A DNA stretch of 64,000 nucleotides from Mytilus trossulus (lineage: Eukaryota). The notes beneath the pieces were generated by a model. That model ran no database searches. It was given only the letters and a program-made list of their open reading frames with translations, and had not been told where the DNA came from. Shown one piece after another: positions 1 to 64,000 of this stretch. How positions within the stretch are numbered: the first letter of the stretch is position 1; each line of letters opens with the position of its first letter. A program made the position numbers and the translations under genes. The DNA lies in contig NC_086382.1 in assembly GCF_036588685.1 (NCBI RefSeq), positions 76,942,001 to 77,006,000 on the forward strand, written 5' to 3'.

Positions 1-2345
1 TATTAACACCGTATGATGGAGCCAACGGCACATCGCCGTCTAAAAAAGGAAAATTAACAATAGGAAATGAAAAATCGTCTCTTTTGTCGTAAATTGTAGT
101 GTGGAGTTTCCCATTTGAAATAGAAATGTCTAAATCTAGAAAAGGACAACTGCTGCTGTTTATGTTAGATTTAGTTAAAGTAAGTTCGTTTGGGTAAATA
201 AGTATATTTAGAGAACTCTGGATTATTCAACGAAAAAATATCATCCAGATAACGGTAGGTATTTTTGAATGTATCAACCAAATGTAACAATGATGGGTCT
301 TTACTGAGTTTGGTCATAAACTGAGATTCATAGCAATATAGAAATAAATCTGCTATTAAAGGGGCACAGTTGGTGCCCATAGGAATACCTACTACCTGAC
401 GATACACTTTATTATCGCCGAAACGTACATAAATGTTATCAAGTAGAAAGTTTAAAGCTTCAATCATATCCTCACATTTGCAGTAAGTGTATCTAGCATA
501 CTTTCCTTTTTCGTTGCAGAAAAAGGCCTTAAACGAGTTACAGCAAATAAAATTACAATGAGATTTTTCGAAAGACCATTTTATCAAATACGAAAACTTT
601 TTCTTTATAAGATTGTGTGGAAGTGTAGTGTACAGAGTAGAAAAATCATAACTGTCAACAGAATTGTAAGGACCATTGAAAGCATGTATTTAATCTAAAA
701 CCTCTAAAGAATTTTTAACACTCCAAAAAAAATTAATACCATTATTTTCATAAGCCTTATTACAAAAGTTAATAACCAGTTCTTTGATAGTAGTAAGGGA
801 GGTGGTTAGAAGCACTGATAGATTAGTAGTAGAACACTTACTCGAAGCGGAGATGAAACGGAATTTAAATGTTTTTTTTTGGTGTAATTTCGGTAACCAG
901 TACATGGTAGGGACTTTCAAATGTTCGGAAGATGCTTTAAGCTAGGCAGTGGCAGTGGTATGCTTGTTAACGATTTTACTCTCTGTGGTGCGCACTGACC
1001 TGAATGATAATTTCGTTTTGAAGACTTTCGAGTAGTATATGCGTCACACCACCACTACATTATTTGCTGCCTTGTCTGCCGGTACGAACACAAACCGCTC
1101 TGCGAGTACCTTGAGTTTGTTTTTTTATTCTAGAAATGGGTATATCATGGTTCCTATTATTAATTTCAGAATTGTTTTCTAAATGAGATATTCGAATATC
1201 AACAGTATTCATAATTTTATTCAAATAACTGTCTAAAGATTTTTTATCGGATTTTTCACGTTTGCACCAATTTTTACAATAGGCAGACAGAGCGTTTTTA
1301 ATAACCTGACGACACTGTTTCCAATCTATTGTAGATGGAGGACGGTATTTCGGTCCTTTCTTTAGAAAAGTTATGACTTCACGGTCATCGACTATGTTGA
1401 GGTCTCCTGTGATAACATTACCTTAGGGAACATATTTAAAACTAGATGTTTCGCAATCTCAAGTGGAAGGAACATTATTTTCTATATTGACGTCTGTTGT
1501 AATTGACGTATAATTGAAAATCAAATTTCTGCTCGGTTTTTTATAAGAATACGAAATAATGGGTTGTTCTATATTATCAAAATATGGAGGTATTAAGCTA
1601 TAGACAGAAGAGTCATTGAATATGCTAGACAAATTAATAAAATCAATACCTCTATTTATATATTTTAATTTGAGAAAATGTCGTTTATGATTTTCAGGTT
1701 TATCAATAATAAGAAAAAGCCTGTGATGACAAAAGGCTGTAATAATATGGGTGTATTCATAAAATGGGCTAAAAAAAGAAATTTTATCACACTCCAGAAA
1801 AATAGCATATAATTTACTTATAGGTATCTGACCCAGTTTGCATAATACTTGATGTCTGCCATTATTCTTTATTATAGATAACAGATCAGCAAGTGTATAA
1901 TTTATACGATGTTTAATACGTTGATTGCGGTTCTTGCGTTTACCATGAGACCTATTATCTCTAAGTCGTTTATCAACAATATTAATGACATCGATATGAG
2001 TTTTAGATATGTTCCCCTGCCCTAATATTTTATCATTTAGACCGAGAGGATAAGCTGTTTGAAGTCTTTTTATCCAAAACAATTCGCGAACTTCGCGTGA
2101 TTTTTCAAATTGCTTGTGCGATTCTCCTGGTTGTTTTTGAACGGTTTCGAGCGGTTGGAATTTTATATATTTCAGATTATGATTATGCTTATCTAAATGC
2201 TGATATACTAAACTTTTGAATTTTTTGGGTCTACGAAAGCGGTACAGATGTTCTTGATTTCTTCTGAAATACTCTCGTCCCGTCTGTCCCACATATTGAA
2301 TACCACACTTAGGTTGGGTTCTAGTTACCACATATATTAGGTTTT
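1..2345 (-). mobile_element. Decayed Penelope-like retroelement (Naiad-type: N-terminal GIY-YIG endonuclease then RT), copy 1; runs off the window start
   Basis: ORF pieces 1459-2331 (NLIY..CGIQYVGQT, RELFWIKRLQTAYPLGLN = GIY-YIG), 690-920 (MYWLPKLH, FRFISAS) and 171-587 (GIPMGTNCAPLIADLFL, RYLDD). The YDFSTLYT motif lies between them in frame. Stops and frameshifts are present. Confidence 0.93.
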
Positions 2346-2425
2346 GAGTCTTTTGTAAACGAGACGCGCGTATATGCGTGAATACAAAATTATATCTTGG
2401 TATCTGTGATAGGTTTAACTATTAA
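2345..2425 (+). repeat. Degenerate hammerhead/pLTR fragment, inverted relative to the adjacent PLE ORF (mirrored at ~32588-32668 and ~44377-44457)
   Basis: tgagtcttttgtaaacgagacgcgcgtatatgcgtgaatacaaaattatatcttggtatc matches the hammerhead-bearing repeat at 13815-13885 and abuts the 5'-truncated GIY-YIG sequence. Confidence 0.6.
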
Positions 2426-3221
2426 ACACCGTTTCTTATATTATTATTATTTTGCTGTTAAAATATAATCTAGATTAGTTTAACTTGCCGTTTTCTAATA
2501 AAATAACCATCTCGAGGACAGCAACCAAACAACGGGTTGTCCGATATGTCTGAAAAAATGGGGCAGATAGATCTTGACCAGATAAACATTTTATATCTAT
2601 ATAATATGTTAAAATAGGAGTACAGCAGTCAACATTGTGTTATAATCTTTATAAACATTAAGTAACAAACAAATGTTTCAAACAAAGAAACACAAAAAGA
2701 CCTATAGACAGAGTACATTATTAAAAATAAAAGACAATTATACAAAAGTAGACTAAACAGTATAAGTAGTATTCACATAGGCAAATAAAAGAACATTGTA
2801 ACACGTAATTAAGATTAACAACGTCAGTACCTAGCTATAGTTCAAGAGCATCGTATATTATGTTTAGTTAATACGGTTATCAACAAGGTCTTGGAAGCTT
2901 CCAATGAACTTTTTGTGGAAAGGGACGAGACGTTCTTTGACCTAACCCTGGTTTATCAACTTTCTGATCAGTAACTAGTGAAAGTCTGTGTAGCGGATGC
3001 AAGCTCTTGAATACCACACAAACTTGGTTATATATTACCGATATCGATACTCTTTAGATTGGGGAAATTTATATTTCAAAATTAAAAACGGCTCGTCTGT
3101 CATATATTCTGGGATGACTGCTTATTAATAATTCGAGGAATAGTTTCAAAATAAGATAGAGAAAACCGTGTCTGTTGTTTCTTTAATTTCTTTAATTTGC
3201 CAAATATTCAACATCAAGAAT

Positions 3222-3840
3222 GAGAGGCGAAAGATACCAGAGGAACAGTCAAACTCATAGATCGAAAATAAACTGACAACACCATGGCTAAAAAATAAAA
3301 AGACAAAGAGACAAATAGTAGTACACATGACGCAACATAGAAAACAAAAGAATTTAGAACAACACCAATAGCACCACAAACTGGGGGTGATCTCAGGTGC
3401 TCCGGAAGGTAATCAGATCCTGCTCCACATGTGGCACCCGTCTTGTTGCTCGTGTTATTACAAACCCGGTAAATTGTCTAATGCGGTAGGTCACATTTGT
3501 GGTGAAAAGGGAAGTAAATTGTTGTTACGTCATGAGGAGTATTTCCGATATCATCTGTGAAACGGTTATTCCATACCGGTCAACCAACTCGTGATGGCGT
3601 CCGTTAAATTTACGAAAGAATGATCGCAACCCTCTTTCAAAGAAATTTACCTTTCCAGAGCACCCGAGATCACCCCTAGTTTTTGGTGGAGTTCGTGATG
3701 TTTATTCTTTTGTTTTCTATGTTGTGTCATGAGTACTATTGTTTGTCTGTTTGTCTTTTTTCATTTTTAGCCATGGCGTTGTCAGTTTGTTTTAGATTCA
3801 TGAGTTTGACTGTCCCTTTGGTATCTTTCGTCCCTCTTTA
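3222..3840. mobile_element. 3' end/pLTR of a second PLE family (3222-3630, minus) with an inverted partial copy (3648-3840, plus); also at 31173-31791 and 45254-45872
   Basis: The minus strand translates as FRKFNGRHHELVDRYGITVSQM, a PLE RT C-terminus. The ~190-bp arms are imperfect inverted repeats (gaaagataccagaggaacagtcaaactcat / atgagtttgactgtccctttggtatctttc). Confidence 0.75.
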
Positions 3841-4629
3841 AGAACAATGTTTTTTAATTCAATCTAAAAACATCAAAGTGAAGAAACTTTTGCATTCTAA
3901 AAGATATATTTTGAAATCATATTACTGACAAATCCTTCCTTATATATAATTATCTTTCTATCTTATTTTATTGACTAAAAGGAATCATGTTCACAACCTA
4001 CATGTCTATGAATTATTAATACTGGGTAAATGATATTCCTTCTCTTGAAAATCCATATAACTTATGAAACAAAACGGTAACCGGATACAAATTATATAAA
4101 AGAGAAACAAATGATTGATATCTTTATCCAACAAAAAGGGGGATATGTTTACTGACATATCCTGCCTTATACTAGTATATAACTATCTTTCTATCTTATT
4201 TTATTGACTAGATGTTTATTTGAATAATATGAAACAAAACGGTAACCAGATACAAATTATATAAAAACATATCACACAAAAAGGGGTATATGTTCAGAGT
4301 ATTAATTCAGTTTAACTATAGAAAAAAACAGGTTTCACGCTCAGAAAGGATAACATAATGAAAGAGAAGATATTTTAGATTTCCTTGTTTTAATATTTAA
4401 AAAAAAACCAAATGGAACAAAAATTAATAGTTGACATGTATATGCGTACACAAGATTAAATGATCACAAAATGGCATTAGCACACCTATGTTTTAGATTT
4501 AAAGATAGAGTTAGGGTAAGGATTAAGGTTAGGTTCACAGATATTGAATTCATCGACGAAGACATGACACATACACAGGTTGTATGAACAGTAACACTTT
4601 ATGTACAGAAAAAAAAGAACACCAACTGG

Positions 4630-6725
4630 CTAATAATTACCATCAGTCGCTTGCTTTCACAGCGTTGTTAATAATTACCATCAGTCGCTTGGTTCTACAG
4701 TGTTGTTGATAAGTACCATCAGTCGCTTGCCTAGGTTTCACAGGACTGTTAATAATAACCACCAGTCCCTTGTCAGGTTTCATAGTGTTGTTTACAAATT
4801 ACCATCAGTCATTTACCTGGTTTCACAGTGTTGTTAACAATCAACATCGTTCGCTTGCTTGGTTTCACAGTGTTGTTAACAATCACCATCAGTCGCTTTC
4901 CTGGTTTCACAGTGTTGTTGATAATTACCATCAGTCACTTGCCTGGTTTCACAGTGTTGTTAATAATTACCATCAGTCACTTGCCTGGTTTCACAGTGTT
5001 GTTAATAATTACCATCAGTCACTTGCCTGGTTTCACAGTGTTGTTGATAATTACCATCAGTCGCTTGCCTGGTTTCACAGTGTTGTTAATAATTACCATC
5101 AGTTGCTTGCCTGGTTTCACAGTGTTGTTAATAATTACTATCAGTCGCTTGCCTGGTTTCACAGTGTTGTTTATAATTAACATCAGTCGCTTGCCTGGTT
5201 TTACAGTGTTGTTAATAAGTACCATCAGTCGCTTGCCTAGGTTTCACAGTGTTATTATTCATTACCATCAGTCGCTTGCCTGGTTTCACAGTGTTATTAT
5301 TAATTAACATCAGTCGCTTGCCTGGTTTCACAGTGTTGTTAATAATTAACATCAGTCGCTTGCCTGGTTTTACAGTGTTGTTGATAATTACTATCAGTCG
5401 CTTGTCTGGTTTTACAGTGTTGTTAATAATTACTATCAGTCGATTGGTTTACAGTGTTGTTAATAATTACCATCAATCGCTTGCCTGGTTTCACAGTGTT
5501 GCTAATAGTTACCATCAGTCACTTGCCTGGTTTCACAGTGTTGTTGATAATTACCATCAGTCGCTTGCCTTGTTTTACAGTGTTGCTAATAATTACCATC
5601 AGTCGCTTGCCTTGTTTTACAGTGTTGCTAATAATTACCATCAGTCGCTTGCCTTGTTTTACAGTGTTGCTAATAATTACCATCAGTCGCTTGCCTTGTT
5701 TTACAGTGTTGCTAATAATTACCATCAGTCGCTTGCCTTGTTTTACAGTGTTGCTAATAATTACCATCAGTCGCTTGCCTGGTTTCACAGTGTTGCTAAT
5801 AATTACCATCAGTCGCTTGCCTTGTTTTACAGTGTTGCTAATAGTTACCATCAGTCGCTTGCCTTGTTTTACAGTGTTGTTAATAATTACCATCAGTCGC
5901 TTGCCTTGTTTTACAGTGTTGCTAATAATTACCATCAGTCGCTTGCCTTGTTTTACAGTGTTGCTAATAATTACCATCAGTCGCTTGCCTTGTTTTACAG
6001 TGTTGCTAATAATTACCATCAGTCGCTTGCCTTGTTTTACAGTGTTGCTAATAATTACCATCAGTCGCTTGCCTTGTTTTACAGTGTTGCTAATAATTAC
6101 CATCAGTCGCTTGCCTTGTTTTACAGTGTTGCTAATAATTACCATCAGTCGCTTGCCTTGTTTTACAGTGTTGCTAATAATTACCATCAGTCGCTTGCCT
6201 GGTTTCACAGTGTTGCTAATAATTACCATCAGTCGCTTGCCTTGTTTTACAGTGTTGCTAATAGTTACCATCAGTCGCTTGCCTTGTTTTACAGTGTTGT
6301 TAATAATTACCATCAGTCGCTTGCCTTGTTTTACAGTGTTGTTAATAATTACCATCAGTCGCTTGCCTTGTTTTACAGTGTTGCTAATAATTACCATCAG
6401 TCGCTTGCCTTGTTTTACAGTGTTGTTAATAATTACCATCAGTCGCTTGCCTTGTTTTACAGTGTTGCTAATAATTACCATCAGTCGCTTGCCTGGTTTT
6501 AAAGTGTTGTTAATAATAAACAACAGTTTCTTGCCTGGTTTCACAGTGTTGTTTATAATAAAGATCAGTCGCTTGCCTGGTTTCACAGTGTTGTTAATAA
6601 TTACCATCAGTCACTTGGTTTCACAGTGTTATTAATAAATACCATCAGTCACTTGCCTGGTTTCACTGTGTTGGTAATACTAAACATCAGTCACTTGCCT
6701 GGTTTCACAGTGTTGTTAATAATTA
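4630..6725 (+). repeat. 42-bp minisatellite, ~50 units, copy 1
   Basis: Unit AATAATTACCATCAGTCGCTTGCCT(T/G)GTTT(T/C)ACAGTGTTG(C/T)T; homogeneous core with degenerate edges. Confidence 0.98.
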
Positions 6726-8414
6726 AAACAATATTTTTGTTATCTTTAAATGCATTTGTGTATGTAAATCTTTTAATTTTTTAATTTTTTGGTATAAGAC
6801 AACAACCATATTATACATTTAATTATTGGTTTGTAACGATGAGTAATATCTGGTGTATTTCTTCTGTAGGCATAAAGTATTGATGCTGCAGGCTCTTAGT
6901 TCAGGGAATTTATTCCAAACTTTTGTAGTTTGGAAAACGAATGAATATGGTAACTAACTTTGTTGCATCGAATTTGTCTGTATAGTTGTTTGTGATAAGA
7001 CCTGGAATTGTGGTCATAAATCTTTCGAATCTTTTAGACCCGGATATCAACCAATCAAAATACAGGATTTGTTGTTGCGAGCACAATTTTACTCCGAGTA
7101 CCGGTGTTTGTTTAGCTTCAGATTAGGGTTAGGTTACCATACAGTATAGCAATTTTGTTGTTCAACGTGTTTTATCTGCTTTAAATGTTTGCTATGTGAA
7201 CGCTTTCCTTCCACAATGAGAAAACGAAATCGTAATCGTCAATAAAATTTCCGTACATGGAAAATATGAATCAATTCAACTTGTTGATATTGATGTGGGA
7301 AAGACCTTCTGATGAGTTTCATTCATATATTACAATTAAACTTAGATTTGAATCTTCTCCGTGAGTTTTATACCAAGTAAACGTAGATTTCAATGTTCTC
7401 TGAGAGTTTTCGTGCGAAGTAAACATTTATTTAAACAGCTAGATCTTCTACAAGAGCTCATAAATCAATATGCATATAATCAAAATAAAATAAAAACATA
7501 GATAAATTTTTGACACGAATTAATAATTAAAATGAAACTTGGAGATTAAAGTTTTAAGATATTTCTAGAAGAGTCTTGATACAGAATTCAAATTATAAAG
7601 TTAAGGCAATGAGTTTTTAAACAAAATAATTTTGGGGGAAATGATTTTTTTCCTAATTACTTACGCGCGTCTGGCGTATTAAAGATAACTTTAAGAACTT
7701 TTTACTTCCTCTCAGTTTAAAAAAAAAGTCGACAAATGAATTTTTTTATTTAATTCTTGTTCAAGAACACATAAAACAGAATAATTCAGATAAATCCTCA
7801 AGTCACTAAAAAGTAGTATACTCCATTGATAACAACATAAGGCATAAAACTTTTGTATAATTGTATTTCAAAAAATGTTAACATACATTTTGTTTATAAA
7901 TTAATATCAGCAGCTGTCAACTTATCAGTGGAATATTGAAAGGATACATAAAAAAGCTTGGTTTCATGAAGTAAAACTATACATCAAGAAAAGCTTGGTT
8001 CATGAAGTAAAAAATGTAACAAGCACATTTGGTAAACAAAATATAAAAAGTGTTTAGAAATAAAATAAAAAAAGATTTAGTAAATATGATATAGGTAAAC
8101 AATTATCCCATTTTATGAAGTCATTTGTTAACCTTGAGAACATACTGTTTTATTCAAGTGATTTCAACCGATATCAAAGGATATCTATATATTTTCTTTT
8201 TTCATCGCATTGATTAAATTCTAAATGACTTTCTCAGACATTTTTGTTTGGCTTGACAAATACAGATTTAACTATTTTTTATTTCATTACCAATATTTTA
8301 ATTGCCAATTAGTGGTTTCTCATCTGAAACTGAAACCTTTTAAATTACAATTTTTTTTTTCTTGCTTGATGCATTTAAACACAAAACAGTTTCTCTTTAT
8401 GTAAGAGACTTTTG

Positions 8415-8548
8415 TGACGTGTTCTTTTATAAGTTGAACATATTTATAAAGTCCTGTGTTCTGCAGCGCCCTTGTCATTCCAGTGGTGATCAACGTCGAC
8501 AGTGGGTCTTTATTGGAGCGGGAAGCAAGTTCATATTGTGAAAAAGAG
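8415..8548 (+). promoter_or_regulatory. Predicted core promoter and non-coding exon 1 of the GH5-like gene (copies at 19824-19957 + and 56878-57011 -)
   Basis: TGACGT at 8415, TATAAA at 8445-8450, Inr-like TCATTC at 8475-8480 (A+1 is 32 nt after the TATA start), splice donor GAG|GTAAAT at 8548/8549. Confidence 0.6.
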
Positions 8549-9373
8549 GTAAATGTTTTATATTATATATTTTACAAGGTTTTCTTTTATGAATATTGAA
8601 ACATTCAAAATGACAAGAAAAAATTAAAATCACAAAACTCCTAAATCGAAACACAAAGGAAAATTCAAGACAAAAAAGCCAAAATCAAAAGTTCAAACAC
8701 ATCAAACGAATGGATAACATCTCTGATATTCCTGACTTGGTACATGCATTTTCTGATTTAGAAAATGGTGGATTGAACTCGGTTGTATAGCTAGCTAAAC
8801 CTCTCACTTGGATGACAGTCGCATCAAATTCCATAATATTGACAATGATGTGCGAACAAACTAAACAGACACAAAAGGTTAAAATGCTTCAACCAATAAT
8901 GCTAACCCCAACAAAAACATGGGATGATATCACATGTGAAATCCGTCGTGTATTGCTTATTCTATTACAAAGCCGATTCATACTCTTAATTCAGTAAGTC
9001 ATATTCGTGAAATACGAACGCGATTTAGCCATGTGTTTACGGACTTTCTAATTGAATTTTCCTCGGAGTTCAGTATTTTGTCATTTAACTTTTTTGCAGT
9101 TAGGACATAAGAAATATATCCAATATCACATGTGAAACACATAATCCATAACGGTCAACCCACTCGTGATGGCGTCTGCAAGATTTACGAAGTGATAATT
9201 TCAACTTCACCATTTGGAACTTTGGAAAAGGTCAGAATTCAGAAGCTGAAATTAACATTTTGTCGTAAAGTTTTGATTTCAACCGACCCTTTTGTCAATT
9301 TCTAGATAAAATCCTTATCAAAAGTCATAAAATGTCAAAAGCTCAAATACTTATGCGTTTGTTTGTTTTTCAG
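8549..9373 (+). other. Predicted 5'UTR intron (825 bp) of the GH5-like gene, filled with repeat fragments (copies at 19958-20782 + and 56053-56877 -)
   Basis: GT at 8549. Acceptor tttgtttgtttttcag ends at 9373, 20 nt before the ATG. Contains a minus-strand PLE RT relic (LRKSCRRHHEWVDRYG, ~9100-9300) and a dispersed repeat (~8700-8850) also seen near 60085-60200. Confidence 0.6.
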
Positions 9374-9393
9374 CACCTAAAGAATACGTTATA

Positions 9394-10470
9394 ATGTTCC
9401 AGATACATCCTAAAATGATGACAATTGTGGTATTAGTTATCATATGTGCATTCTGTTTGAAAGATTCTTTAGCCAGACATAATCCATATACACCAACTAA
9501 ATACCAGAAGAAGATAGCTCAAGGATTTTCCACGAATTATTTCAAAACCCTCAATTTCAAGAAATACAACAAGAAAAACTTAGCTGATATTTATGAACGA
9601 GGTTTTAGAAATGTACGATTAAGATGTAGAGCAGATCTTGACAATTTAAACATGGCTATCTTTTTGGATAATTTAGAGACTGTCGTGAACGATTGTCTTG
9701 CTACGAACATTGCTCCAATAATTTCTTGGATCCATCACGAGGCCGAAGCTTTCGCTACTGAATCACATCGAACCAATTATTTGAAGTGGTGGAGACGAGT
9801 TGCTGAAAAGCTGAAAGATAAGGACTACAGACTTTCATTCAACCTATTTACAGAACTAGGAGTCGACTCATGTGAAAATGAGTGCGCACAAAGTCTCAGA
9901 GAAAACACAGCAAAATACAACGACTGGACATCTGCTGTCGTAAAAAAGATAAGAAAATCCGGCGGAAAGAATGATAAACGGATGCTGATTCTAGGTTCTC
10001 CAAAGAAAACTGCTAAAGGATTAGAAGAAATCGACCAAAATATTTATAAAAACGATCCTTATATGATGGCAGAGTGGCATATCTATGCATCCGGACCAAA
10101 TAAAAAACTAACGAACGACGGAAATCCAGGTCAAAAATATTGGTCTGGGACTGGCGACGATTTTGGAAAAAGTAATGTCATGCTTGCCATCGGATATGCA
10201 AACTATTTTACATCATTTTACAATTTGACCACTTATCTTGGTGCTTGGATGCCACAAGCTAATGAATTCGGGGACTTGAACCAATCGGAAATCATTAATT
10301 TTGGAAAATATTTTGTCCAAGTAATCAAACCGATCCCTTGGTCGATGAATGTTCTTGATACCTACTACGACACAAGGAACAGCGATTGGAAATTAGATGA
10401 CCAGGTTATCAAAGGTCAGACATTGAATATGTCACGAGTTCTGGATGAAATTATATCGGTTATGAAATGA
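9394..10470 (+). CDS. Secreted glycoside hydrolase family 5 (cellulase-fold)-like protein, 358 aa, intronless CDS, copy 1
   Basis: Hydrophobic signal peptide (predicted cleavage near SLA|RH). GH5 barrel motifs occur in order: GFRNVRLR, ISWIHHE, FNLFTE154, KRMLILGS, AEWH229IY231, TYLGAW, IPWSMN. Confidence 0.88.
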   Translation: MFQIHPKMMTIVVLVIICAFCLKDSLARHNPYTPTKYQKKIAQGFSTNYFKTLNFKKYNKKNLADIYERGFRNVRLRCRADLDNLNMAIFLDNLETVVNDCLATNIAPIISWIHHEAEAFATESHRTNYLKWWRRVAEKLKDKDYRLSFNLFTELGVDSCENECAQSLRENTAKYNDWTSAVVKKIRKSGGKNDKRMLILGSPKKTAKGLEEIDQNIYKNDPYMMAEWHIYASGPNKKLTNDGNPGQKYWSGTGDDFGKSNVMLAIGYANYFTSFYNLTTYLGAWMPQANEFGDLNQSEIINFGKYFVQVIKPIPWSMNVLDTYYDTRNSDWKLDDQVIKGQTLNMSRVLDEIISVMK

Positions 10471-12454
10471 ATTCAGAAAAAACATTTTTTTTCCATGGTT
10501 TTTATACTAATTTATAAACACTAATATTAAGACATTCAATATAATTAGATCGTTTATTCGATATTCCATAAAAATATCGAGGAAATTTGAAATACATTCA
10601 AACAATTTACAAAGAAAACCCTCTATCGATCAAGTGAGATACCAAAAACGTTTGATACATTCTCTAAAAAGAAAGTTTAAAGGTACCAGTGACGTCATAA
10701 ATTTAGAAATTGTACACATGAAAATTGTCTCTTTATTATATTGTATTTGATATATTATCAGGTTTTTGTTAGATGATTCTATGTTATTTTTCTTTTTTCT
10801 TCTTTGCTGATTTATCACATGATTTAGATGAGTTATACTTAGCGTTTTCTGATACAGTATCTATCTTATGTTGACATATTTTTAACTTGTGTCATATATC
10901 CACTATAAATCCATTATGTTAATAAATACATATTTTCGTATAATATAACGCAGTGCGTGTAGTTGTAAGTTCATTTTCAATCTGTGAGTTTAAATGTCCC
11001 TCTGGTATCATTTGCCCTTATTTTGTAAACATAGATAAATCTGCTAATTTGCAAAAGCTGTTAGAAATGAAAAAAGAACAAGTGAGTGAAATTTTCCTCG
11101 GAGTTCAGTATTTTTGTGATTTTACTTCTTATTCTTTTTAACACCTGATCTTACAGTGTCCCACACTTCATTATAAAACATAAGATATAACATCACGAAT
11201 ATTCGTAGTTGAAATTAGTCACTTTATAATGGTTCTTTTCGAAAATTTAGAAACCAATGAACAGGTAACTGTTTTTTTGCCGTAACCAGGAAAACTGATA
11301 CCCACAAATAAAAGTTGCTCCACAATAATGTAATTTTCCTTAATATGATTACTTACTTAAAAAATGTATTTGGTTACATATTACTTACTGAAAAAGTGTA
11401 TTTGGTTACAGTGTGGTTAAGTTGTTTATAAGCAAATGTAAAAAAAAAATACATTCGTGCAGACAAATCTAATTTCAGATTATAATGATGTATGTTTGTA
11501 ACATACAGTAAGGGCATATATTATGTGATACATTGTTCTGGCTTTTGCGTCAATAAATAAAAACCCTCAACATGACGTTAACTCTCTGGCAACCAGGCAT
11601 CTGATCGAGGTTTTGTTGCCAATACTAGACCGTCATGAAAAAATTGATGTGGCAGAAATTAAAAAAAAAAGCAAGCTAAACAAAAAATAATACGAACGGC
11701 ACCTTGAAGAAAATAATTTCTCATTAGACAAAAACAAAAGAGACCTCGAGTCCAGTAAAGTAAAATGTGAAAATGATTCATTGATCAGATACTTTTGATT
11801 AGCAAAAAGATACAAAAGTGACAAAAACATACATGCATAAAGATGTAACTATAGACACGAATATAATACTAATACAGTTATATACATCATTGGTGGGATC
11901 AAATCAAAGTTCATTATTTCATAACCAACAGCATATTGGTAAAAACAAAAAGAACGTATTACAAAGACATGCCTCCATAAGTAATGATAAAATTACTGTA
12001 TTTAGCGAAAAAACATTTTCATTGCAGCTTTTAACTAGTGGTCCTCATGTTTGTTGTCTTTTCGTTGTTTTTGGTACGCGATTCACTATTAATCAAACCA
12101 TCATTATCTGTCTTCGAAATGAGTTTTGATTCAATATTCTCTTCACAAGTTTTGATTCGCGGTTCAATGTAAATTTTAACCGTTATATTTCAGTCTTCTC
12201 CATGAGTTTGATTCGATGCTTATTTTTATGATTTTGACAGTCAGCACTATGCAGAATATTTATACTAATGAAATAAATTTTCCCCTCTTGAACTAAGTAT
12301 ATAAATTTAGAAAATTGATTAAAATAAAATTGGTTTATTCTCGAAATGTTTTAGCAGGGGACCATTCAAAACACAGGTTCAATCTTACGTAATGAATACA
12401 GATATAGACATAACTTATATTGCTTCAAATAAAATCAACGGTACCAATTTTGTT

Positions 12455-12498
12455 ACACCAGATGCGCATTTCGACAAAACATGTCTCTTCAGTGATGC
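12455..12498 (-). ncRNA. Minimal type I hammerhead ribozyme with intact core, copy 1
   Basis: Minus strand reads GCAUCA CUGAAGA GACA-UGUUU-UGUC GAAA U-GCGC-A UC UGGUGU: stem I GCAUCA/UGGUGU, CUGANGA core, 4-bp stem II, GAAA, palindromic stem III, AUC cleavage triplet. Confidence 0.82.
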
Positions 12499-12714
12499 TC
12501 GTGGCCAAAATATTTGAAATCCAAAGCTTATATAAAGGATGAAGAGCTATAATCATATCAAACATAGGTGTGAAACAATTTTAATTTGTTAATACCTAGC
12601 ATGCAAAACAAGTATCTTCACCATAACTGTTTTTTTTTTCATTGCATTCTGAAGGAATATGAGTTTATAATAATCGAATTTAAATTGTAATAGATATTTA
12701 TTTAGCTATATTGC

Positions 12715-12880
12715 GTCGGGGAGGGGGTTGGGGTCCTGATCCCAAAATCCCGAGGTCCCGAATTTAAAAAAAGACCCAAAGATACCGAAATCGCATGATT
12801 AAAAATACCCGATCCCGACGTCCCAAAAAATGTCCTGCCCCTCATCTCCCGACCCAAACCCCCCAACCCCAACCCCCTCA
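12715..12880. repeat. Short GC-rich dispersed element with G-rich/C-rich complementary ends (copies at 24124-24289 and 52546-52711)
   Basis: Begins ggggagggggttgggg, ends cccccaaccccaacccc, with internal atcccg motifs. Confidence 0.5.
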
Positions 12881-12952
12881 TATTGTGTATTTTTATACTT
12901 CTGCTAGTCTTTGCAATTAGACCGGTTTTCATTCGTTCAATAATCTAACTTC

Positions 12953-13411
12953 AGATAGTGAATGAATGATGCGTAAACGCTACCTAACTTTTGTTATATC
13001 TCGAGATATGGAATAAATGATGTGTAGACGCTACCTCTCTTTCGTTATATCACGACATAGTGTATGAAAAATGTGTAGACGCTACCTAAATTTTGTCATA
13101 TCACGAGATAGTGAATGGATGATGTGTAGACGCTACTTCTCTTTCGTTATATCACGACATAGTGTATGAAAAATGTGTAGACGCTACCTTAATTTGGCAT
13201 ATCACGAGATAGTGAATGGATGATGTGTAGAAGCTACCTAGTTTTCGTTATATCACGAGATAGTGAATGGATGATGTGTATACGCTCACTTGTTTTCGTT
13301 ATATAACGAGATATTGAATGGCTGATGTGTATACGCTCACTTATTTTCGTTATATATCGAGGGAGTGAATGAATGATGTGAAGACGCTACCTATTTTTTG
13401 TTATATCACGA
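12953..13411 (+). repeat. 51-bp minisatellite, 9 units (copies at 24362-24820 and 52015-52473 inverted)
   Basis: Unit ~AGATAGTGAATGGATGATGTGTAGACGCTACCTNNTTTTCGTTATATCACG. Confidence 0.92.
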
Positions 13412-13489
13412 GTTTGTCGTTCAATAAACGACAATAAGGCGACAATAAGCTTCAACAAACGACTCTTAAGCGCCAAAAACTTAAGACGG

Positions 13490-13885
13490 AAACTGAGTCT
13501 GGCACAAATACAAAATATCAATCCCGGTATCTTTGATGAATTCATTTACAACCACTGGGTCGATGACACTGTTTGTGGGGTTTTCATTGCCCGAAGGTTT
13601 CATCAGACCAGTAGTCAGCAATTCTGTCTTCACTTTAATTGTCGTTGATTAACAGTTAACAGAGTTTTGATTTTTTTTTATACTAAGCCGCTCTCTGACC
13701 TTTGGAATAGATTAACTTAGCTGTATTTGGCAAAACATTTGGTCCTTAGTGAACATATATTCCTCGTACTTTGTTTGGCATTTATTTGGCCTTTTTTTAT
13801 ACTATCGTCACCGATAAGTCTTTTGTAGACGAAACGCATGTCTGATGCAAATACAAAATTTCCATCCTGGTATCTATGATGAGCC
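13490..13885 (+). mobile_element. Degenerate retrozyme/pLTR-like unit (~345-nt period) with mutated hammerhead at 13805-13848 (copies at 24899-25294 and 51541-51936)
   Basis: The motif gtctg..caaatacaaaat..atcc.ggtatct.tgatga recurs at ~13497 and ~13840. The core reads CCGATAA instead of CTGATGA, followed by gtcttttgtagac GAAA. Confidence 0.7.
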
Positions 13886-14326
13886 TCCTTCATTTAGTAA
13901 CAAGAACAAATATTTAATTAGTTTAGCGACAAGAAAATATATTAAGCGTTACAACATTTTAAACATTGTCTATTTCAAATAAAACGAATATCATAATCCT
14001 GTTACCTTTAATAGCATATATAGAAACATGCTTTAGTTTCTTTTTTAGTATACTTGTATTATAATCAGTTTACTATACTGTCAGACTAATGAATACATTT
14101 GTTTTGTTCAAAGTAAACAGGTTTTTTTTTATATATTTTAGATGAAATGTTTATTAATCAATATTTGAAACTTACCGGCGTAAAAAGGTATAAATGAAAA
14201 TGTTAAGACATTTTTTATGAACACTTCGTATAATCCGTTGATTGAAGGATTCGTTCATGCCGTATTATCTTAAAGTTAAAGTAATTTTGATTTGCATAAT
14301 CTATTTATCATTAGCTTCATTGTTGT

Positions 14327-14600
14327 AATAGTTATCAAAGATACCAGGATTATAACTTAGTACGCCAGACGCGCGTTTCGTCTACATAAGACTCATAGGT
14401 GACGCTCAAATCAAAATATTTATAAAACCAAACAAGTACAAAGTTGAAGAGCATTGAGGATCCAAAATTCCAAAAAGTTGTGCCAAATACGGCTTAGGTA
14501 ATGTATGCCTGGGATAAAAAAAAATCTTTAGTTTTTCGAAAAAGTTTTGTAAACAGGAAATTTATAAAAATTACCACATTATTGATATTAATCTTAACAC
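14327..14600 (-). mobile_element. Partial retrozyme/pLTR unit with mutated hammerhead at 14362-14405 (copies at 25736-26009 - and 50826-51099 +)
   Basis: gcgtca CCTATGA gtcttatgtagac GAAA cgcgcg TC tggcgt; the rest aligns to the 63514-63930 repeat. Confidence 0.8.
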
Positions 14601-14716
14601 TATTATCATATTCATAATACTTAAAATAAATGTCTGACATGTTTTTTTACTTTATAAATCTGAACATATTAAATTCTGTGTAATATGTCTTTTTTAGTGA
14701 AATGTCACTTATGATA

Positions 14717-14852
14717 GATATAGGAAGATGTGGTGTGAGTGCCAATGAGACAACTTTCCATCCGAGTAACAATTTAAAAAGTAAACCATTATAGGTTAAA
14801 GTACGGCCTTCAACACGGAGCCTTTGGCTCAAACCGAACAACAAGCTATAAA
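14717..14852 (-). mobile_element. SINE-like fragment (copies at 26126-26261 and 50574-50709; related piece at ~59610-59750)
   Basis: gtacggccttcaacacgga.c.ttggctca is shared with 59632-59662, and it has a ttgtctcattggcactcacaccacatcttc tail. Family assignment is from recognition only. Confidence 0.5.
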
Positions 14853-16038
14853 GTCTGTTTACCTATTATGAGAGGGTACAACAATTGCAGTATTTTGACA
14901 GGGTGTTTTTTCGCCTACTATTAATTATGATACAGAAGGAAAAAAATCTTTCTGACTTTATTTTAAATATACTTTTTGTCGTTAAAATCATGTATTTAAC
15001 ATTTTACATTTACTTATAATAACTAAACTATAATCCTGGTACCTTTGATAACTATTACCTTCAGATTTGAAATAACTGATATTTTTGTTTTTTACTTCTA
15101 ATAAAGTTGTTACCAATTACTAGTAGCCATAAAATACTTACTTTGCGCTCAATAAATCATATGATAGTGATGTATGAAATCAAAATAAAATTATAATAAA
15201 TTAAACTTTCCTTTGAAGGTAAAACGCAAATTGGGGGAATCAAATAAACCTGTGATCACAATATCAAATCAACTAAATGATCCCACCTGTTATTTACAGT
15301 CTATGAATAATTTATGATCCGATCAAACATAAGTATCATTAAATCAATCTGGAGGTAATGACCTTCAATTCGAAAAACTTATTTCTTATTTGAAAAAAAT
15401 CATATATTATATATTCACACAGTAAATAGCTTTGTAATTGTGTATTATATCATCAAAGTCGATAGCTTACTTAAAGACGTTCACCAATCAACCAAACGAT
15501 AATAAGCTACTGAAAAATGCACATGAAATTATGAAAAGCAAAATAGTGACCCGACAAAATGTAATTACATCAATTATATTTGCTAAACAAAAATGTATGA
15601 TATTGAATTATTTTCAAGCAAATGTATTTTTGAAATTCGCATAAGTGTAAACTTGTATGATTGAAAACAAAACAAACATATCACACAAAAAGGGGTATAT
15701 GTTCAGAGTATTAATTCAGTTTAACTATAGAAAAAAACAGGTTTCACGCTCAGAAAGGATAACATAATGAAAGAGAAGATATTTTAGATTTCCTTGTTTT
15801 AATATTTAAAAAAAAACCAAATGGAACAAAAATTAATAGTTGACATGTATATGCGTACACAAGATTAAATGATCACAAAATGGCATTAGCACACCTATGT
15901 TTTAGATTTAAAGATAGAGTTAGGGTAAGGATTAAGGTTAGGTTCACAGATATTGAATTCATCGACGAAGACATGACACATACACAGGTTGTATGAACAG
16001 TAACACTTTATGTACAGAAAAAAAAGAACACCAACTGG

Positions 16039-18134
16039 CTAATAATTACCATCAGTCGCTTGCTTTCACAGCGTTGTTAATAATTACCATCAGTCGCTTG
16101 GTTCTACAGTGTTGTTGATAAGTACCATCAGTCGCTTGCCTAGGTTTCACAGGACTGTTAATAATAACCACCAGTCCCTTGTCAGGTTTCATAGTGTTGT
16201 TTACAAATTACCATCAGTCATTTACCTGGTTTCACAGTGTTGTTAACAATCAACATCGTTCGCTTGCTTGGTTTCACAGTGTTGTTAACAATCACCATCA
16301 GTCGCTTTCCTGGTTTCACAGTGTTGTTGATAATTACCATCAGTCACTTGCCTGGTTTCACAGTGTTGTTAATAATTACCATCAGTCACTTGCCTGGTTT
16401 CACAGTGTTGTTAATAATTACCATCAGTCACTTGCCTGGTTTCACAGTGTTGTTGATAATTACCATCAGTCGCTTGCCTGGTTTCACAGTGTTGTTAATA
16501 ATTACCATCAGTTGCTTGCCTGGTTTCACAGTGTTGTTAATAATTACTATCAGTCGCTTGCCTGGTTTCACAGTGTTGTTTATAATTAACATCAGTCGCT
16601 TGCCTGGTTTTACAGTGTTGTTAATAAGTACCATCAGTCGCTTGCCTAGGTTTCACAGTGTTATTATTCATTACCATCAGTCGCTTGCCTGGTTTCACAG
16701 TGTTATTATTAATTAACATCAGTCGCTTGCCTGGTTTCACAGTGTTGTTAATAATTAACATCAGTCGCTTGCCTGGTTTTACAGTGTTGTTGATAATTAC
16801 TATCAGTCGCTTGTCTGGTTTTACAGTGTTGTTAATAATTACTATCAGTCGATTGGTTTACAGTGTTGTTAATAATTACCATCAATCGCTTGCCTGGTTT
16901 CACAGTGTTGCTAATAGTTACCATCAGTCACTTGCCTGGTTTCACAGTGTTGTTGATAATTACCATCAGTCGCTTGCCTTGTTTTACAGTGTTGCTAATA
17001 ATTACCATCAGTCGCTTGCCTTGTTTTACAGTGTTGCTAATAATTACCATCAGTCGCTTGCCTTGTTTTACAGTGTTGCTAATAATTACCATCAGTCGCT
17101 TGCCTTGTTTTACAGTGTTGCTAATAATTACCATCAGTCGCTTGCCTTGTTTTACAGTGTTGCTAATAATTACCATCAGTCGCTTGCCTGGTTTCACAGT
17201 GTTGCTAATAATTACCATCAGTCGCTTGCCTTGTTTTACAGTGTTGCTAATAGTTACCATCAGTCGCTTGCCTTGTTTTACAGTGTTGTTAATAATTACC
17301 ATCAGTCGCTTGCCTTGTTTTACAGTGTTGCTAATAATTACCATCAGTCGCTTGCCTTGTTTTACAGTGTTGCTAATAATTACCATCAGTCGCTTGCCTT
17401 GTTTTACAGTGTTGCTAATAATTACCATCAGTCGCTTGCCTTGTTTTACAGTGTTGCTAATAATTACCATCAGTCGCTTGCCTTGTTTTACAGTGTTGCT
17501 AATAATTACCATCAGTCGCTTGCCTTGTTTTACAGTGTTGCTAATAATTACCATCAGTCGCTTGCCTTGTTTTACAGTGTTGCTAATAATTACCATCAGT
17601 CGCTTGCCTGGTTTCACAGTGTTGCTAATAATTACCATCAGTCGCTTGCCTTGTTTTACAGTGTTGCTAATAGTTACCATCAGTCGCTTGCCTTGTTTTA
17701 CAGTGTTGTTAATAATTACCATCAGTCGCTTGCCTTGTTTTACAGTGTTGTTAATAATTACCATCAGTCGCTTGCCTTGTTTTACAGTGTTGCTAATAAT
17801 TACCATCAGTCGCTTGCCTTGTTTTACAGTGTTGTTAATAATTACCATCAGTCGCTTGCCTTGTTTTACAGTGTTGCTAATAATTACCATCAGTCGCTTG
17901 CCTGGTTTTAAAGTGTTGTTAATAATAAACAACAGTTTCTTGCCTGGTTTCACAGTGTTGTTTATAATAAAGATCAGTCGCTTGCCTGGTTTCACAGTGT
18001 TGTTAATAATTACCATCAGTCACTTGGTTTCACAGTGTTATTAATAAATACCATCAGTCACTTGCCTGGTTTCACTGTGTTGGTAATACTAAACATCAGT
18101 CACTTGCCTGGTTTCACAGTGTTGTTAATAATTA
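16039..18134 (+). repeat. 42-bp minisatellite, copy 2
   Basis: Same unit order as copy 1 (identical translations). Confidence 0.98.
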
Positions 18135-20802
18135 AAACAATATTTTTGTTATCTTTAAATGCATTTGTGTATGTAAATCTTTTAATTTTTTAATTTTTTG
18201 GTATAAGACAACAACCATATTATACATTTAATTATTGGTTTGTAACGATGAGTAATATCTGGTGTATTTCTTCTGTAGGCATAAAGTATTGATGCTGCAG
18301 GCTCTTAGTTCAGGGAATTTATTCCAAACTTTTGTAGTTTGGAAAACGAATGAATATGGTAACTAACTTTGTTGCATCGAATTTGTCTGTATAGTTGTTT
18401 GTGATAAGACCTGGAATTGTGGTCATAAATCTTTCGAATCTTTTAGACCCGGATATCAACCAATCAAAATACAGGATTTGTTGTTGCGAGCACAATTTTA
18501 CTCCGAGTACCGGTGTTTGTTTAGCTTCAGATTAGGGTTAGGTTACCATACAGTATAGCAATTTTGTTGTTCAACGTGTTTTATCTGCTTTAAATGTTTG
18601 CTATGTGAACGCTTTCCTTCCACAATGAGAAAACGAAATCGTAATCGTCAATAAAATTTCCGTACATGGAAAATATGAATCAATTCAACTTGTTGATATT
18701 GATGTGGGAAAGACCTTCTGATGAGTTTCATTCATATATTACAATTAAACTTAGATTTGAATCTTCTCCGTGAGTTTTATACCAAGTAAACGTAGATTTC
18801 AATGTTCTCTGAGAGTTTTCGTGCGAAGTAAACATTTATTTAAACAGCTAGATCTTCTACAAGAGCTCATAAATCAATATGCATATAATCAAAATAAAAT
18901 AAAAACATAGATAAATTTTTGACACGAATTAATAATTAAAATGAAACTTGGAGATTAAAGTTTTAAGATATTTCTAGAAGAGTCTTGATACAGAATTCAA
19001 ATTATAAAGTTAAGGCAATGAGTTTTTAAACAAAATAATTTTGGGGGAAATGATTTTTTTCCTAATTACTTACGCGCGTCTGGCGTATTAAAGATAACTT
19101 TAAGAACTTTTTACTTCCTCTCAGTTTAAAAAAAAAGTCGACAAATGAATTTTTTTATTTAATTCTTGTTCAAGAACACATAAAACAGAATAATTCAGAT
19201 AAATCCTCAAGTCACTAAAAAGTAGTATACTCCATTGATAACAACATAAGGCATAAAACTTTTGTATAATTGTATTTCAAAAAATGTTAACATACATTTT
19301 GTTTATAAATTAATATCAGCAGCTGTCAACTTATCAGTGGAATATTGAAAGGATACATAAAAAAGCTTGGTTTCATGAAGTAAAACTATACATCAAGAAA
19401 AGCTTGGTTCATGAAGTAAAAAATGTAACAAGCACATTTGGTAAACAAAATATAAAAAGTGTTTAGAAATAAAATAAAAAAAGATTTAGTAAATATGATA
19501 TAGGTAAACAATTATCCCATTTTATGAAGTCATTTGTTAACCTTGAGAACATACTGTTTTATTCAAGTGATTTCAACCGATATCAAAGGATATCTATATA
19601 TTTTCTTTTTTCATCGCATTGATTAAATTCTAAATGACTTTCTCAGACATTTTTGTTTGGCTTGACAAATACAGATTTAACTATTTTTTATTTCATTACC
19701 AATATTTTAATTGCCAATTAGTGGTTTCTCATCTGAAACTGAAACCTTTTAAATTACAATTTTTTTTTTCTTGCTTGATGCATTTAAACACAAAACAGTT
19801 TCTCTTTATGTAAGAGACTTTTGTGACGTGTTCTTTTATAAGTTGAACATATTTATAAAGTCCTGTGTTCTGCAGCGCCCTTGTCATTCCAGTGGTGATC
19901 AACGTCGACAGTGGGTCTTTATTGGAGCGGGAAGCAAGTTCATATTGTGAAAAAGAGGTAAATGTTTTATATTATATATTTTACAAGGTTTTCTTTTATG
20001 AATATTGAAACATTCAAAATGACAAGAAAAAATTAAAATCACAAAACTCCTAAATCGAAACACAAAGGAAAATTCAAGACAAAAAAGCCAAAATCAAAAG
20101 TTCAAACACATCAAACGAATGGATAACATCTCTGATATTCCTGACTTGGTACATGCATTTTCTGATTTAGAAAATGGTGGATTGAACTCGGTTGTATAGC
20201 TAGCTAAACCTCTCACTTGGATGACAGTCGCATCAAATTCCATAATATTGACAATGATGTGCGAACAAACTAAACAGACACAAAAGGTTAAAATGCTTCA
20301 ACCAATAATGCTAACCCCAACAAAAACATGGGATGATATCACATGTGAAATCCGTCGTGTATTGCTTATTCTATTACAAAGCCGATTCATACTCTTAATT
20401 CAGTAAGTCATATTCGTGAAATACGAACGCGATTTAGCCATGTGTTTACGGACTTTCTAATTGAATTTTCCTCGGAGTTCAGTATTTTGTCATTTAACTT
20501 TTTTGCAGTTAGGACATAAGAAATATATCCAATATCACATGTGAAACACATAATCCATAACGGTCAACCCACTCGTGATGGCGTCTGCAAGATTTACGAA
20601 GTGATAATTTCAACTTCACCATTTGGAACTTTGGAAAAGGTCAGAATTCAGAAGCTGAAATTAACATTTTGTCGTAAAGTTTTGATTTCAACCGACCCTT
20701 TTGTCAATTTCTAGATAAAATCCTTATCAAAAGTCATAAAATGTCAAAAGCTCAAATACTTATGCGTTTGTTTGTTTTTCAGCACCTAAAGAATACGTTA
20801 TA

Positions 20803-21879
20803 ATGTTCCAGATACATCCTAAAATGATGACAATTGTGGTATTAGTTATCATATGTGCATTCTGTTTGAAAGATTCTTTAGCCAGACATAATCCATATAC
20901 ACCAACTAAATACCAGAAGAAGATAGCTCAAGGATTTTCCACGAATTATTTCAAAACCCTCAATTTCAAGAAATACAACAAGAAAAACTTAGCTGATATT
21001 TATGAACGAGGTTTTAGAAATGTACGATTAAGATGTAGAGCAGATCTTGACAATTTAAACATGGCTATCTTTTTGGATAATTTAGAGACTGTCGTGAACG
21101 ATTGTCTTGCTACGAACATTGCTCCAATAATTTCTTGGATCCATCACGAGGCCGAAGCTTTCGCTACTGAATCACATCGAACCAATTATTTGAAGTGGTG
21201 GAGACGAGTTGCTGAAAAGCTGAAAGATAAGGACTACAGACTTTCATTCAACCTATTTACAGAACTAGGAGTCGACTCATGTGAAAATGAGTGCGCACAA
21301 AGTCTCAGAGAAAACACAGCAAAATACAACGACTGGACATCTGCTGTCGTAAAAAAGATAAGAAAATCCGGCGGAAAGAATGATAAACGGATGCTGATTC
21401 TAGGTTCTCCAAAGAAAACTGCTAAAGGATTAGAAGAAATCGACCAAAATATTTATAAAAACGATCCTTATATGATGGCAGAGTGGCATATCTATGCATC
21501 CGGACCAAATAAAAAACTAACGAACGACGGAAATCCAGGTCAAAAATATTGGTCTGGGACTGGCGACGATTTTGGAAAAAGTAATGTCATGCTTGCCATC
21601 GGATATGCAAACTATTTTACATCATTTTACAATTTGACCACTTATCTTGGTGCTTGGATGCCACAAGCTAATGAATTCGGGGACTTGAACCAATCGGAAA
21701 TCATTAATTTTGGAAAATATTTTGTCCAAGTAATCAAACCGATCCCTTGGTCGATGAATGTTCTTGATACCTACTACGACACAAGGAACAGCGATTGGAA
21801 ATTAGATGACCAGGTTATCAAAGGTCAGACATTGAATATGTCACGAGTTCTGGATGAAATTATATCGGTTATGAAATGA
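20803..21879 (+). CDS. Secreted GH5-like protein, copy 2
   Basis: Translation identical to copy 1. Confidence 0.88.
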   Translation: MFQIHPKMMTIVVLVIICAFCLKDSLARHNPYTPTKYQKKIAQGFSTNYFKTLNFKKYNKKNLADIYERGFRNVRLRCRADLDNLNMAIFLDNLETVVNDCLATNIAPIISWIHHEAEAFATESHRTNYLKWWRRVAEKLKDKDYRLSFNLFTELGVDSCENECAQSLRENTAKYNDWTSAVVKKIRKSGGKNDKRMLILGSPKKTAKGLEEIDQNIYKNDPYMMAEWHIYASGPNKKLTNDGNPGQKYWSGTGDDFGKSNVMLAIGYANYFTSFYNLTTYLGAWMPQANEFGDLNQSEIINFGKYFVQVIKPIPWSMNVLDTYYDTRNSDWKLDDQVIKGQTLNMSRVLDEIISVMK

Positions 21880-23863
21880 ATTCAGAAAAAACATTTTTTT
21901 TCCATGGTTTTTATACTAATTTATAAACACTAATATTAAGACATTCAATATAATTAGATCGTTTATTCGATATTCCATAAAAATATCGAGGAAATTTGAA
22001 ATACATTCAAACAATTTACAAAGAAAACCCTCTATCGATCAAGTGAGATACCAAAAACGTTTGATACATTCTCTAAAAAGAAAGTTTAAAGGTACCAGTG
22101 ACGTCATAAATTTAGAAATTGTACACATGAAAATTGTCTCTTTATTATATTGTATTTGATATATTATCAGGTTTTTGTTAGATGATTCTATGTTATTTTT
22201 CTTTTTTCTTCTTTGCTGATTTATCACATGATTTAGATGAGTTATACTTAGCGTTTTCTGATACAGTATCTATCTTATGTTGACATATTTTTAACTTGTG
22301 TCATATATCCACTATAAATCCATTATGTTAATAAATACATATTTTCGTATAATATAACGCAGTGCGTGTAGTTGTAAGTTCATTTTCAATCTGTGAGTTT
22401 AAATGTCCCTCTGGTATCATTTGCCCTTATTTTGTAAACATAGATAAATCTGCTAATTTGCAAAAGCTGTTAGAAATGAAAAAAGAACAAGTGAGTGAAA
22501 TTTTCCTCGGAGTTCAGTATTTTTGTGATTTTACTTCTTATTCTTTTTAACACCTGATCTTACAGTGTCCCACACTTCATTATAAAACATAAGATATAAC
22601 ATCACGAATATTCGTAGTTGAAATTAGTCACTTTATAATGGTTCTTTTCGAAAATTTAGAAACCAATGAACAGGTAACTGTTTTTTTGCCGTAACCAGGA
22701 AAACTGATACCCACAAATAAAAGTTGCTCCACAATAATGTAATTTTCCTTAATATGATTACTTACTTAAAAAATGTATTTGGTTACATATTACTTACTGA
22801 AAAAGTGTATTTGGTTACAGTGTGGTTAAGTTGTTTATAAGCAAATGTAAAAAAAAAATACATTCGTGCAGACAAATCTAATTTCAGATTATAATGATGT
22901 ATGTTTGTAACATACAGTAAGGGCATATATTATGTGATACATTGTTCTGGCTTTTGCGTCAATAAATAAAAACCCTCAACATGACGTTAACTCTCTGGCA
23001 ACCAGGCATCTGATCGAGGTTTTGTTGCCAATACTAGACCGTCATGAAAAAATTGATGTGGCAGAAATTAAAAAAAAAAGCAAGCTAAACAAAAAATAAT
23101 ACGAACGGCACCTTGAAGAAAATAATTTCTCATTAGACAAAAACAAAAGAGACCTCGAGTCCAGTAAAGTAAAATGTGAAAATGATTCATTGATCAGATA
23201 CTTTTGATTAGCAAAAAGATACAAAAGTGACAAAAACATACATGCATAAAGATGTAACTATAGACACGAATATAATACTAATACAGTTATATACATCATT
23301 GGTGGGATCAAATCAAAGTTCATTATTTCATAACCAACAGCATATTGGTAAAAACAAAAAGAACGTATTACAAAGACATGCCTCCATAAGTAATGATAAA
23401 ATTACTGTATTTAGCGAAAAAACATTTTCATTGCAGCTTTTAACTAGTGGTCCTCATGTTTGTTGTCTTTTCGTTGTTTTTGGTACGCGATTCACTATTA
23501 ATCAAACCATCATTATCTGTCTTCGAAATGAGTTTTGATTCAATATTCTCTTCACAAGTTTTGATTCGCGGTTCAATGTAAATTTTAACCGTTATATTTC
23601 AGTCTTCTCCATGAGTTTGATTCGATGCTTATTTTTATGATTTTGACAGTCAGCACTATGCAGAATATTTATACTAATGAAATAAATTTTCCCCTCTTGA
23701 ACTAAGTATATAAATTTAGAAAATTGATTAAAATAAAATTGGTTTATTCTCGAAATGTTTTAGCAGGGGACCATTCAAAACACAGGTTCAATCTTACGTA
23801 ATGAATACAGATATAGACATAACTTATATTGCTTCAAATAAAATCAACGGTACCAATTTTGTT

Positions 23864-23907
23864 ACACCAGATGCGCATTTCGACAAAACATGTCTCTTCA
23901 GTGATGC
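23864..23907 (-). ncRNA. Minimal type I hammerhead ribozyme, copy 2
   Basis: Duplicate of 12455-12498. Confidence 0.82.
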
Positions 23908-26900
23908 TCGTGGCCAAAATATTTGAAATCCAAAGCTTATATAAAGGATGAAGAGCTATAATCATATCAAACATAGGTGTGAAACAATTTTAATTTGTTA
24001 ATACCTAGCATGCAAAACAAGTATCTTCACCATAACTGTTTTTTTTTTCATTGCATTCTGAAGGAATATGAGTTTATAATAATCGAATTTAAATTGTAAT
24101 AGATATTTATTTAGCTATATTGCGTCGGGGAGGGGGTTGGGGTCCTGATCCCAAAATCCCGAGGTCCCGAATTTAAAAAAAGACCCAAAGATACCGAAAT
24201 CGCATGATTAAAAATACCCGATCCCGACGTCCCAAAAAATGTCCTGCCCCTCATCTCCCGACCCAAACCCCCCAACCCCAACCCCCTCATATTGTGTATT
24301 TTTATACTTCTGCTAGTCTTTGCAATTAGACCGGTTTTCATTCGTTCAATAATCTAACTTCAGATAGTGAATGAATGATGCGTAAACGCTACCTAACTTT
24401 TGTTATATCTCGAGATATGGAATAAATGATGTGTAGACGCTACCTCTCTTTCGTTATATCACGACATAGTGTATGAAAAATGTGTAGACGCTACCTAAAT
24501 TTTGTCATATCACGAGATAGTGAATGGATGATGTGTAGACGCTACTTCTCTTTCGTTATATCACGACATAGTGTATGAAAAATGTGTAGACGCTACCTTA
24601 ATTTGGCATATCACGAGATAGTGAATGGATGATGTGTAGAAGCTACCTAGTTTTCGTTATATCACGAGATAGTGAATGGATGATGTGTATACGCTCACTT
24701 GTTTTCGTTATATAACGAGATATTGAATGGCTGATGTGTATACGCTCACTTATTTTCGTTATATATCGAGGGAGTGAATGAATGATGTGAAGACGCTACC
24801 TATTTTTTGTTATATCACGAGTTTGTCGTTCAATAAACGACAATAAGGCGACAATAAGCTTCAACAAACGACTCTTAAGCGCCAAAAACTTAAGACGGAA
24901 ACTGAGTCTGGCACAAATACAAAATATCAATCCCGGTATCTTTGATGAATTCATTTACAACCACTGGGTCGATGACACTGTTTGTGGGGTTTTCATTGCC
25001 CGAAGGTTTCATCAGACCAGTAGTCAGCAATTCTGTCTTCACTTTAATTGTCGTTGATTAACAGTTAACAGAGTTTTGATTTTTTTTTATACTAAGCCGC
25101 TCTCTGACCTTTGGAATAGATTAACTTAGCTGTATTTGGCAAAACATTTGGTCCTTAGTGAACATATATTCCTCGTACTTTGTTTGGCATTTATTTGGCC
25201 TTTTTTTATACTATCGTCACCGATAAGTCTTTTGTAGACGAAACGCATGTCTGATGCAAATACAAAATTTCCATCCTGGTATCTATGATGAGCCTCCTTC
25301 ATTTAGTAACAAGAACAAATATTTAATTAGTTTAGCGACAAGAAAATATATTAAGCGTTACAACATTTTAAACATTGTCTATTTCAAATAAAACGAATAT
25401 CATAATCCTGTTACCTTTAATAGCATATATAGAAACATGCTTTAGTTTCTTTTTTAGTATACTTGTATTATAATCAGTTTACTATACTGTCAGACTAATG
25501 AATACATTTGTTTTGTTCAAAGTAAACAGGTTTTTTTTTATATATTTTAGATGAAATGTTTATTAATCAATATTTGAAACTTACCGGCGTAAAAAGGTAT
25601 AAATGAAAATGTTAAGACATTTTTTATGAACACTTCGTATAATCCGTTGATTGAAGGATTCGTTCATGCCGTATTATCTTAAAGTTAAAGTAATTTTGAT
25701 TTGCATAATCTATTTATCATTAGCTTCATTGTTGTAATAGTTATCAAAGATACCAGGATTATAACTTAGTACGCCAGACGCGCGTTTCGTCTACATAAGA
25801 CTCATAGGTGACGCTCAAATCAAAATATTTATAAAACCAAACAAGTACAAAGTTGAAGAGCATTGAGGATCCAAAATTCCAAAAAGTTGTGCCAAATACG
25901 GCTTAGGTAATGTATGCCTGGGATAAAAAAAAATCTTTAGTTTTTCGAAAAAGTTTTGTAAACAGGAAATTTATAAAAATTACCACATTATTGATATTAA
26001 TCTTAACACTATTATCATATTCATAATACTTAAAATAAATGTCTGACATGTTTTTTTACTTTATAAATCTGAACATATTAAATTCTGTGTAATATGTCTT
26101 TTTTAGTGAAATGTCACTTATGATAGATATAGGAAGATGTGGTGTGAGTGCCAATGAGACAACTTTCCATCCGAGTAACAATTTAAAAAGTAAACCATTA
26201 TAGGTTAAAGTACGGCCTTCAACACGGAGCCTTTGGCTCAAACCGAACAACAAGCTATAAAGTCTGTTTACCTATTATGAGAGGGTACAACAATTGCAGT
26301 ATTTTGACAGGGTGTTTTTTCGCCTACTATTAATTATGATACAGAAGGAAAAAAATCTTTCTGACTTTATTTTAAATATACTTTTTGTCGTTAAAATCAT
26401 GTATTTAACATTTTACATTTACTTATAATAACTAAACTATAATCCTGGTACCTTTGATAACTATTACCTTCAGATTTGAAATAACTGATATTTTTGTTTT
26501 TTACTTCTAATAAAGTTGTTACCAATTACTAGTAGCCATAAAATACTTACTTTGCGCTCAATAAATCATATGATAGTGATGTATGAAATCAAAATAAAAT
26601 TATAATAAATTAAACTTTCCTTTGAAGGTAAAACGCAAATTGGGGGAATCAAATAAACCTGTGATCACAATATCAAATCAACTAAATGATCCCACCTGTT
26701 ATTTACAGTCTATGAATAATTTATGATCCGATCAAACATAAGTATCATTAAATCAATCTGGAGGTAATGACCTTCAATTCGAAAAACTTATTTCTTATTT
26801 GAAAAAAATCATATATTATATATTCACACAGTAAATAGCTTTGTAATTGTGTATTATATCATCAAAGTCGATAGCTTACTTAAAGACGTTCACCAATCAA

Positions 26901-27521
26901 CCAAACGATAATAAGCTACTGAAAAATGCACATGAAATTATGAAAAGCAAAATAGTGACCCGACAAAATGTAATTACATCAATTATATTTGCTAAACAAA
27001 AATGTATGATATTGAATTATTTTCAAGCAAATGTATTTTTGAAATTCGCATAAGTGTAAACTTGTATGATTGAAAACAAAACAAAAAGATGCAATTTTTC
27101 AGAAAATTCCAAAGTTATATGCTTTATTAAATTCGTTCAGATTATTAAAATATTAGTATTCTCTGTTAAAATGCCAGCAGTTCAATGTATTTTAAAAATA
27201 AAGTATCAGAGTTATCTCTCTTTATATATCCAACTTTAATCTTCAAATGAGTAAAGGTCAAGTCAGGCGTTAAAATGTCTTCAAACGGCTGCAAGACTTC
27301 TTTTATTAAACTATCAATTTGGTTCGTTCGAAGATTTAGATAAACAGTCATGTGCTTTTGATACATTCCCGTGAAATACTAACATAAGACTACAATCTAC
27401 CCTCCGAAAAAGTTATTAGGAGATCTTTTGGCTGAAATACGAATGCCACCAATAGGTCTTCAACATAGCTGGTAGATAAGTGGTTTTCGTTATTCCTAAA
27501 CTGCTTTGTTACAAAATGTTC

Positions 27522-30500
27522 AGTTGAATTGATTCATATTTTCCATGTACGGAAATTTTATTGACGATTACGATTTCGTTTTCTCATTGTGGAAGGAAAG
27601 CGTTCACATAGCAAACATTTAAAGCAGATAAAACACGTTGAACAACAAAATTGCTATACTGTATGGTAACCTAACCCTAATCTGAAGCTAAACAAACACC
27701 GGTACTCGGAGTAAAATTGTGCTCGCAACAACAAATCCTGTATTTTGATTGGTTGATATCCGGGTCTAAAAGATTCGAAAGATTTATGACCACAATTCCA
27801 GGTCTTATCACAAACAACTATACAGACAAATTCGATGCAACAAAGTTAGTTACCATATTCATTCGTTTTCCAAACTACAAAAGTTTGGAATAAATTCCCT
27901 GAACTAAGAGCCTGCAGCATCAATACTTTATGCCTACAGAAGAAATACACCAGATATTACTCATCGTTACAAACCAATAATTAAATGTATAATATGGTTG
28001 TTGTCTTATACCAAAAAATTAAAAAATTAAAAGATTTACATACACAAATGCATTTAAAGATAACAAAAATATTGTTTTAATTATTAACAACACTGTGAAA
28101 CCAGGCAAGTGACTGATGTTTAGTATTACCAACACAGTGAAACCAGGCAAGTGACTGATGGTATTTATTAATAACACTGTGAAACCAAGTGACTGATGGT
28201 AATTATTAACAACACTGTGAAACCAGGCAAGCGACTGATCTTTATTATAAACAACACTGTGAAACCAGGCAAGAAACTGTTGTTTATTATTAACAACACT
28301 TTAAAACCAGGCAAGCGACTGATGGTAATTATTAGCAACACTGTAAAACAAGGCAAGCGACTGATGGTAATTATTAACAACACTGTAAAACAAGGCAAGC
28401 GACTGATGGTAATTATTAGCAACACTGTAAAACAAGGCAAGCGACTGATGGTAATTATTAACAACACTGTAAAACAAGGCAAGCGACTGATGGTAATTAT
28501 TAACAACACTGTAAAACAAGGCAAGCGACTGATGGTAACTATTAGCAACACTGTAAAACAAGGCAAGCGACTGATGGTAATTATTAACAACACTGTAAAA
28601 CAAGGCAAGCGACTGATGGTAATTATTAACAACACTGTGAAACCAGGCAAGAAACTGTTGTTTATTATTAACAACACTGTAAAACAAGGCAAGCGACTGA
28701 TCTTTATTATAAACAACACTGTGAAACCAGGCAAGAAACTGTTGTTTATTATTAACAACACTGTAAAACAAGGCAAGCGACTGATGGTAATTATTAGCAA
28801 CACTGTAAAACAAGGCAAGCGACTGATGGTAATTATTAGCAACACTGTAAAACAAGGCAAGCGACTGATGGTAATTATTAGCAACACTGTAAAACAAGGC
28901 AAGCGACTGATGGTAATTATTAGCAACACTGTAAAACAAGGCAAGCGACTGATGGTAATTATTAGCAACACTGTAAAACAAGGCAAGCGACTGATGGTAA
29001 TTATTAGCAACACTGTAAAACAAGGCAAGCGACTGATGGTAATTATTAGCAACACTGTAAAACAAGGCAAGCGACTGATGGTAATTATTAGCAACACTGT
29101 AAAACAAGGCAAGCGACTGATGGTAATTATTAACAACACTGTAAAACAAGGCAAGCGACTGATGGTAACTATTAGCAACACTGTAAAACAAGGCAAGCGA
29201 CTGATGGTAATTATTAGCAACACTGTGAAACCAGGCAAGCGACTGATGGTAATTATTAGCAACACTGTAAAACAAGGCAAGCGACTGATGGTAATTATTA
29301 GCAACACTGTAAAACAAGGCAAGCGACTGATGGTAATTATTAGCAACACTGTAAAACAAGGCAAGCGACTGATGGTAATTATTAGCAACACTGTAAAACA
29401 AGGCAAGCGACTGATGGTAATTATTAGCAACACTGTAAAACAAGGCAAGCGACTGATGGTAATTATCAACAACACTGTGAAACCAGGCAAGTGACTGATG
29501 GTAACTATTAGCAACACTGTGAAACCAGGCAAGCGATTGATGGTAATTATTAACAACACTGTAAACCAATCGACTGATAGTAATTATTAACAACACTGTA
29601 AAACCAGACAAGCGACTGATAGTAATTATCAACAACACTGTAAAACCAGGCAAGCGACTGATGTTAATTATTAACAACACTGTGAAACCAGGCAAGCGAC
29701 TGATGTTAATTAATAATAACACTGTGAAACCAGGCAAGCGACTGATGGTAATGAATAATAACACTGTGAAACCTAGGCAAGCGACTGATGGTACTTATTA
29801 ACAACACTGTAAAACCAGGCAAGCGACTGATGTTAATTATAAACAACACTGTGAAACCAGGCAAGCGACTGATAGTAATTATTAACAACACTGTGAAACC
29901 AGGCAAGCAACTGATGGTAATTATTAACAACACTGTGAAACCAGGCAAGCGACTGATGGTAATTATCAACAACACTGTGAAACCAGGCAAGTGACTGATG
30001 GTAATTATTAACAACACTGTGAAACCAGGCAAGTGACTGATGGTAATTATTAACAACACTGTGAAACCAGGCAAGTGACTGATGGTAATTATCAACAACA
30101 CTGTGAAACCAGGAAAGCGACTGATGGTGATTGTTAACAACACTGTGAAACCAAGCAAGCGAACGATGTTGATTGTTAACAACACTGTGAAACCAGGTAA
30201 ATGACTGATGGTAATTTGTAAACAACACTATGAAACCTGACAAGGGACTGGTGGTTATTATTAACAGTCCTGTGAAACCTAGGCAAGCGACTGATGGTAC
30301 TTATCAACAACACTGTAGAACCAAGCGACTGATGGTAATTATTAACAACGCTGTGAAAGCAAGCGACTGATGGTAATTATTAGCCAGTTGGTGTTCTTTT
30401 TTTTCTGTACATAAAGTGTTACTGTTCATACAACCTGTGTATGTGTCATGTCTTCGTCGATGAATTCAATATCTGTGAACCTAACCTTAATCCTTACCCT

Positions 30501-33500
30501 AACTCTATCTTTAAATCTAAAACATAGGTGTGCTAATGCCATTTTGTGATCATTTAATCTTGTGTACGCATATACATGTCAACTATTAATTTTTGTTCCA
30601 TTTGGTTTTTTTTTAAATATTAAAACAAGGAAATCTAAAATATCTTCTCTTTCATTATGTTATCCTTTCTGAGCGTGAAACCTGTTTTTTTCTATAGTTA
30701 AACTGAATTAATACTCTGAACATATACCCCTTTTTGTGTGATATGTTTTTATATAATTTGTATCTGGTTACCGTTTTGTTTCATATTATTCAAATAAACA
30801 TCTAGTCAATAAAATAAGATAGAAAGATAGTTATATACTAGTATAAGGCAGGATATGTCAGTAAACATATCCCCCTTTTTGTTGGATAAAGATATCAATC
30901 ATTTGTTTCTCTTTTATATAATTTGTATCCGGTTACCGTTTTGTTTCATAAGTTATATGGATTTTCAAGAGAAGGAATATCATTTACCCAGTATTAATAA
31001 TTCATAGACATGTAGGTTGTGAACATGATTCCTTTTAGTCAATAAAATAAGATAGAAAGATAATTATATATAAGGAAGGATTTGTCAGTAATATGATTTC
31101 AAAATATATCTTTTAGAATGCAAAAGTTTCTTCACTTTGATGTTTTTAGATTGAATTAAAAAACATTGTTCTTAAAGAGGGACGAAAGATACCAAAGGGA
31201 CAGTCAAACTCATGAATCTAAAACAAACTGACAACGCCATGGCTAAAAATGAAAAAAGACAAACAGACAAACAATAGTACTCATGACACAACATAGAAAA
31301 CAAAAGAATAAACATCACGAACTCCACCAAAAACTAGGGGTGATCTCGGGTGCTCTGGAAAGGTAAATTTCTTTGAAAGAGGGTTGCGATCATTCTTTCG
31401 TAAATTTAACGGACGCCATCACGAGTTGGTTGACCGGTATGGAATAACCGTTTCACAGATGATATCGGAAATACTCCTCATGACGTAACAACAATTTACT
31501 TCCCTTTTCACCACAAATGTGACCTACCGCATTAGACAATTTACCGGGTTTGTAATAACACGAGCAACAAGACGGGTGCCACATGTGGAGCAGGATCTGA
31601 TTACCTTCCGGAGCACCTGAGATCACCCCCAGTTTGTGGTGCTATTGGTGTTGTTCTAAATTCTTTTGTTTTCTATGTTGCGTCATGTGTACTACTATTT
31701 GTCTCTTTGTCTTTTTATTTTTTAGCCATGGTGTTGTCAGTTTATTTTCGATCTATGAGTTTGACTGTTCCTCTGGTATCTTTCGCCTCTCATTCTTGAT
31801 GTTGAATATTTGGCAAATTAAAGAAATTAAAGAAACAACAGACACGGTTTTCTCTATCTTATTTTGAAACTATTCCTCGAATTATTAATAAGCAGTCATC
31901 CCAGAATATATGACAGACGAGCCGTTTTTAATTTTGAAATATAAATTTCCCCAATCTAAAGAGTATCGATATCGGTAATATATAACCAAGTTTGTGTGGT
32001 ATTCAAGAGCTTGCATCCGCTACACAGACTTTCACTAGTTACTGATCAGAAAGTTGATAAACCAGGGTTAGGTCAAAGAACGTCTCGTCCCTTTCCACAA
32101 AAAGTTCATTGGAAGCTTCCAAGACCTTGTTGATAACCGTATTAACTAAACATAATATACGATGCTCTTGAACTATAGCTAGGTACTGACGTTGTTAATC
32201 TTAATTACGTGTTACAATGTTCTTTTATTTGCCTATGTGAATACTACTTATACTGTTTAGTCTACTTTTGTATAATTGTCTTTTATTTTTAATAATGTAC
32301 TCTGTCTATAGGTCTTTTTGTGTTTCTTTGTTTGAAACATTTGTTTGTTACTTAATGTTTATAAAGATTATAACACAATGTTGACTGCTGTACTCCTATT
32401 TTAACATATTATATAGATATAAAATGTTTATCTGGTCAAGATCTATCTGCCCCATTTTTTCAGACATATCGGACAACCCGTTGTTTGGTTGCTGTCCTCG
32501 AGATGGTTATTTTATTAGAAAACGGCAAGTTAAACTAATCTAGATTATATTTTAACAGCAAAATAATAATAATATAAGAAACGGTGTTTAATAGTTAAAC
32601 CTATCACAGATACCAAGATATAATTTTGTATTCACGCATATACGCGCGTCTCGTTTACAAAAGACTCAAAACCTAATATATGTGGTAACTAGAACCCAAC
32701 CTAAGTGTGGTATTCAATATGTGGGACAGACGGGACGAGAGTATTTCAGAAGAAATCAAGAACATCTGTACCGCTTTCGTAGACCCAAAAAATTCAAAAG
32801 TTTAGTATATCAGCATTTAGATAAGCATAATCATAATCTGAAATATATAAAATTCCAACCGCTCGAAACCGTTCAAAAACAACCAGGAGAATCGCACAAG
32901 CAATTTGAAAAATCACGCGAAGTTCGCGAATTGTTTTGGATAAAAAGACTTCAAACAGCTTATCCTCTCGGTCTAAATGATAAAATATTAGGGCAGGGGA
33001 ACATATCTAAAACTCATATCGATGTCATTAATATTGTTGATAAACGACTTAGAGATAATAGGTCTCATGGTAAACGCAAGAACCGCAATCAACGTATTAA
33101 ACATCGTATAAATTATACACTTGCTGATCTGTTATCTATAATAAAGAATAATGGCAGACATCAAGTATTATGCAAACTGGGTCAGATACCTATAAGTAAA
33201 TTATATGCTATTTTTCTGGAGTGTGATAAAATTTCTTTTTTTAGCCCATTTTATGAATACACCCATATTATTACAGCCTTTTGTCATCACAGGCTTTTTC
33301 TTATTATTGATAAACCTGAAAATCATAAACGACATTTTCTCAAATTAAAATATATAAATAGAGGTATTGATTTTATTAATTTGTCTAGCATATTCAATGA
33401 CTCTTCTGTCTATAGCTTAATACCTCCATATTTTGATAATATAGAACAACCCATTATTTCGTATTCTTATAAAAAACCGAGCAGAAATTTGATTTTCAAT

Positions 33501-35012
33501 TATACGTCAATTACAACAGACGTCAATATAGAAAATAATGTTCCTTCCACTTGAGATTGCGAAACATCTAGTTTTAAATATGTTCCCTAAGGTAATGTTA
33601 TCACAGGAGACCTCAACATAGTCGATGACCGTGAAGTCATAACTTTTCTAAAGAAAGGACCGAAATACCGTCCTCCATCTACAATAGATTGGAAACAGTG
33701 TCGTCAGGTTATTAAAAACGCTCTGTCTGCCTATTGTAAAAATTGGTGCAAACGTGAAAAATCCGATAAAAAATCTTTAGACAGTTATTTGAATAAAATT
33801 ATGAATACTGTTGATATTCGAATATCTCATTTAGAAAACAATTCTGAAATTAATAATAGGAACCATGATATACCCATTTCTAGAATAAAAAAACAAACTC
33901 AAGGTACTCGCAGAGCGGTTTGTGTTCGTACCGGCAGACAAGGCAGCAAATAATGTAGTGGTGGTGTGACGCATATACTACTCGAAAGTCTTCAAAACGA
34001 AATTATCATTCAGGTCAGTGCGCACCACAGAGAGTAAAATCGTTAACAAGCATACCACTGCCACTGCCTAGCTTAAAGCATCTTCCGAACATTTGAAAGT
34101 CCCTACCATGTACTGGTTACCGAAATTACACCAAAAAAAAACATTTAAATTCCGTTTCATCTCCGCTTCGAGTAAGTGTTCTACTACTAATCTATCAGTG
34201 CTTCTAACCACCTCCCTTACTACTATCAAAGAACTGGTTATTAACTTTTGTAATAAGGCTTATGAAAATAATGGTATTAATTTTTTTTGGAGTGTTAAAA
34301 ATTCTTTAGAGGTTTTAGATTAAATACATGCTTTCAATGGTCCTTACAATTCTGTTGACAGTTATGATTTTTCTACTCTGTACACTACACTTCCACACAA
34401 TCTTATAAAGAAAAAGTTTTCGTATTTGATAAAATGGTCTTTCGAAAAATCTCATTGTAATTTTATTTGCTGTAACTCGTTTAAGGCCTTTTTCTGCAAC
34501 GAAAAAGGAAAGTATGCTAGATACACTTACTGCAAATGTGAGGATATGATTGAAGCTTTAAACTTTCTACTTGATAACATTTATGTACGTTTCGGCGATA
34601 ATAAAGTGTATCGTCAGGTAGTAGGTATTCCTATGGGCACCAACTGTGCCCCTTTAATAGCAGATTTATTTCTATATTGCTATGAATCTCAGTTTATGAC
34701 CAAACTCAGTAAAGACCCATCATTGTTACATTTGGTTGATACATTCAAAAATACCTACCGTTATCTGGATGATATTTTTTCGTTGAATAATCCAGAGTTC
34801 TCTAAATATACTTATTTACCCAAACGAACTTACTTTAACTAAATCTAACATAAACAGCAGCAGTTGTCCTTTTCTAGATTTAGACATTTCTATTTCAAAT
34901 GGGAAACTCCACACTACAATTTACGACAAAAGAGACGATTTTTCATTTCCTATTGTTAATTTTCCTTTTTTAGACGGCGATGTGCCGTTGGCTCCATCAT
35001 ACGGTGTTAATA
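27522..35012 (-). repeat. Inverted copy of 1-7281
   Basis: 27522<->7281 (agttgaattga = reverse complement of tcaattcaact); ORF coordinate sums 34803/35013. Confidence 0.97.
28078..30383 (-). repeat. 42-bp minisatellite, copy 3 (inverted, 210 bp = 5 units longer)
   Basis: The mirror coordinate sum shifts from 34803 to 35013 across the array, and the ORFs are 70 aa longer. Confidence 0.98.
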
Positions 35013-35051
35013 TATCGCAACTCGTTTTTGCCCGTGTGTGTTCTGATGTCC
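32668..35051 (+). mobile_element. Decayed Naiad-type PLE, copy 2 (full extent visible: 5'-truncated at the GIY motif, 3'-truncated in the RT thumb)
   Basis: NLIYVVT..QYVGQT; *DC..FKYVP*GNVITGDL; KGPKYR; VPADKAANN; YWLPKLH; YDFSTLYT; GIPMGTNCAP; RYLDD; FLDLDI; YDKRDDFSFPIVNFPFLD; SQLVFARVCS. Confidence 0.95.
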
Positions 35052-35508
35052 AATGTTGGGTATGTGTGGATTTACCTCCCTTAAACTGCTTGTAAATTAT
35101 GTATATTTTTGAAAAGTTTGAAGAAGAAATCTTTAATTGCACAGTATTGTGCAATAGATTTGTAAGATCTTGACATTTGTTTTGTGTCAGAAACTCATAT
35201 TATGTTAAAAGTTTGATCACAATCCAAATTCAGAGCTGTATCAAGCTTGAATGTTGTGTCCATACTTGCCCCAACTGTTCAGGGTTCAACTTCTGTGGTG
35301 GTACAAAGCTGAGCCCTGTGGAGCACATGGTTTTTATTTGGTTTCAAGTTGACCATGTAAAACCCCGATACAGATGAATCTGCATGTTGACACGTTCAAA
35401 TCTAACACACTATGTACCATTGAGTTAAGACGGTGAAGAATTTATACTTTTAAAGAAAACCCGATATCTCTTCTTCAGATATTTTGCTTCAATATATTCC
35501 TTGCCATG

Positions 35509-36051
35509 CATCTTCGCTAGCCAAGGGTTACGATACACTCCCGCTCTCTTCACCCTTGGCGGATTGAGATAAAATTTCGGAGACACAAGGTAAGGATTTT
35601 TATTGGTTGCAGTCAAAACTCGCTGCATCCAATCAAAATGCGCCTGTAACATGATCACGTGTAAATGTAGAAAGTGTTTGTAAACAATTGCCACGTGTTT
35701 TTTGTGCAACAAGCCTTTACATCCCTAAACATACGACTATATTTAGTGAAAACTTGAATGTTTTTAATCAACAAATGGAAGTTCCTGTGTATGTTTCATG
35801 CACAAATGCATGAATGTTGACGTATGCTTTCATTTCCGGCTTTACCAAGTGTGTAGCATCTAGACGCTACCGTGTTTTTACCTCCAAGCTGAAGAGTTCA
35901 AGTGCTACCATTGGTCAAGACTAATGTATTCGGAATTGGCGTGGTTTTTATCTTCCGATAGATGGCGCAACATTGTTATCACAAATGTTGGCTCAATCCG
36001 CCAAGGGTGAAGAGAGCGGGAGTGGATCGTAACCCTTGGCTAGCGAAGATG
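35509..36051. mobile_element. 543-bp MITE with 60-bp TIRs and 9-bp TSD (Mutator-like); mirror copy at 40994-41536
   Basis: TIR catcttcgctagccaagggttacgat.cactcccgctctcttcacccttggcggattgag (1 mismatch). CTTGCCATG occurs at 35500-35508 and 36052-36060. Confidence 0.92.
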
Positions 36052-37260
36052 CTTGCCATGATACTCATTACATACTACAAGATTTTTCGAAAAAGGGAAA
36101 TTTTATAGACAAACACTAAAAAACGCACAACACTACCATTGATAAATCTTGCTTGGTATTTTTAAATGTTAAAAACTTAATGTTGCTCGTGCTTCATAGT
36201 TGTTATAGGACTGCCAAAACCTTTACCGTCGTACATTGGTATCACGTTGTTGTCTGCGTCATCCAAGACAGTTGGTTTCCGGACGACAACTTTTATAAGT
36301 AGTAGTGAATAGAAATCCTTGAAAATTATACAAAAGGTTAATAGCCTCAAAAGAAAGGTTGGATATGATTTTTTTTTATAGTTTAGGTGTAATATCACCA
36401 AATCATGGTACGTCACATCCGGTTGTATACGAAAGTAGGTAAAAAAATATTCCCTTGAATTTGACAGTTGTAGGTAATTAATCCTACATTTTATTGCAGT
36501 AAAACCATTTCTGTGTCATAAACATATGTCATGGGTACTTCAAAACACCATTATTTTTTATTTGGGATTTCTATAGAAAATTTTGTAATCTTGTGGTTTC
36601 ATGGTGACTAAACCTAGTACACAGATAAAATAAGGGGAGAAATTTGATTGGTTAACTTCCAATGATGGTTATTTTCTTATATGCAATGAAATATGTGATG
36701 TTTGGGGAAAGACGGCTTCAAGCCGTCAATCCCCTATGGGGTTGACCAGAGTGACACTCCCTCACATCATTCATTTTGTTTTTATACATGTTATAGTGTG
36801 GAAAGCCCCCCAACAAATCTTACTTAGATTGAAGAGAAGGAGACCCAGAAATGAATAGTTTGACTTTAAACACTTTTTTACACATTTCCCTTCTGTTTCT
36901 CACGAAATTATCGTACCTTGAACTCTCCTTTACACTATTTACGTTTATTTTACAATCCGGAAAAATTAGTATGACGAGGTATTCTAAATATATCCAACCT
37001 ACATTGTATTTTATAATGACGTCATTCTTGGAAGAAGCAGGGATATCCTTCACCAGTTCACTGGTTATTTAAATCATTCTTAGAGATCGCACACTAATTA
37101 CAAATTTGTATTTGTTAAATCTAAACATAATATTGTTTACTGTAGATGATTTAAACATCAACATGCAATACTTTAATTTGTAGGTCAACAACTTTCAAAA
37201 TAAACAAAGATCGTGGGGTTACATGAGACAGGGGAAAGAAACGATTTTATTACTTTTTTC

Positions 37261-37391
37261 GGGTCTCACTAATTAGAGACAAAAGCGTCAAGAAGCGACA
37301 AGAAGTGTCAAGAAGACTAGCGACAAGAAACAAATTTTCTTCTTGTCGCTTCTTGTCGCTAAAATTCTTTTTGTCTCTAATTAGTGAGACC
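37261..37391. mobile_element. 131-bp foldback MITE with 9-bp TSD; mirror copy at 39654-39784
   Basis: TIR ggtctcactaattagagacaaaa / ttttgtctctaattagtgagacc, internal gcgacaagaa repeats in both orientations, ACTTTTTTC on both flanks. Confidence 0.85.
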
Positions 37392-37687
37392 ACTTTTTTC
37401 TGTAAAAATTCTGAGAATCTTCCTCCAATTCAGGAGCACCTCAATTGATGAGTAATTATCCACTAAAATAAAAGTTAATGTATTTAAACACTTCAAATGT
37501 GACATTTCATTGGATTAGTAGTCTTCTATTAAAACTAAATTTTTGTGTACCTACATAATCATTGTAATGGTAAAAAAAAAAATGATAAAAATTTGCATTT
37601 TGTAGTTTAAACATATTTATTATTTACAAATATTTCAAAATTAAAATTAAAATTTTGAAACAAGCTTCACACAGTTTACATCACTCA

Positions 37688-37924
37688 TACTGTTACATCA
37701 GTGTTCCAGGTCAGGGAGAGGGATCATATGTTTAATCCCGCCACATTCTATGTGTGCCTGTCCAACGTCACGAGTATGTAGTACAATGGTTATCATGTAC
37801 TGTTACATCAGTGTTCCAGGTCAGGGAGATGGCTCATATGTTTAATCCCGCCACATTCTTTGTGTGCCTGTCCAACTTCACGAGTATGTAGTACAATGGT
37901 TATCGTGTAATGTTACATCAGTGT
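37688..37924 (+). repeat. 110-bp tandem repeat, ~2.2 units, with a SINE-core-like motif
   Basis: tgttacatcagtgt at 37691, 37801 and 37911; contains atgtttaatcccgccacattct.tgtgtgcctgtcc. Confidence 0.85.
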
Positions 37925-39355
37925 ACACACAAGCGGAGGCAGACAGAGCTGCTGGTATGGGATCTTACAAAAAACCTAAGAAACTTCATGTAGAAACACA
38001 GTCTGTCAAAGAAGATATGGACACTGAACTTTGTGAGGAAGACAAAACATGACTGTCACATGATCAGAATAAATCACCTGTGATAATGTTTGTTTGTTGA
38101 CTAAAAAATATAAAATGAACTAAAAAAGATAAAATGGACTAAAAAAGATCAAATATGTACTTGATGACTTGAGTACACAAAAGTAAAATGTTAAAACTCT
38201 AATGACTTTGATTTTGTTAATAATATCAATATCAGTCTATAATGTATTTGTATACATAGGTTTGGCTCATGACTTGTTACATGAATCTTTATTTCATTTA
38301 TATGTTGTTTTAATATTATAATTGTCTGTATTTGGATCACGCCTCTATTGTGCTCTTTCCAATAAAATATTGAATTGAATTGAATTATTTTCTGAAAATT
38401 GAAATGAGAAAAAAATTGCCCCTCCCCCTAAAAATGCCTTGAAAACAACAAAAAAACATACATAATCATGGCTAGAATTAATATTCCTTTATTAGTATGT
38501 TAGAAAAATAAATTGATCACTAATCACCTCAAGACAATACAACATTTCTTTATACACAATTTAAAAGCAATGTAAGGGAGGTAAATCCTAACAGTCACAA
38601 CATTTTTTTACCCCAATTCTTAAACGGTTTGAGCACTTACCTCCCCACAAGTCAATCATACCAACCCTTTCAGGTATGGAAACTTCTGGTATAGTTTCAT
38701 ACAATTAAACACAATTTATTGTCTGGAAACTACTTAAATGCTTATTAGTGCTCCTAATTCCTAAAGGTGAACTACCACCATTGATTTTCCCCTATTAGTC
38801 TTTGTTAAATTTGCACTTTTCAAAAAATTGTGCAGAATTTATCCTTGTTTCAAATAAAGAAATACTTGGCATGAGTAAAGTTTTATCCTGTCTAGTTCTA
38901 AAGAAAAATCAGAGCTGAATAGCTCTGAGGGGAAAGACGGCCCTTGTTTCTATTTAATTAAGTTTTTGGAAAGGGGGGTATCTTTTGATAGTTTTCATAT
39001 GAAGAATGAAAAAGGGAACAGCTTGAACATGTAGAAAGGTTGACAATATTGAAATCAATTGTTGTTTATGTAATTTCATTTCCTTAGTTTAGGATTCAAT
39101 TTGGACCAATGGAAGAGATCTGCATCTTCTAAATCTGAATTCTGTCATTTCACAACAACTACAATATTTTTTGAAATCTTGATGGTGTACCACTGAACTG
39201 CAGGCTAGGGCCATTTTCCATTTTTTGTGACAGTACTCTTGGATTTTTAAGTTTTTTCTTTAGAAAGAAAAATCTATTCAGTTTTAAATTTCCATTGTTA
39301 AAGTTCCGAGTTACAACTCTCATCAAAGGGACACAGGTACTAATAAAAAAAACAA
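37690..39355. other. Unique 1,666-bp spacer of the palindrome
   Basis: No mirror match between 37690 and 39355. Confidence 0.95.
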
Positions 39356-41993
39356 TATGAGTGATGTAAACTGTGTGAAGCTTGTTTCAAAATTTTAATT
39401 TTAATTTTGAAATATTTGTAAATAATAAATATGTTTAAACTACAAAATGCAAATTTTTATCATTTTTTTTTTTACCATTACAATGATTATGTAGGTACAC
39501 AAAAATTTAGTTTTAATAGAAGACTACTAATCCAATGAAATGTCACATTTGAAGTGTTTAAATACATTAACTTTTATTTTAGTGGATAATTACTCATCAA
39601 TTGAGGTGCTCCTGAATTGGAGGAAGATTCTCAGAATTTTTACAGAAAAAAGTGGTCTCACTAATTAGAGACAAAAAGAATTTTAGCGACAAGAAGCGAC
39701 AAGAAGAAAATTTGTTTCTTGTCGCTAGTCTTCTTGACACTTCTTGTCGCTTCTTGACGCTTTTGTCTCTAATTAGTGAGACCCGAAAAAAGTAATAAAA
39801 TCGTTTCTTTCCCCTGTCTCATGTAACCCCACGATCTTTGTTTATTTTGAAAGTTGTTGACCTACAAATTAAAGTATTGCATGTTGATGTTTAAATCATC
39901 TACAGTAAACAATATTATGTTTAGATTTAACAAATACAAATTTGTAATTAGTGTGCGATCTCTAAGAATGATTTAAATAACCAGTGAACTGGTGAAGGAT
40001 ATCCCTGCTTCTTCCAAGAATGACGTCATTATAAAATACAATGTAGGTTGGATATATTTAGAATACCTCGTCATACTAATTTTTCCGGATTGTAAAATAA
40101 ACGTAAATAGTGTAAAGGAGAGTTCAAGGTACGATAATTTCGTGAGAAACAGAAGGGAAATGTGTAAAAAAGTGTTTAAAGTCAAACTATTCATTTCTGG
40201 GTCTCCTTCTCTTCAATCTAAGTAAGATTTGTTGGGGGGCTTTCCACACTATAACATGTATAAAAACAAAATGAATGATGTGAGGGAGTGTCACTCTGGT
40301 CAACCCCATAGGGGATTGACGGCTTGAAGCCGTCTTTCCCCAAACATCACATATTTCATTGCATATAAGAAAATAACCATCATTGGAAGTTAACCAATCA
40401 AATTTCTCCCCTTATTTTATCTGTGTACTAGGTTTAGTCACCATGAAACCACAAGATTACAAAATTTTCTATAGAAATCCCAAATAAAAAATAATGGTGT
40501 TTTGAAGTACCCATGACATATGTTTATGACACAGAAATGGTTTTACTGCAATAAAATGTAGGATTAATTACCTACAACTGTCAAATTCAAGGGAATATTT
40601 TTTTACCTACTTTCGTATACAACCGGATGTGACGTACCATGATTTGGTGATATTACACCTAAACTATAAAAAAAAATCATATCCAACCTTTCTTTTGAGG
40701 CTATTAACCTTTTGTATAATTTTCAAGGATTTCTATTCACTACTACTTATAAAAGTTGTCGTCCGGAAACCAACTGTCTTGGATGACGCAGACAACAACG
40801 TGATACCAATGTACGACGGTAAAGGTTTTGGCAGTCCTATAACAACTATGAAGCACGAGCAACATTAAGTTTTTAACATTTAAAAATACCAAGCAAGATT
40901 TATCAATGGTAGTGTTGTGCGTTTTTTAGTGTTTGTCTATAAAATTTCCCTTTTTCGAAAAATCTTGTAGTATGTAATGAGTATCATGGCAAGCATCTTC
41001 GCTAGCCAAGGGTTACGATCCACTCCCGCTCTCTTCACCCTTGGCGGATTGAGCCAACATTTGTGATAACAATGTTGCGCCATCTATCGGAAGATAAAAA
41101 CCACGCCAATTCCGAATACATTAGTCTTGACCAATGGTAGCACTTGAACTCTTCAGCTTGGAGGTAAAAACACGGTAGCGTCTAGATGCTACACACTTGG
41201 TAAAGCCGGAAATGAAAGCATACGTCAACATTCATGCATTTGTGCATGAAACATACACAGGAACTTCCATTTGTTGATTAAAAACATTCAAGTTTTCACT
41301 AAATATAGTCGTATGTTTAGGGATGTAAAGGCTTGTTGCACAAAAAACACGTGGCAATTGTTTACAAACACTTTCTACATTTACACGTGATCATGTTACA
41401 GGCGCATTTTGATTGGATGCAGCGAGTTTTGACTGCAACCAATAAAAATCCTTACCTTGTGTCTCCGAAATTTTATCTCAATCCGCCAAGGGTGAAGAGA
41501 GCGGGAGTGTATCGTAACCCTTGGCTAGCGAAGATGCATGGCAAGGAATATATTGAAGCAAAATATCTGAAGAAGAGATATCGGGTTTTCTTTAAAAGTA
41601 TAAATTCTTCACCGTCTTAACTCAATGGTACATAGTGTGTTAGATTTGAACGTGTCAACATGCAGATTCATCTGTATCGGGGTTTTACATGGTCAACTTG
41701 AAACCAAATAAAAACCATGTGCTCCACAGGGCTCAGCTTTGTACCACCACAGAAGTTGAACCCTGAACAGTTGGGGCAAGTATGGACACAACATTCAAGC
41801 TTGATACAGCTCTGAATTTGGATTGTGATCAAACTTTTAACATAATATGAGTTTCTGACACAAAACAAATGTCAAGATCTTACAAATCTATTGCACAATA
41901 CTGTGCAATTAAAGATTTCTTCTTCAAACTTTTCAAAAATATACATAATTTACAAGCAGTTTAAGGGAGGTAAATCCACACATACCCAACATT

Positions 41994-44377
41994 GGACATC
42001 AGAACACACACGGGCAAAAACGAGTTGCGATATATTAACACCGTATGATGGAGCCAACGGCACATCGCCGTCTAAAAAAGGAAAATTAACAATAGGAAAT
42101 GAAAAATCGTCTCTTTTGTCGTAAATTGTAGTGTGGAGTTTCCCATTTGAAATAGAAATGTCTAAATCTAGAAAAGGACAACTGCTGCTGTTTATGTTAG
42201 ATTTAGTTAAAGTAAGTTCGTTTGGGTAAATAAGTATATTTAGAGAACTCTGGATTATTCAACGAAAAAATATCATCCAGATAACGGTAGGTATTTTTGA
42301 ATGTATCAACCAAATGTAACAATGATGGGTCTTTACTGAGTTTGGTCATAAACTGAGATTCATAGCAATATAGAAATAAATCTGCTATTAAAGGGGCACA
42401 GTTGGTGCCCATAGGAATACCTACTACCTGACGATACACTTTATTATCGCCGAAACGTACATAAATGTTATCAAGTAGAAAGTTTAAAGCTTCAATCATA
42501 TCCTCACATTTGCAGTAAGTGTATCTAGCATACTTTCCTTTTTCGTTGCAGAAAAAGGCCTTAAACGAGTTACAGCAAATAAAATTACAATGAGATTTTT
42601 CGAAAGACCATTTTATCAAATACGAAAACTTTTTCTTTATAAGATTGTGTGGAAGTGTAGTGTACAGAGTAGAAAAATCATAACTGTCAACAGAATTGTA
42701 AGGACCATTGAAAGCATGTATTTAATCTAAAACCTCTAAAGAATTTTTAACACTCCAAAAAAAATTAATACCATTATTTTCATAAGCCTTATTACAAAAG
42801 TTAATAACCAGTTCTTTGATAGTAGTAAGGGAGGTGGTTAGAAGCACTGATAGATTAGTAGTAGAACACTTACTCGAAGCGGAGATGAAACGGAATTTAA
42901 ATGTTTTTTTTTGGTGTAATTTCGGTAACCAGTACATGGTAGGGACTTTCAAATGTTCGGAAGATGCTTTAAGCTAGGCAGTGGCAGTGGTATGCTTGTT
43001 AACGATTTTACTCTCTGTGGTGCGCACTGACCTGAATGATAATTTCGTTTTGAAGACTTTCGAGTAGTATATGCGTCACACCACCACTACATTATTTGCT
43101 GCCTTGTCTGCCGGTACGAACACAAACCGCTCTGCGAGTACCTTGAGTTTGTTTTTTTATTCTAGAAATGGGTATATCATGGTTCCTATTATTAATTTCA
43201 GAATTGTTTTCTAAATGAGATATTCGAATATCAACAGTATTCATAATTTTATTCAAATAACTGTCTAAAGATTTTTTATCGGATTTTTCACGTTTGCACC
43301 AATTTTTACAATAGGCAGACAGAGCGTTTTTAATAACCTGACGACACTGTTTCCAATCTATTGTAGATGGAGGACGGTATTTCGGTCCTTTCTTTAGAAA
43401 AGTTATGACTTCACGGTCATCGACTATGTTGAGGTCTCCTGTGATAACATTACCTTAGGGAACATATTTAAAACTAGATGTTTCGCAATCTCAAGTGGAA
43501 GGAACATTATTTTCTATATTGACGTCTGTTGTAATTGACGTATAATTGAAAATCAAATTTCTGCTCGGTTTTTTATAAGAATACGAAATAATGGGTTGTT
43601 CTATATTATCAAAATATGGAGGTATTAAGCTATAGACAGAAGAGTCATTGAATATGCTAGACAAATTAATAAAATCAATACCTCTATTTATATATTTTAA
43701 TTTGAGAAAATGTCGTTTATGATTTTCAGGTTTATCAATAATAAGAAAAAGCCTGTGATGACAAAAGGCTGTAATAATATGGGTGTATTCATAAAATGGG
43801 CTAAAAAAAGAAATTTTATCACACTCCAGAAAAATAGCATATAATTTACTTATAGGTATCTGACCCAGTTTGCATAATACTTGATGTCTGCCATTATTCT
43901 TTATTATAGATAACAGATCAGCAAGTGTATAATTTATACGATGTTTAATACGTTGATTGCGGTTCTTGCGTTTACCATGAGACCTATTATCTCTAAGTCG
44001 TTTATCAACAATATTAATGACATCGATATGAGTTTTAGATATGTTCCCCTGCCCTAATATTTTATCATTTAGACCGAGAGGATAAGCTGTTTGAAGTCTT
44101 TTTATCCAAAACAATTCGCGAACTTCGCGTGATTTTTCAAATTGCTTGTGCGATTCTCCTGGTTGTTTTTGAACGGTTTCGAGCGGTTGGAATTTTATAT
44201 ATTTCAGATTATGATTATGCTTATCTAAATGCTGATATACTAAACTTTTGAATTTTTTGGGTCTACGAAAGCGGTACAGATGTTCTTGATTTCTTCTGAA
44301 ATACTCTCGTCCCGTCTGTCCCACATATTGAATACCACACTTAGGTTGGGTTCTAGTTACCACATATATTAGGTTTT
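41994..44377 (-). mobile_element. Decayed Naiad-type PLE, copy 3
   Basis: Mirror of 32668-35051. Confidence 0.95.
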
Positions 44378-46661
44378 GAGTCTTTTGTAAACGAGACGCG
44401 CGTATATGCGTGAATACAAAATTATATCTTGGTATCTGTGATAGGTTTAACTATTAAACACCGTTTCTTATATTATTATTATTTTGCTGTTAAAATATAA
44501 TCTAGATTAGTTTAACTTGCCGTTTTCTAATAAAATAACCATCTCGAGGACAGCAACCAAACAACGGGTTGTCCGATATGTCTGAAAAAATGGGGCAGAT
44601 AGATCTTGACCAGATAAACATTTTATATCTATATAATATGTTAAAATAGGAGTACAGCAGTCAACATTGTGTTATAATCTTTATAAACATTAAGTAACAA
44701 ACAAATGTTTCAAACAAAGAAACACAAAAAGACCTATAGACAGAGTACATTATTAAAAATAAAAGACAATTATACAAAAGTAGACTAAACAGTATAAGTA
44801 GTATTCACATAGGCAAATAAAAGAACATTGTAACACGTAATTAAGATTAACAACGTCAGTACCTAGCTATAGTTCAAGAGCATCGTATATTATGTTTAGT
44901 TAATACGGTTATCAACAAGGTCTTGGAAGCTTCCAATGAACTTTTTGTGGAAAGGGACGAGACGTTCTTTGACCTAACCCTGGTTTATCAACTTTCTGAT
45001 CAGTAACTAGTGAAAGTCTGTGTAGCGGATGCAAGCTCTTGAATACCACACAAACTTGGTTATATATTACCGATATCGATACTCTTTAGATTGGGGAAAT
45101 TTATATTTCAAAATTAAAAACGGCTCGTCTGTCATATATTCTGGGATGACTGCTTATTAATAATTCGAGGAATAGTTTCAAAATAAGATAGAGAAAACCG
45201 TGTCTGTTGTTTCTTTAATTTCTTTAATTTGCCAAATATTCAACATCAAGAATGAGAGGCGAAAGATACCAGAGGAACAGTCAAACTCATAGATCGAAAA
45301 TAAACTGACAACACCATGGCTAAAAAATAAAAAGACAAAGAGACAAATAGTAGTACACATGACGCAACATAGAAAACAAAAGAATTTAGAACAACACCAA
45401 TAGCACCACAAACTGGGGGTGATCTCAGGTGCTCCGGAAGGTAATCAGATCCTGCTCCACATGTGGCACCCGTCTTGTTGCTCGTGTTATTACAAACCCG
45501 GTAAATTGTCTAATGCGGTAGGTCACATTTGTGGTGAAAAGGGAAGTAAATTGTTGTTACGTCATGAGGAGTATTTCCGATATCATCTGTGAAACGGTTA
45601 TTCCATACCGGTCAACCAACTCGTGATGGCGTCCGTTAAATTTACGAAAGAATGATCGCAACCCTCTTTCAAAGAAATTTACCTTTCCAGAGCACCCGAG
45701 ATCACCCCTAGTTTTTGGTGGAGTTCGTGATGTTTATTCTTTTGTTTTCTATGTTGTGTCATGAGTACTATTGTTTGTCTGTTTGTCTTTTTTCATTTTT
45801 AGCCATGGCGTTGTCAGTTTGTTTTAGATTCATGAGTTTGACTGTCCCTTTGGTATCTTTCGTCCCTCTTTAAGAACAATGTTTTTTAATTCAATCTAAA
45901 AACATCAAAGTGAAGAAACTTTTGCATTCTAAAAGATATATTTTGAAATCATATTACTGACAAATCCTTCCTTATATATAATTATCTTTCTATCTTATTT
46001 TATTGACTAAAAGGAATCATGTTCACAACCTACATGTCTATGAATTATTAATACTGGGTAAATGATATTCCTTCTCTTGAAAATCCATATAACTTATGAA
46101 ACAAAACGGTAACCGGATACAAATTATATAAAAGAGAAACAAATGATTGATATCTTTATCCAACAAAAAGGGGGATATGTTTACTGACATATCCTGCCTT
46201 ATACTAGTATATAACTATCTTTCTATCTTATTTTATTGACTAGATGTTTATTTGAATAATATGAAACAAAACGGTAACCAGATACAAATTATATAAAAAC
46301 ATATCACACAAAAAGGGGTATATGTTCAGAGTATTAATTCAGTTTAACTATAGAAAAAAACAGGTTTCACGCTCAGAAAGGATAACATAATGAAAGAGAA
46401 GATATTTTAGATTTCCTTGTTTTAATATTTAAAAAAAAACCAAATGGAACAAAAATTAATAGTTGACATGTATATGCGTACACAAGATTAAATGATCACA
46501 AAATGGCATTAGCACACCTATGTTTTAGATTTAAAGATAGAGTTAGGGTAAGGATTAAGGTTAGGTTCACAGATATTGAATTCATCGACGAAGACATGAC
46601 ACATACACAGGTTGTATGAACAGTAACACTTTATGTACAGAAAAAAAAGAACACCAACTGG

Positions 46662-48757
46662 CTAATAATTACCATCAGTCGCTTGCTTTCACAGCGTTGT
46701 TAATAATTACCATCAGTCGCTTGGTTCTACAGTGTTGTTGATAAGTACCATCAGTCGCTTGCCTAGGTTTCACAGGACTGTTAATAATAACCACCAGTCC
46801 CTTGTCAGGTTTCATAGTGTTGTTTACAAATTACCATCAGTCATTTACCTGGTTTCACAGTGTTGTTAACAATCAACATCGTTCGCTTGCTTGGTTTCAC
46901 AGTGTTGTTAACAATCACCATCAGTCGCTTTCCTGGTTTCACAGTGTTGTTGATAATTACCATCAGTCACTTGCCTGGTTTCACAGTGTTGTTAATAATT
47001 ACCATCAGTCACTTGCCTGGTTTCACAGTGTTGTTAATAATTACCATCAGTCACTTGCCTGGTTTCACAGTGTTGTTGATAATTACCATCAGTCGCTTGC
47101 CTGGTTTCACAGTGTTGTTAATAATTACCATCAGTTGCTTGCCTGGTTTCACAGTGTTGTTAATAATTACTATCAGTCGCTTGCCTGGTTTCACAGTGTT
47201 GTTTATAATTAACATCAGTCGCTTGCCTGGTTTTACAGTGTTGTTAATAAGTACCATCAGTCGCTTGCCTAGGTTTCACAGTGTTATTATTCATTACCAT
47301 CAGTCGCTTGCCTGGTTTCACAGTGTTATTATTAATTAACATCAGTCGCTTGCCTGGTTTCACAGTGTTGTTAATAATTAACATCAGTCGCTTGCCTGGT
47401 TTTACAGTGTTGTTGATAATTACTATCAGTCGCTTGTCTGGTTTTACAGTGTTGTTAATAATTACTATCAGTCGATTGGTTTACAGTGTTGTTAATAATT
47501 ACCATCAATCGCTTGCCTGGTTTCACAGTGTTGCTAATAGTTACCATCAGTCACTTGCCTGGTTTCACAGTGTTGTTGATAATTACCATCAGTCGCTTGC
47601 CTTGTTTTACAGTGTTGCTAATAATTACCATCAGTCGCTTGCCTTGTTTTACAGTGTTGCTAATAATTACCATCAGTCGCTTGCCTTGTTTTACAGTGTT
47701 GCTAATAATTACCATCAGTCGCTTGCCTTGTTTTACAGTGTTGCTAATAATTACCATCAGTCGCTTGCCTTGTTTTACAGTGTTGCTAATAATTACCATC
47801 AGTCGCTTGCCTGGTTTCACAGTGTTGCTAATAATTACCATCAGTCGCTTGCCTTGTTTTACAGTGTTGCTAATAGTTACCATCAGTCGCTTGCCTTGTT
47901 TTACAGTGTTGTTAATAATTACCATCAGTCGCTTGCCTTGTTTTACAGTGTTGCTAATAATTACCATCAGTCGCTTGCCTTGTTTTACAGTGTTGCTAAT
48001 AATTACCATCAGTCGCTTGCCTTGTTTTACAGTGTTGCTAATAATTACCATCAGTCGCTTGCCTTGTTTTACAGTGTTGCTAATAATTACCATCAGTCGC
48101 TTGCCTTGTTTTACAGTGTTGCTAATAATTACCATCAGTCGCTTGCCTTGTTTTACAGTGTTGCTAATAATTACCATCAGTCGCTTGCCTTGTTTTACAG
48201 TGTTGCTAATAATTACCATCAGTCGCTTGCCTGGTTTCACAGTGTTGCTAATAATTACCATCAGTCGCTTGCCTTGTTTTACAGTGTTGCTAATAGTTAC
48301 CATCAGTCGCTTGCCTTGTTTTACAGTGTTGTTAATAATTACCATCAGTCGCTTGCCTTGTTTTACAGTGTTGTTAATAATTACCATCAGTCGCTTGCCT
48401 TGTTTTACAGTGTTGCTAATAATTACCATCAGTCGCTTGCCTTGTTTTACAGTGTTGTTAATAATTACCATCAGTCGCTTGCCTTGTTTTACAGTGTTGC
48501 TAATAATTACCATCAGTCGCTTGCCTGGTTTTAAAGTGTTGTTAATAATAAACAACAGTTTCTTGCCTGGTTTCACAGTGTTGTTTATAATAAAGATCAG
48601 TCGCTTGCCTGGTTTCACAGTGTTGTTAATAATTACCATCAGTCACTTGGTTTCACAGTGTTATTAATAAATACCATCAGTCACTTGCCTGGTTTCACTG
48701 TGTTGGTAATACTAAACATCAGTCACTTGCCTGGTTTCACAGTGTTGTTAATAATTA
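46662..48757 (+). repeat. 42-bp minisatellite, copy 4
   Basis: Same as copy 1 at +42032. Confidence 0.98.
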
Positions 48758-51700
48758 AAACAATATTTTTGTTATCTTTAAATGCATTTGTGTATGTAAA
48801 TCTTTTAATTTTTTAATTTTTTGGTATAAGACAACAACCATATTATACATTTAATTATTGGTTTGTAACGATGAGTAATATCTGGTGTATTTCTTCTGTA
48901 GGCATAAAGTATTGATGCTGCAGGCTCTTAGTTCAGGGAATTTATTCCAAACTTTTGTAGTTTGGAAAACGAATGAATATGGTAACTAACTTTGTTGCAT
49001 CGAATTTGTCTGTATAGTTGTTTGTGATAAGACCTGGAATTGTGGTCATAAATCTTTCGAATCTTTTAGACCCGGATATCAACCAATCAAAATACAGGAT
49101 TTGTTGTTGCGAGCACAATTTTACTCCGAGTACCGGTGTTTGTTTAGCTTCAGATTAGGGTTAGGTTACCATACAGTATAGCAATTTTGTTGTTCAACGT
49201 GTTTTATCTGCTTTAAATGTTTGCTATGTGAACGCTTTCCTTCCACAATGAGAAAACGAAATCGTAATCGTCAATAAAATTTCCGTACATGGAAAATATG
49301 AATCAATTCAACTGAACATTTTGTAACAAAGCAGTTTAGGAATAACGAAAACCACTTATCTACCAGCTATGTTGAAGACCTATTGGTGGCATTCGTATTT
49401 CAGCCAAAAGATCTCCTAATAACTTTTTCGGAGGGTAGATTGTAGTCTTATGTTAGTATTTCACGGGAATGTATCAAAAGCACATGACTGTTTATCTAAA
49501 TCTTCGAACGAACCAAATTGATAGTTTAATAAAAGAAGTCTTGCAGCCGTTTGAAGACATTTTAACGCCTGACTTGACCTTTACTCATTTGAAGATTAAA
49601 GTTGGATATATAAAGAGAGATAACTCTGATACTTTATTTTTAAAATACATTGAACTGCTGGCATTTTAACAGAGAATACTAATATTTTAATAATCTGAAC
49701 GAATTTAATAAAGCATATAACTTTGGAATTTTCTGAAAAATTGCATCTTTTTGTTTTGTTTTCAATCATACAAGTTTACACTTATGCGAATTTCAAAAAT
49801 ACATTTGCTTGAAAATAATTCAATATCATACATTTTTGTTTAGCAAATATAATTGATGTAATTACATTTTGTCGGGTCACTATTTTGCTTTTCATAATTT
49901 CATGTGCATTTTTCAGTAGCTTATTATCGTTTGGTTGATTGGTGAACGTCTTTAAGTAAGCTATCGACTTTGATGATATAATACACAATTACAAAGCTAT
50001 TTACTGTGTGAATATATAATATATGATTTTTTTCAAATAAGAAATAAGTTTTTCGAATTGAAGGTCATTACCTCCAGATTGATTTAATGATACTTATGTT
50101 TGATCGGATCATAAATTATTCATAGACTGTAAATAACAGGTGGGATCATTTAGTTGATTTGATATTGTGATCACAGGTTTATTTGATTCCCCCAATTTGC
50201 GTTTTACCTTCAAAGGAAAGTTTAATTTATTATAATTTTATTTTGATTTCATACATCACTATCATATGATTTATTGAGCGCAAAGTAAGTATTTTATGGC
50301 TACTAGTAATTGGTAACAACTTTATTAGAAGTAAAAAACAAAAATATCAGTTATTTCAAATCTGAAGGTAATAGTTATCAAAGGTACCAGGATTATAGTT
50401 TAGTTATTATAAGTAAATGTAAAATGTTAAATACATGATTTTAACGACAAAAAGTATATTTAAAATAAAGTCAGAAAGATTTTTTTCCTTCTGTATCATA
50501 ATTAATAGTAGGCGAAAAAACACCCTGTCAAAATACTGCAATTGTTGTACCCTCTCATAATAGGTAAACAGACTTTATAGCTTGTTGTTCGGTTTGAGCC
50601 AAAGGCTCCGTGTTGAAGGCCGTACTTTAACCTATAATGGTTTACTTTTTAAATTGTTACTCGGATGGAAAGTTGTCTCATTGGCACTCACACCACATCT
50701 TCCTATATCTATCATAAGTGACATTTCACTAAAAAAGACATATTACACAGAATTTAATATGTTCAGATTTATAAAGTAAAAAAACATGTCAGACATTTAT
50801 TTTAAGTATTATGAATATGATAATAGTGTTAAGATTAATATCAATAATGTGGTAATTTTTATAAATTTCCTGTTTACAAAACTTTTTCGAAAAACTAAAG
50901 ATTTTTTTTTATCCCAGGCATACATTACCTAAGCCGTATTTGGCACAACTTTTTGGAATTTTGGATCCTCAATGCTCTTCAACTTTGTACTTGTTTGGTT
51001 TTATAAATATTTTGATTTGAGCGTCACCTATGAGTCTTATGTAGACGAAACGCGCGTCTGGCGTACTAAGTTATAATCCTGGTATCTTTGATAACTATTA
51101 CAACAATGAAGCTAATGATAAATAGATTATGCAAATCAAAATTACTTTAACTTTAAGATAATACGGCATGAACGAATCCTTCAATCAACGGATTATACGA
51201 AGTGTTCATAAAAAATGTCTTAACATTTTCATTTATACCTTTTTACGCCGGTAAGTTTCAAATATTGATTAATAAACATTTCATCTAAAATATATAAAAA
51301 AAAACCTGTTTACTTTGAACAAAACAAATGTATTCATTAGTCTGACAGTATAGTAAACTGATTATAATACAAGTATACTAAAAAAGAAACTAAAGCATGT
51401 TTCTATATATGCTATTAAAGGTAACAGGATTATGATATTCGTTTTATTTGAAATAGACAATGTTTAAAATGTTGTAACGCTTAATATATTTTCTTGTCGC
51501 TAAACTAATTAAATATTTGTTCTTGTTACTAAATGAAGGAGGCTCATCATAGATACCAGGATGGAAATTTTGTATTTGCATCAGACATGCGTTTCGTCTA
51601 CAAAAGACTTATCGGTGACGATAGTATAAAAAAAGGCCAAATAAATGCCAAACAAAGTACGAGGAATATATGTTCACTAAGGACCAAATGTTTTGCCAAA

Positions 51701-52927
51701 TACAGCTAAGTTAATCTATTCCAAAGGTCAGAGAGCGGCTTAGTATAAAAAAAAATCAAAACTCTGTTAACTGTTAATCAACGACAATTAAAGTGAAGAC
51801 AGAATTGCTGACTACTGGTCTGATGAAACCTTCGGGCAATGAAAACCCCACAAACAGTGTCATCGACCCAGTGGTTGTAAATGAATTCATCAAAGATACC
51901 GGGATTGATATTTTGTATTTGTGCCAGACTCAGTTTCCGTCTTAAGTTTTTGGCGCTTAAGAGTCGTTTGTTGAAGCTTATTGTCGCCTTATTGTCGTTT
52001 ATTGAACGACAAACTCGTGATATAACAAAAAATAGGTAGCGTCTTCACATCATTCATTCACTCCCTCGATATATAACGAAAATAAGTGAGCGTATACACA
52101 TCAGCCATTCAATATCTCGTTATATAACGAAAACAAGTGAGCGTATACACATCATCCATTCACTATCTCGTGATATAACGAAAACTAGGTAGCTTCTACA
52201 CATCATCCATTCACTATCTCGTGATATGCCAAATTAAGGTAGCGTCTACACATTTTTCATACACTATGTCGTGATATAACGAAAGAGAAGTAGCGTCTAC
52301 ACATCATCCATTCACTATCTCGTGATATGACAAAATTTAGGTAGCGTCTACACATTTTTCATACACTATGTCGTGATATAACGAAAGAGAGGTAGCGTCT
52401 ACACATCATTTATTCCATATCTCGAGATATAACAAAAGTTAGGTAGCGTTTACGCATCATTCATTCACTATCTGAAGTTAGATTATTGAACGAATGAAAA
52501 CCGGTCTAATTGCAAAGACTAGCAGAAGTATAAAAATACACAATATGAGGGGGTTGGGGTTGGGGGGTTTGGGTCGGGAGATGAGGGGCAGGACATTTTT
52601 TGGGACGTCGGGATCGGGTATTTTTAATCATGCGATTTCGGTATCTTTGGGTCTTTTTTTAAATTCGGGACCTCGGGATTTTGGGATCAGGACCCCAACC
52701 CCCTCCCCGACGCAATATAGCTAAATAAATATCTATTACAATTTAAATTCGATTATTATAAACTCATATTCCTTCAGAATGCAATGAAAAAAAAAACAGT
52801 TATGGTGAAGATACTTGTTTTGCATGCTAGGTATTAACAAATTAAAATTGTTTCACACCTATGTTTGATATGATTATAGCTCTTCATCCTTTATATAAGC
52901 TTTGGATTTCAAATATTTTGGCCACGA

Positions 52928-52971
52928 GCATCACTGAAGAGACATGTTTTGTCGAAATGCGCATCTGGTGT
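52928..52971 (+). ncRNA. Minimal type I hammerhead ribozyme, copy 3
   Basis: gcatcactgaagagacatgttttgtcgaaatgcgcatctggtgt read directly on the plus strand. Confidence 0.82.
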
Positions 52972-54955
52972 AACAAAATTGGTACCGTTGATTTTATTTG
53001 AAGCAATATAAGTTATGTCTATATCTGTATTCATTACGTAAGATTGAACCTGTGTTTTGAATGGTCCCCTGCTAAAACATTTCGAGAATAAACCAATTTT
53101 ATTTTAATCAATTTTCTAAATTTATATACTTAGTTCAAGAGGGGAAAATTTATTTCATTAGTATAAATATTCTGCATAGTGCTGACTGTCAAAATCATAA
53201 AAATAAGCATCGAATCAAACTCATGGAGAAGACTGAAATATAACGGTTAAAATTTACATTGAACCGCGAATCAAAACTTGTGAAGAGAATATTGAATCAA
53301 AACTCATTTCGAAGACAGATAATGATGGTTTGATTAATAGTGAATCGCGTACCAAAAACAACGAAAAGACAACAAACATGAGGACCACTAGTTAAAAGCT
53401 GCAATGAAAATGTTTTTTCGCTAAATACAGTAATTTTATCATTACTTATGGAGGCATGTCTTTGTAATACGTTCTTTTTGTTTTTACCAATATGCTGTTG
53501 GTTATGAAATAATGAACTTTGATTTGATCCCACCAATGATGTATATAACTGTATTAGTATTATATTCGTGTCTATAGTTACATCTTTATGCATGTATGTT
53601 TTTGTCACTTTTGTATCTTTTTGCTAATCAAAAGTATCTGATCAATGAATCATTTTCACATTTTACTTTACTGGACTCGAGGTCTCTTTTGTTTTTGTCT
53701 AATGAGAAATTATTTTCTTCAAGGTGCCGTTCGTATTATTTTTTGTTTAGCTTGCTTTTTTTTTTAATTTCTGCCACATCAATTTTTTCATGACGGTCTA
53801 GTATTGGCAACAAAACCTCGATCAGATGCCTGGTTGCCAGAGAGTTAACGTCATGTTGAGGGTTTTTATTTATTGACGCAAAAGCCAGAACAATGTATCA
53901 CATAATATATGCCCTTACTGTATGTTACAAACATACATCATTATAATCTGAAATTAGATTTGTCTGCACGAATGTATTTTTTTTTTACATTTGCTTATAA
54001 ACAACTTAACCACACTGTAACCAAATACACTTTTTCAGTAAGTAATATGTAACCAAATACATTTTTTAAGTAAGTAATCATATTAAGGAAAATTACATTA
54101 TTGTGGAGCAACTTTTATTTGTGGGTATCAGTTTTCCTGGTTACGGCAAAAAAACAGTTACCTGTTCATTGGTTTCTAAATTTTCGAAAAGAACCATTAT
54201 AAAGTGACTAATTTCAACTACGAATATTCGTGATGTTATATCTTATGTTTTATAATGAAGTGTGGGACACTGTAAGATCAGGTGTTAAAAAGAATAAGAA
54301 GTAAAATCACAAAAATACTGAACTCCGAGGAAAATTTCACTCACTTGTTCTTTTTTCATTTCTAACAGCTTTTGCAAATTAGCAGATTTATCTATGTTTA
54401 CAAAATAAGGGCAAATGATACCAGAGGGACATTTAAACTCACAGATTGAAAATGAACTTACAACTACACGCACTGCGTTATATTATACGAAAATATGTAT
54501 TTATTAACATAATGGATTTATAGTGGATATATGACACAAGTTAAAAATATGTCAACATAAGATAGATACTGTATCAGAAAACGCTAAGTATAACTCATCT
54601 AAATCATGTGATAAATCAGCAAAGAAGAAAAAAGAAAAATAACATAGAATCATCTAACAAAAACCTGATAATATATCAAATACAATATAATAAAGAGACA
54701 ATTTTCATGTGTACAATTTCTAAATTTATGACGTCACTGGTACCTTTAAACTTTCTTTTTAGAGAATGTATCAAACGTTTTTGGTATCTCACTTGATCGA
54801 TAGAGGGTTTTCTTTGTAAATTGTTTGAATGTATTTCAAATTTCCTCGATATTTTTATGGAATATCGAATAAACGATCTAATTATATTGAATGTCTTAAT
54901 ATTAGTGTTTATAAATTAGTATAAAAACCATGGAAAAAAAATGTTTTTTCTGAAT

Positions 54956-56032
54956 TCATTTCATAACCGATATAATTTCATCCAGAACTCGTGACATATT
55001 CAATGTCTGACCTTTGATAACCTGGTCATCTAATTTCCAATCGCTGTTCCTTGTGTCGTAGTAGGTATCAAGAACATTCATCGACCAAGGGATCGGTTTG
55101 ATTACTTGGACAAAATATTTTCCAAAATTAATGATTTCCGATTGGTTCAAGTCCCCGAATTCATTAGCTTGTGGCATCCAAGCACCAAGATAAGTGGTCA
55201 AATTGTAAAATGATGTAAAATAGTTTGCATATCCGATGGCAAGCATGACATTACTTTTTCCAAAATCGTCGCCAGTCCCAGACCAATATTTTTGACCTGG
55301 ATTTCCGTCGTTCGTTAGTTTTTTATTTGGTCCGGATGCATAGATATGCCACTCTGCCATCATATAAGGATCGTTTTTATAAATATTTTGGTCGATTTCT
55401 TCTAATCCTTTAGCAGTTTTCTTTGGAGAACCTAGAATCAGCATCCGTTTATCATTCTTTCCGCCGGATTTTCTTATCTTTTTTACGACAGCAGATGTCC
55501 AGTCGTTGTATTTTGCTGTGTTTTCTCTGAGACTTTGTGCGCACTCATTTTCACATGAGTCGACTCCTAGTTCTGTAAATAGGTTGAATGAAAGTCTGTA
55601 GTCCTTATCTTTCAGCTTTTCAGCAACTCGTCTCCACCACTTCAAATAATTGGTTCGATGTGATTCAGTAGCGAAAGCTTCGGCCTCGTGATGGATCCAA
55701 GAAATTATTGGAGCAATGTTCGTAGCAAGACAATCGTTCACGACAGTCTCTAAATTATCCAAAAAGATAGCCATGTTTAAATTGTCAAGATCTGCTCTAC
55801 ATCTTAATCGTACATTTCTAAAACCTCGTTCATAAATATCAGCTAAGTTTTTCTTGTTGTATTTCTTGAAATTGAGGGTTTTGAAATAATTCGTGGAAAA
55901 TCCTTGAGCTATCTTCTTCTGGTATTTAGTTGGTGTATATGGATTATGTCTGGCTAAAGAATCTTTCAAACAGAATGCACATATGATAACTAATACCACA
56001 ATTGTCATCATTTTAGGATGTATCTGGAACAT
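54956..56032 (-). CDS. Secreted GH5-like protein, copy 3 (inverted)
   Basis: Translation identical to copy 1. Confidence 0.88.
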   Translation of the reverse strand: MFQIHPKMMTIVVLVIICAFCLKDSLARHNPYTPTKYQKKIAQGFSTNYFKTLNFKKYNKKNLADIYERGFRNVRLRCRADLDNLNMAIFLDNLETVVNDCLATNIAPIISWIHHEAEAFATESHRTNYLKWWRRVAEKLKDKDYRLSFNLFTELGVDSCENECAQSLRENTAKYNDWTSAVVKKIRKSGGKNDKRMLILGSPKKTAKGLEEIDQNIYKNDPYMMAEWHIYASGPNKKLTNDGNPGQKYWSGTGDDFGKSNVMLAIGYANYFTSFYNLTTYLGAWMPQANEFGDLNQSEIINFGKYFVQVIKPIPWSMNVLDTYYDTRNSDWKLDDQVIKGQTLNMSRVLDEIISVMK

Positions 56033-58845
56033 TATAACGTATTCTTTAGGTGCTGAAAAACAAACAAACGCATAAGTATTTGAGCTTTTGACATTTTATG
56101 ACTTTTGATAAGGATTTTATCTAGAAATTGACAAAAGGGTCGGTTGAAATCAAAACTTTACGACAAAATGTTAATTTCAGCTTCTGAATTCTGACCTTTT
56201 CCAAAGTTCCAAATGGTGAAGTTGAAATTATCACTTCGTAAATCTTGCAGACGCCATCACGAGTGGGTTGACCGTTATGGATTATGTGTTTCACATGTGA
56301 TATTGGATATATTTCTTATGTCCTAACTGCAAAAAAGTTAAATGACAAAATACTGAACTCCGAGGAAAATTCAATTAGAAAGTCCGTAAACACATGGCTA
56401 AATCGCGTTCGTATTTCACGAATATGACTTACTGAATTAAGAGTATGAATCGGCTTTGTAATAGAATAAGCAATACACGACGGATTTCACATGTGATATC
56501 ATCCCATGTTTTTGTTGGGGTTAGCATTATTGGTTGAAGCATTTTAACCTTTTGTGTCTGTTTAGTTTGTTCGCACATCATTGTCAATATTATGGAATTT
56601 GATGCGACTGTCATCCAAGTGAGAGGTTTAGCTAGCTATACAACCGAGTTCAATCCACCATTTTCTAAATCAGAAAATGCATGTACCAAGTCAGGAATAT
56701 CAGAGATGTTATCCATTCGTTTGATGTGTTTGAACTTTTGATTTTGGCTTTTTTGTCTTGAATTTTCCTTTGTGTTTCGATTTAGGAGTTTTGTGATTTT
56801 AATTTTTTCTTGTCATTTTGAATGTTTCAATATTCATAAAAGAAAACCTTGTAAAATATATAATATAAAACATTTACCTCTTTTTCACAATATGAACTTG
56901 CTTCCCGCTCCAATAAAGACCCACTGTCGACGTTGATCACCACTGGAATGACAAGGGCGCTGCAGAACACAGGACTTTATAAATATGTTCAACTTATAAA
57001 AGAACACGTCACAAAAGTCTCTTACATAAAGAGAAACTGTTTTGTGTTTAAATGCATCAAGCAAGAAAAAATTAAATTGTAATTTAAAAGGTTTCAGTTT
57101 CAGATGAGAAACCACTAATTGGCAATTAAAATATTGGTAATGAAATAAAAAATAGTTAAATCTGTATTTGTCAAGCCAAACAAAAATGTCTGAGAAAGTC
57201 ATTTAGAATTTAATCAATGCGATGAAAAAAGAAAATATATAGATATCCTTTGATATCGGTTGAAATCACTTGAATAAAACAGTATGTTCTCAAGGTTAAC
57301 AAATGACTTCATAAAATGGGATAATTGTTTACCTATATCATATTTACTAAATCTTTTTTTATTTTATTTCTAAACACTTTTTATATTTTGTTTACCAAAT
57401 GTGCTTGTTACATTTTTTACTTCATGAACCAAGCTTTTCTTGATGTATAGTTTTACTTCATGAAACCAAGCTTTTTTATGTATCCTTTCAATATTCCACT
57501 GATAAGTTGACAGCTGCTGATATTAATTTATAAACAAAATGTATGTTAACATTTTTTGAAATACAATTATACAAAAGTTTTATGCCTTATGTTGTTATCA
57601 ATGGAGTATACTACTTTTTAGTGACTTGAGGATTTATCTGAATTATTCTGTTTTATGTGTTCTTGAACAAGAATTAAATAAAAAAATTCATTTGTCGACT
57701 TTTTTTTTAAACTGAGAGGAAGTAAAAAGTTCTTAAAGTTATCTTTAATACGCCAGACGCGCGTAAGTAATTAGGAAAAAAATCATTTCCCCCAAAATTA
57801 TTTTGTTTAAAAACTCATTGCCTTAACTTTATAATTTGAATTCTGTATCAAGACTCTTCTAGAAATATCTTAAAACTTTAATCTCCAAGTTTCATTTTAA
57901 TTATTAATTCGTGTCAAAAATTTATCTATGTTTTTATTTTATTTTGATTATATGCATATTGATTTATGAGCTCTTGTAGAAGATCTAGCTGTTTAAATAA
58001 ATGTTTACTTCGCACGAAAACTCTCAGAGAACATTGAAATCTACGTTTACTTGGTATAAAACTCACGGAGAAGATTCAAATCTAAGTTTAATTGTAATAT
58101 ATGAATGAAACTCATCAGAAGGTCTTTCCCACATCAATATCAACAAAATAAAAAAAATATAACTTTTTTTTGGTGCATTAGAAAGTAGTGTTTTTGGTGA
58201 CAATTCCTTCAAGAAATGTGGAAGTGTCTTAAGAAAACTGATACTGCCTCTACCTTTGACTGATTAATTTGATTGTTTGAAAATAACATAAATTTATTTA
58301 TCATAACATTTCAGTTTGACGAATATTATTTAGATTTTTCTGTTTGGCCTTGCAAGTTTTGCCCCTCTAGTACATATTTTTAGGTAACATTTAGAAAGTT
58401 TAGTGTTGAAAAGTAAGGATAGAAGAAGCGGATCCAGCCATTTTTCAAATGGGGTTCCACCTATATGTCCCCATTCAAATGCATGATTGATCGTGAAAAA
58501 TTGCGGGCTTTAACTGCCAGAACCCCCATCCCCCTTCGGTGGATAGCTTGAATAGGTATTTAGTTCTGATTCTGGCATTCCAAAATAAGGCCGACTTTTT
58601 TTAATTTGAAACACTGACTCACGAATTGGGTTAATGTACCTGGCGAGGTGCCCTATTGGCTAGGGGATTGGGCCGCTTAAGCCACACCATCCACCACCTC
58701 GAAGCTCTGGGATAAAATGGTGCAAACCTGAATGCTGGCATCTCCTGGCACTAAATTTGAAAGCTGGAAAATATTATTTCTTTAAATAAAATTCTAATTT
58801 ATGCACAAAAAAAAAAGTCAAGAAAAGTAGAAAATAATATATATA

Positions 58846-59969
58846 TGTAGGACTCAAATCTATGGCGGGTTCCAAATCTATGGCAGATTCCTAATCTATG
58901 GTTAATGTGAAGTTACAAACGCCAAACAACTCAAATCTATGGTAGATTTTTGTTTTCCCCAAATCTATGGCAGATTTTTGAATTGCGTCACAACTGAATA
59001 ACGCCATATTACATCATCCCATAGATTTGAACACCATTCCAGATATATTTTTTCCCTCGACAAAAATTTGCGGATAGTCCCAAGGAAGATGTGACCTTTT
59101 TCTAGTATCCGGAAGGAGGACGAAATGTACTGTACCGGCCAAAGCCCGCGATAAACAACGACACCGCCTTTTTTTTTATCGATTTTTATTTTAGAGAAAG
59201 GAGTTATAGAAAACATTTTACTGTCTACAGCTCGCAAAGTTTATAAAGTGAAAGATAAAAAACCGGATATCAATTTGATTTGAATCGTCATTAAATAAAA
59301 AAAGATGCATTAACGAAGAAATAAATATTACTTAAAAATTGAAACTGTTCATTTTTGTTTTATAAAAAAAGTTTGTTAAGGGACTTGCTAGACTAGTTGG
59401 TTTAATTAATGGATTAAACAGGTACCATGCAAAGATTAGAAAATGTTTATTGTTTACGGGGCACATCATTTCAATCTTGAAGTCTTTATTAAGGTATATG
59501 AATTTATCATTTACGTTTTATTTTTACCATCACGATTTGGTTGACCATTATGGAATGTTTATTTCACAATTGTTTATAGACAACTCTCCATTCAAGTCAA
59601 AATTTATAAAAGTAACTCAATACAGGTCAAGGTACGGCCTTCAACACGGAACCTTGGCTCACAATAAACATCCAGATATAAAGGGCCCCAAAAATAACTA
59701 GTGTAAAACCATTCAAACGGGAAAACTAACGGTCTAATCTATATAAGAACGAGATCGTATAGGTACTGCATTTGTTTCCATTTGCACAACATTTGCAATA
59801 GATTTGGAAACCGTGAACATAAATCCGTAATAGATTAGGAAATTACAAAACTTGCTTATGTTAGGATTGAAAAAGATCTGCCATAGATTTGGGATGGCAT
59901 GACGTCACATTTGCCATAGATTATGAATCTGCGATAGATTTGGAACCCACCATAGATTTGAGTCCTACA
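58846..59969. mobile_element. 1.1-kb non-autonomous DNA transposon with TGT...ACA ends in a (TA)n site (Ginger-like or TA-targeting)
   Basis: TIR tgtaggactcaaatctatgg.gggttccaaatctat / atagatttggaacccaccatagatttgagtcctaca, subterminal aatctatgg repeats, TATA on both flanks. Confidence 0.85.
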
Positions 59970-62167
59970 TATATATGAGCTAAATGAAGAAAACAGCATT
60001 CTTAGATATGGAACTGAAAATATTGATATCAATAACTGCTTTTATTTCTAAACAATTCGATCATGATTGCGATGATATGAATGTCTCTTGATTTGGTACA
60101 AGCATTTCCTCATGTAGAAAACGATAAATTAAACCTGGTTATAAAGCTAGCTAAGTCTCTCACTTGTATGAGTCACACAGAATTCCATTACATTATCAAC
60201 ATTTTTTTTATGCAAACAGACATGATAGGTCAAAATATATAAGGAGGTAGGGCCAATTTTTCCTGATTTTTCAAAAAGTGCTGACAGAATACAATTAACT
60301 AAGAAATAAAACAGCTTTTTAGATCGATATATCGAAACCATAGTTAATTTAACCTTAAAAAGGTTCAAAGTCCAATTAGCGGAAATTATGGTATTTATAG
60401 TTAGGGAAAAACAGGAACCCCCAACAGAAGGACATTTCAAGTTACGGGTTTTTGTGACTGTTGTAATGTATACTACCTTTTCCCTAAAAAGGAACTTGGT
60501 TTAGTGTGTCCTTAATTCATAAAAAAACAACTTTTTAATGAAAAAGTGTTATATCGCTAAATTGTATCAATAATGCTCCTTAACAAGAAAATCATGGTCA
60601 CGCATTGCCGTGGCTCCATCAGTAGAGCATAGAACTACAAACGGAAGATTGTTTTGAAGATATTATTCAAATCCCGCTTAGACATTTTTCTTTTTTTGTT
60701 AGTTAAATCTTAATGTTTCTATCATATTTTTTCGGATTTTTTTTTAACATGGTATTATATGTAACAAATGCAGGCAACAGCAATATTGTCGCCAATTCAG
60801 TACCTGTGTAAATACTAGTACTGTTTTTTTTACCACCGTCTATGCCCTGGTCCTAAGTCATCAGAAAATAAAACAAAACCACACATCGTGATTGTAGGTA
60901 AAACATCAAGAAGCTGTTGTAGCTAGATCAAAACGAAGGGCTGATGTGTTAAAATGCCAGAAAAGCTCATTTAGCATGTGTTAGTATCACAAGGTGTTCT
61001 ATGACCAACTGATGCAAGATGTTGTCCGGTTAAATATAGACAATCTTAACTTATAGACGATAAAACCTTAAAGACAAGGACAAATACAGATATACAAATA
61101 TTCAGAATGAGAATAACAGCATACCATTTGAATTTGTTCGATATTATTTGACTTCTTAACAAATTACGTGGTATGGTACTTTATGCGCATAATGGGTGTT
61201 AACAGTTTAACAAAACCAATATAAACAAATCAATATTCTTTGCCTTGGTATTTGTAGGAATACCTGTTTAAGGTGATGTGACGTTTTTTCGTGTACTATA
61301 ATAAGCATCTATCGGGCTATTTAAAACATATTTAACCTATTTTATCGAATGAAAATAATTTAGGGGAAATAGCTTTTGCTCTTTGGTGTTCACTGTATCA
61401 CAGTTAACATTACTGTAAATTCTTAATCACTACAAAACAAAACAATACTATTTTAACCGAGAAACACAAAATGGCATATAAACGCTTAAAAGATAGTGAG
61501 TACAAAATGAAAATAACCTTATGCACGATCTGTTCGTATCCTGTTTTCACAGAATCTAAGATACTTCAATACCAATCGTTTAATTAACTCAAATACTTAA
61601 CTACAATATTTACACAAATAACTTTGTATCTAAAAGTAGTCTGAAAACTATAACCTAAATCCTTAATCCTTTAATGACACCTGTGCGAGAGACTGCGGCC
61701 ATTCACGAGGGAAATAACAGTTTAAGAACAACCGTGTGGTTTCTAAAAATCGCAAAACACTTCGTTTCCGAACAACTGAAGTCACTAGACTATTACAAGC
61801 CACCTGTTGGAGGGACTGCGACCATTCTCAAGGGAAATAACAGTTTCGGAAAAAACTAACCCGGTAGCTGCATGCAATAATCGTTTAGACTTTAAACCGT
61901 TTGCTGAAAACCTCAAGCTTTCAACTCAAAATAGGTTTACAAACGTCTAAATCTAATTTCTAAATGCGCTGGTAAATGATTTCCGATGCTTAACTATCAG
62001 CAGTTTAACTACAAAAGGGCGAACTTGCAAATGAGTCGACTGGCTAATAAAGCCCTTGCACGGTCGACAAAGCCCACAATAAATCGGTGTCTATATAACA
62101 ACTCGTCTAAACATCAACCCAACAATGTAAGACCTGTAAATTTGCTTTCGCAGATTTTTTGTTTTTC

Positions 62168-62258
62168 CCTCGACGGGATTCGAACCCATGCTACTGCGAT
62201 ATCGTGACACCGAATCGCCTGCACTGTAGCCATCCCGCTAGACCACACGACCACCTTG
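62168..62258 (-). mobile_element. tRNA-derived (Pol III A/B box) SINE-like head
   Basis: Minus strand GGTGGTCGTGTGGTCTAGCGG … GGGTTCGAATCCC; no clean cloverleaf or acceptor stem. Confidence 0.6.
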
Positions 62259-62360
62259 GCTTCATAAAAATTAAGCTTTCGCTGGCCATGTGTTACCTTT
62301 GCACGTCAGTTTTAATCTAGCGGCGTACTACAGTACATGATATTTAAGGCATTGAGACGT

Positions 62361-62901
62361 TATTAGTACCAGTCATACTCAATTAAATGCCCAGCGAAAT
62401 ACGCAAAAACTTAACACGTGAGCACGGTTCAACAGATTGGTATCTTGGTGATCTTAGGAGATCTATTTTTAAGGAACTTGCAATTTTAGAGTCTGGTAGA
62501 AGTACAAAAACATTTGAAAGTTATAGTACTACAGCTATACAAACACAAAATCTCGAGAAAACTGGCCAAAAACTAATTCACCACTAAAATCTATCAAATT
62601 AGCTGCGCATGCTGGAAGAAACCCCACTTTTCGTCAGAATGTACGAAATATACAAACCAGAAAGACCGCATGAAAATTGTTAAAGATGATAGATTGTGCT
62701 TTAATTGTTTACAGTGATCGCTACTTGAGAAATCGCTCAAAATACAGGAAAGGCGCTTAAATTGGAAATACCCCGTATTTATCTCCAAGGAGAGGATGAT
62801 ATTTCGAACTCAAACCTACATATATTTACTGATGCAAGTGCTAAAGCTTACGGAGCATGCGCATATATTGCGACAGAAAGACAAAGTTCTCTTGTTATCT
62901 C
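62361..62901 (+). mobile_element. BEL/Pao LTR-retrotransposon relic (gag, Zn knuckle, RNase H pieces; internally deleted)
   Basis: LLVPVILN*MPSEIRKNLTREHG..LRRSIFKELAILESG; CACWKKPHFSSEC..RLCFNCL; LHIFTDASAKAYGACAYI. Confidence 0.85.
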
Positions 62902-62904
62902 TGA

Positions 62905-63512
62905 TGAGTTTATTTGTTGAGTTTGGAGTATTTGTATTTCAGCAGACAGTCGGTATTCAAACGGGTACTAATTGTGTACCCATTTTTGCCGATTTGTTTT
63001 TGAACTCGGTATGTAATTTATGAGTTTAATTTGTAACAGGAGCAGGTTCCAGCACAAGGTGGGGTTCGGTTGGGATTAGTCCTGAACCGTGTAATGAAGA
63101 AACCGACCTGGTTCGTATATCTTAGATGCTTGTATAGGCAGTAAACTTCAATTATAACAAAGTACAAAATGGAATCAGCATATATGTAATATCAATCACG
63201 TCATACTTAAATTTTTAAGACTATTAATGAATACAATTACCTCGGGTAAAATACCTGACACCTTTACCCTGTTGTAATAGAAAATTAAAGTAAAAGTTCT
63301 GTATGAAGCAGAATTCATTCAGAACCTTCAAAAGACAAACGGAAAGGCATCTCGCGAAATTCTTTAATTTTATTATCCGATATCACTGAATACCCCATAT
63401 TTCAGCCCATTCTTACATCTCGTATATCCCAGTGAACTTGAAATCAATAATACTGAATATACTTTAAGGCCTGCCTCATACCTTGATTTTTTTTCCTCAA
63501 TATTGACACAGT
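62905..63512 (+). mobile_element. Fragments of another PLE RT, interrupted by unrelated sequence (~63025-63380)
   Basis: FVEFGVFVFQQTVGIQTGTNCVPIFADLFL (62910-63005) and LHLVYPSELEINNT..ASYLD (63410-63490). Confidence 0.78.
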
Positions 63513-63513
63513 T

Positions 63514-63930
63514 GGATTTTCTTTTCCCAGCCATAGATTACATAAGCCGTATTTGGCACAACTTGTTGGATTTCTGGATCCTCAATGCTCTTCAACTTTG
63601 TACTCGTTTGGCTTTATAAATATTTTGATATGAGCGTCACTGATGCGTCTTATTTAGACTTGCGTACTAAATTATAATCCTGGTACCTTTGATAACTATT
63701 TACACCACTGGGTCGATGCCACTGCTGGTGAACGTTTCGTCCCCGAGAATATCACCAGGCCAGTAGTCAACACTTCGGTGTTGACATGAATATCAATTAT
63801 GTGGTTATTTTAATAAATTTTTGTTATAAAACGTTTTAATTTTTCGAAAAACTGAGGATTTTCTTATCCCAGGCATAGATTACCTTAGCCGAACTTGGCA
63901 CAACTTTTTGGAATTTTGAACCCTCAATGC
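63514..63930 (+). mobile_element. Retrozyme/pLTR-like tandem repeat, ~1.2 units (period 342), hammerhead partly deleted
   Basis: ggattttctt.tcccag.catagattac at 63514 and 63856. gcgtca CTGATGC gtcttatttagac is followed by loss of GAAA/stem III. Confidence 0.8.
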
Positions 63931-64000
63931 GATGGATATTTTATATTAATGATAGTTTCTATGGATGGAAGTCTTAGAAAAGAAAATTACTTGAGGCTTC

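Follow-up and report, generated by a model that had tools for sequence, protein, structure and literature searches.

The window, a 64,000-bp stretch of Mytilus trossulus DNA, carries three copies of a GH5-like gene within a nested set of direct and inverted repeats (Table 1). Self-comparison of the window confirmed the segment order A B a B U A' S A U' B' C that had been read from the bare letters, in which a 19-kb stretch occurs two to four times with almost no sequence difference, at a distance of 8 kb from a pure telomere. The tandem copies 4265–15676 and 15674–27085 are 100% identical across 11,412 bp, and perfect matches of such kilobase length are far beyond chance expectation. All copies differ at two sites only: an AA-to-T change near 8354/19763, found in both inverted B copies (the other haplotype carries the core version), and a 210-bp expansion of a 42-bp array. 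The very recent date earlier given to the event holds. Copy number within the window follows the pattern 1-3(4)-3-4-2-3-1, with S (the proximal 'DUP') in single copy. Duplications of at least 99.5% identity are also frequent nearby (10 pairs of at least 500 bp in ~1 Mb).

Table 1. Features of the window and of the sequence upstream of it (window position = C10 minus 76,942,000; negative positions lie upstream).
Feature	Position	Strand	Remarks
100-N gap	-19610..-19511		
Perfect (CCCTAA)n	-19507..-7964		11,544 bp
Ngaro-like piece	-7963..-6231		1.7 kb
Inverted copy	-6232..-2462		= 43277 to ~39505
Terminal fold-back loop	near -2460		~60 bp
Upstream extension of forward A copy	to -2465		
Terminal fold-back palindrome, inner part	1..1245		
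A copy	1..7281	+	= 42033-49313, 100% identity
Tandem unit	4265..15673	+	11,409 bp; with J2, one inverted B and one GH5-like gene
Junction J2 (A|B)	7281..7282		strand switch 49313 to 58146; 1-bp microhomology (T); again at 18690/18691
Inverted B copy 1	7282..15676	-	7281-15676 = 58146-49750; derived AA-to-T near 8354
GH5-like gene copy 1	9394..10470	+	single ORF, 358 aa; acid/base Glu154; Ala284 at nucleophile site
Junction J3 (B|a)	15674..15676		3-bp microhomology (AAA)
Copy a	15674..18690	+	= 46297-49313
Inverted B-U-A'	18691..37689	-	= 58145 to 39356 (18690-37689 = 58146-39356)
GH5-like gene copy 2	20803..21879	+	identical protein
42-bp tandem array	28078..30382	-	210 additional bases, lacking in the other three copies
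Templated insertion 1	37688..37924	+	237 bp, 100% = satellite units at window 102529 or 104001; left end = J4
Templated insertion 2	37924..38224	+	301 bp, 100% = window 91852-92152
Spacer of first fold-back (remainder of S)	38225..39355	+	single-copy
High-copy element	38929..40341		13-bp inverted ends; missing from other haplotype
Core (template) copy A0-A-U'-B'	39356..58146	+	
Degenerate Penelope-like fragment	41995..44376	-	RT-like ORF, weak RVT_1 match
GH5-like gene copy 3	54956..56032	-	original position
C	58147..64000	+	single copy; flank toward centromere

The three GH5-like ORFs have identical translations, predicted to form a (beta/alpha)8 barrel that resembles GH5 (pLDDT 93.8), with GH5_4 structures as the top Foldseek matches (E 1.7e-14, TM 0.70). 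Pfam returned no family for this protein or for two Mytilus relatives, and the GH5 assignment is based on matches to PDB sequences and folds. Residues 154 and 284 are taken to correspond to the acid/base Glu of GH5, after strand 4, and to the nucleophile Glu, where strand 7 ends. Glu154 is present in 94 of the 94 aligned family members, while position 284 holds Ala in 91 and Glu in 3 of them; the Ala284 region aligns with IGAWG of 9bmk versus IGEWG of 9bjx. The gene is a member of a widespread family that has the GH5 fold but not the usual nucleophile. Because the nucleophile site carries Ala, as in 91/94 family members, cellulase dosage selection is unsupported, and nothing at the locus shows the selection on GH5 dosage that the sequence-only reading had considered. 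That reading counted a rise from one gene to three; at the level of the GH5 family, the haplotype carries 3 genes versus 2 on the other, because a paralogue is missing from it. The GH5-like gene is likely a bystander of the rearrangement.

The junctions A|B and B|a lie where they had been placed, with the T and AAA microhomologies described, and A'|S (J4) was confirmed at 37689/37690 with a 2-bp microhomology (TA). These 1–3-bp microhomologies support the earlier view that the junctions are microhomology-type template switches. No inverted-repeat pair was found at the ends joined at J2, which has 1-bp microhomology only; the best reverse-strand matches around it were of 12–19 bp (E at least 0.03), none of them at a breakpoint. 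J2 occurs twice and J3 once, as in rolling-circle MMBIR amplification with its repeated junction and single closing junction. Because J2 is present twice and the derived change is common to both inverted B copies, the A|B junction predates the 11.4-kb repeat, as had been proposed. J3 would be a loop-back onto a molecule that was already rearranged. One replicative event and a later tandem duplication would yield identical sequence for this repeat.

The copy numbers within the window are supported by read depth in one public run (X1), which contains both haplotypes and may be the source sample of the assembly, hence not independent. As predicted (4x, 3x, 2x and 1x), X1 depth fits 4:2:3:1 copies, with estimates of 3.9, 2.3, 2.7–3.1 and 1.0 at a unit of 29. 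Across 13 X1 contigs, the assembled structure gave a log-rmse of 0.059; leaving out the tandem unit raised this to 0.148, and leaving out all amplification to 0.330. The amplification within the window looks real. A model without the terminal fold-back copy fits better still (0.041 vs 0.059): this copy received a fitted weight of 1.9 (5–95%: 0–7.9) against ~30 per copy, and the tandem unit one of 22.7. Two X1 contigs in 40631–41666 reach 0.83 and 0.87 of the expected depth, so that depth in X1 gives no confirmation of the terminal fold-back.

All 24 public runs listed are of DNA. Contigs assembled from the runs show presence only. One X1 contig stops precisely at 49313, a position beyond which the two haplotypes remain alike, so that among the junctions only J2 has support from read contigs, and that indirectly. 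X1 contigs pass unbroken through 49750, 37924 and 38224; the novel junctions were not among their listed joints, in tables swamped by repeats. No comparable depth step was evident in the runs X2 or X4. Run X3, with ~2x depth in B versus distal C and 3–4x over the GH5 gene, was considered as a carrier of the same rearrangement and rejected, as its contigs differ at 8–20 bases per 500 and one of them spans 58146; its excess depth is read as allele merging or paralogues.

The contig of the window matches the neighbouring contig Y in reverse over ~370 kb at 87–99% identity, the contig preceding the gap is collinear with Y, and the second allele of X1 equals Y at 20/21 sites. The window's contig is therefore the flipped second haplotype of Y, an assembly issue that puts a telomere 1.5 Mb inside the scaffold. 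No allele was found in the adjoining contigs for Y 77.769–77.805 Mb, a 36-kb segment with a second GH5 gene, nor genome-wide for Y 77.860–77.866 Mb. Other searches for a distal-Y allele returned matches to repeats only, one of them to a young repeat. Beyond 77.958 Mb, Y matches the start of C14, so that Y itself is extended or misjoined; sparse 10-kb samples of C14 gave no match to distal Y. These searches for a distal-Y allele are uninformative. A second 100% palindrome (window 82319–86600) ends exactly at the proximal breakpoint of a 49-kb inversion. Larger differences between the two haplotypes are undatable because there is no outgroup; on our reading, the event behind the amplification would also account for the inversion of 49 kb and for the loss of 36 kb together with the second GH5 gene.

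Contig Y also has the order A-U'-B'-C, and contigs from other samples span 49750 and 58146, which upholds this part of the ancestral order S-A-U'-B'-C proposed earlier. S, however, is not plain ancestral flank but begins with exact copies of 237 and 301 bp from 54–66 kb away. Three new junctions had been thought to suffice; since S starts with these templated insertions, the number required rises to at least 8 junction types, the final one ending in telomere. The remainder of S has a depth of 41.7 at 38540–38769, i.e. single-copy level, and 39356–58146 is inverted around this single-copy spacer (38225–39355), as in a fold-back. The source of 38225–38384 was not found in the 1.2 Mb searched. 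The breakpoints at 39356, ~39505 and ~39568 all lie inside the high-copy element, and a further one, the Ngaro junction at 43277, falls within the Penelope-like fragment, which presumably carries a GIY-YIG-like motif. An 88-bp inverted satellite piece (window 93485–93572) was rejected as a mark of the event, being 98.9% identical to its own array and undatable to the event.

The window lies 8–72 kb from pure telomere, on one haplotype. Upstream of it, ~2.7 kb of A and then another copy of S had been predicted; instead A continues for 2.47 kb only and is followed by a fold-back, a retrotransposon piece and the telomere, with no S. The telomere array joins, without variant repeats, an internal GG of a 99.8%-identical copy of a young element, whereas the telomere bases are degenerate in 3/3 scaffold-start telomeres found (C2, C4 and C12; 14 starts sampled). 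On C1, the base of an interstitial TTAGGG array is likewise rather abrupt. The telomere pattern search gave 24,984 + 25,691 matches in total, of which those on C1 were itemized. In the assembly, the fold-back hence ends in a new telomere or captured end, for which read depth gives no confirmation. Judged from its sequence, the element is probably Ngaro-like: in the copy L105 the A repeats are identical to each other, as are the B repeats (A1/B1-A2-B2 split direct repeats), and it gives an RVT_1 match (E 1.4e-9) and a Phage_integrase match under the curated cut-off (E 2.9e-4); PAT-like elements have the same layout. A normal retrotransposon insertion under the telomere was rejected, since neither end of the piece is an element end and an internal B-A-B portion only is present. 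The piece is a captured fragment rather than an insertion.

The locus is best read as a series of template switches at a chromosome end, with a repeat of rolling-circle-like form and healing by a telomere, and not as DUP-TRP/INV-DUP. At a probability of about 0.6, we regard the repeats as the scar of a recent chromosome-end break that was repaired by repeated template switches, with a telomere that was likely newly added. The path, the junction sequences, the sources of the inserts and the purity of the telomere are read directly from the assembly; from these we infer an MMBIR-type replicative mechanism and telomerase healing, in one event or several. In the direction away from the centromere (right to left in the window), a strand would have ended near 38225, picked up the 301- and 237-bp pieces from 54–66 kb away and turned back at 39356. 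It would then have copied 39356–58146 in reverse, gaining one small mutation, and switched to 49313 (J2). At 46300 a loop-back to position 49750 of the newly made strand (J3) may have led it to copy B and J2 a second time, which would leave 46297–49313 in 4 copies and B in 3. A fold-back near 39505–39568, via a 7-of-8-bp inverted match, would have followed; at 43277, in the presence of an A/T run, the strand would have jumped to a young Ngaro-like element, copied 1.5 kb and slipped once more by ~190 bp, before TTAGGG repeats began at GG. That a heritable chromosome end, carried by virtually all cells, was rebuilt in this manner in one template-switch burst over ~100 kb, with 49 kb inverted, a gene dropped, its paralogue tripled, part of an active Ngaro-like retrotransposon captured and a full-length new telomere, is a tentative proposal that we hold to be possible but doubtful.

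Rather unlikely, in our estimation, is that the amplification in the window is real while the terminal fold-back, the Ngaro piece and the telomere reflect a somatic mosaic or a few reads chosen by the assembler. X1 depth at 40631–41666 does fit 3.2–3.4 copies and not 4, with no step relative to 44747–45200, and the contig ends at a gap. However, this depth comes from two short neighbouring contigs, and depth of a long-read library can drop near a physical chromosome end; the smooth depths of the Y allele (31.7, 31.5, 30.7 and 31.7 over 1.3 kb) suggest long reads. S is, moreover, single-copy in both assembly and depth, so that there is no record of a different upstream copy. Chimeric fold-back reads could instead have produced the entire repeat structure as an assembly or library artefact, given perfect palindromes close to a contig end, a run X1 that may be the same library and the lack of junction-spanning contigs among those seen. 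Near-whole-number depth argues against this, and two private copy differences and exact inserts from 54–66 kb away are not expected of random chimeras at such depth, which makes an artefact very improbable.

Stepwise breakage-fusion-bridge cycles after telomere loss, with one fold-back per cycle and then telomere healing, would account for the strand reversals at J4, J2 and J1 with their single spacers (1.1 kb, 8.8 kb and ~60 bp) and for the telomere at which the structure terminates. A fold-back at J3, however, would lead from the core into C rather than through J2 again, so that J3 must be a loop-back or a tandem duplication. Only the returning strand has the 210-bp expansion of the array, which copies made later lack, and arms of 3–19 kb appear short for bridge breaks. 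Such cycles are, in our view, improbable. The sequence-only reading had favoured an interstitial DUP-TRP/INV-DUP with a later tandem duplication, possibly retained by GH5 dosage selection. Both the copy-number pattern within the window and the order of J2 before J3 fit it, but the assembled upstream sequence contradicts it, with a telomere in place of S or of a return to the distal chromosome; the J2 ends lack an inverted repeat, and the number of junction types exceeds its scheme. The loss of the GH5 paralogue, the missing nucleophile and the absence of an evident depth step in X2 or X4 also speak against it. We consider this origin scarcely credible.

To our knowledge, telomere-healed fold-back ends are known mostly from patients, tumours and yeast mutants, and no bivalve case was listed in our literature searches, one of which gave 112 matches whose best 10 make no mention of bivalves. 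Inverted duplications with terminal deletion in humans, as far as the cases described by Hermetz et al. (PMC3907307) go, share with the mussel locus a single-copy spacer between inverted copies (766–70,466 bp in the human cases), short microhomology and templated junction insertions, and have telomeres added with 1–4 bp microhomology. They typically show a single fold-back and duplications of up to megabases, whereas the mussel locus has four strand reversals in 57 kb, 3–19-kb arms, inserts from 54–66 kb away and a retrotransposon piece beneath the telomere. The rolling-circle MMBIR described for the PLP1 quadruplication of patient P113 (PMC4352052) likewise has one junction twice and another once, 3- and 4-copy segments and a new small mutation; that case is interstitial, spans ~280 kb and is anchored in inverted LCRs, while the mussel repeat is terminal, measures 11.4 kb and has no LCR. 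DUP-TRP/INV-DUP, as outlined in PMC11293582, also yields direct and inverted copies by template switches, with a similar copy-number staircase, but requires that junction 1 lie in a pair of inverted repeats and that two switches lead back to the normal chromosome, neither of which is seen in the mussel; in its favour, conformers with an inverted distal duplication are described there. The fold-back inversion GCRs of yeast, in the account of PMC7467729, resemble our path in that a short-stem hairpin fold-back is followed by another template or de novo telomere addition, although they are selected laboratory mutants and not, like the mussel locus, a natural animal genome in which a tyrosine-recombinase retrotransposon piece was captured by microhomology. 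The element itself shares with Ngaro-like retrotransposons, as characterized in PMC9210276, the A1-ORFs-B1-A2-B2 split direct repeats, RT and tyrosine recombinase; the piece under the mussel telomere differs in being an internal B-A-B portion with neither end natural.

If true, this base-resolved natural case would show that a mussel chromosome can stay viable after one of its ends has been lost and rebuilt, with gene content altered on one haplotype. Should the rebuilding also prove heritable and the product of one burst, the locus would represent natural telomere-healed chromoanasynthesis in a non-model organism, and would offer a concrete route to gene presence/absence variation in mussels.

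Self-comparison of the window bore out the repeat map proposed in the sequence-only reading, in which the segments follow one another as A B a B U A' S A U' B' C, with the template copy at 39356-58146 and the centromere-side flank C beyond it. The microhomologies reported there were likewise seen, with T at the A/B junction (7281/7282 and again 18690/18691) and AAA at the B/a junction, while TA was found at the A'/S junction. Both copies of the 11.4-kb tandem unit were 100% identical, and sequence differences between copies amounted to two in all. An AA-to-T change was present in both inverted B copies and is derived, since the other haplotype carries the core version; a 42-bp array had 210 extra bases in one of its four copies.

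Copied segments and insertions in the window
Feature	Window position	Matching sequence	Strand	Basis
A copy	1-7281	42033-49313	+	self-comparison
Inverted B copy 1	7281-15676	58146-49750 reversed	-	self-comparison
Copy a	15674-18690	46297-49313	+	self-comparison
Inverted B-U-A'	18690-37689	58146-39356 reversed	-	self-comparison
Templated insertion	37688-37924	satellite units at window 102529 or 104001 (100% identical)		
Templated insertion	37924-38224	window 91852-92152 (100% identical)		

Both inserts in S are templated and were acquired where the copying first turned back. Because S thus has a composite start, at least eight junction types are needed where "only three new junctions" had been proposed: three at A'/S, A/B, B/a, the terminal fold-back, host-Ngaro, Ngaro-Ngaro and Ngaro-telomere. 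Window 38929-40341 is a 1.4-kb element, present in many copies and bounded by 13-bp inverted ends, and three breakpoints lie inside it within about 210 bp.

Upstream of the window, about 2.7 kb matching 39356-42032 and a further copy of S had been predicted, but the forward copy reached only 39567 (2,466 bases) before folding back; the inverted match at the turn is 7 of 8 bp and the loop is about 60 bp long. The inverted copy runs to 43277 and is followed by a 1.7-kb Ngaro-like piece and then a telomere. Most of this piece is a 1,541-bp B-A-B segment that shares 99.8% identity with a copy, on scaffold C9, of a young element dispersed in the genome; about 190 bp more come from the same B repeat. 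A full copy of the element carries ORFs of gag-like, RT and tyrosine-recombinase type together with A1/B1-A2-B2 repeats, the layout of Ngaro elements as described in PMC9210276. The 1,541-bp segment (2229-3769 of the stretch L010) starts and stops in one and the same A-run of the B repeat and so spans exactly one B-A period; a circular or cDNA intermediate, or a pause site, might account for this. The family (L105, L106, L107) is represented genome-wide by dozens of pieces that are 97-100% identical and has identical split repeats, and it has probably been active recently. The telomere begins at an internal GG of the element, without variant repeats. Telomeres were found at three of 14 sampled scaffold starts (C2, C4, C12), each with a degenerate base of roughly 150-900 bp; an interstitial array on C1 has a more abrupt base than these. 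At C1:1,708,010-1,725,485 there are two interstitial TTAGGG arrays with no gap; a 1,102-bp satellite that holds short telomere runs comes after the larger of them.

The expected depth staircase of 4x, 3x, 2x and 1x was matched by the public sequencing run X1, possibly the source sample of the assembly, in which unit depth 29 implied 3.9 copies for the end of A, 2.7-3.1 for B, 2.3 for a stretch that is mostly U' and 1.0 for C. Of the 16 X1 contigs listed, 13 were fitted against k-mer counts in the window's contig (X) and the neighbouring contig (Y), after dropping one that ran off the stretch and two on the other allele. The log-rmse was 0.059 for the assembled structure; it rose to 0.148 when the tandem unit was taken out and to 0.330 when all amplification was. 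A model lacking the terminal fold-back copy fitted better (0.041 vs 0.059), the fitted weight of this copy being 1.9 (0-7.9) vs about 30, on the basis of two short contigs. The amplification within the window is well supported, and the telomeric cap is a putative feature taken from the assembly. One X1 contig has its end precisely at 49313, although X and Y both run on alike past this point, lending indirect support to the A/B junction; X1 contigs were unbroken across 49750, 37924 and 38224, with no novel joints among those listed.

The window occupies C10:76,942,001-77,006,000 of a 1.3-Gb assembly, of which 1.198 Mb around it was examined; the named proteins closest to those of the window come from Mytilus mussels (85-97% identical). 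Contig X (368 kb; C10:76,922,490-77,290,623) lies between gaps at 76,922,390-489 and 77,290,624-723, and its first 11,544 bp are perfect CCCTAA. In reverse orientation it matches Y, which begins at 77.29 Mb, with 87-99% identity at 77.53-77.77 Mb and again at 77.805-77.858 Mb, and the contig preceding the first gap matches Y 77.35-77.42 Mb in the same orientation. Run X1 contains the window sequence and a second allele, which equals Y at 20 of 21 sites (from 24 differences displayed, three multi-contig repeats being dropped; 411 further ones exist). The likeliest reading is therefore that X and Y represent a single region on its two haplotypes and were placed one after the other in the scaffold, X being flipped and its telomere facing inward. 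Such placement of the flipped alternate haplotype before Y would put a telomere 1.5 Mb inside C10.

The order A-U'-B'-C is ancestral, since it is found in Y, position 58146 is spanned by contigs of runs X2, X3 and X4, and 49750 is spanned by an X4 contig. Compared with Y, X carries the block at 37.7-86.6 kb in inverted orientation and has no counterpart of a 36-kb stretch of Y that includes a second GH5-like gene. Another 100% palindrome ends just where the proximal breakpoint lies, at 86600, which suggests that the 49-kb-scale inversion, the 36-kb absence and the amplification may have been one event. Contig Y has an inversion of its own (C10:77,824,555-77,844,726) with an inverted duplication of 3.9 kb and 99.6% identity on its flanks, as well as a 3.95-kb tandem duplication, 100% identical, at C10:77,717,260-77,726,084.

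The rearrangement is real, very recent and complex, and it lies at a chromosome end that was most likely healed by a telomere. Starting from the centromere side, the molecule would have run out to 38225, picked up the two inserts and returned over 39356-58146. It would then have switched to 49313 and run outward to 46300, looped back on the new strand at 49750, copied the A/B junction again and continued outward to 39568, to fold back to 43277, enter the Ngaro-like element and end in TTAGGG. A rolling-circle MMBIR case at PLP1 (PMC4352052) resembles the mussel locus in its microhomology and templated inserts, in a mutation that arose on the copied strand and in having one junction twice; human fold-back ends (PMC3907307) and yeast fold-back GCRs (PMC7467729) resemble it in spacer, inserts and a telomere joined with short microhomology. 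Pure breakage-fusion-bridge cannot produce the B/a junction. The locus had been read as a DUP-TRP/INV-DUP followed by a tandem duplication; in that structure, as described in PMC11293582, junction 1 lies in inverted repeats and copying goes back to the normal chromosome, but here junction 1 lacks inverted repeats and the copy ends in a telomere instead of returning.

The end of Y bears on how much may have been lost distally from X. At Y 77.860-77.866 Mb only 77-85% paralogues were found, one group close to the ends of C4, C10, C12 and C14, another on C89; the stretch C10:77,860,365-77,861,887 (L033), whose paralogues close to the C4, C10 and C14 ends are 84-85% identical, likely belongs to a subtelomeric repeat family. 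From 77,958,467 on, Y matches the start of C14 (up to 714,821) in reverse at 91-99%, and on the C14 side the match stops without a gap, as a translocation, a subtelomeric duplication or a misjoin might produce. Because of this match, the distal loss may be tens of kilobases, not hundreds.

The three GH5-like ORFs, of 358 aa each, are identical, and their predicted fold is a GH5-type barrel (pLDDT 93.8; best Foldseek match GH5_4, TM 0.70). In an alignment of the query with 93 of the 120 listed matches, Glu154, presumably catalytic, was invariant (94/94), and the position we take to be the strand-7 nucleophile was Ala in 91 of 94. This Ala aligns with IGAWG of 9bmk, which we infer to be an engineered mutant, vs IGEWG of 9bjx. 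A conventional cellulase is thus an improbable role for the protein, and the family could comprise non-catalytic glycan binders or enzymes of another mechanism. Single-ORF relatives of window 9394-10470 are found in sea anemones, corals and an acoel as well as in Mytilus, and among many unnamed marine sequences. In run X3, depth over the GH5-like gene (window 54876-55891) was 3-5 times that of its flanks, which suggests further paralogues or copy-number variation in other mussels.

The class of rearrangement is already known from humans and yeast, and a literature search of incomplete coverage found no bivalve case. Mussel hemizygosity and gene presence/absence variation have been published (PMC7653742), and near-identical local duplications are common around the locus. 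Dosage selection had been put forward as a possible reason for a rise of the GH5-like gene from one to three copies; the window haplotype carries three copies of the family vs two on Y, with no sign of selection, and any gene that sits within the copied interval is multiplied automatically.

Follow-up and report, generated by a model that had tools for sequence, protein, structure and literature searches.

A GH5-fold protein family of animals and bacteria with alanine at the catalytic nucleophile position, seen from a Mytilus trossulus locus

The window considered here, i.e., the whole analysed stretch of 64,000 nucleotides from Mytilus trossulus, carries an intronless coding frame of 358 codons without internal stops, which is predicted to encode a barrel protein related to glycoside hydrolase family 5 (GH5) and which recurs in two further copies. 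The gene, its key codons and the duplicated blocks around it are as follows.

8448–8548, + strand: non-coding 5′ exon in spliced contigs, its start given by the reach of contig X1
8549–9373, + strand: 825-nt GT..AG intron in the 5′ untranslated region (contigs X1, X3 and X9)
9394–10470, + strand: copy 1, coding sequence of the GH5-fold protein with Ala at the nucleophile site, 358 aa, intronless
9853–9855, + strand: codon GAA, Glu154, at the conserved acid/base position; Thr153 stands before it in place of Asn
10072–10086, + strand: E227-W-H229-I-Y231 on strand 6, with E227 as likely structural partner of R75
10243–10245, + strand: codon GCT, Ala284, GH5 catalytic nucleophile position by family-profile alignment and structure model
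20803–21879, + strand: copy 2, with no base different from copy 1, within the tandem block 15674–27085
54956–56032, − strand: copy 3, with no base different from copy 1, within the inverted block 49750–58146
4265–15676 and 15674–27085: tandem block pair, 100% identity
1–7281 and 42033–49313: block pair, 100% identity
7281–15676 and 49750–58146: inverted block pair, 99.98% identity
28278–37694 and 39351–48762: inverted block pair, 99.3% identity

Contigs from three of four runs of related mussels join the upstream exon to position 9374 across 8549–9373 and span the coding frame; the splice joint is evidence for transcription, and the RNA nature of the runs is a guess, none of the matching runs listed being recorded as RNA. 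The true start of the protein may be M8 or M9, which is the start site in most homologues. A single strong hydrophobic stretch at residues 11–21 near the N-terminus suggests that the protein is secreted; the pI calculated for the mature form is 9.0. Among named proteins its nearest relatives come from Mytilus (84–97% identity) and go by the public names "cellulase/esterase CelE-like" or GH5 domain protein. No Pfam family matches the protein itself, though PF00150 is present on most of its relatives; NCBIfam gave no match for the four members checked, and the ESM Atlas returned Cellulase clusters only and, once these were skipped, nothing at 0.9 or more. In the translated frame, all the residues named in the initial annotation were found at the positions given there: R75, H114, H115, the acid/base E154, H229 and Y231, together with T153-E154-L155 in place of the NEP motif, Y281-L-G-A284-W285 at strand 7 (A284 being GCT at 10243–10245), E227, E291 and N319.

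There is no nucleotide difference among the copies beginning at 9394, 20803 and 54956, and the blocks that bear them (8.4–11.4 kb) are 99.98–100% identical. Since the copies are identical, the triplication says nothing about selection; it either arose by very recent amplification or is an artefact of assembly, and the lack of contigs across the tandem junction near 15675 in four runs has no bearing on that choice. The gene had been judged not to be a pseudogene partly on account of its triplication. That argument falls away with the identity of the copies, but the judgement itself is upheld by the conservation of the family, by the spliced contigs and by a dN/dS of 0.27–0.32 against diverged paralogues (0.27 and 0.31 for the two about 0.8 Mb away), a ratio that shows the gene to be, by this measure, under purifying selection. 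A second, distant paralogue pair (L006–L011, about 49% identity) lies in the genome G000 at about 75.15–75.17 Mb of C8 and at about 2.46–2.51 Mb of C65, and in the copy on C65, L007, the nucleophile site holds Ser.

As for the surroundings, positions 1–58146 of the window form a patchwork of tandem and inverted blocks, arising from recent complex amplification or from mis-assembly. A broken retroelement, probably Penelope-like, lies at 171–2418 (− strand) and again near 32682–34842 (+ strand) and 42203–44363 (− strand), with a weak reverse-transcriptase match (E 0.0011) and an adjoining frame that holds what we take to be a GIY-YIG-like motif, without a Pfam match. A 42-bp tandem array of 50–55 copies (4631–6725, 16040–18134, 28078–30382 and 46663–48757) stays open for 360–500 codons in three frames; the Pfam matches on these frames were rejected as repeat artefacts. 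Each gene-bearing block also has a 51-bp minisatellite of nine copies (12953–13412, 24362–24821 and 52014–52473), and a short high-copy element, matched by many unrelated contigs, lies in the intron (about 8670–8860) and, in the opposite orientation, behind the gene (about 11090–11130).

In a sequence search against the PDB, the 358-aa protein matches GH5 structures (4IM4, E 5.5e-10). A structure model built on 104 sequences has a mean pLDDT of 94.5 and a pTM of 0.90, with strand 7 at residues 280–285 followed by coil at 286–296; its best Foldseek match has an E of 2.8e-15, GH5_4 and GH5_25 enzymes are nearest, and structural alignment gives a Z of 32.1 with an rmsd of 2.7 Å over 300 residues. 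We are therefore confident that the protein is, as modelled, a (β/α)8 barrel related to GH5, which bears out the fold first assigned to it from its motifs. The family profile aligns YLGAW with IVIGEW of 9BJX and IVIGAW of 9BMK, and WVGAW with YFGAF of 4U5I, YFGE of 4U3A and YIGAF of 3AZR. Through this agreement with the GEW, GEF and GAF motifs of solved GH5 enzymes, A284 is placed at the nucleophile position, and the model likewise puts it at the end of strand 7, so that the absence of the strand-7 nucleophile is confirmed. Of these entries, 9BMK, 4U5I and 3AZR are Glu-to-Ala laboratory mutants, which the A284 protein resembles at the nucleophile site. The reading of the last β-strand Trp as Asn fared less clearly: the ungapped register (IPWSMN against xxWAYW) and the model strand at 316–318 speak for N319, whereas HMMER and MAFFT both place a three-residue gap there.

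Among the features of a retaining GH5 enzyme, the protein has the acid/base Glu after strand 4, the Arg on strand 2 and the His and Tyr on strand 6. It lacks the nucleophile Glu at the end of strand 7, where A284 stands, and the Asn directly before the acid/base, where T153 stands. The protein is thus built on the GH5 scaffold but fails two features that define the retaining members, and it should not be filed as one. Compared with the GH5_25 and GH5_4 enzymes (TmCel5A, FnCel5A, CtCel5E, CelE and the Segatella copri GH5_4 enzyme 9BJX), it shares the barrel at a Z of about 30–32, the strand-2 Arg, the acid/base Glu, the strand-6 His-x-Tyr and the strand-7 G-x-W, at 12–20% identity in structural alignments. 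The mussel family differs from them in having Ala for the nucleophile Glu, Thr, Ile or Val for the Asn before the acid/base, Asn for the strand-8 Trp (by register), RxR for RxP and a new AS/AGP loop after the Tyr.

The protein had first been treated as one odd case, a view that does not survive comparison with its relatives. Of 120 close homologues, 115 align at position 284, with Ala there in 110 and Glu in 5, and all 120 share T153, E154 and E227. A wider count kept 266 domains from 352 sequences, reaching about 30% identity, with 86 left out as too short or unmatched and the own-genome loci L004 and L006 not included. In it, position 284 is Ala in 238, Glu in 13, Ser in 2, Gly in 1 and Lys in 1 of 255, and the residues around it are nearly fixed: E154 and H229 in 264/265 each, R75 in 256/256, R77 in 253/256, Y231 in 253/265 (Phe in 9/265), W285 in 254/255, N319 in 251/253 and E227 in 261/265. 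Asn at position 153 occurs in only 2/265. A full-library search also reached bacterial relatives near 30% identity; the bacterial profile hit 861 clusters at E 1e-10 or better (7,993 scored), some of which may be canonical GH5, and Ala stands at the nucleophile site in all 112 new bacterial proteins among the matches listed. Ala is therefore the rule in a large animal–bacterial group, and on these counts the loss of the nucleophile is not private decay. The conservation of E154, H229, R75, R77, Y231, W285 and N319 looks catalytic rather than merely structural. In the aligned rows, position 284 tolerates only small residues or Glu, the sole Lys row belonging to a Glu-form cluster.

Two glutamates had been proposed as a relocated nucleophile. 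For E291 the proposal is refuted: this residue is Glu in only 11/115 close homologues, varies even among Mytilus proteins, and lies in the coil after strand 7 in the model. E227, the only invariant acid besides E154 among the conserved columns, needs more care. In a solved GH5 structure, as described in a passage of PMC4643050, the strand-2 Arg bonds Asn22, Glu145 (four residues before the acid/base), Asn148 and the nucleophile; in the Ala284 family all four of these partners are changed and R75 stays. Solved canonical GH5 enzymes with Glu at the −4 position have Ser or Thr two residues before the strand-6 His in 7/7 aligned cases, and genome loci with Glu at −4 lack Glu two before the His in 3/3 (Gln, Thr and Thr). 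Where −4 is Ala, 9BJX and 4/4 readable loci have Glu two before the His; the motif was recovered from 9/11 loci, with one of the Ala loci unreadable and one distant locus holding Asn and Ser. In the Ala284 family, the −4 position (residue 150) is Asn or Asp, and all three Gln227 rows have Asp150. This alternation between the −4 Glu and a Glu next but one before the strand-6 His accounts for E227 without invoking catalysis; judged from sequence, E227 is likely a substitute partner of R75 with a structural role, though it might in addition serve as a base. The same Glu occurs in canonical, nucleophile-bearing GH5 enzymes as an apparent stand-in for that partner, and a nucleophilic role for E227 is disfavoured.

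The group is found in bivalves, cnidarians, an acoel, gut and marine bacteria and a jumbo phage. Named animal holders are Mytilus, Mercenaria, Nematostella, Actinia, Actinostola, Oculina, Pocillopora, Dendronephthya and Convolutriloba, and named bacterial holders are Clostridium, Anaerotignum, Angelakisella, Lachnospiraceae, Brevibacillus, Caldithrix, Kistimonas and an Opitutales genome. Drifted members with Gly at the nucleophile site and Phe for the Tyr occur in Salmonella (STM3799, L031:4932–6017) and Enterobacter (L012:14953–16026), lying between the dsd genes and emrD without sugar genes as neighbours. A DNA search at 80% cover found the enterobacterial gene in 0/5426 E. coli genomes. In the neighbourhood searches, only the centre genome matched among 300 gammaproteobacterial genomes (one not scored) and among 401 Opitutales genomes, and in sets of 401 and 301 Verrucomicrobiota genomes only the centre genome had a family member, the other matches being canonical GH5. 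A 176-kb phage contig also encodes a member (L028:10016–11296), which has a hydrophobic stretch at its N-terminus and a weak beta/gamma-crystallin tail and lies near baseplate genes, a sulfatase-like gene and a lytic transglycosylase.

In a tree of 79 family rows rooted with four canonical GH5 enzymes, in which long branches meet at the root, all 79 rows fall on one side of a branch with SH-aLRT 99. Every named animal falls in one clade (98), which is nested among proteins of bacterial type, although most rows are unnamed, and this clade adjoins a protein with bacterial Ig/cadherin and DUF4114 domains (99). Such nesting, taken with the intronless coding region, points to acquisition of the animal genes from bacteria. 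In a tree of 151 rows, the 8 Glu-bearing rows need 7 changes, all inside Ala clades; on this tree, then, Glu has been regained rather than retained, and it came back about seven times. Glu-regained rows (P0025, P0031, P0090, P0106, P0113, P0149 and P0301) mostly have Ala for Gly283. D322 is kept in 0/6 aligned Glu rows of the animal clade and in 53/62 Ala rows, which is suggestive (4 independent pairs, p 0.125).

Among 66 proteins scanned for domain partners, 19 carry a T9SS tail, 7 a CBM96 module and 5 a Gram-positive surface module. Choline-binding repeats occur in 2, a copper-amine-oxidase N domain in another 2, and SLH and PEP-CTERM in one each; none has a signalling or second catalytic domain. 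The bacterial members, judged by these modules, have the build of exported degradative enzymes. CBM96 is described as alginate-binding and as occurring on alginate, hyaluronate and pectate lyases in a passage of PMC9971899; the CBM96-bearing proteins come largely from one assembly and are not independent. Sulfatases or fucosidases lie next door in 3 of 13 genome or metagenome loci, six of the 13 coming from one assembly. In L013 the neighbours are a sulfatase nearest 6HR5, a PL6-like lyase and a gene resembling sugar-acid dehydratases; L019, with two family members, also holds three sulfatases and a fucosidase, and L024 has two fucosidases. Together these give a weak hint that the substrates may be sulfated, fucosylated or uronic-acid glycans. 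One metagenome assembly has 8 members on 6 contigs. Between two family members in L021 (2071–5133) lies a 1021-aa T9SS protein with two CBM96 modules, whose N-terminal domain of about 390 aa has no Pfam, NCBIfam or PDB match, and which is possibly a partner enzyme.

Two glutamates define catalysis in clan GH-A, and the textbook retaining mechanism of GH5 cannot operate without the attacking Glu. In GH5, two side chains hold the 2-OH of the cleaved sugar: the nucleophile and the Asn that precedes the acid/base. Here both holders are lost (Asn to Thr, Ile or Val at 153, Glu to Ala at 284), and E154 with its His, Arg and Tyr surroundings is kept almost throughout; the simplest catalytic reading is substrate assistance. 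The pocket under C1/C2 would open, still lined by R75, H229 and Y231, with R77 replacing a Pro and N319 replacing the Trp. An N-acetyl carbonyl, carboxylate or sulfate of the substrate could sit in this pocket and assist cleavage, and E154 would protonate the leaving group. The likely substrate would be an anionic or N-acetylated glycan (an algal or animal glycan bearing sulfate or fucose, or a polymer from the bacterial surface) rather than cellulose or mannan, and the role in the mussel, as a guess, may be digestion of, or defence against, filtered microbes. Our leading explanation, held tentatively and at somewhat below an even chance, is a secreted glycosidase with a single carboxylate, for which the substrate, probably such an anionic or N-acetylated glycan, provides the nucleophile.

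Families GH18, GH20, GH56, GH84 and GH85 are alike in having one catalytic Glu, no enzyme nucleophile and a Tyr near the anomeric centre. In GH18, GH20, GH84 and GH85, an orienting Asp or Asn stands one or two residues before the acid. These five families mostly have such an orienting second carboxylate near the acid, whereas positions 152–153 of the mussel family are F-T or L-I, i.e., hydrophobic or Thr, and Asn or Asp occurs only four residues before E154, at 150. Apart from E154 and E227, no invariant helper acid is found among the conserved columns, which also counts against substrate assistance. The best fold matches are GH5, and the five families are absent among the 50 matches listed, an absence that is no exclusion. 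According to the relevant part of PMC2822703, single-carboxylate glycosidases may be assisted by an acetamido or carboxylate group, carboxylate-assisted endosialidases included, and most of the acetamido-assisted families use a further carboxylate to orient the acetamido group; in hyaluronidase, a passage of PMC13080975 gives Asp110 with Glu112, the orienting carboxylate lying two residues before the acid. Against the leading explanation also stand the enterobacterial members, which lack adjacent sugar genes, and the 10/13 loci without a sulfatase or fucosidase, several of these being short contigs.

The change from Glu to Ala at the nucleophile site is the one crystallographers make to trap a substrate, as in entry 4U5I, titled E314A in complex with xylobiose. 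Since such a change traps substrate, binding without cutting explains the same residues, and the protein might be a natural substrate trap serving as a lectin, adhesin or pattern-recognition protein. This non-catalytic role, the main rival explanation, which we rate as possible but doubtful, would agree with the loss of the nucleophile, of the Asn before the acid/base and probably of the strand-8 Trp, with the lack of a helper acid, and with the cell-surface modules on many Firmicute members. There is also precedent: in the text of Aspeborg et al. 2012 (PMC3526467), GH5 lost its machinery several times (GH5_30, a Xanthomonas offshoot of GH5_1 and Rsi24C-GH5), and GH5_8-related lipoproteins likewise combine the fold with incomplete machinery; by their descriptions there, these groups are fungal, Xanthomonas-specific, lipoproteins or without the acid/base. 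Against a mere binder, E154, H229, R75 and Y231 are held at 95–100% over a very wide range; a CBM would be less economically appended to a binder than to an enzyme, and a fusion to a signalling domain was seen in none of the 66 proteins.

An inverting hydrolase is unlikely: water in the emptied pocket, held by R75 and Y231 and activated by E227 or via H229, would attack C1. Apart from E154, no acid but E227 is invariant, and the GH5_25-like outgroups lack it (Q, T and T at its position); GH97, in the part of PMC2670981 that treats its mechanism, holds retaining and inverting members through a relocated carboxylate, with outliers that have no nucleophile. GH97, though, is a different family and clan, no relocated base is evident in the mussel family, and E227 is accounted for by its alternation with the −4 Glu, the Arg partner in a GH5 structure (in the same passage of PMC4643050).

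A polysaccharide lyase or C5-epimerase on uronic-acid polymers, with H229 and Y231 as base and acid and with R75, R77 and N319 binding the carboxylate, is quite improbable. Sets of His, Tyr, Asn and Arg are typical of lyases, the new invariant Arg and Asn stand at strand ends, and the CBM96 fusions and the PL6-like neighbour fit such a substrate. But H229 and Y231 are plain GH5 inheritance, with Phe for Y231 in some members, the invariance of E154 is not called for, and no lyase appears among the 50 fold matches listed, which again is not an exclusion. Three further ideas were set aside: Tyr231 as a sialidase-type nucleophile, with Phe there in 9/265; a Ser-His-Glu esterase triad, with S233 being Ala or Gly in 84/265; and a phosphorylase, the members being apparently exported. 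That the gene is a decaying pseudogene, or encodes a normal retaining cellulase or mannanase in which E291 or some other Glu acts as nucleophile, is very improbable in spite of the public CelE-like names and the likeness of E291-F-G to GEFG, given that GAW aligns with the true motif, that E291 is poorly kept and in coil, and that spliced contigs and dN/dS oppose decay.

Taken broadly, we consider it an evenly balanced proposition that the group cleaves glycans by a mechanism not described for clan GH-A (substrate-assisted, inverting or eliminative), that the Glu re-evolved about seven times as a switch between two chemistries, and that the animal gene came from bacteria. The animal–bacterial Ala group does not appear in the consulted passages and supplement of the 2012 GH5 classification (PMC3526467), nor is it discussed in the available portions of PMC6011409 and PMC6587912. 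A full-text literature search, whose scope leaves most subscription papers and bioRxiv supplements outside, found no description of it and no paper for "STM3799" or "CelE-like". This is, then, a real, well-conserved and apparently undescribed GH5-fold variant, for which CAZy or dbCAN may already carry a subfamily number.

A large, strongly conserved group without one of the GH-A glutamates would mean either new glycosidase chemistry on the most-studied glycosidase scaffold or a family of lectins so far overlooked in corals, mussels and gut bacteria. Since Ala and Glu forms both occur in nature, a few recombinant proteins would be enough to test the matter directly. Either way, the names "cellulase" and "CelE-like" mislead, and animal cellulase counts that include these proteins are inflated.
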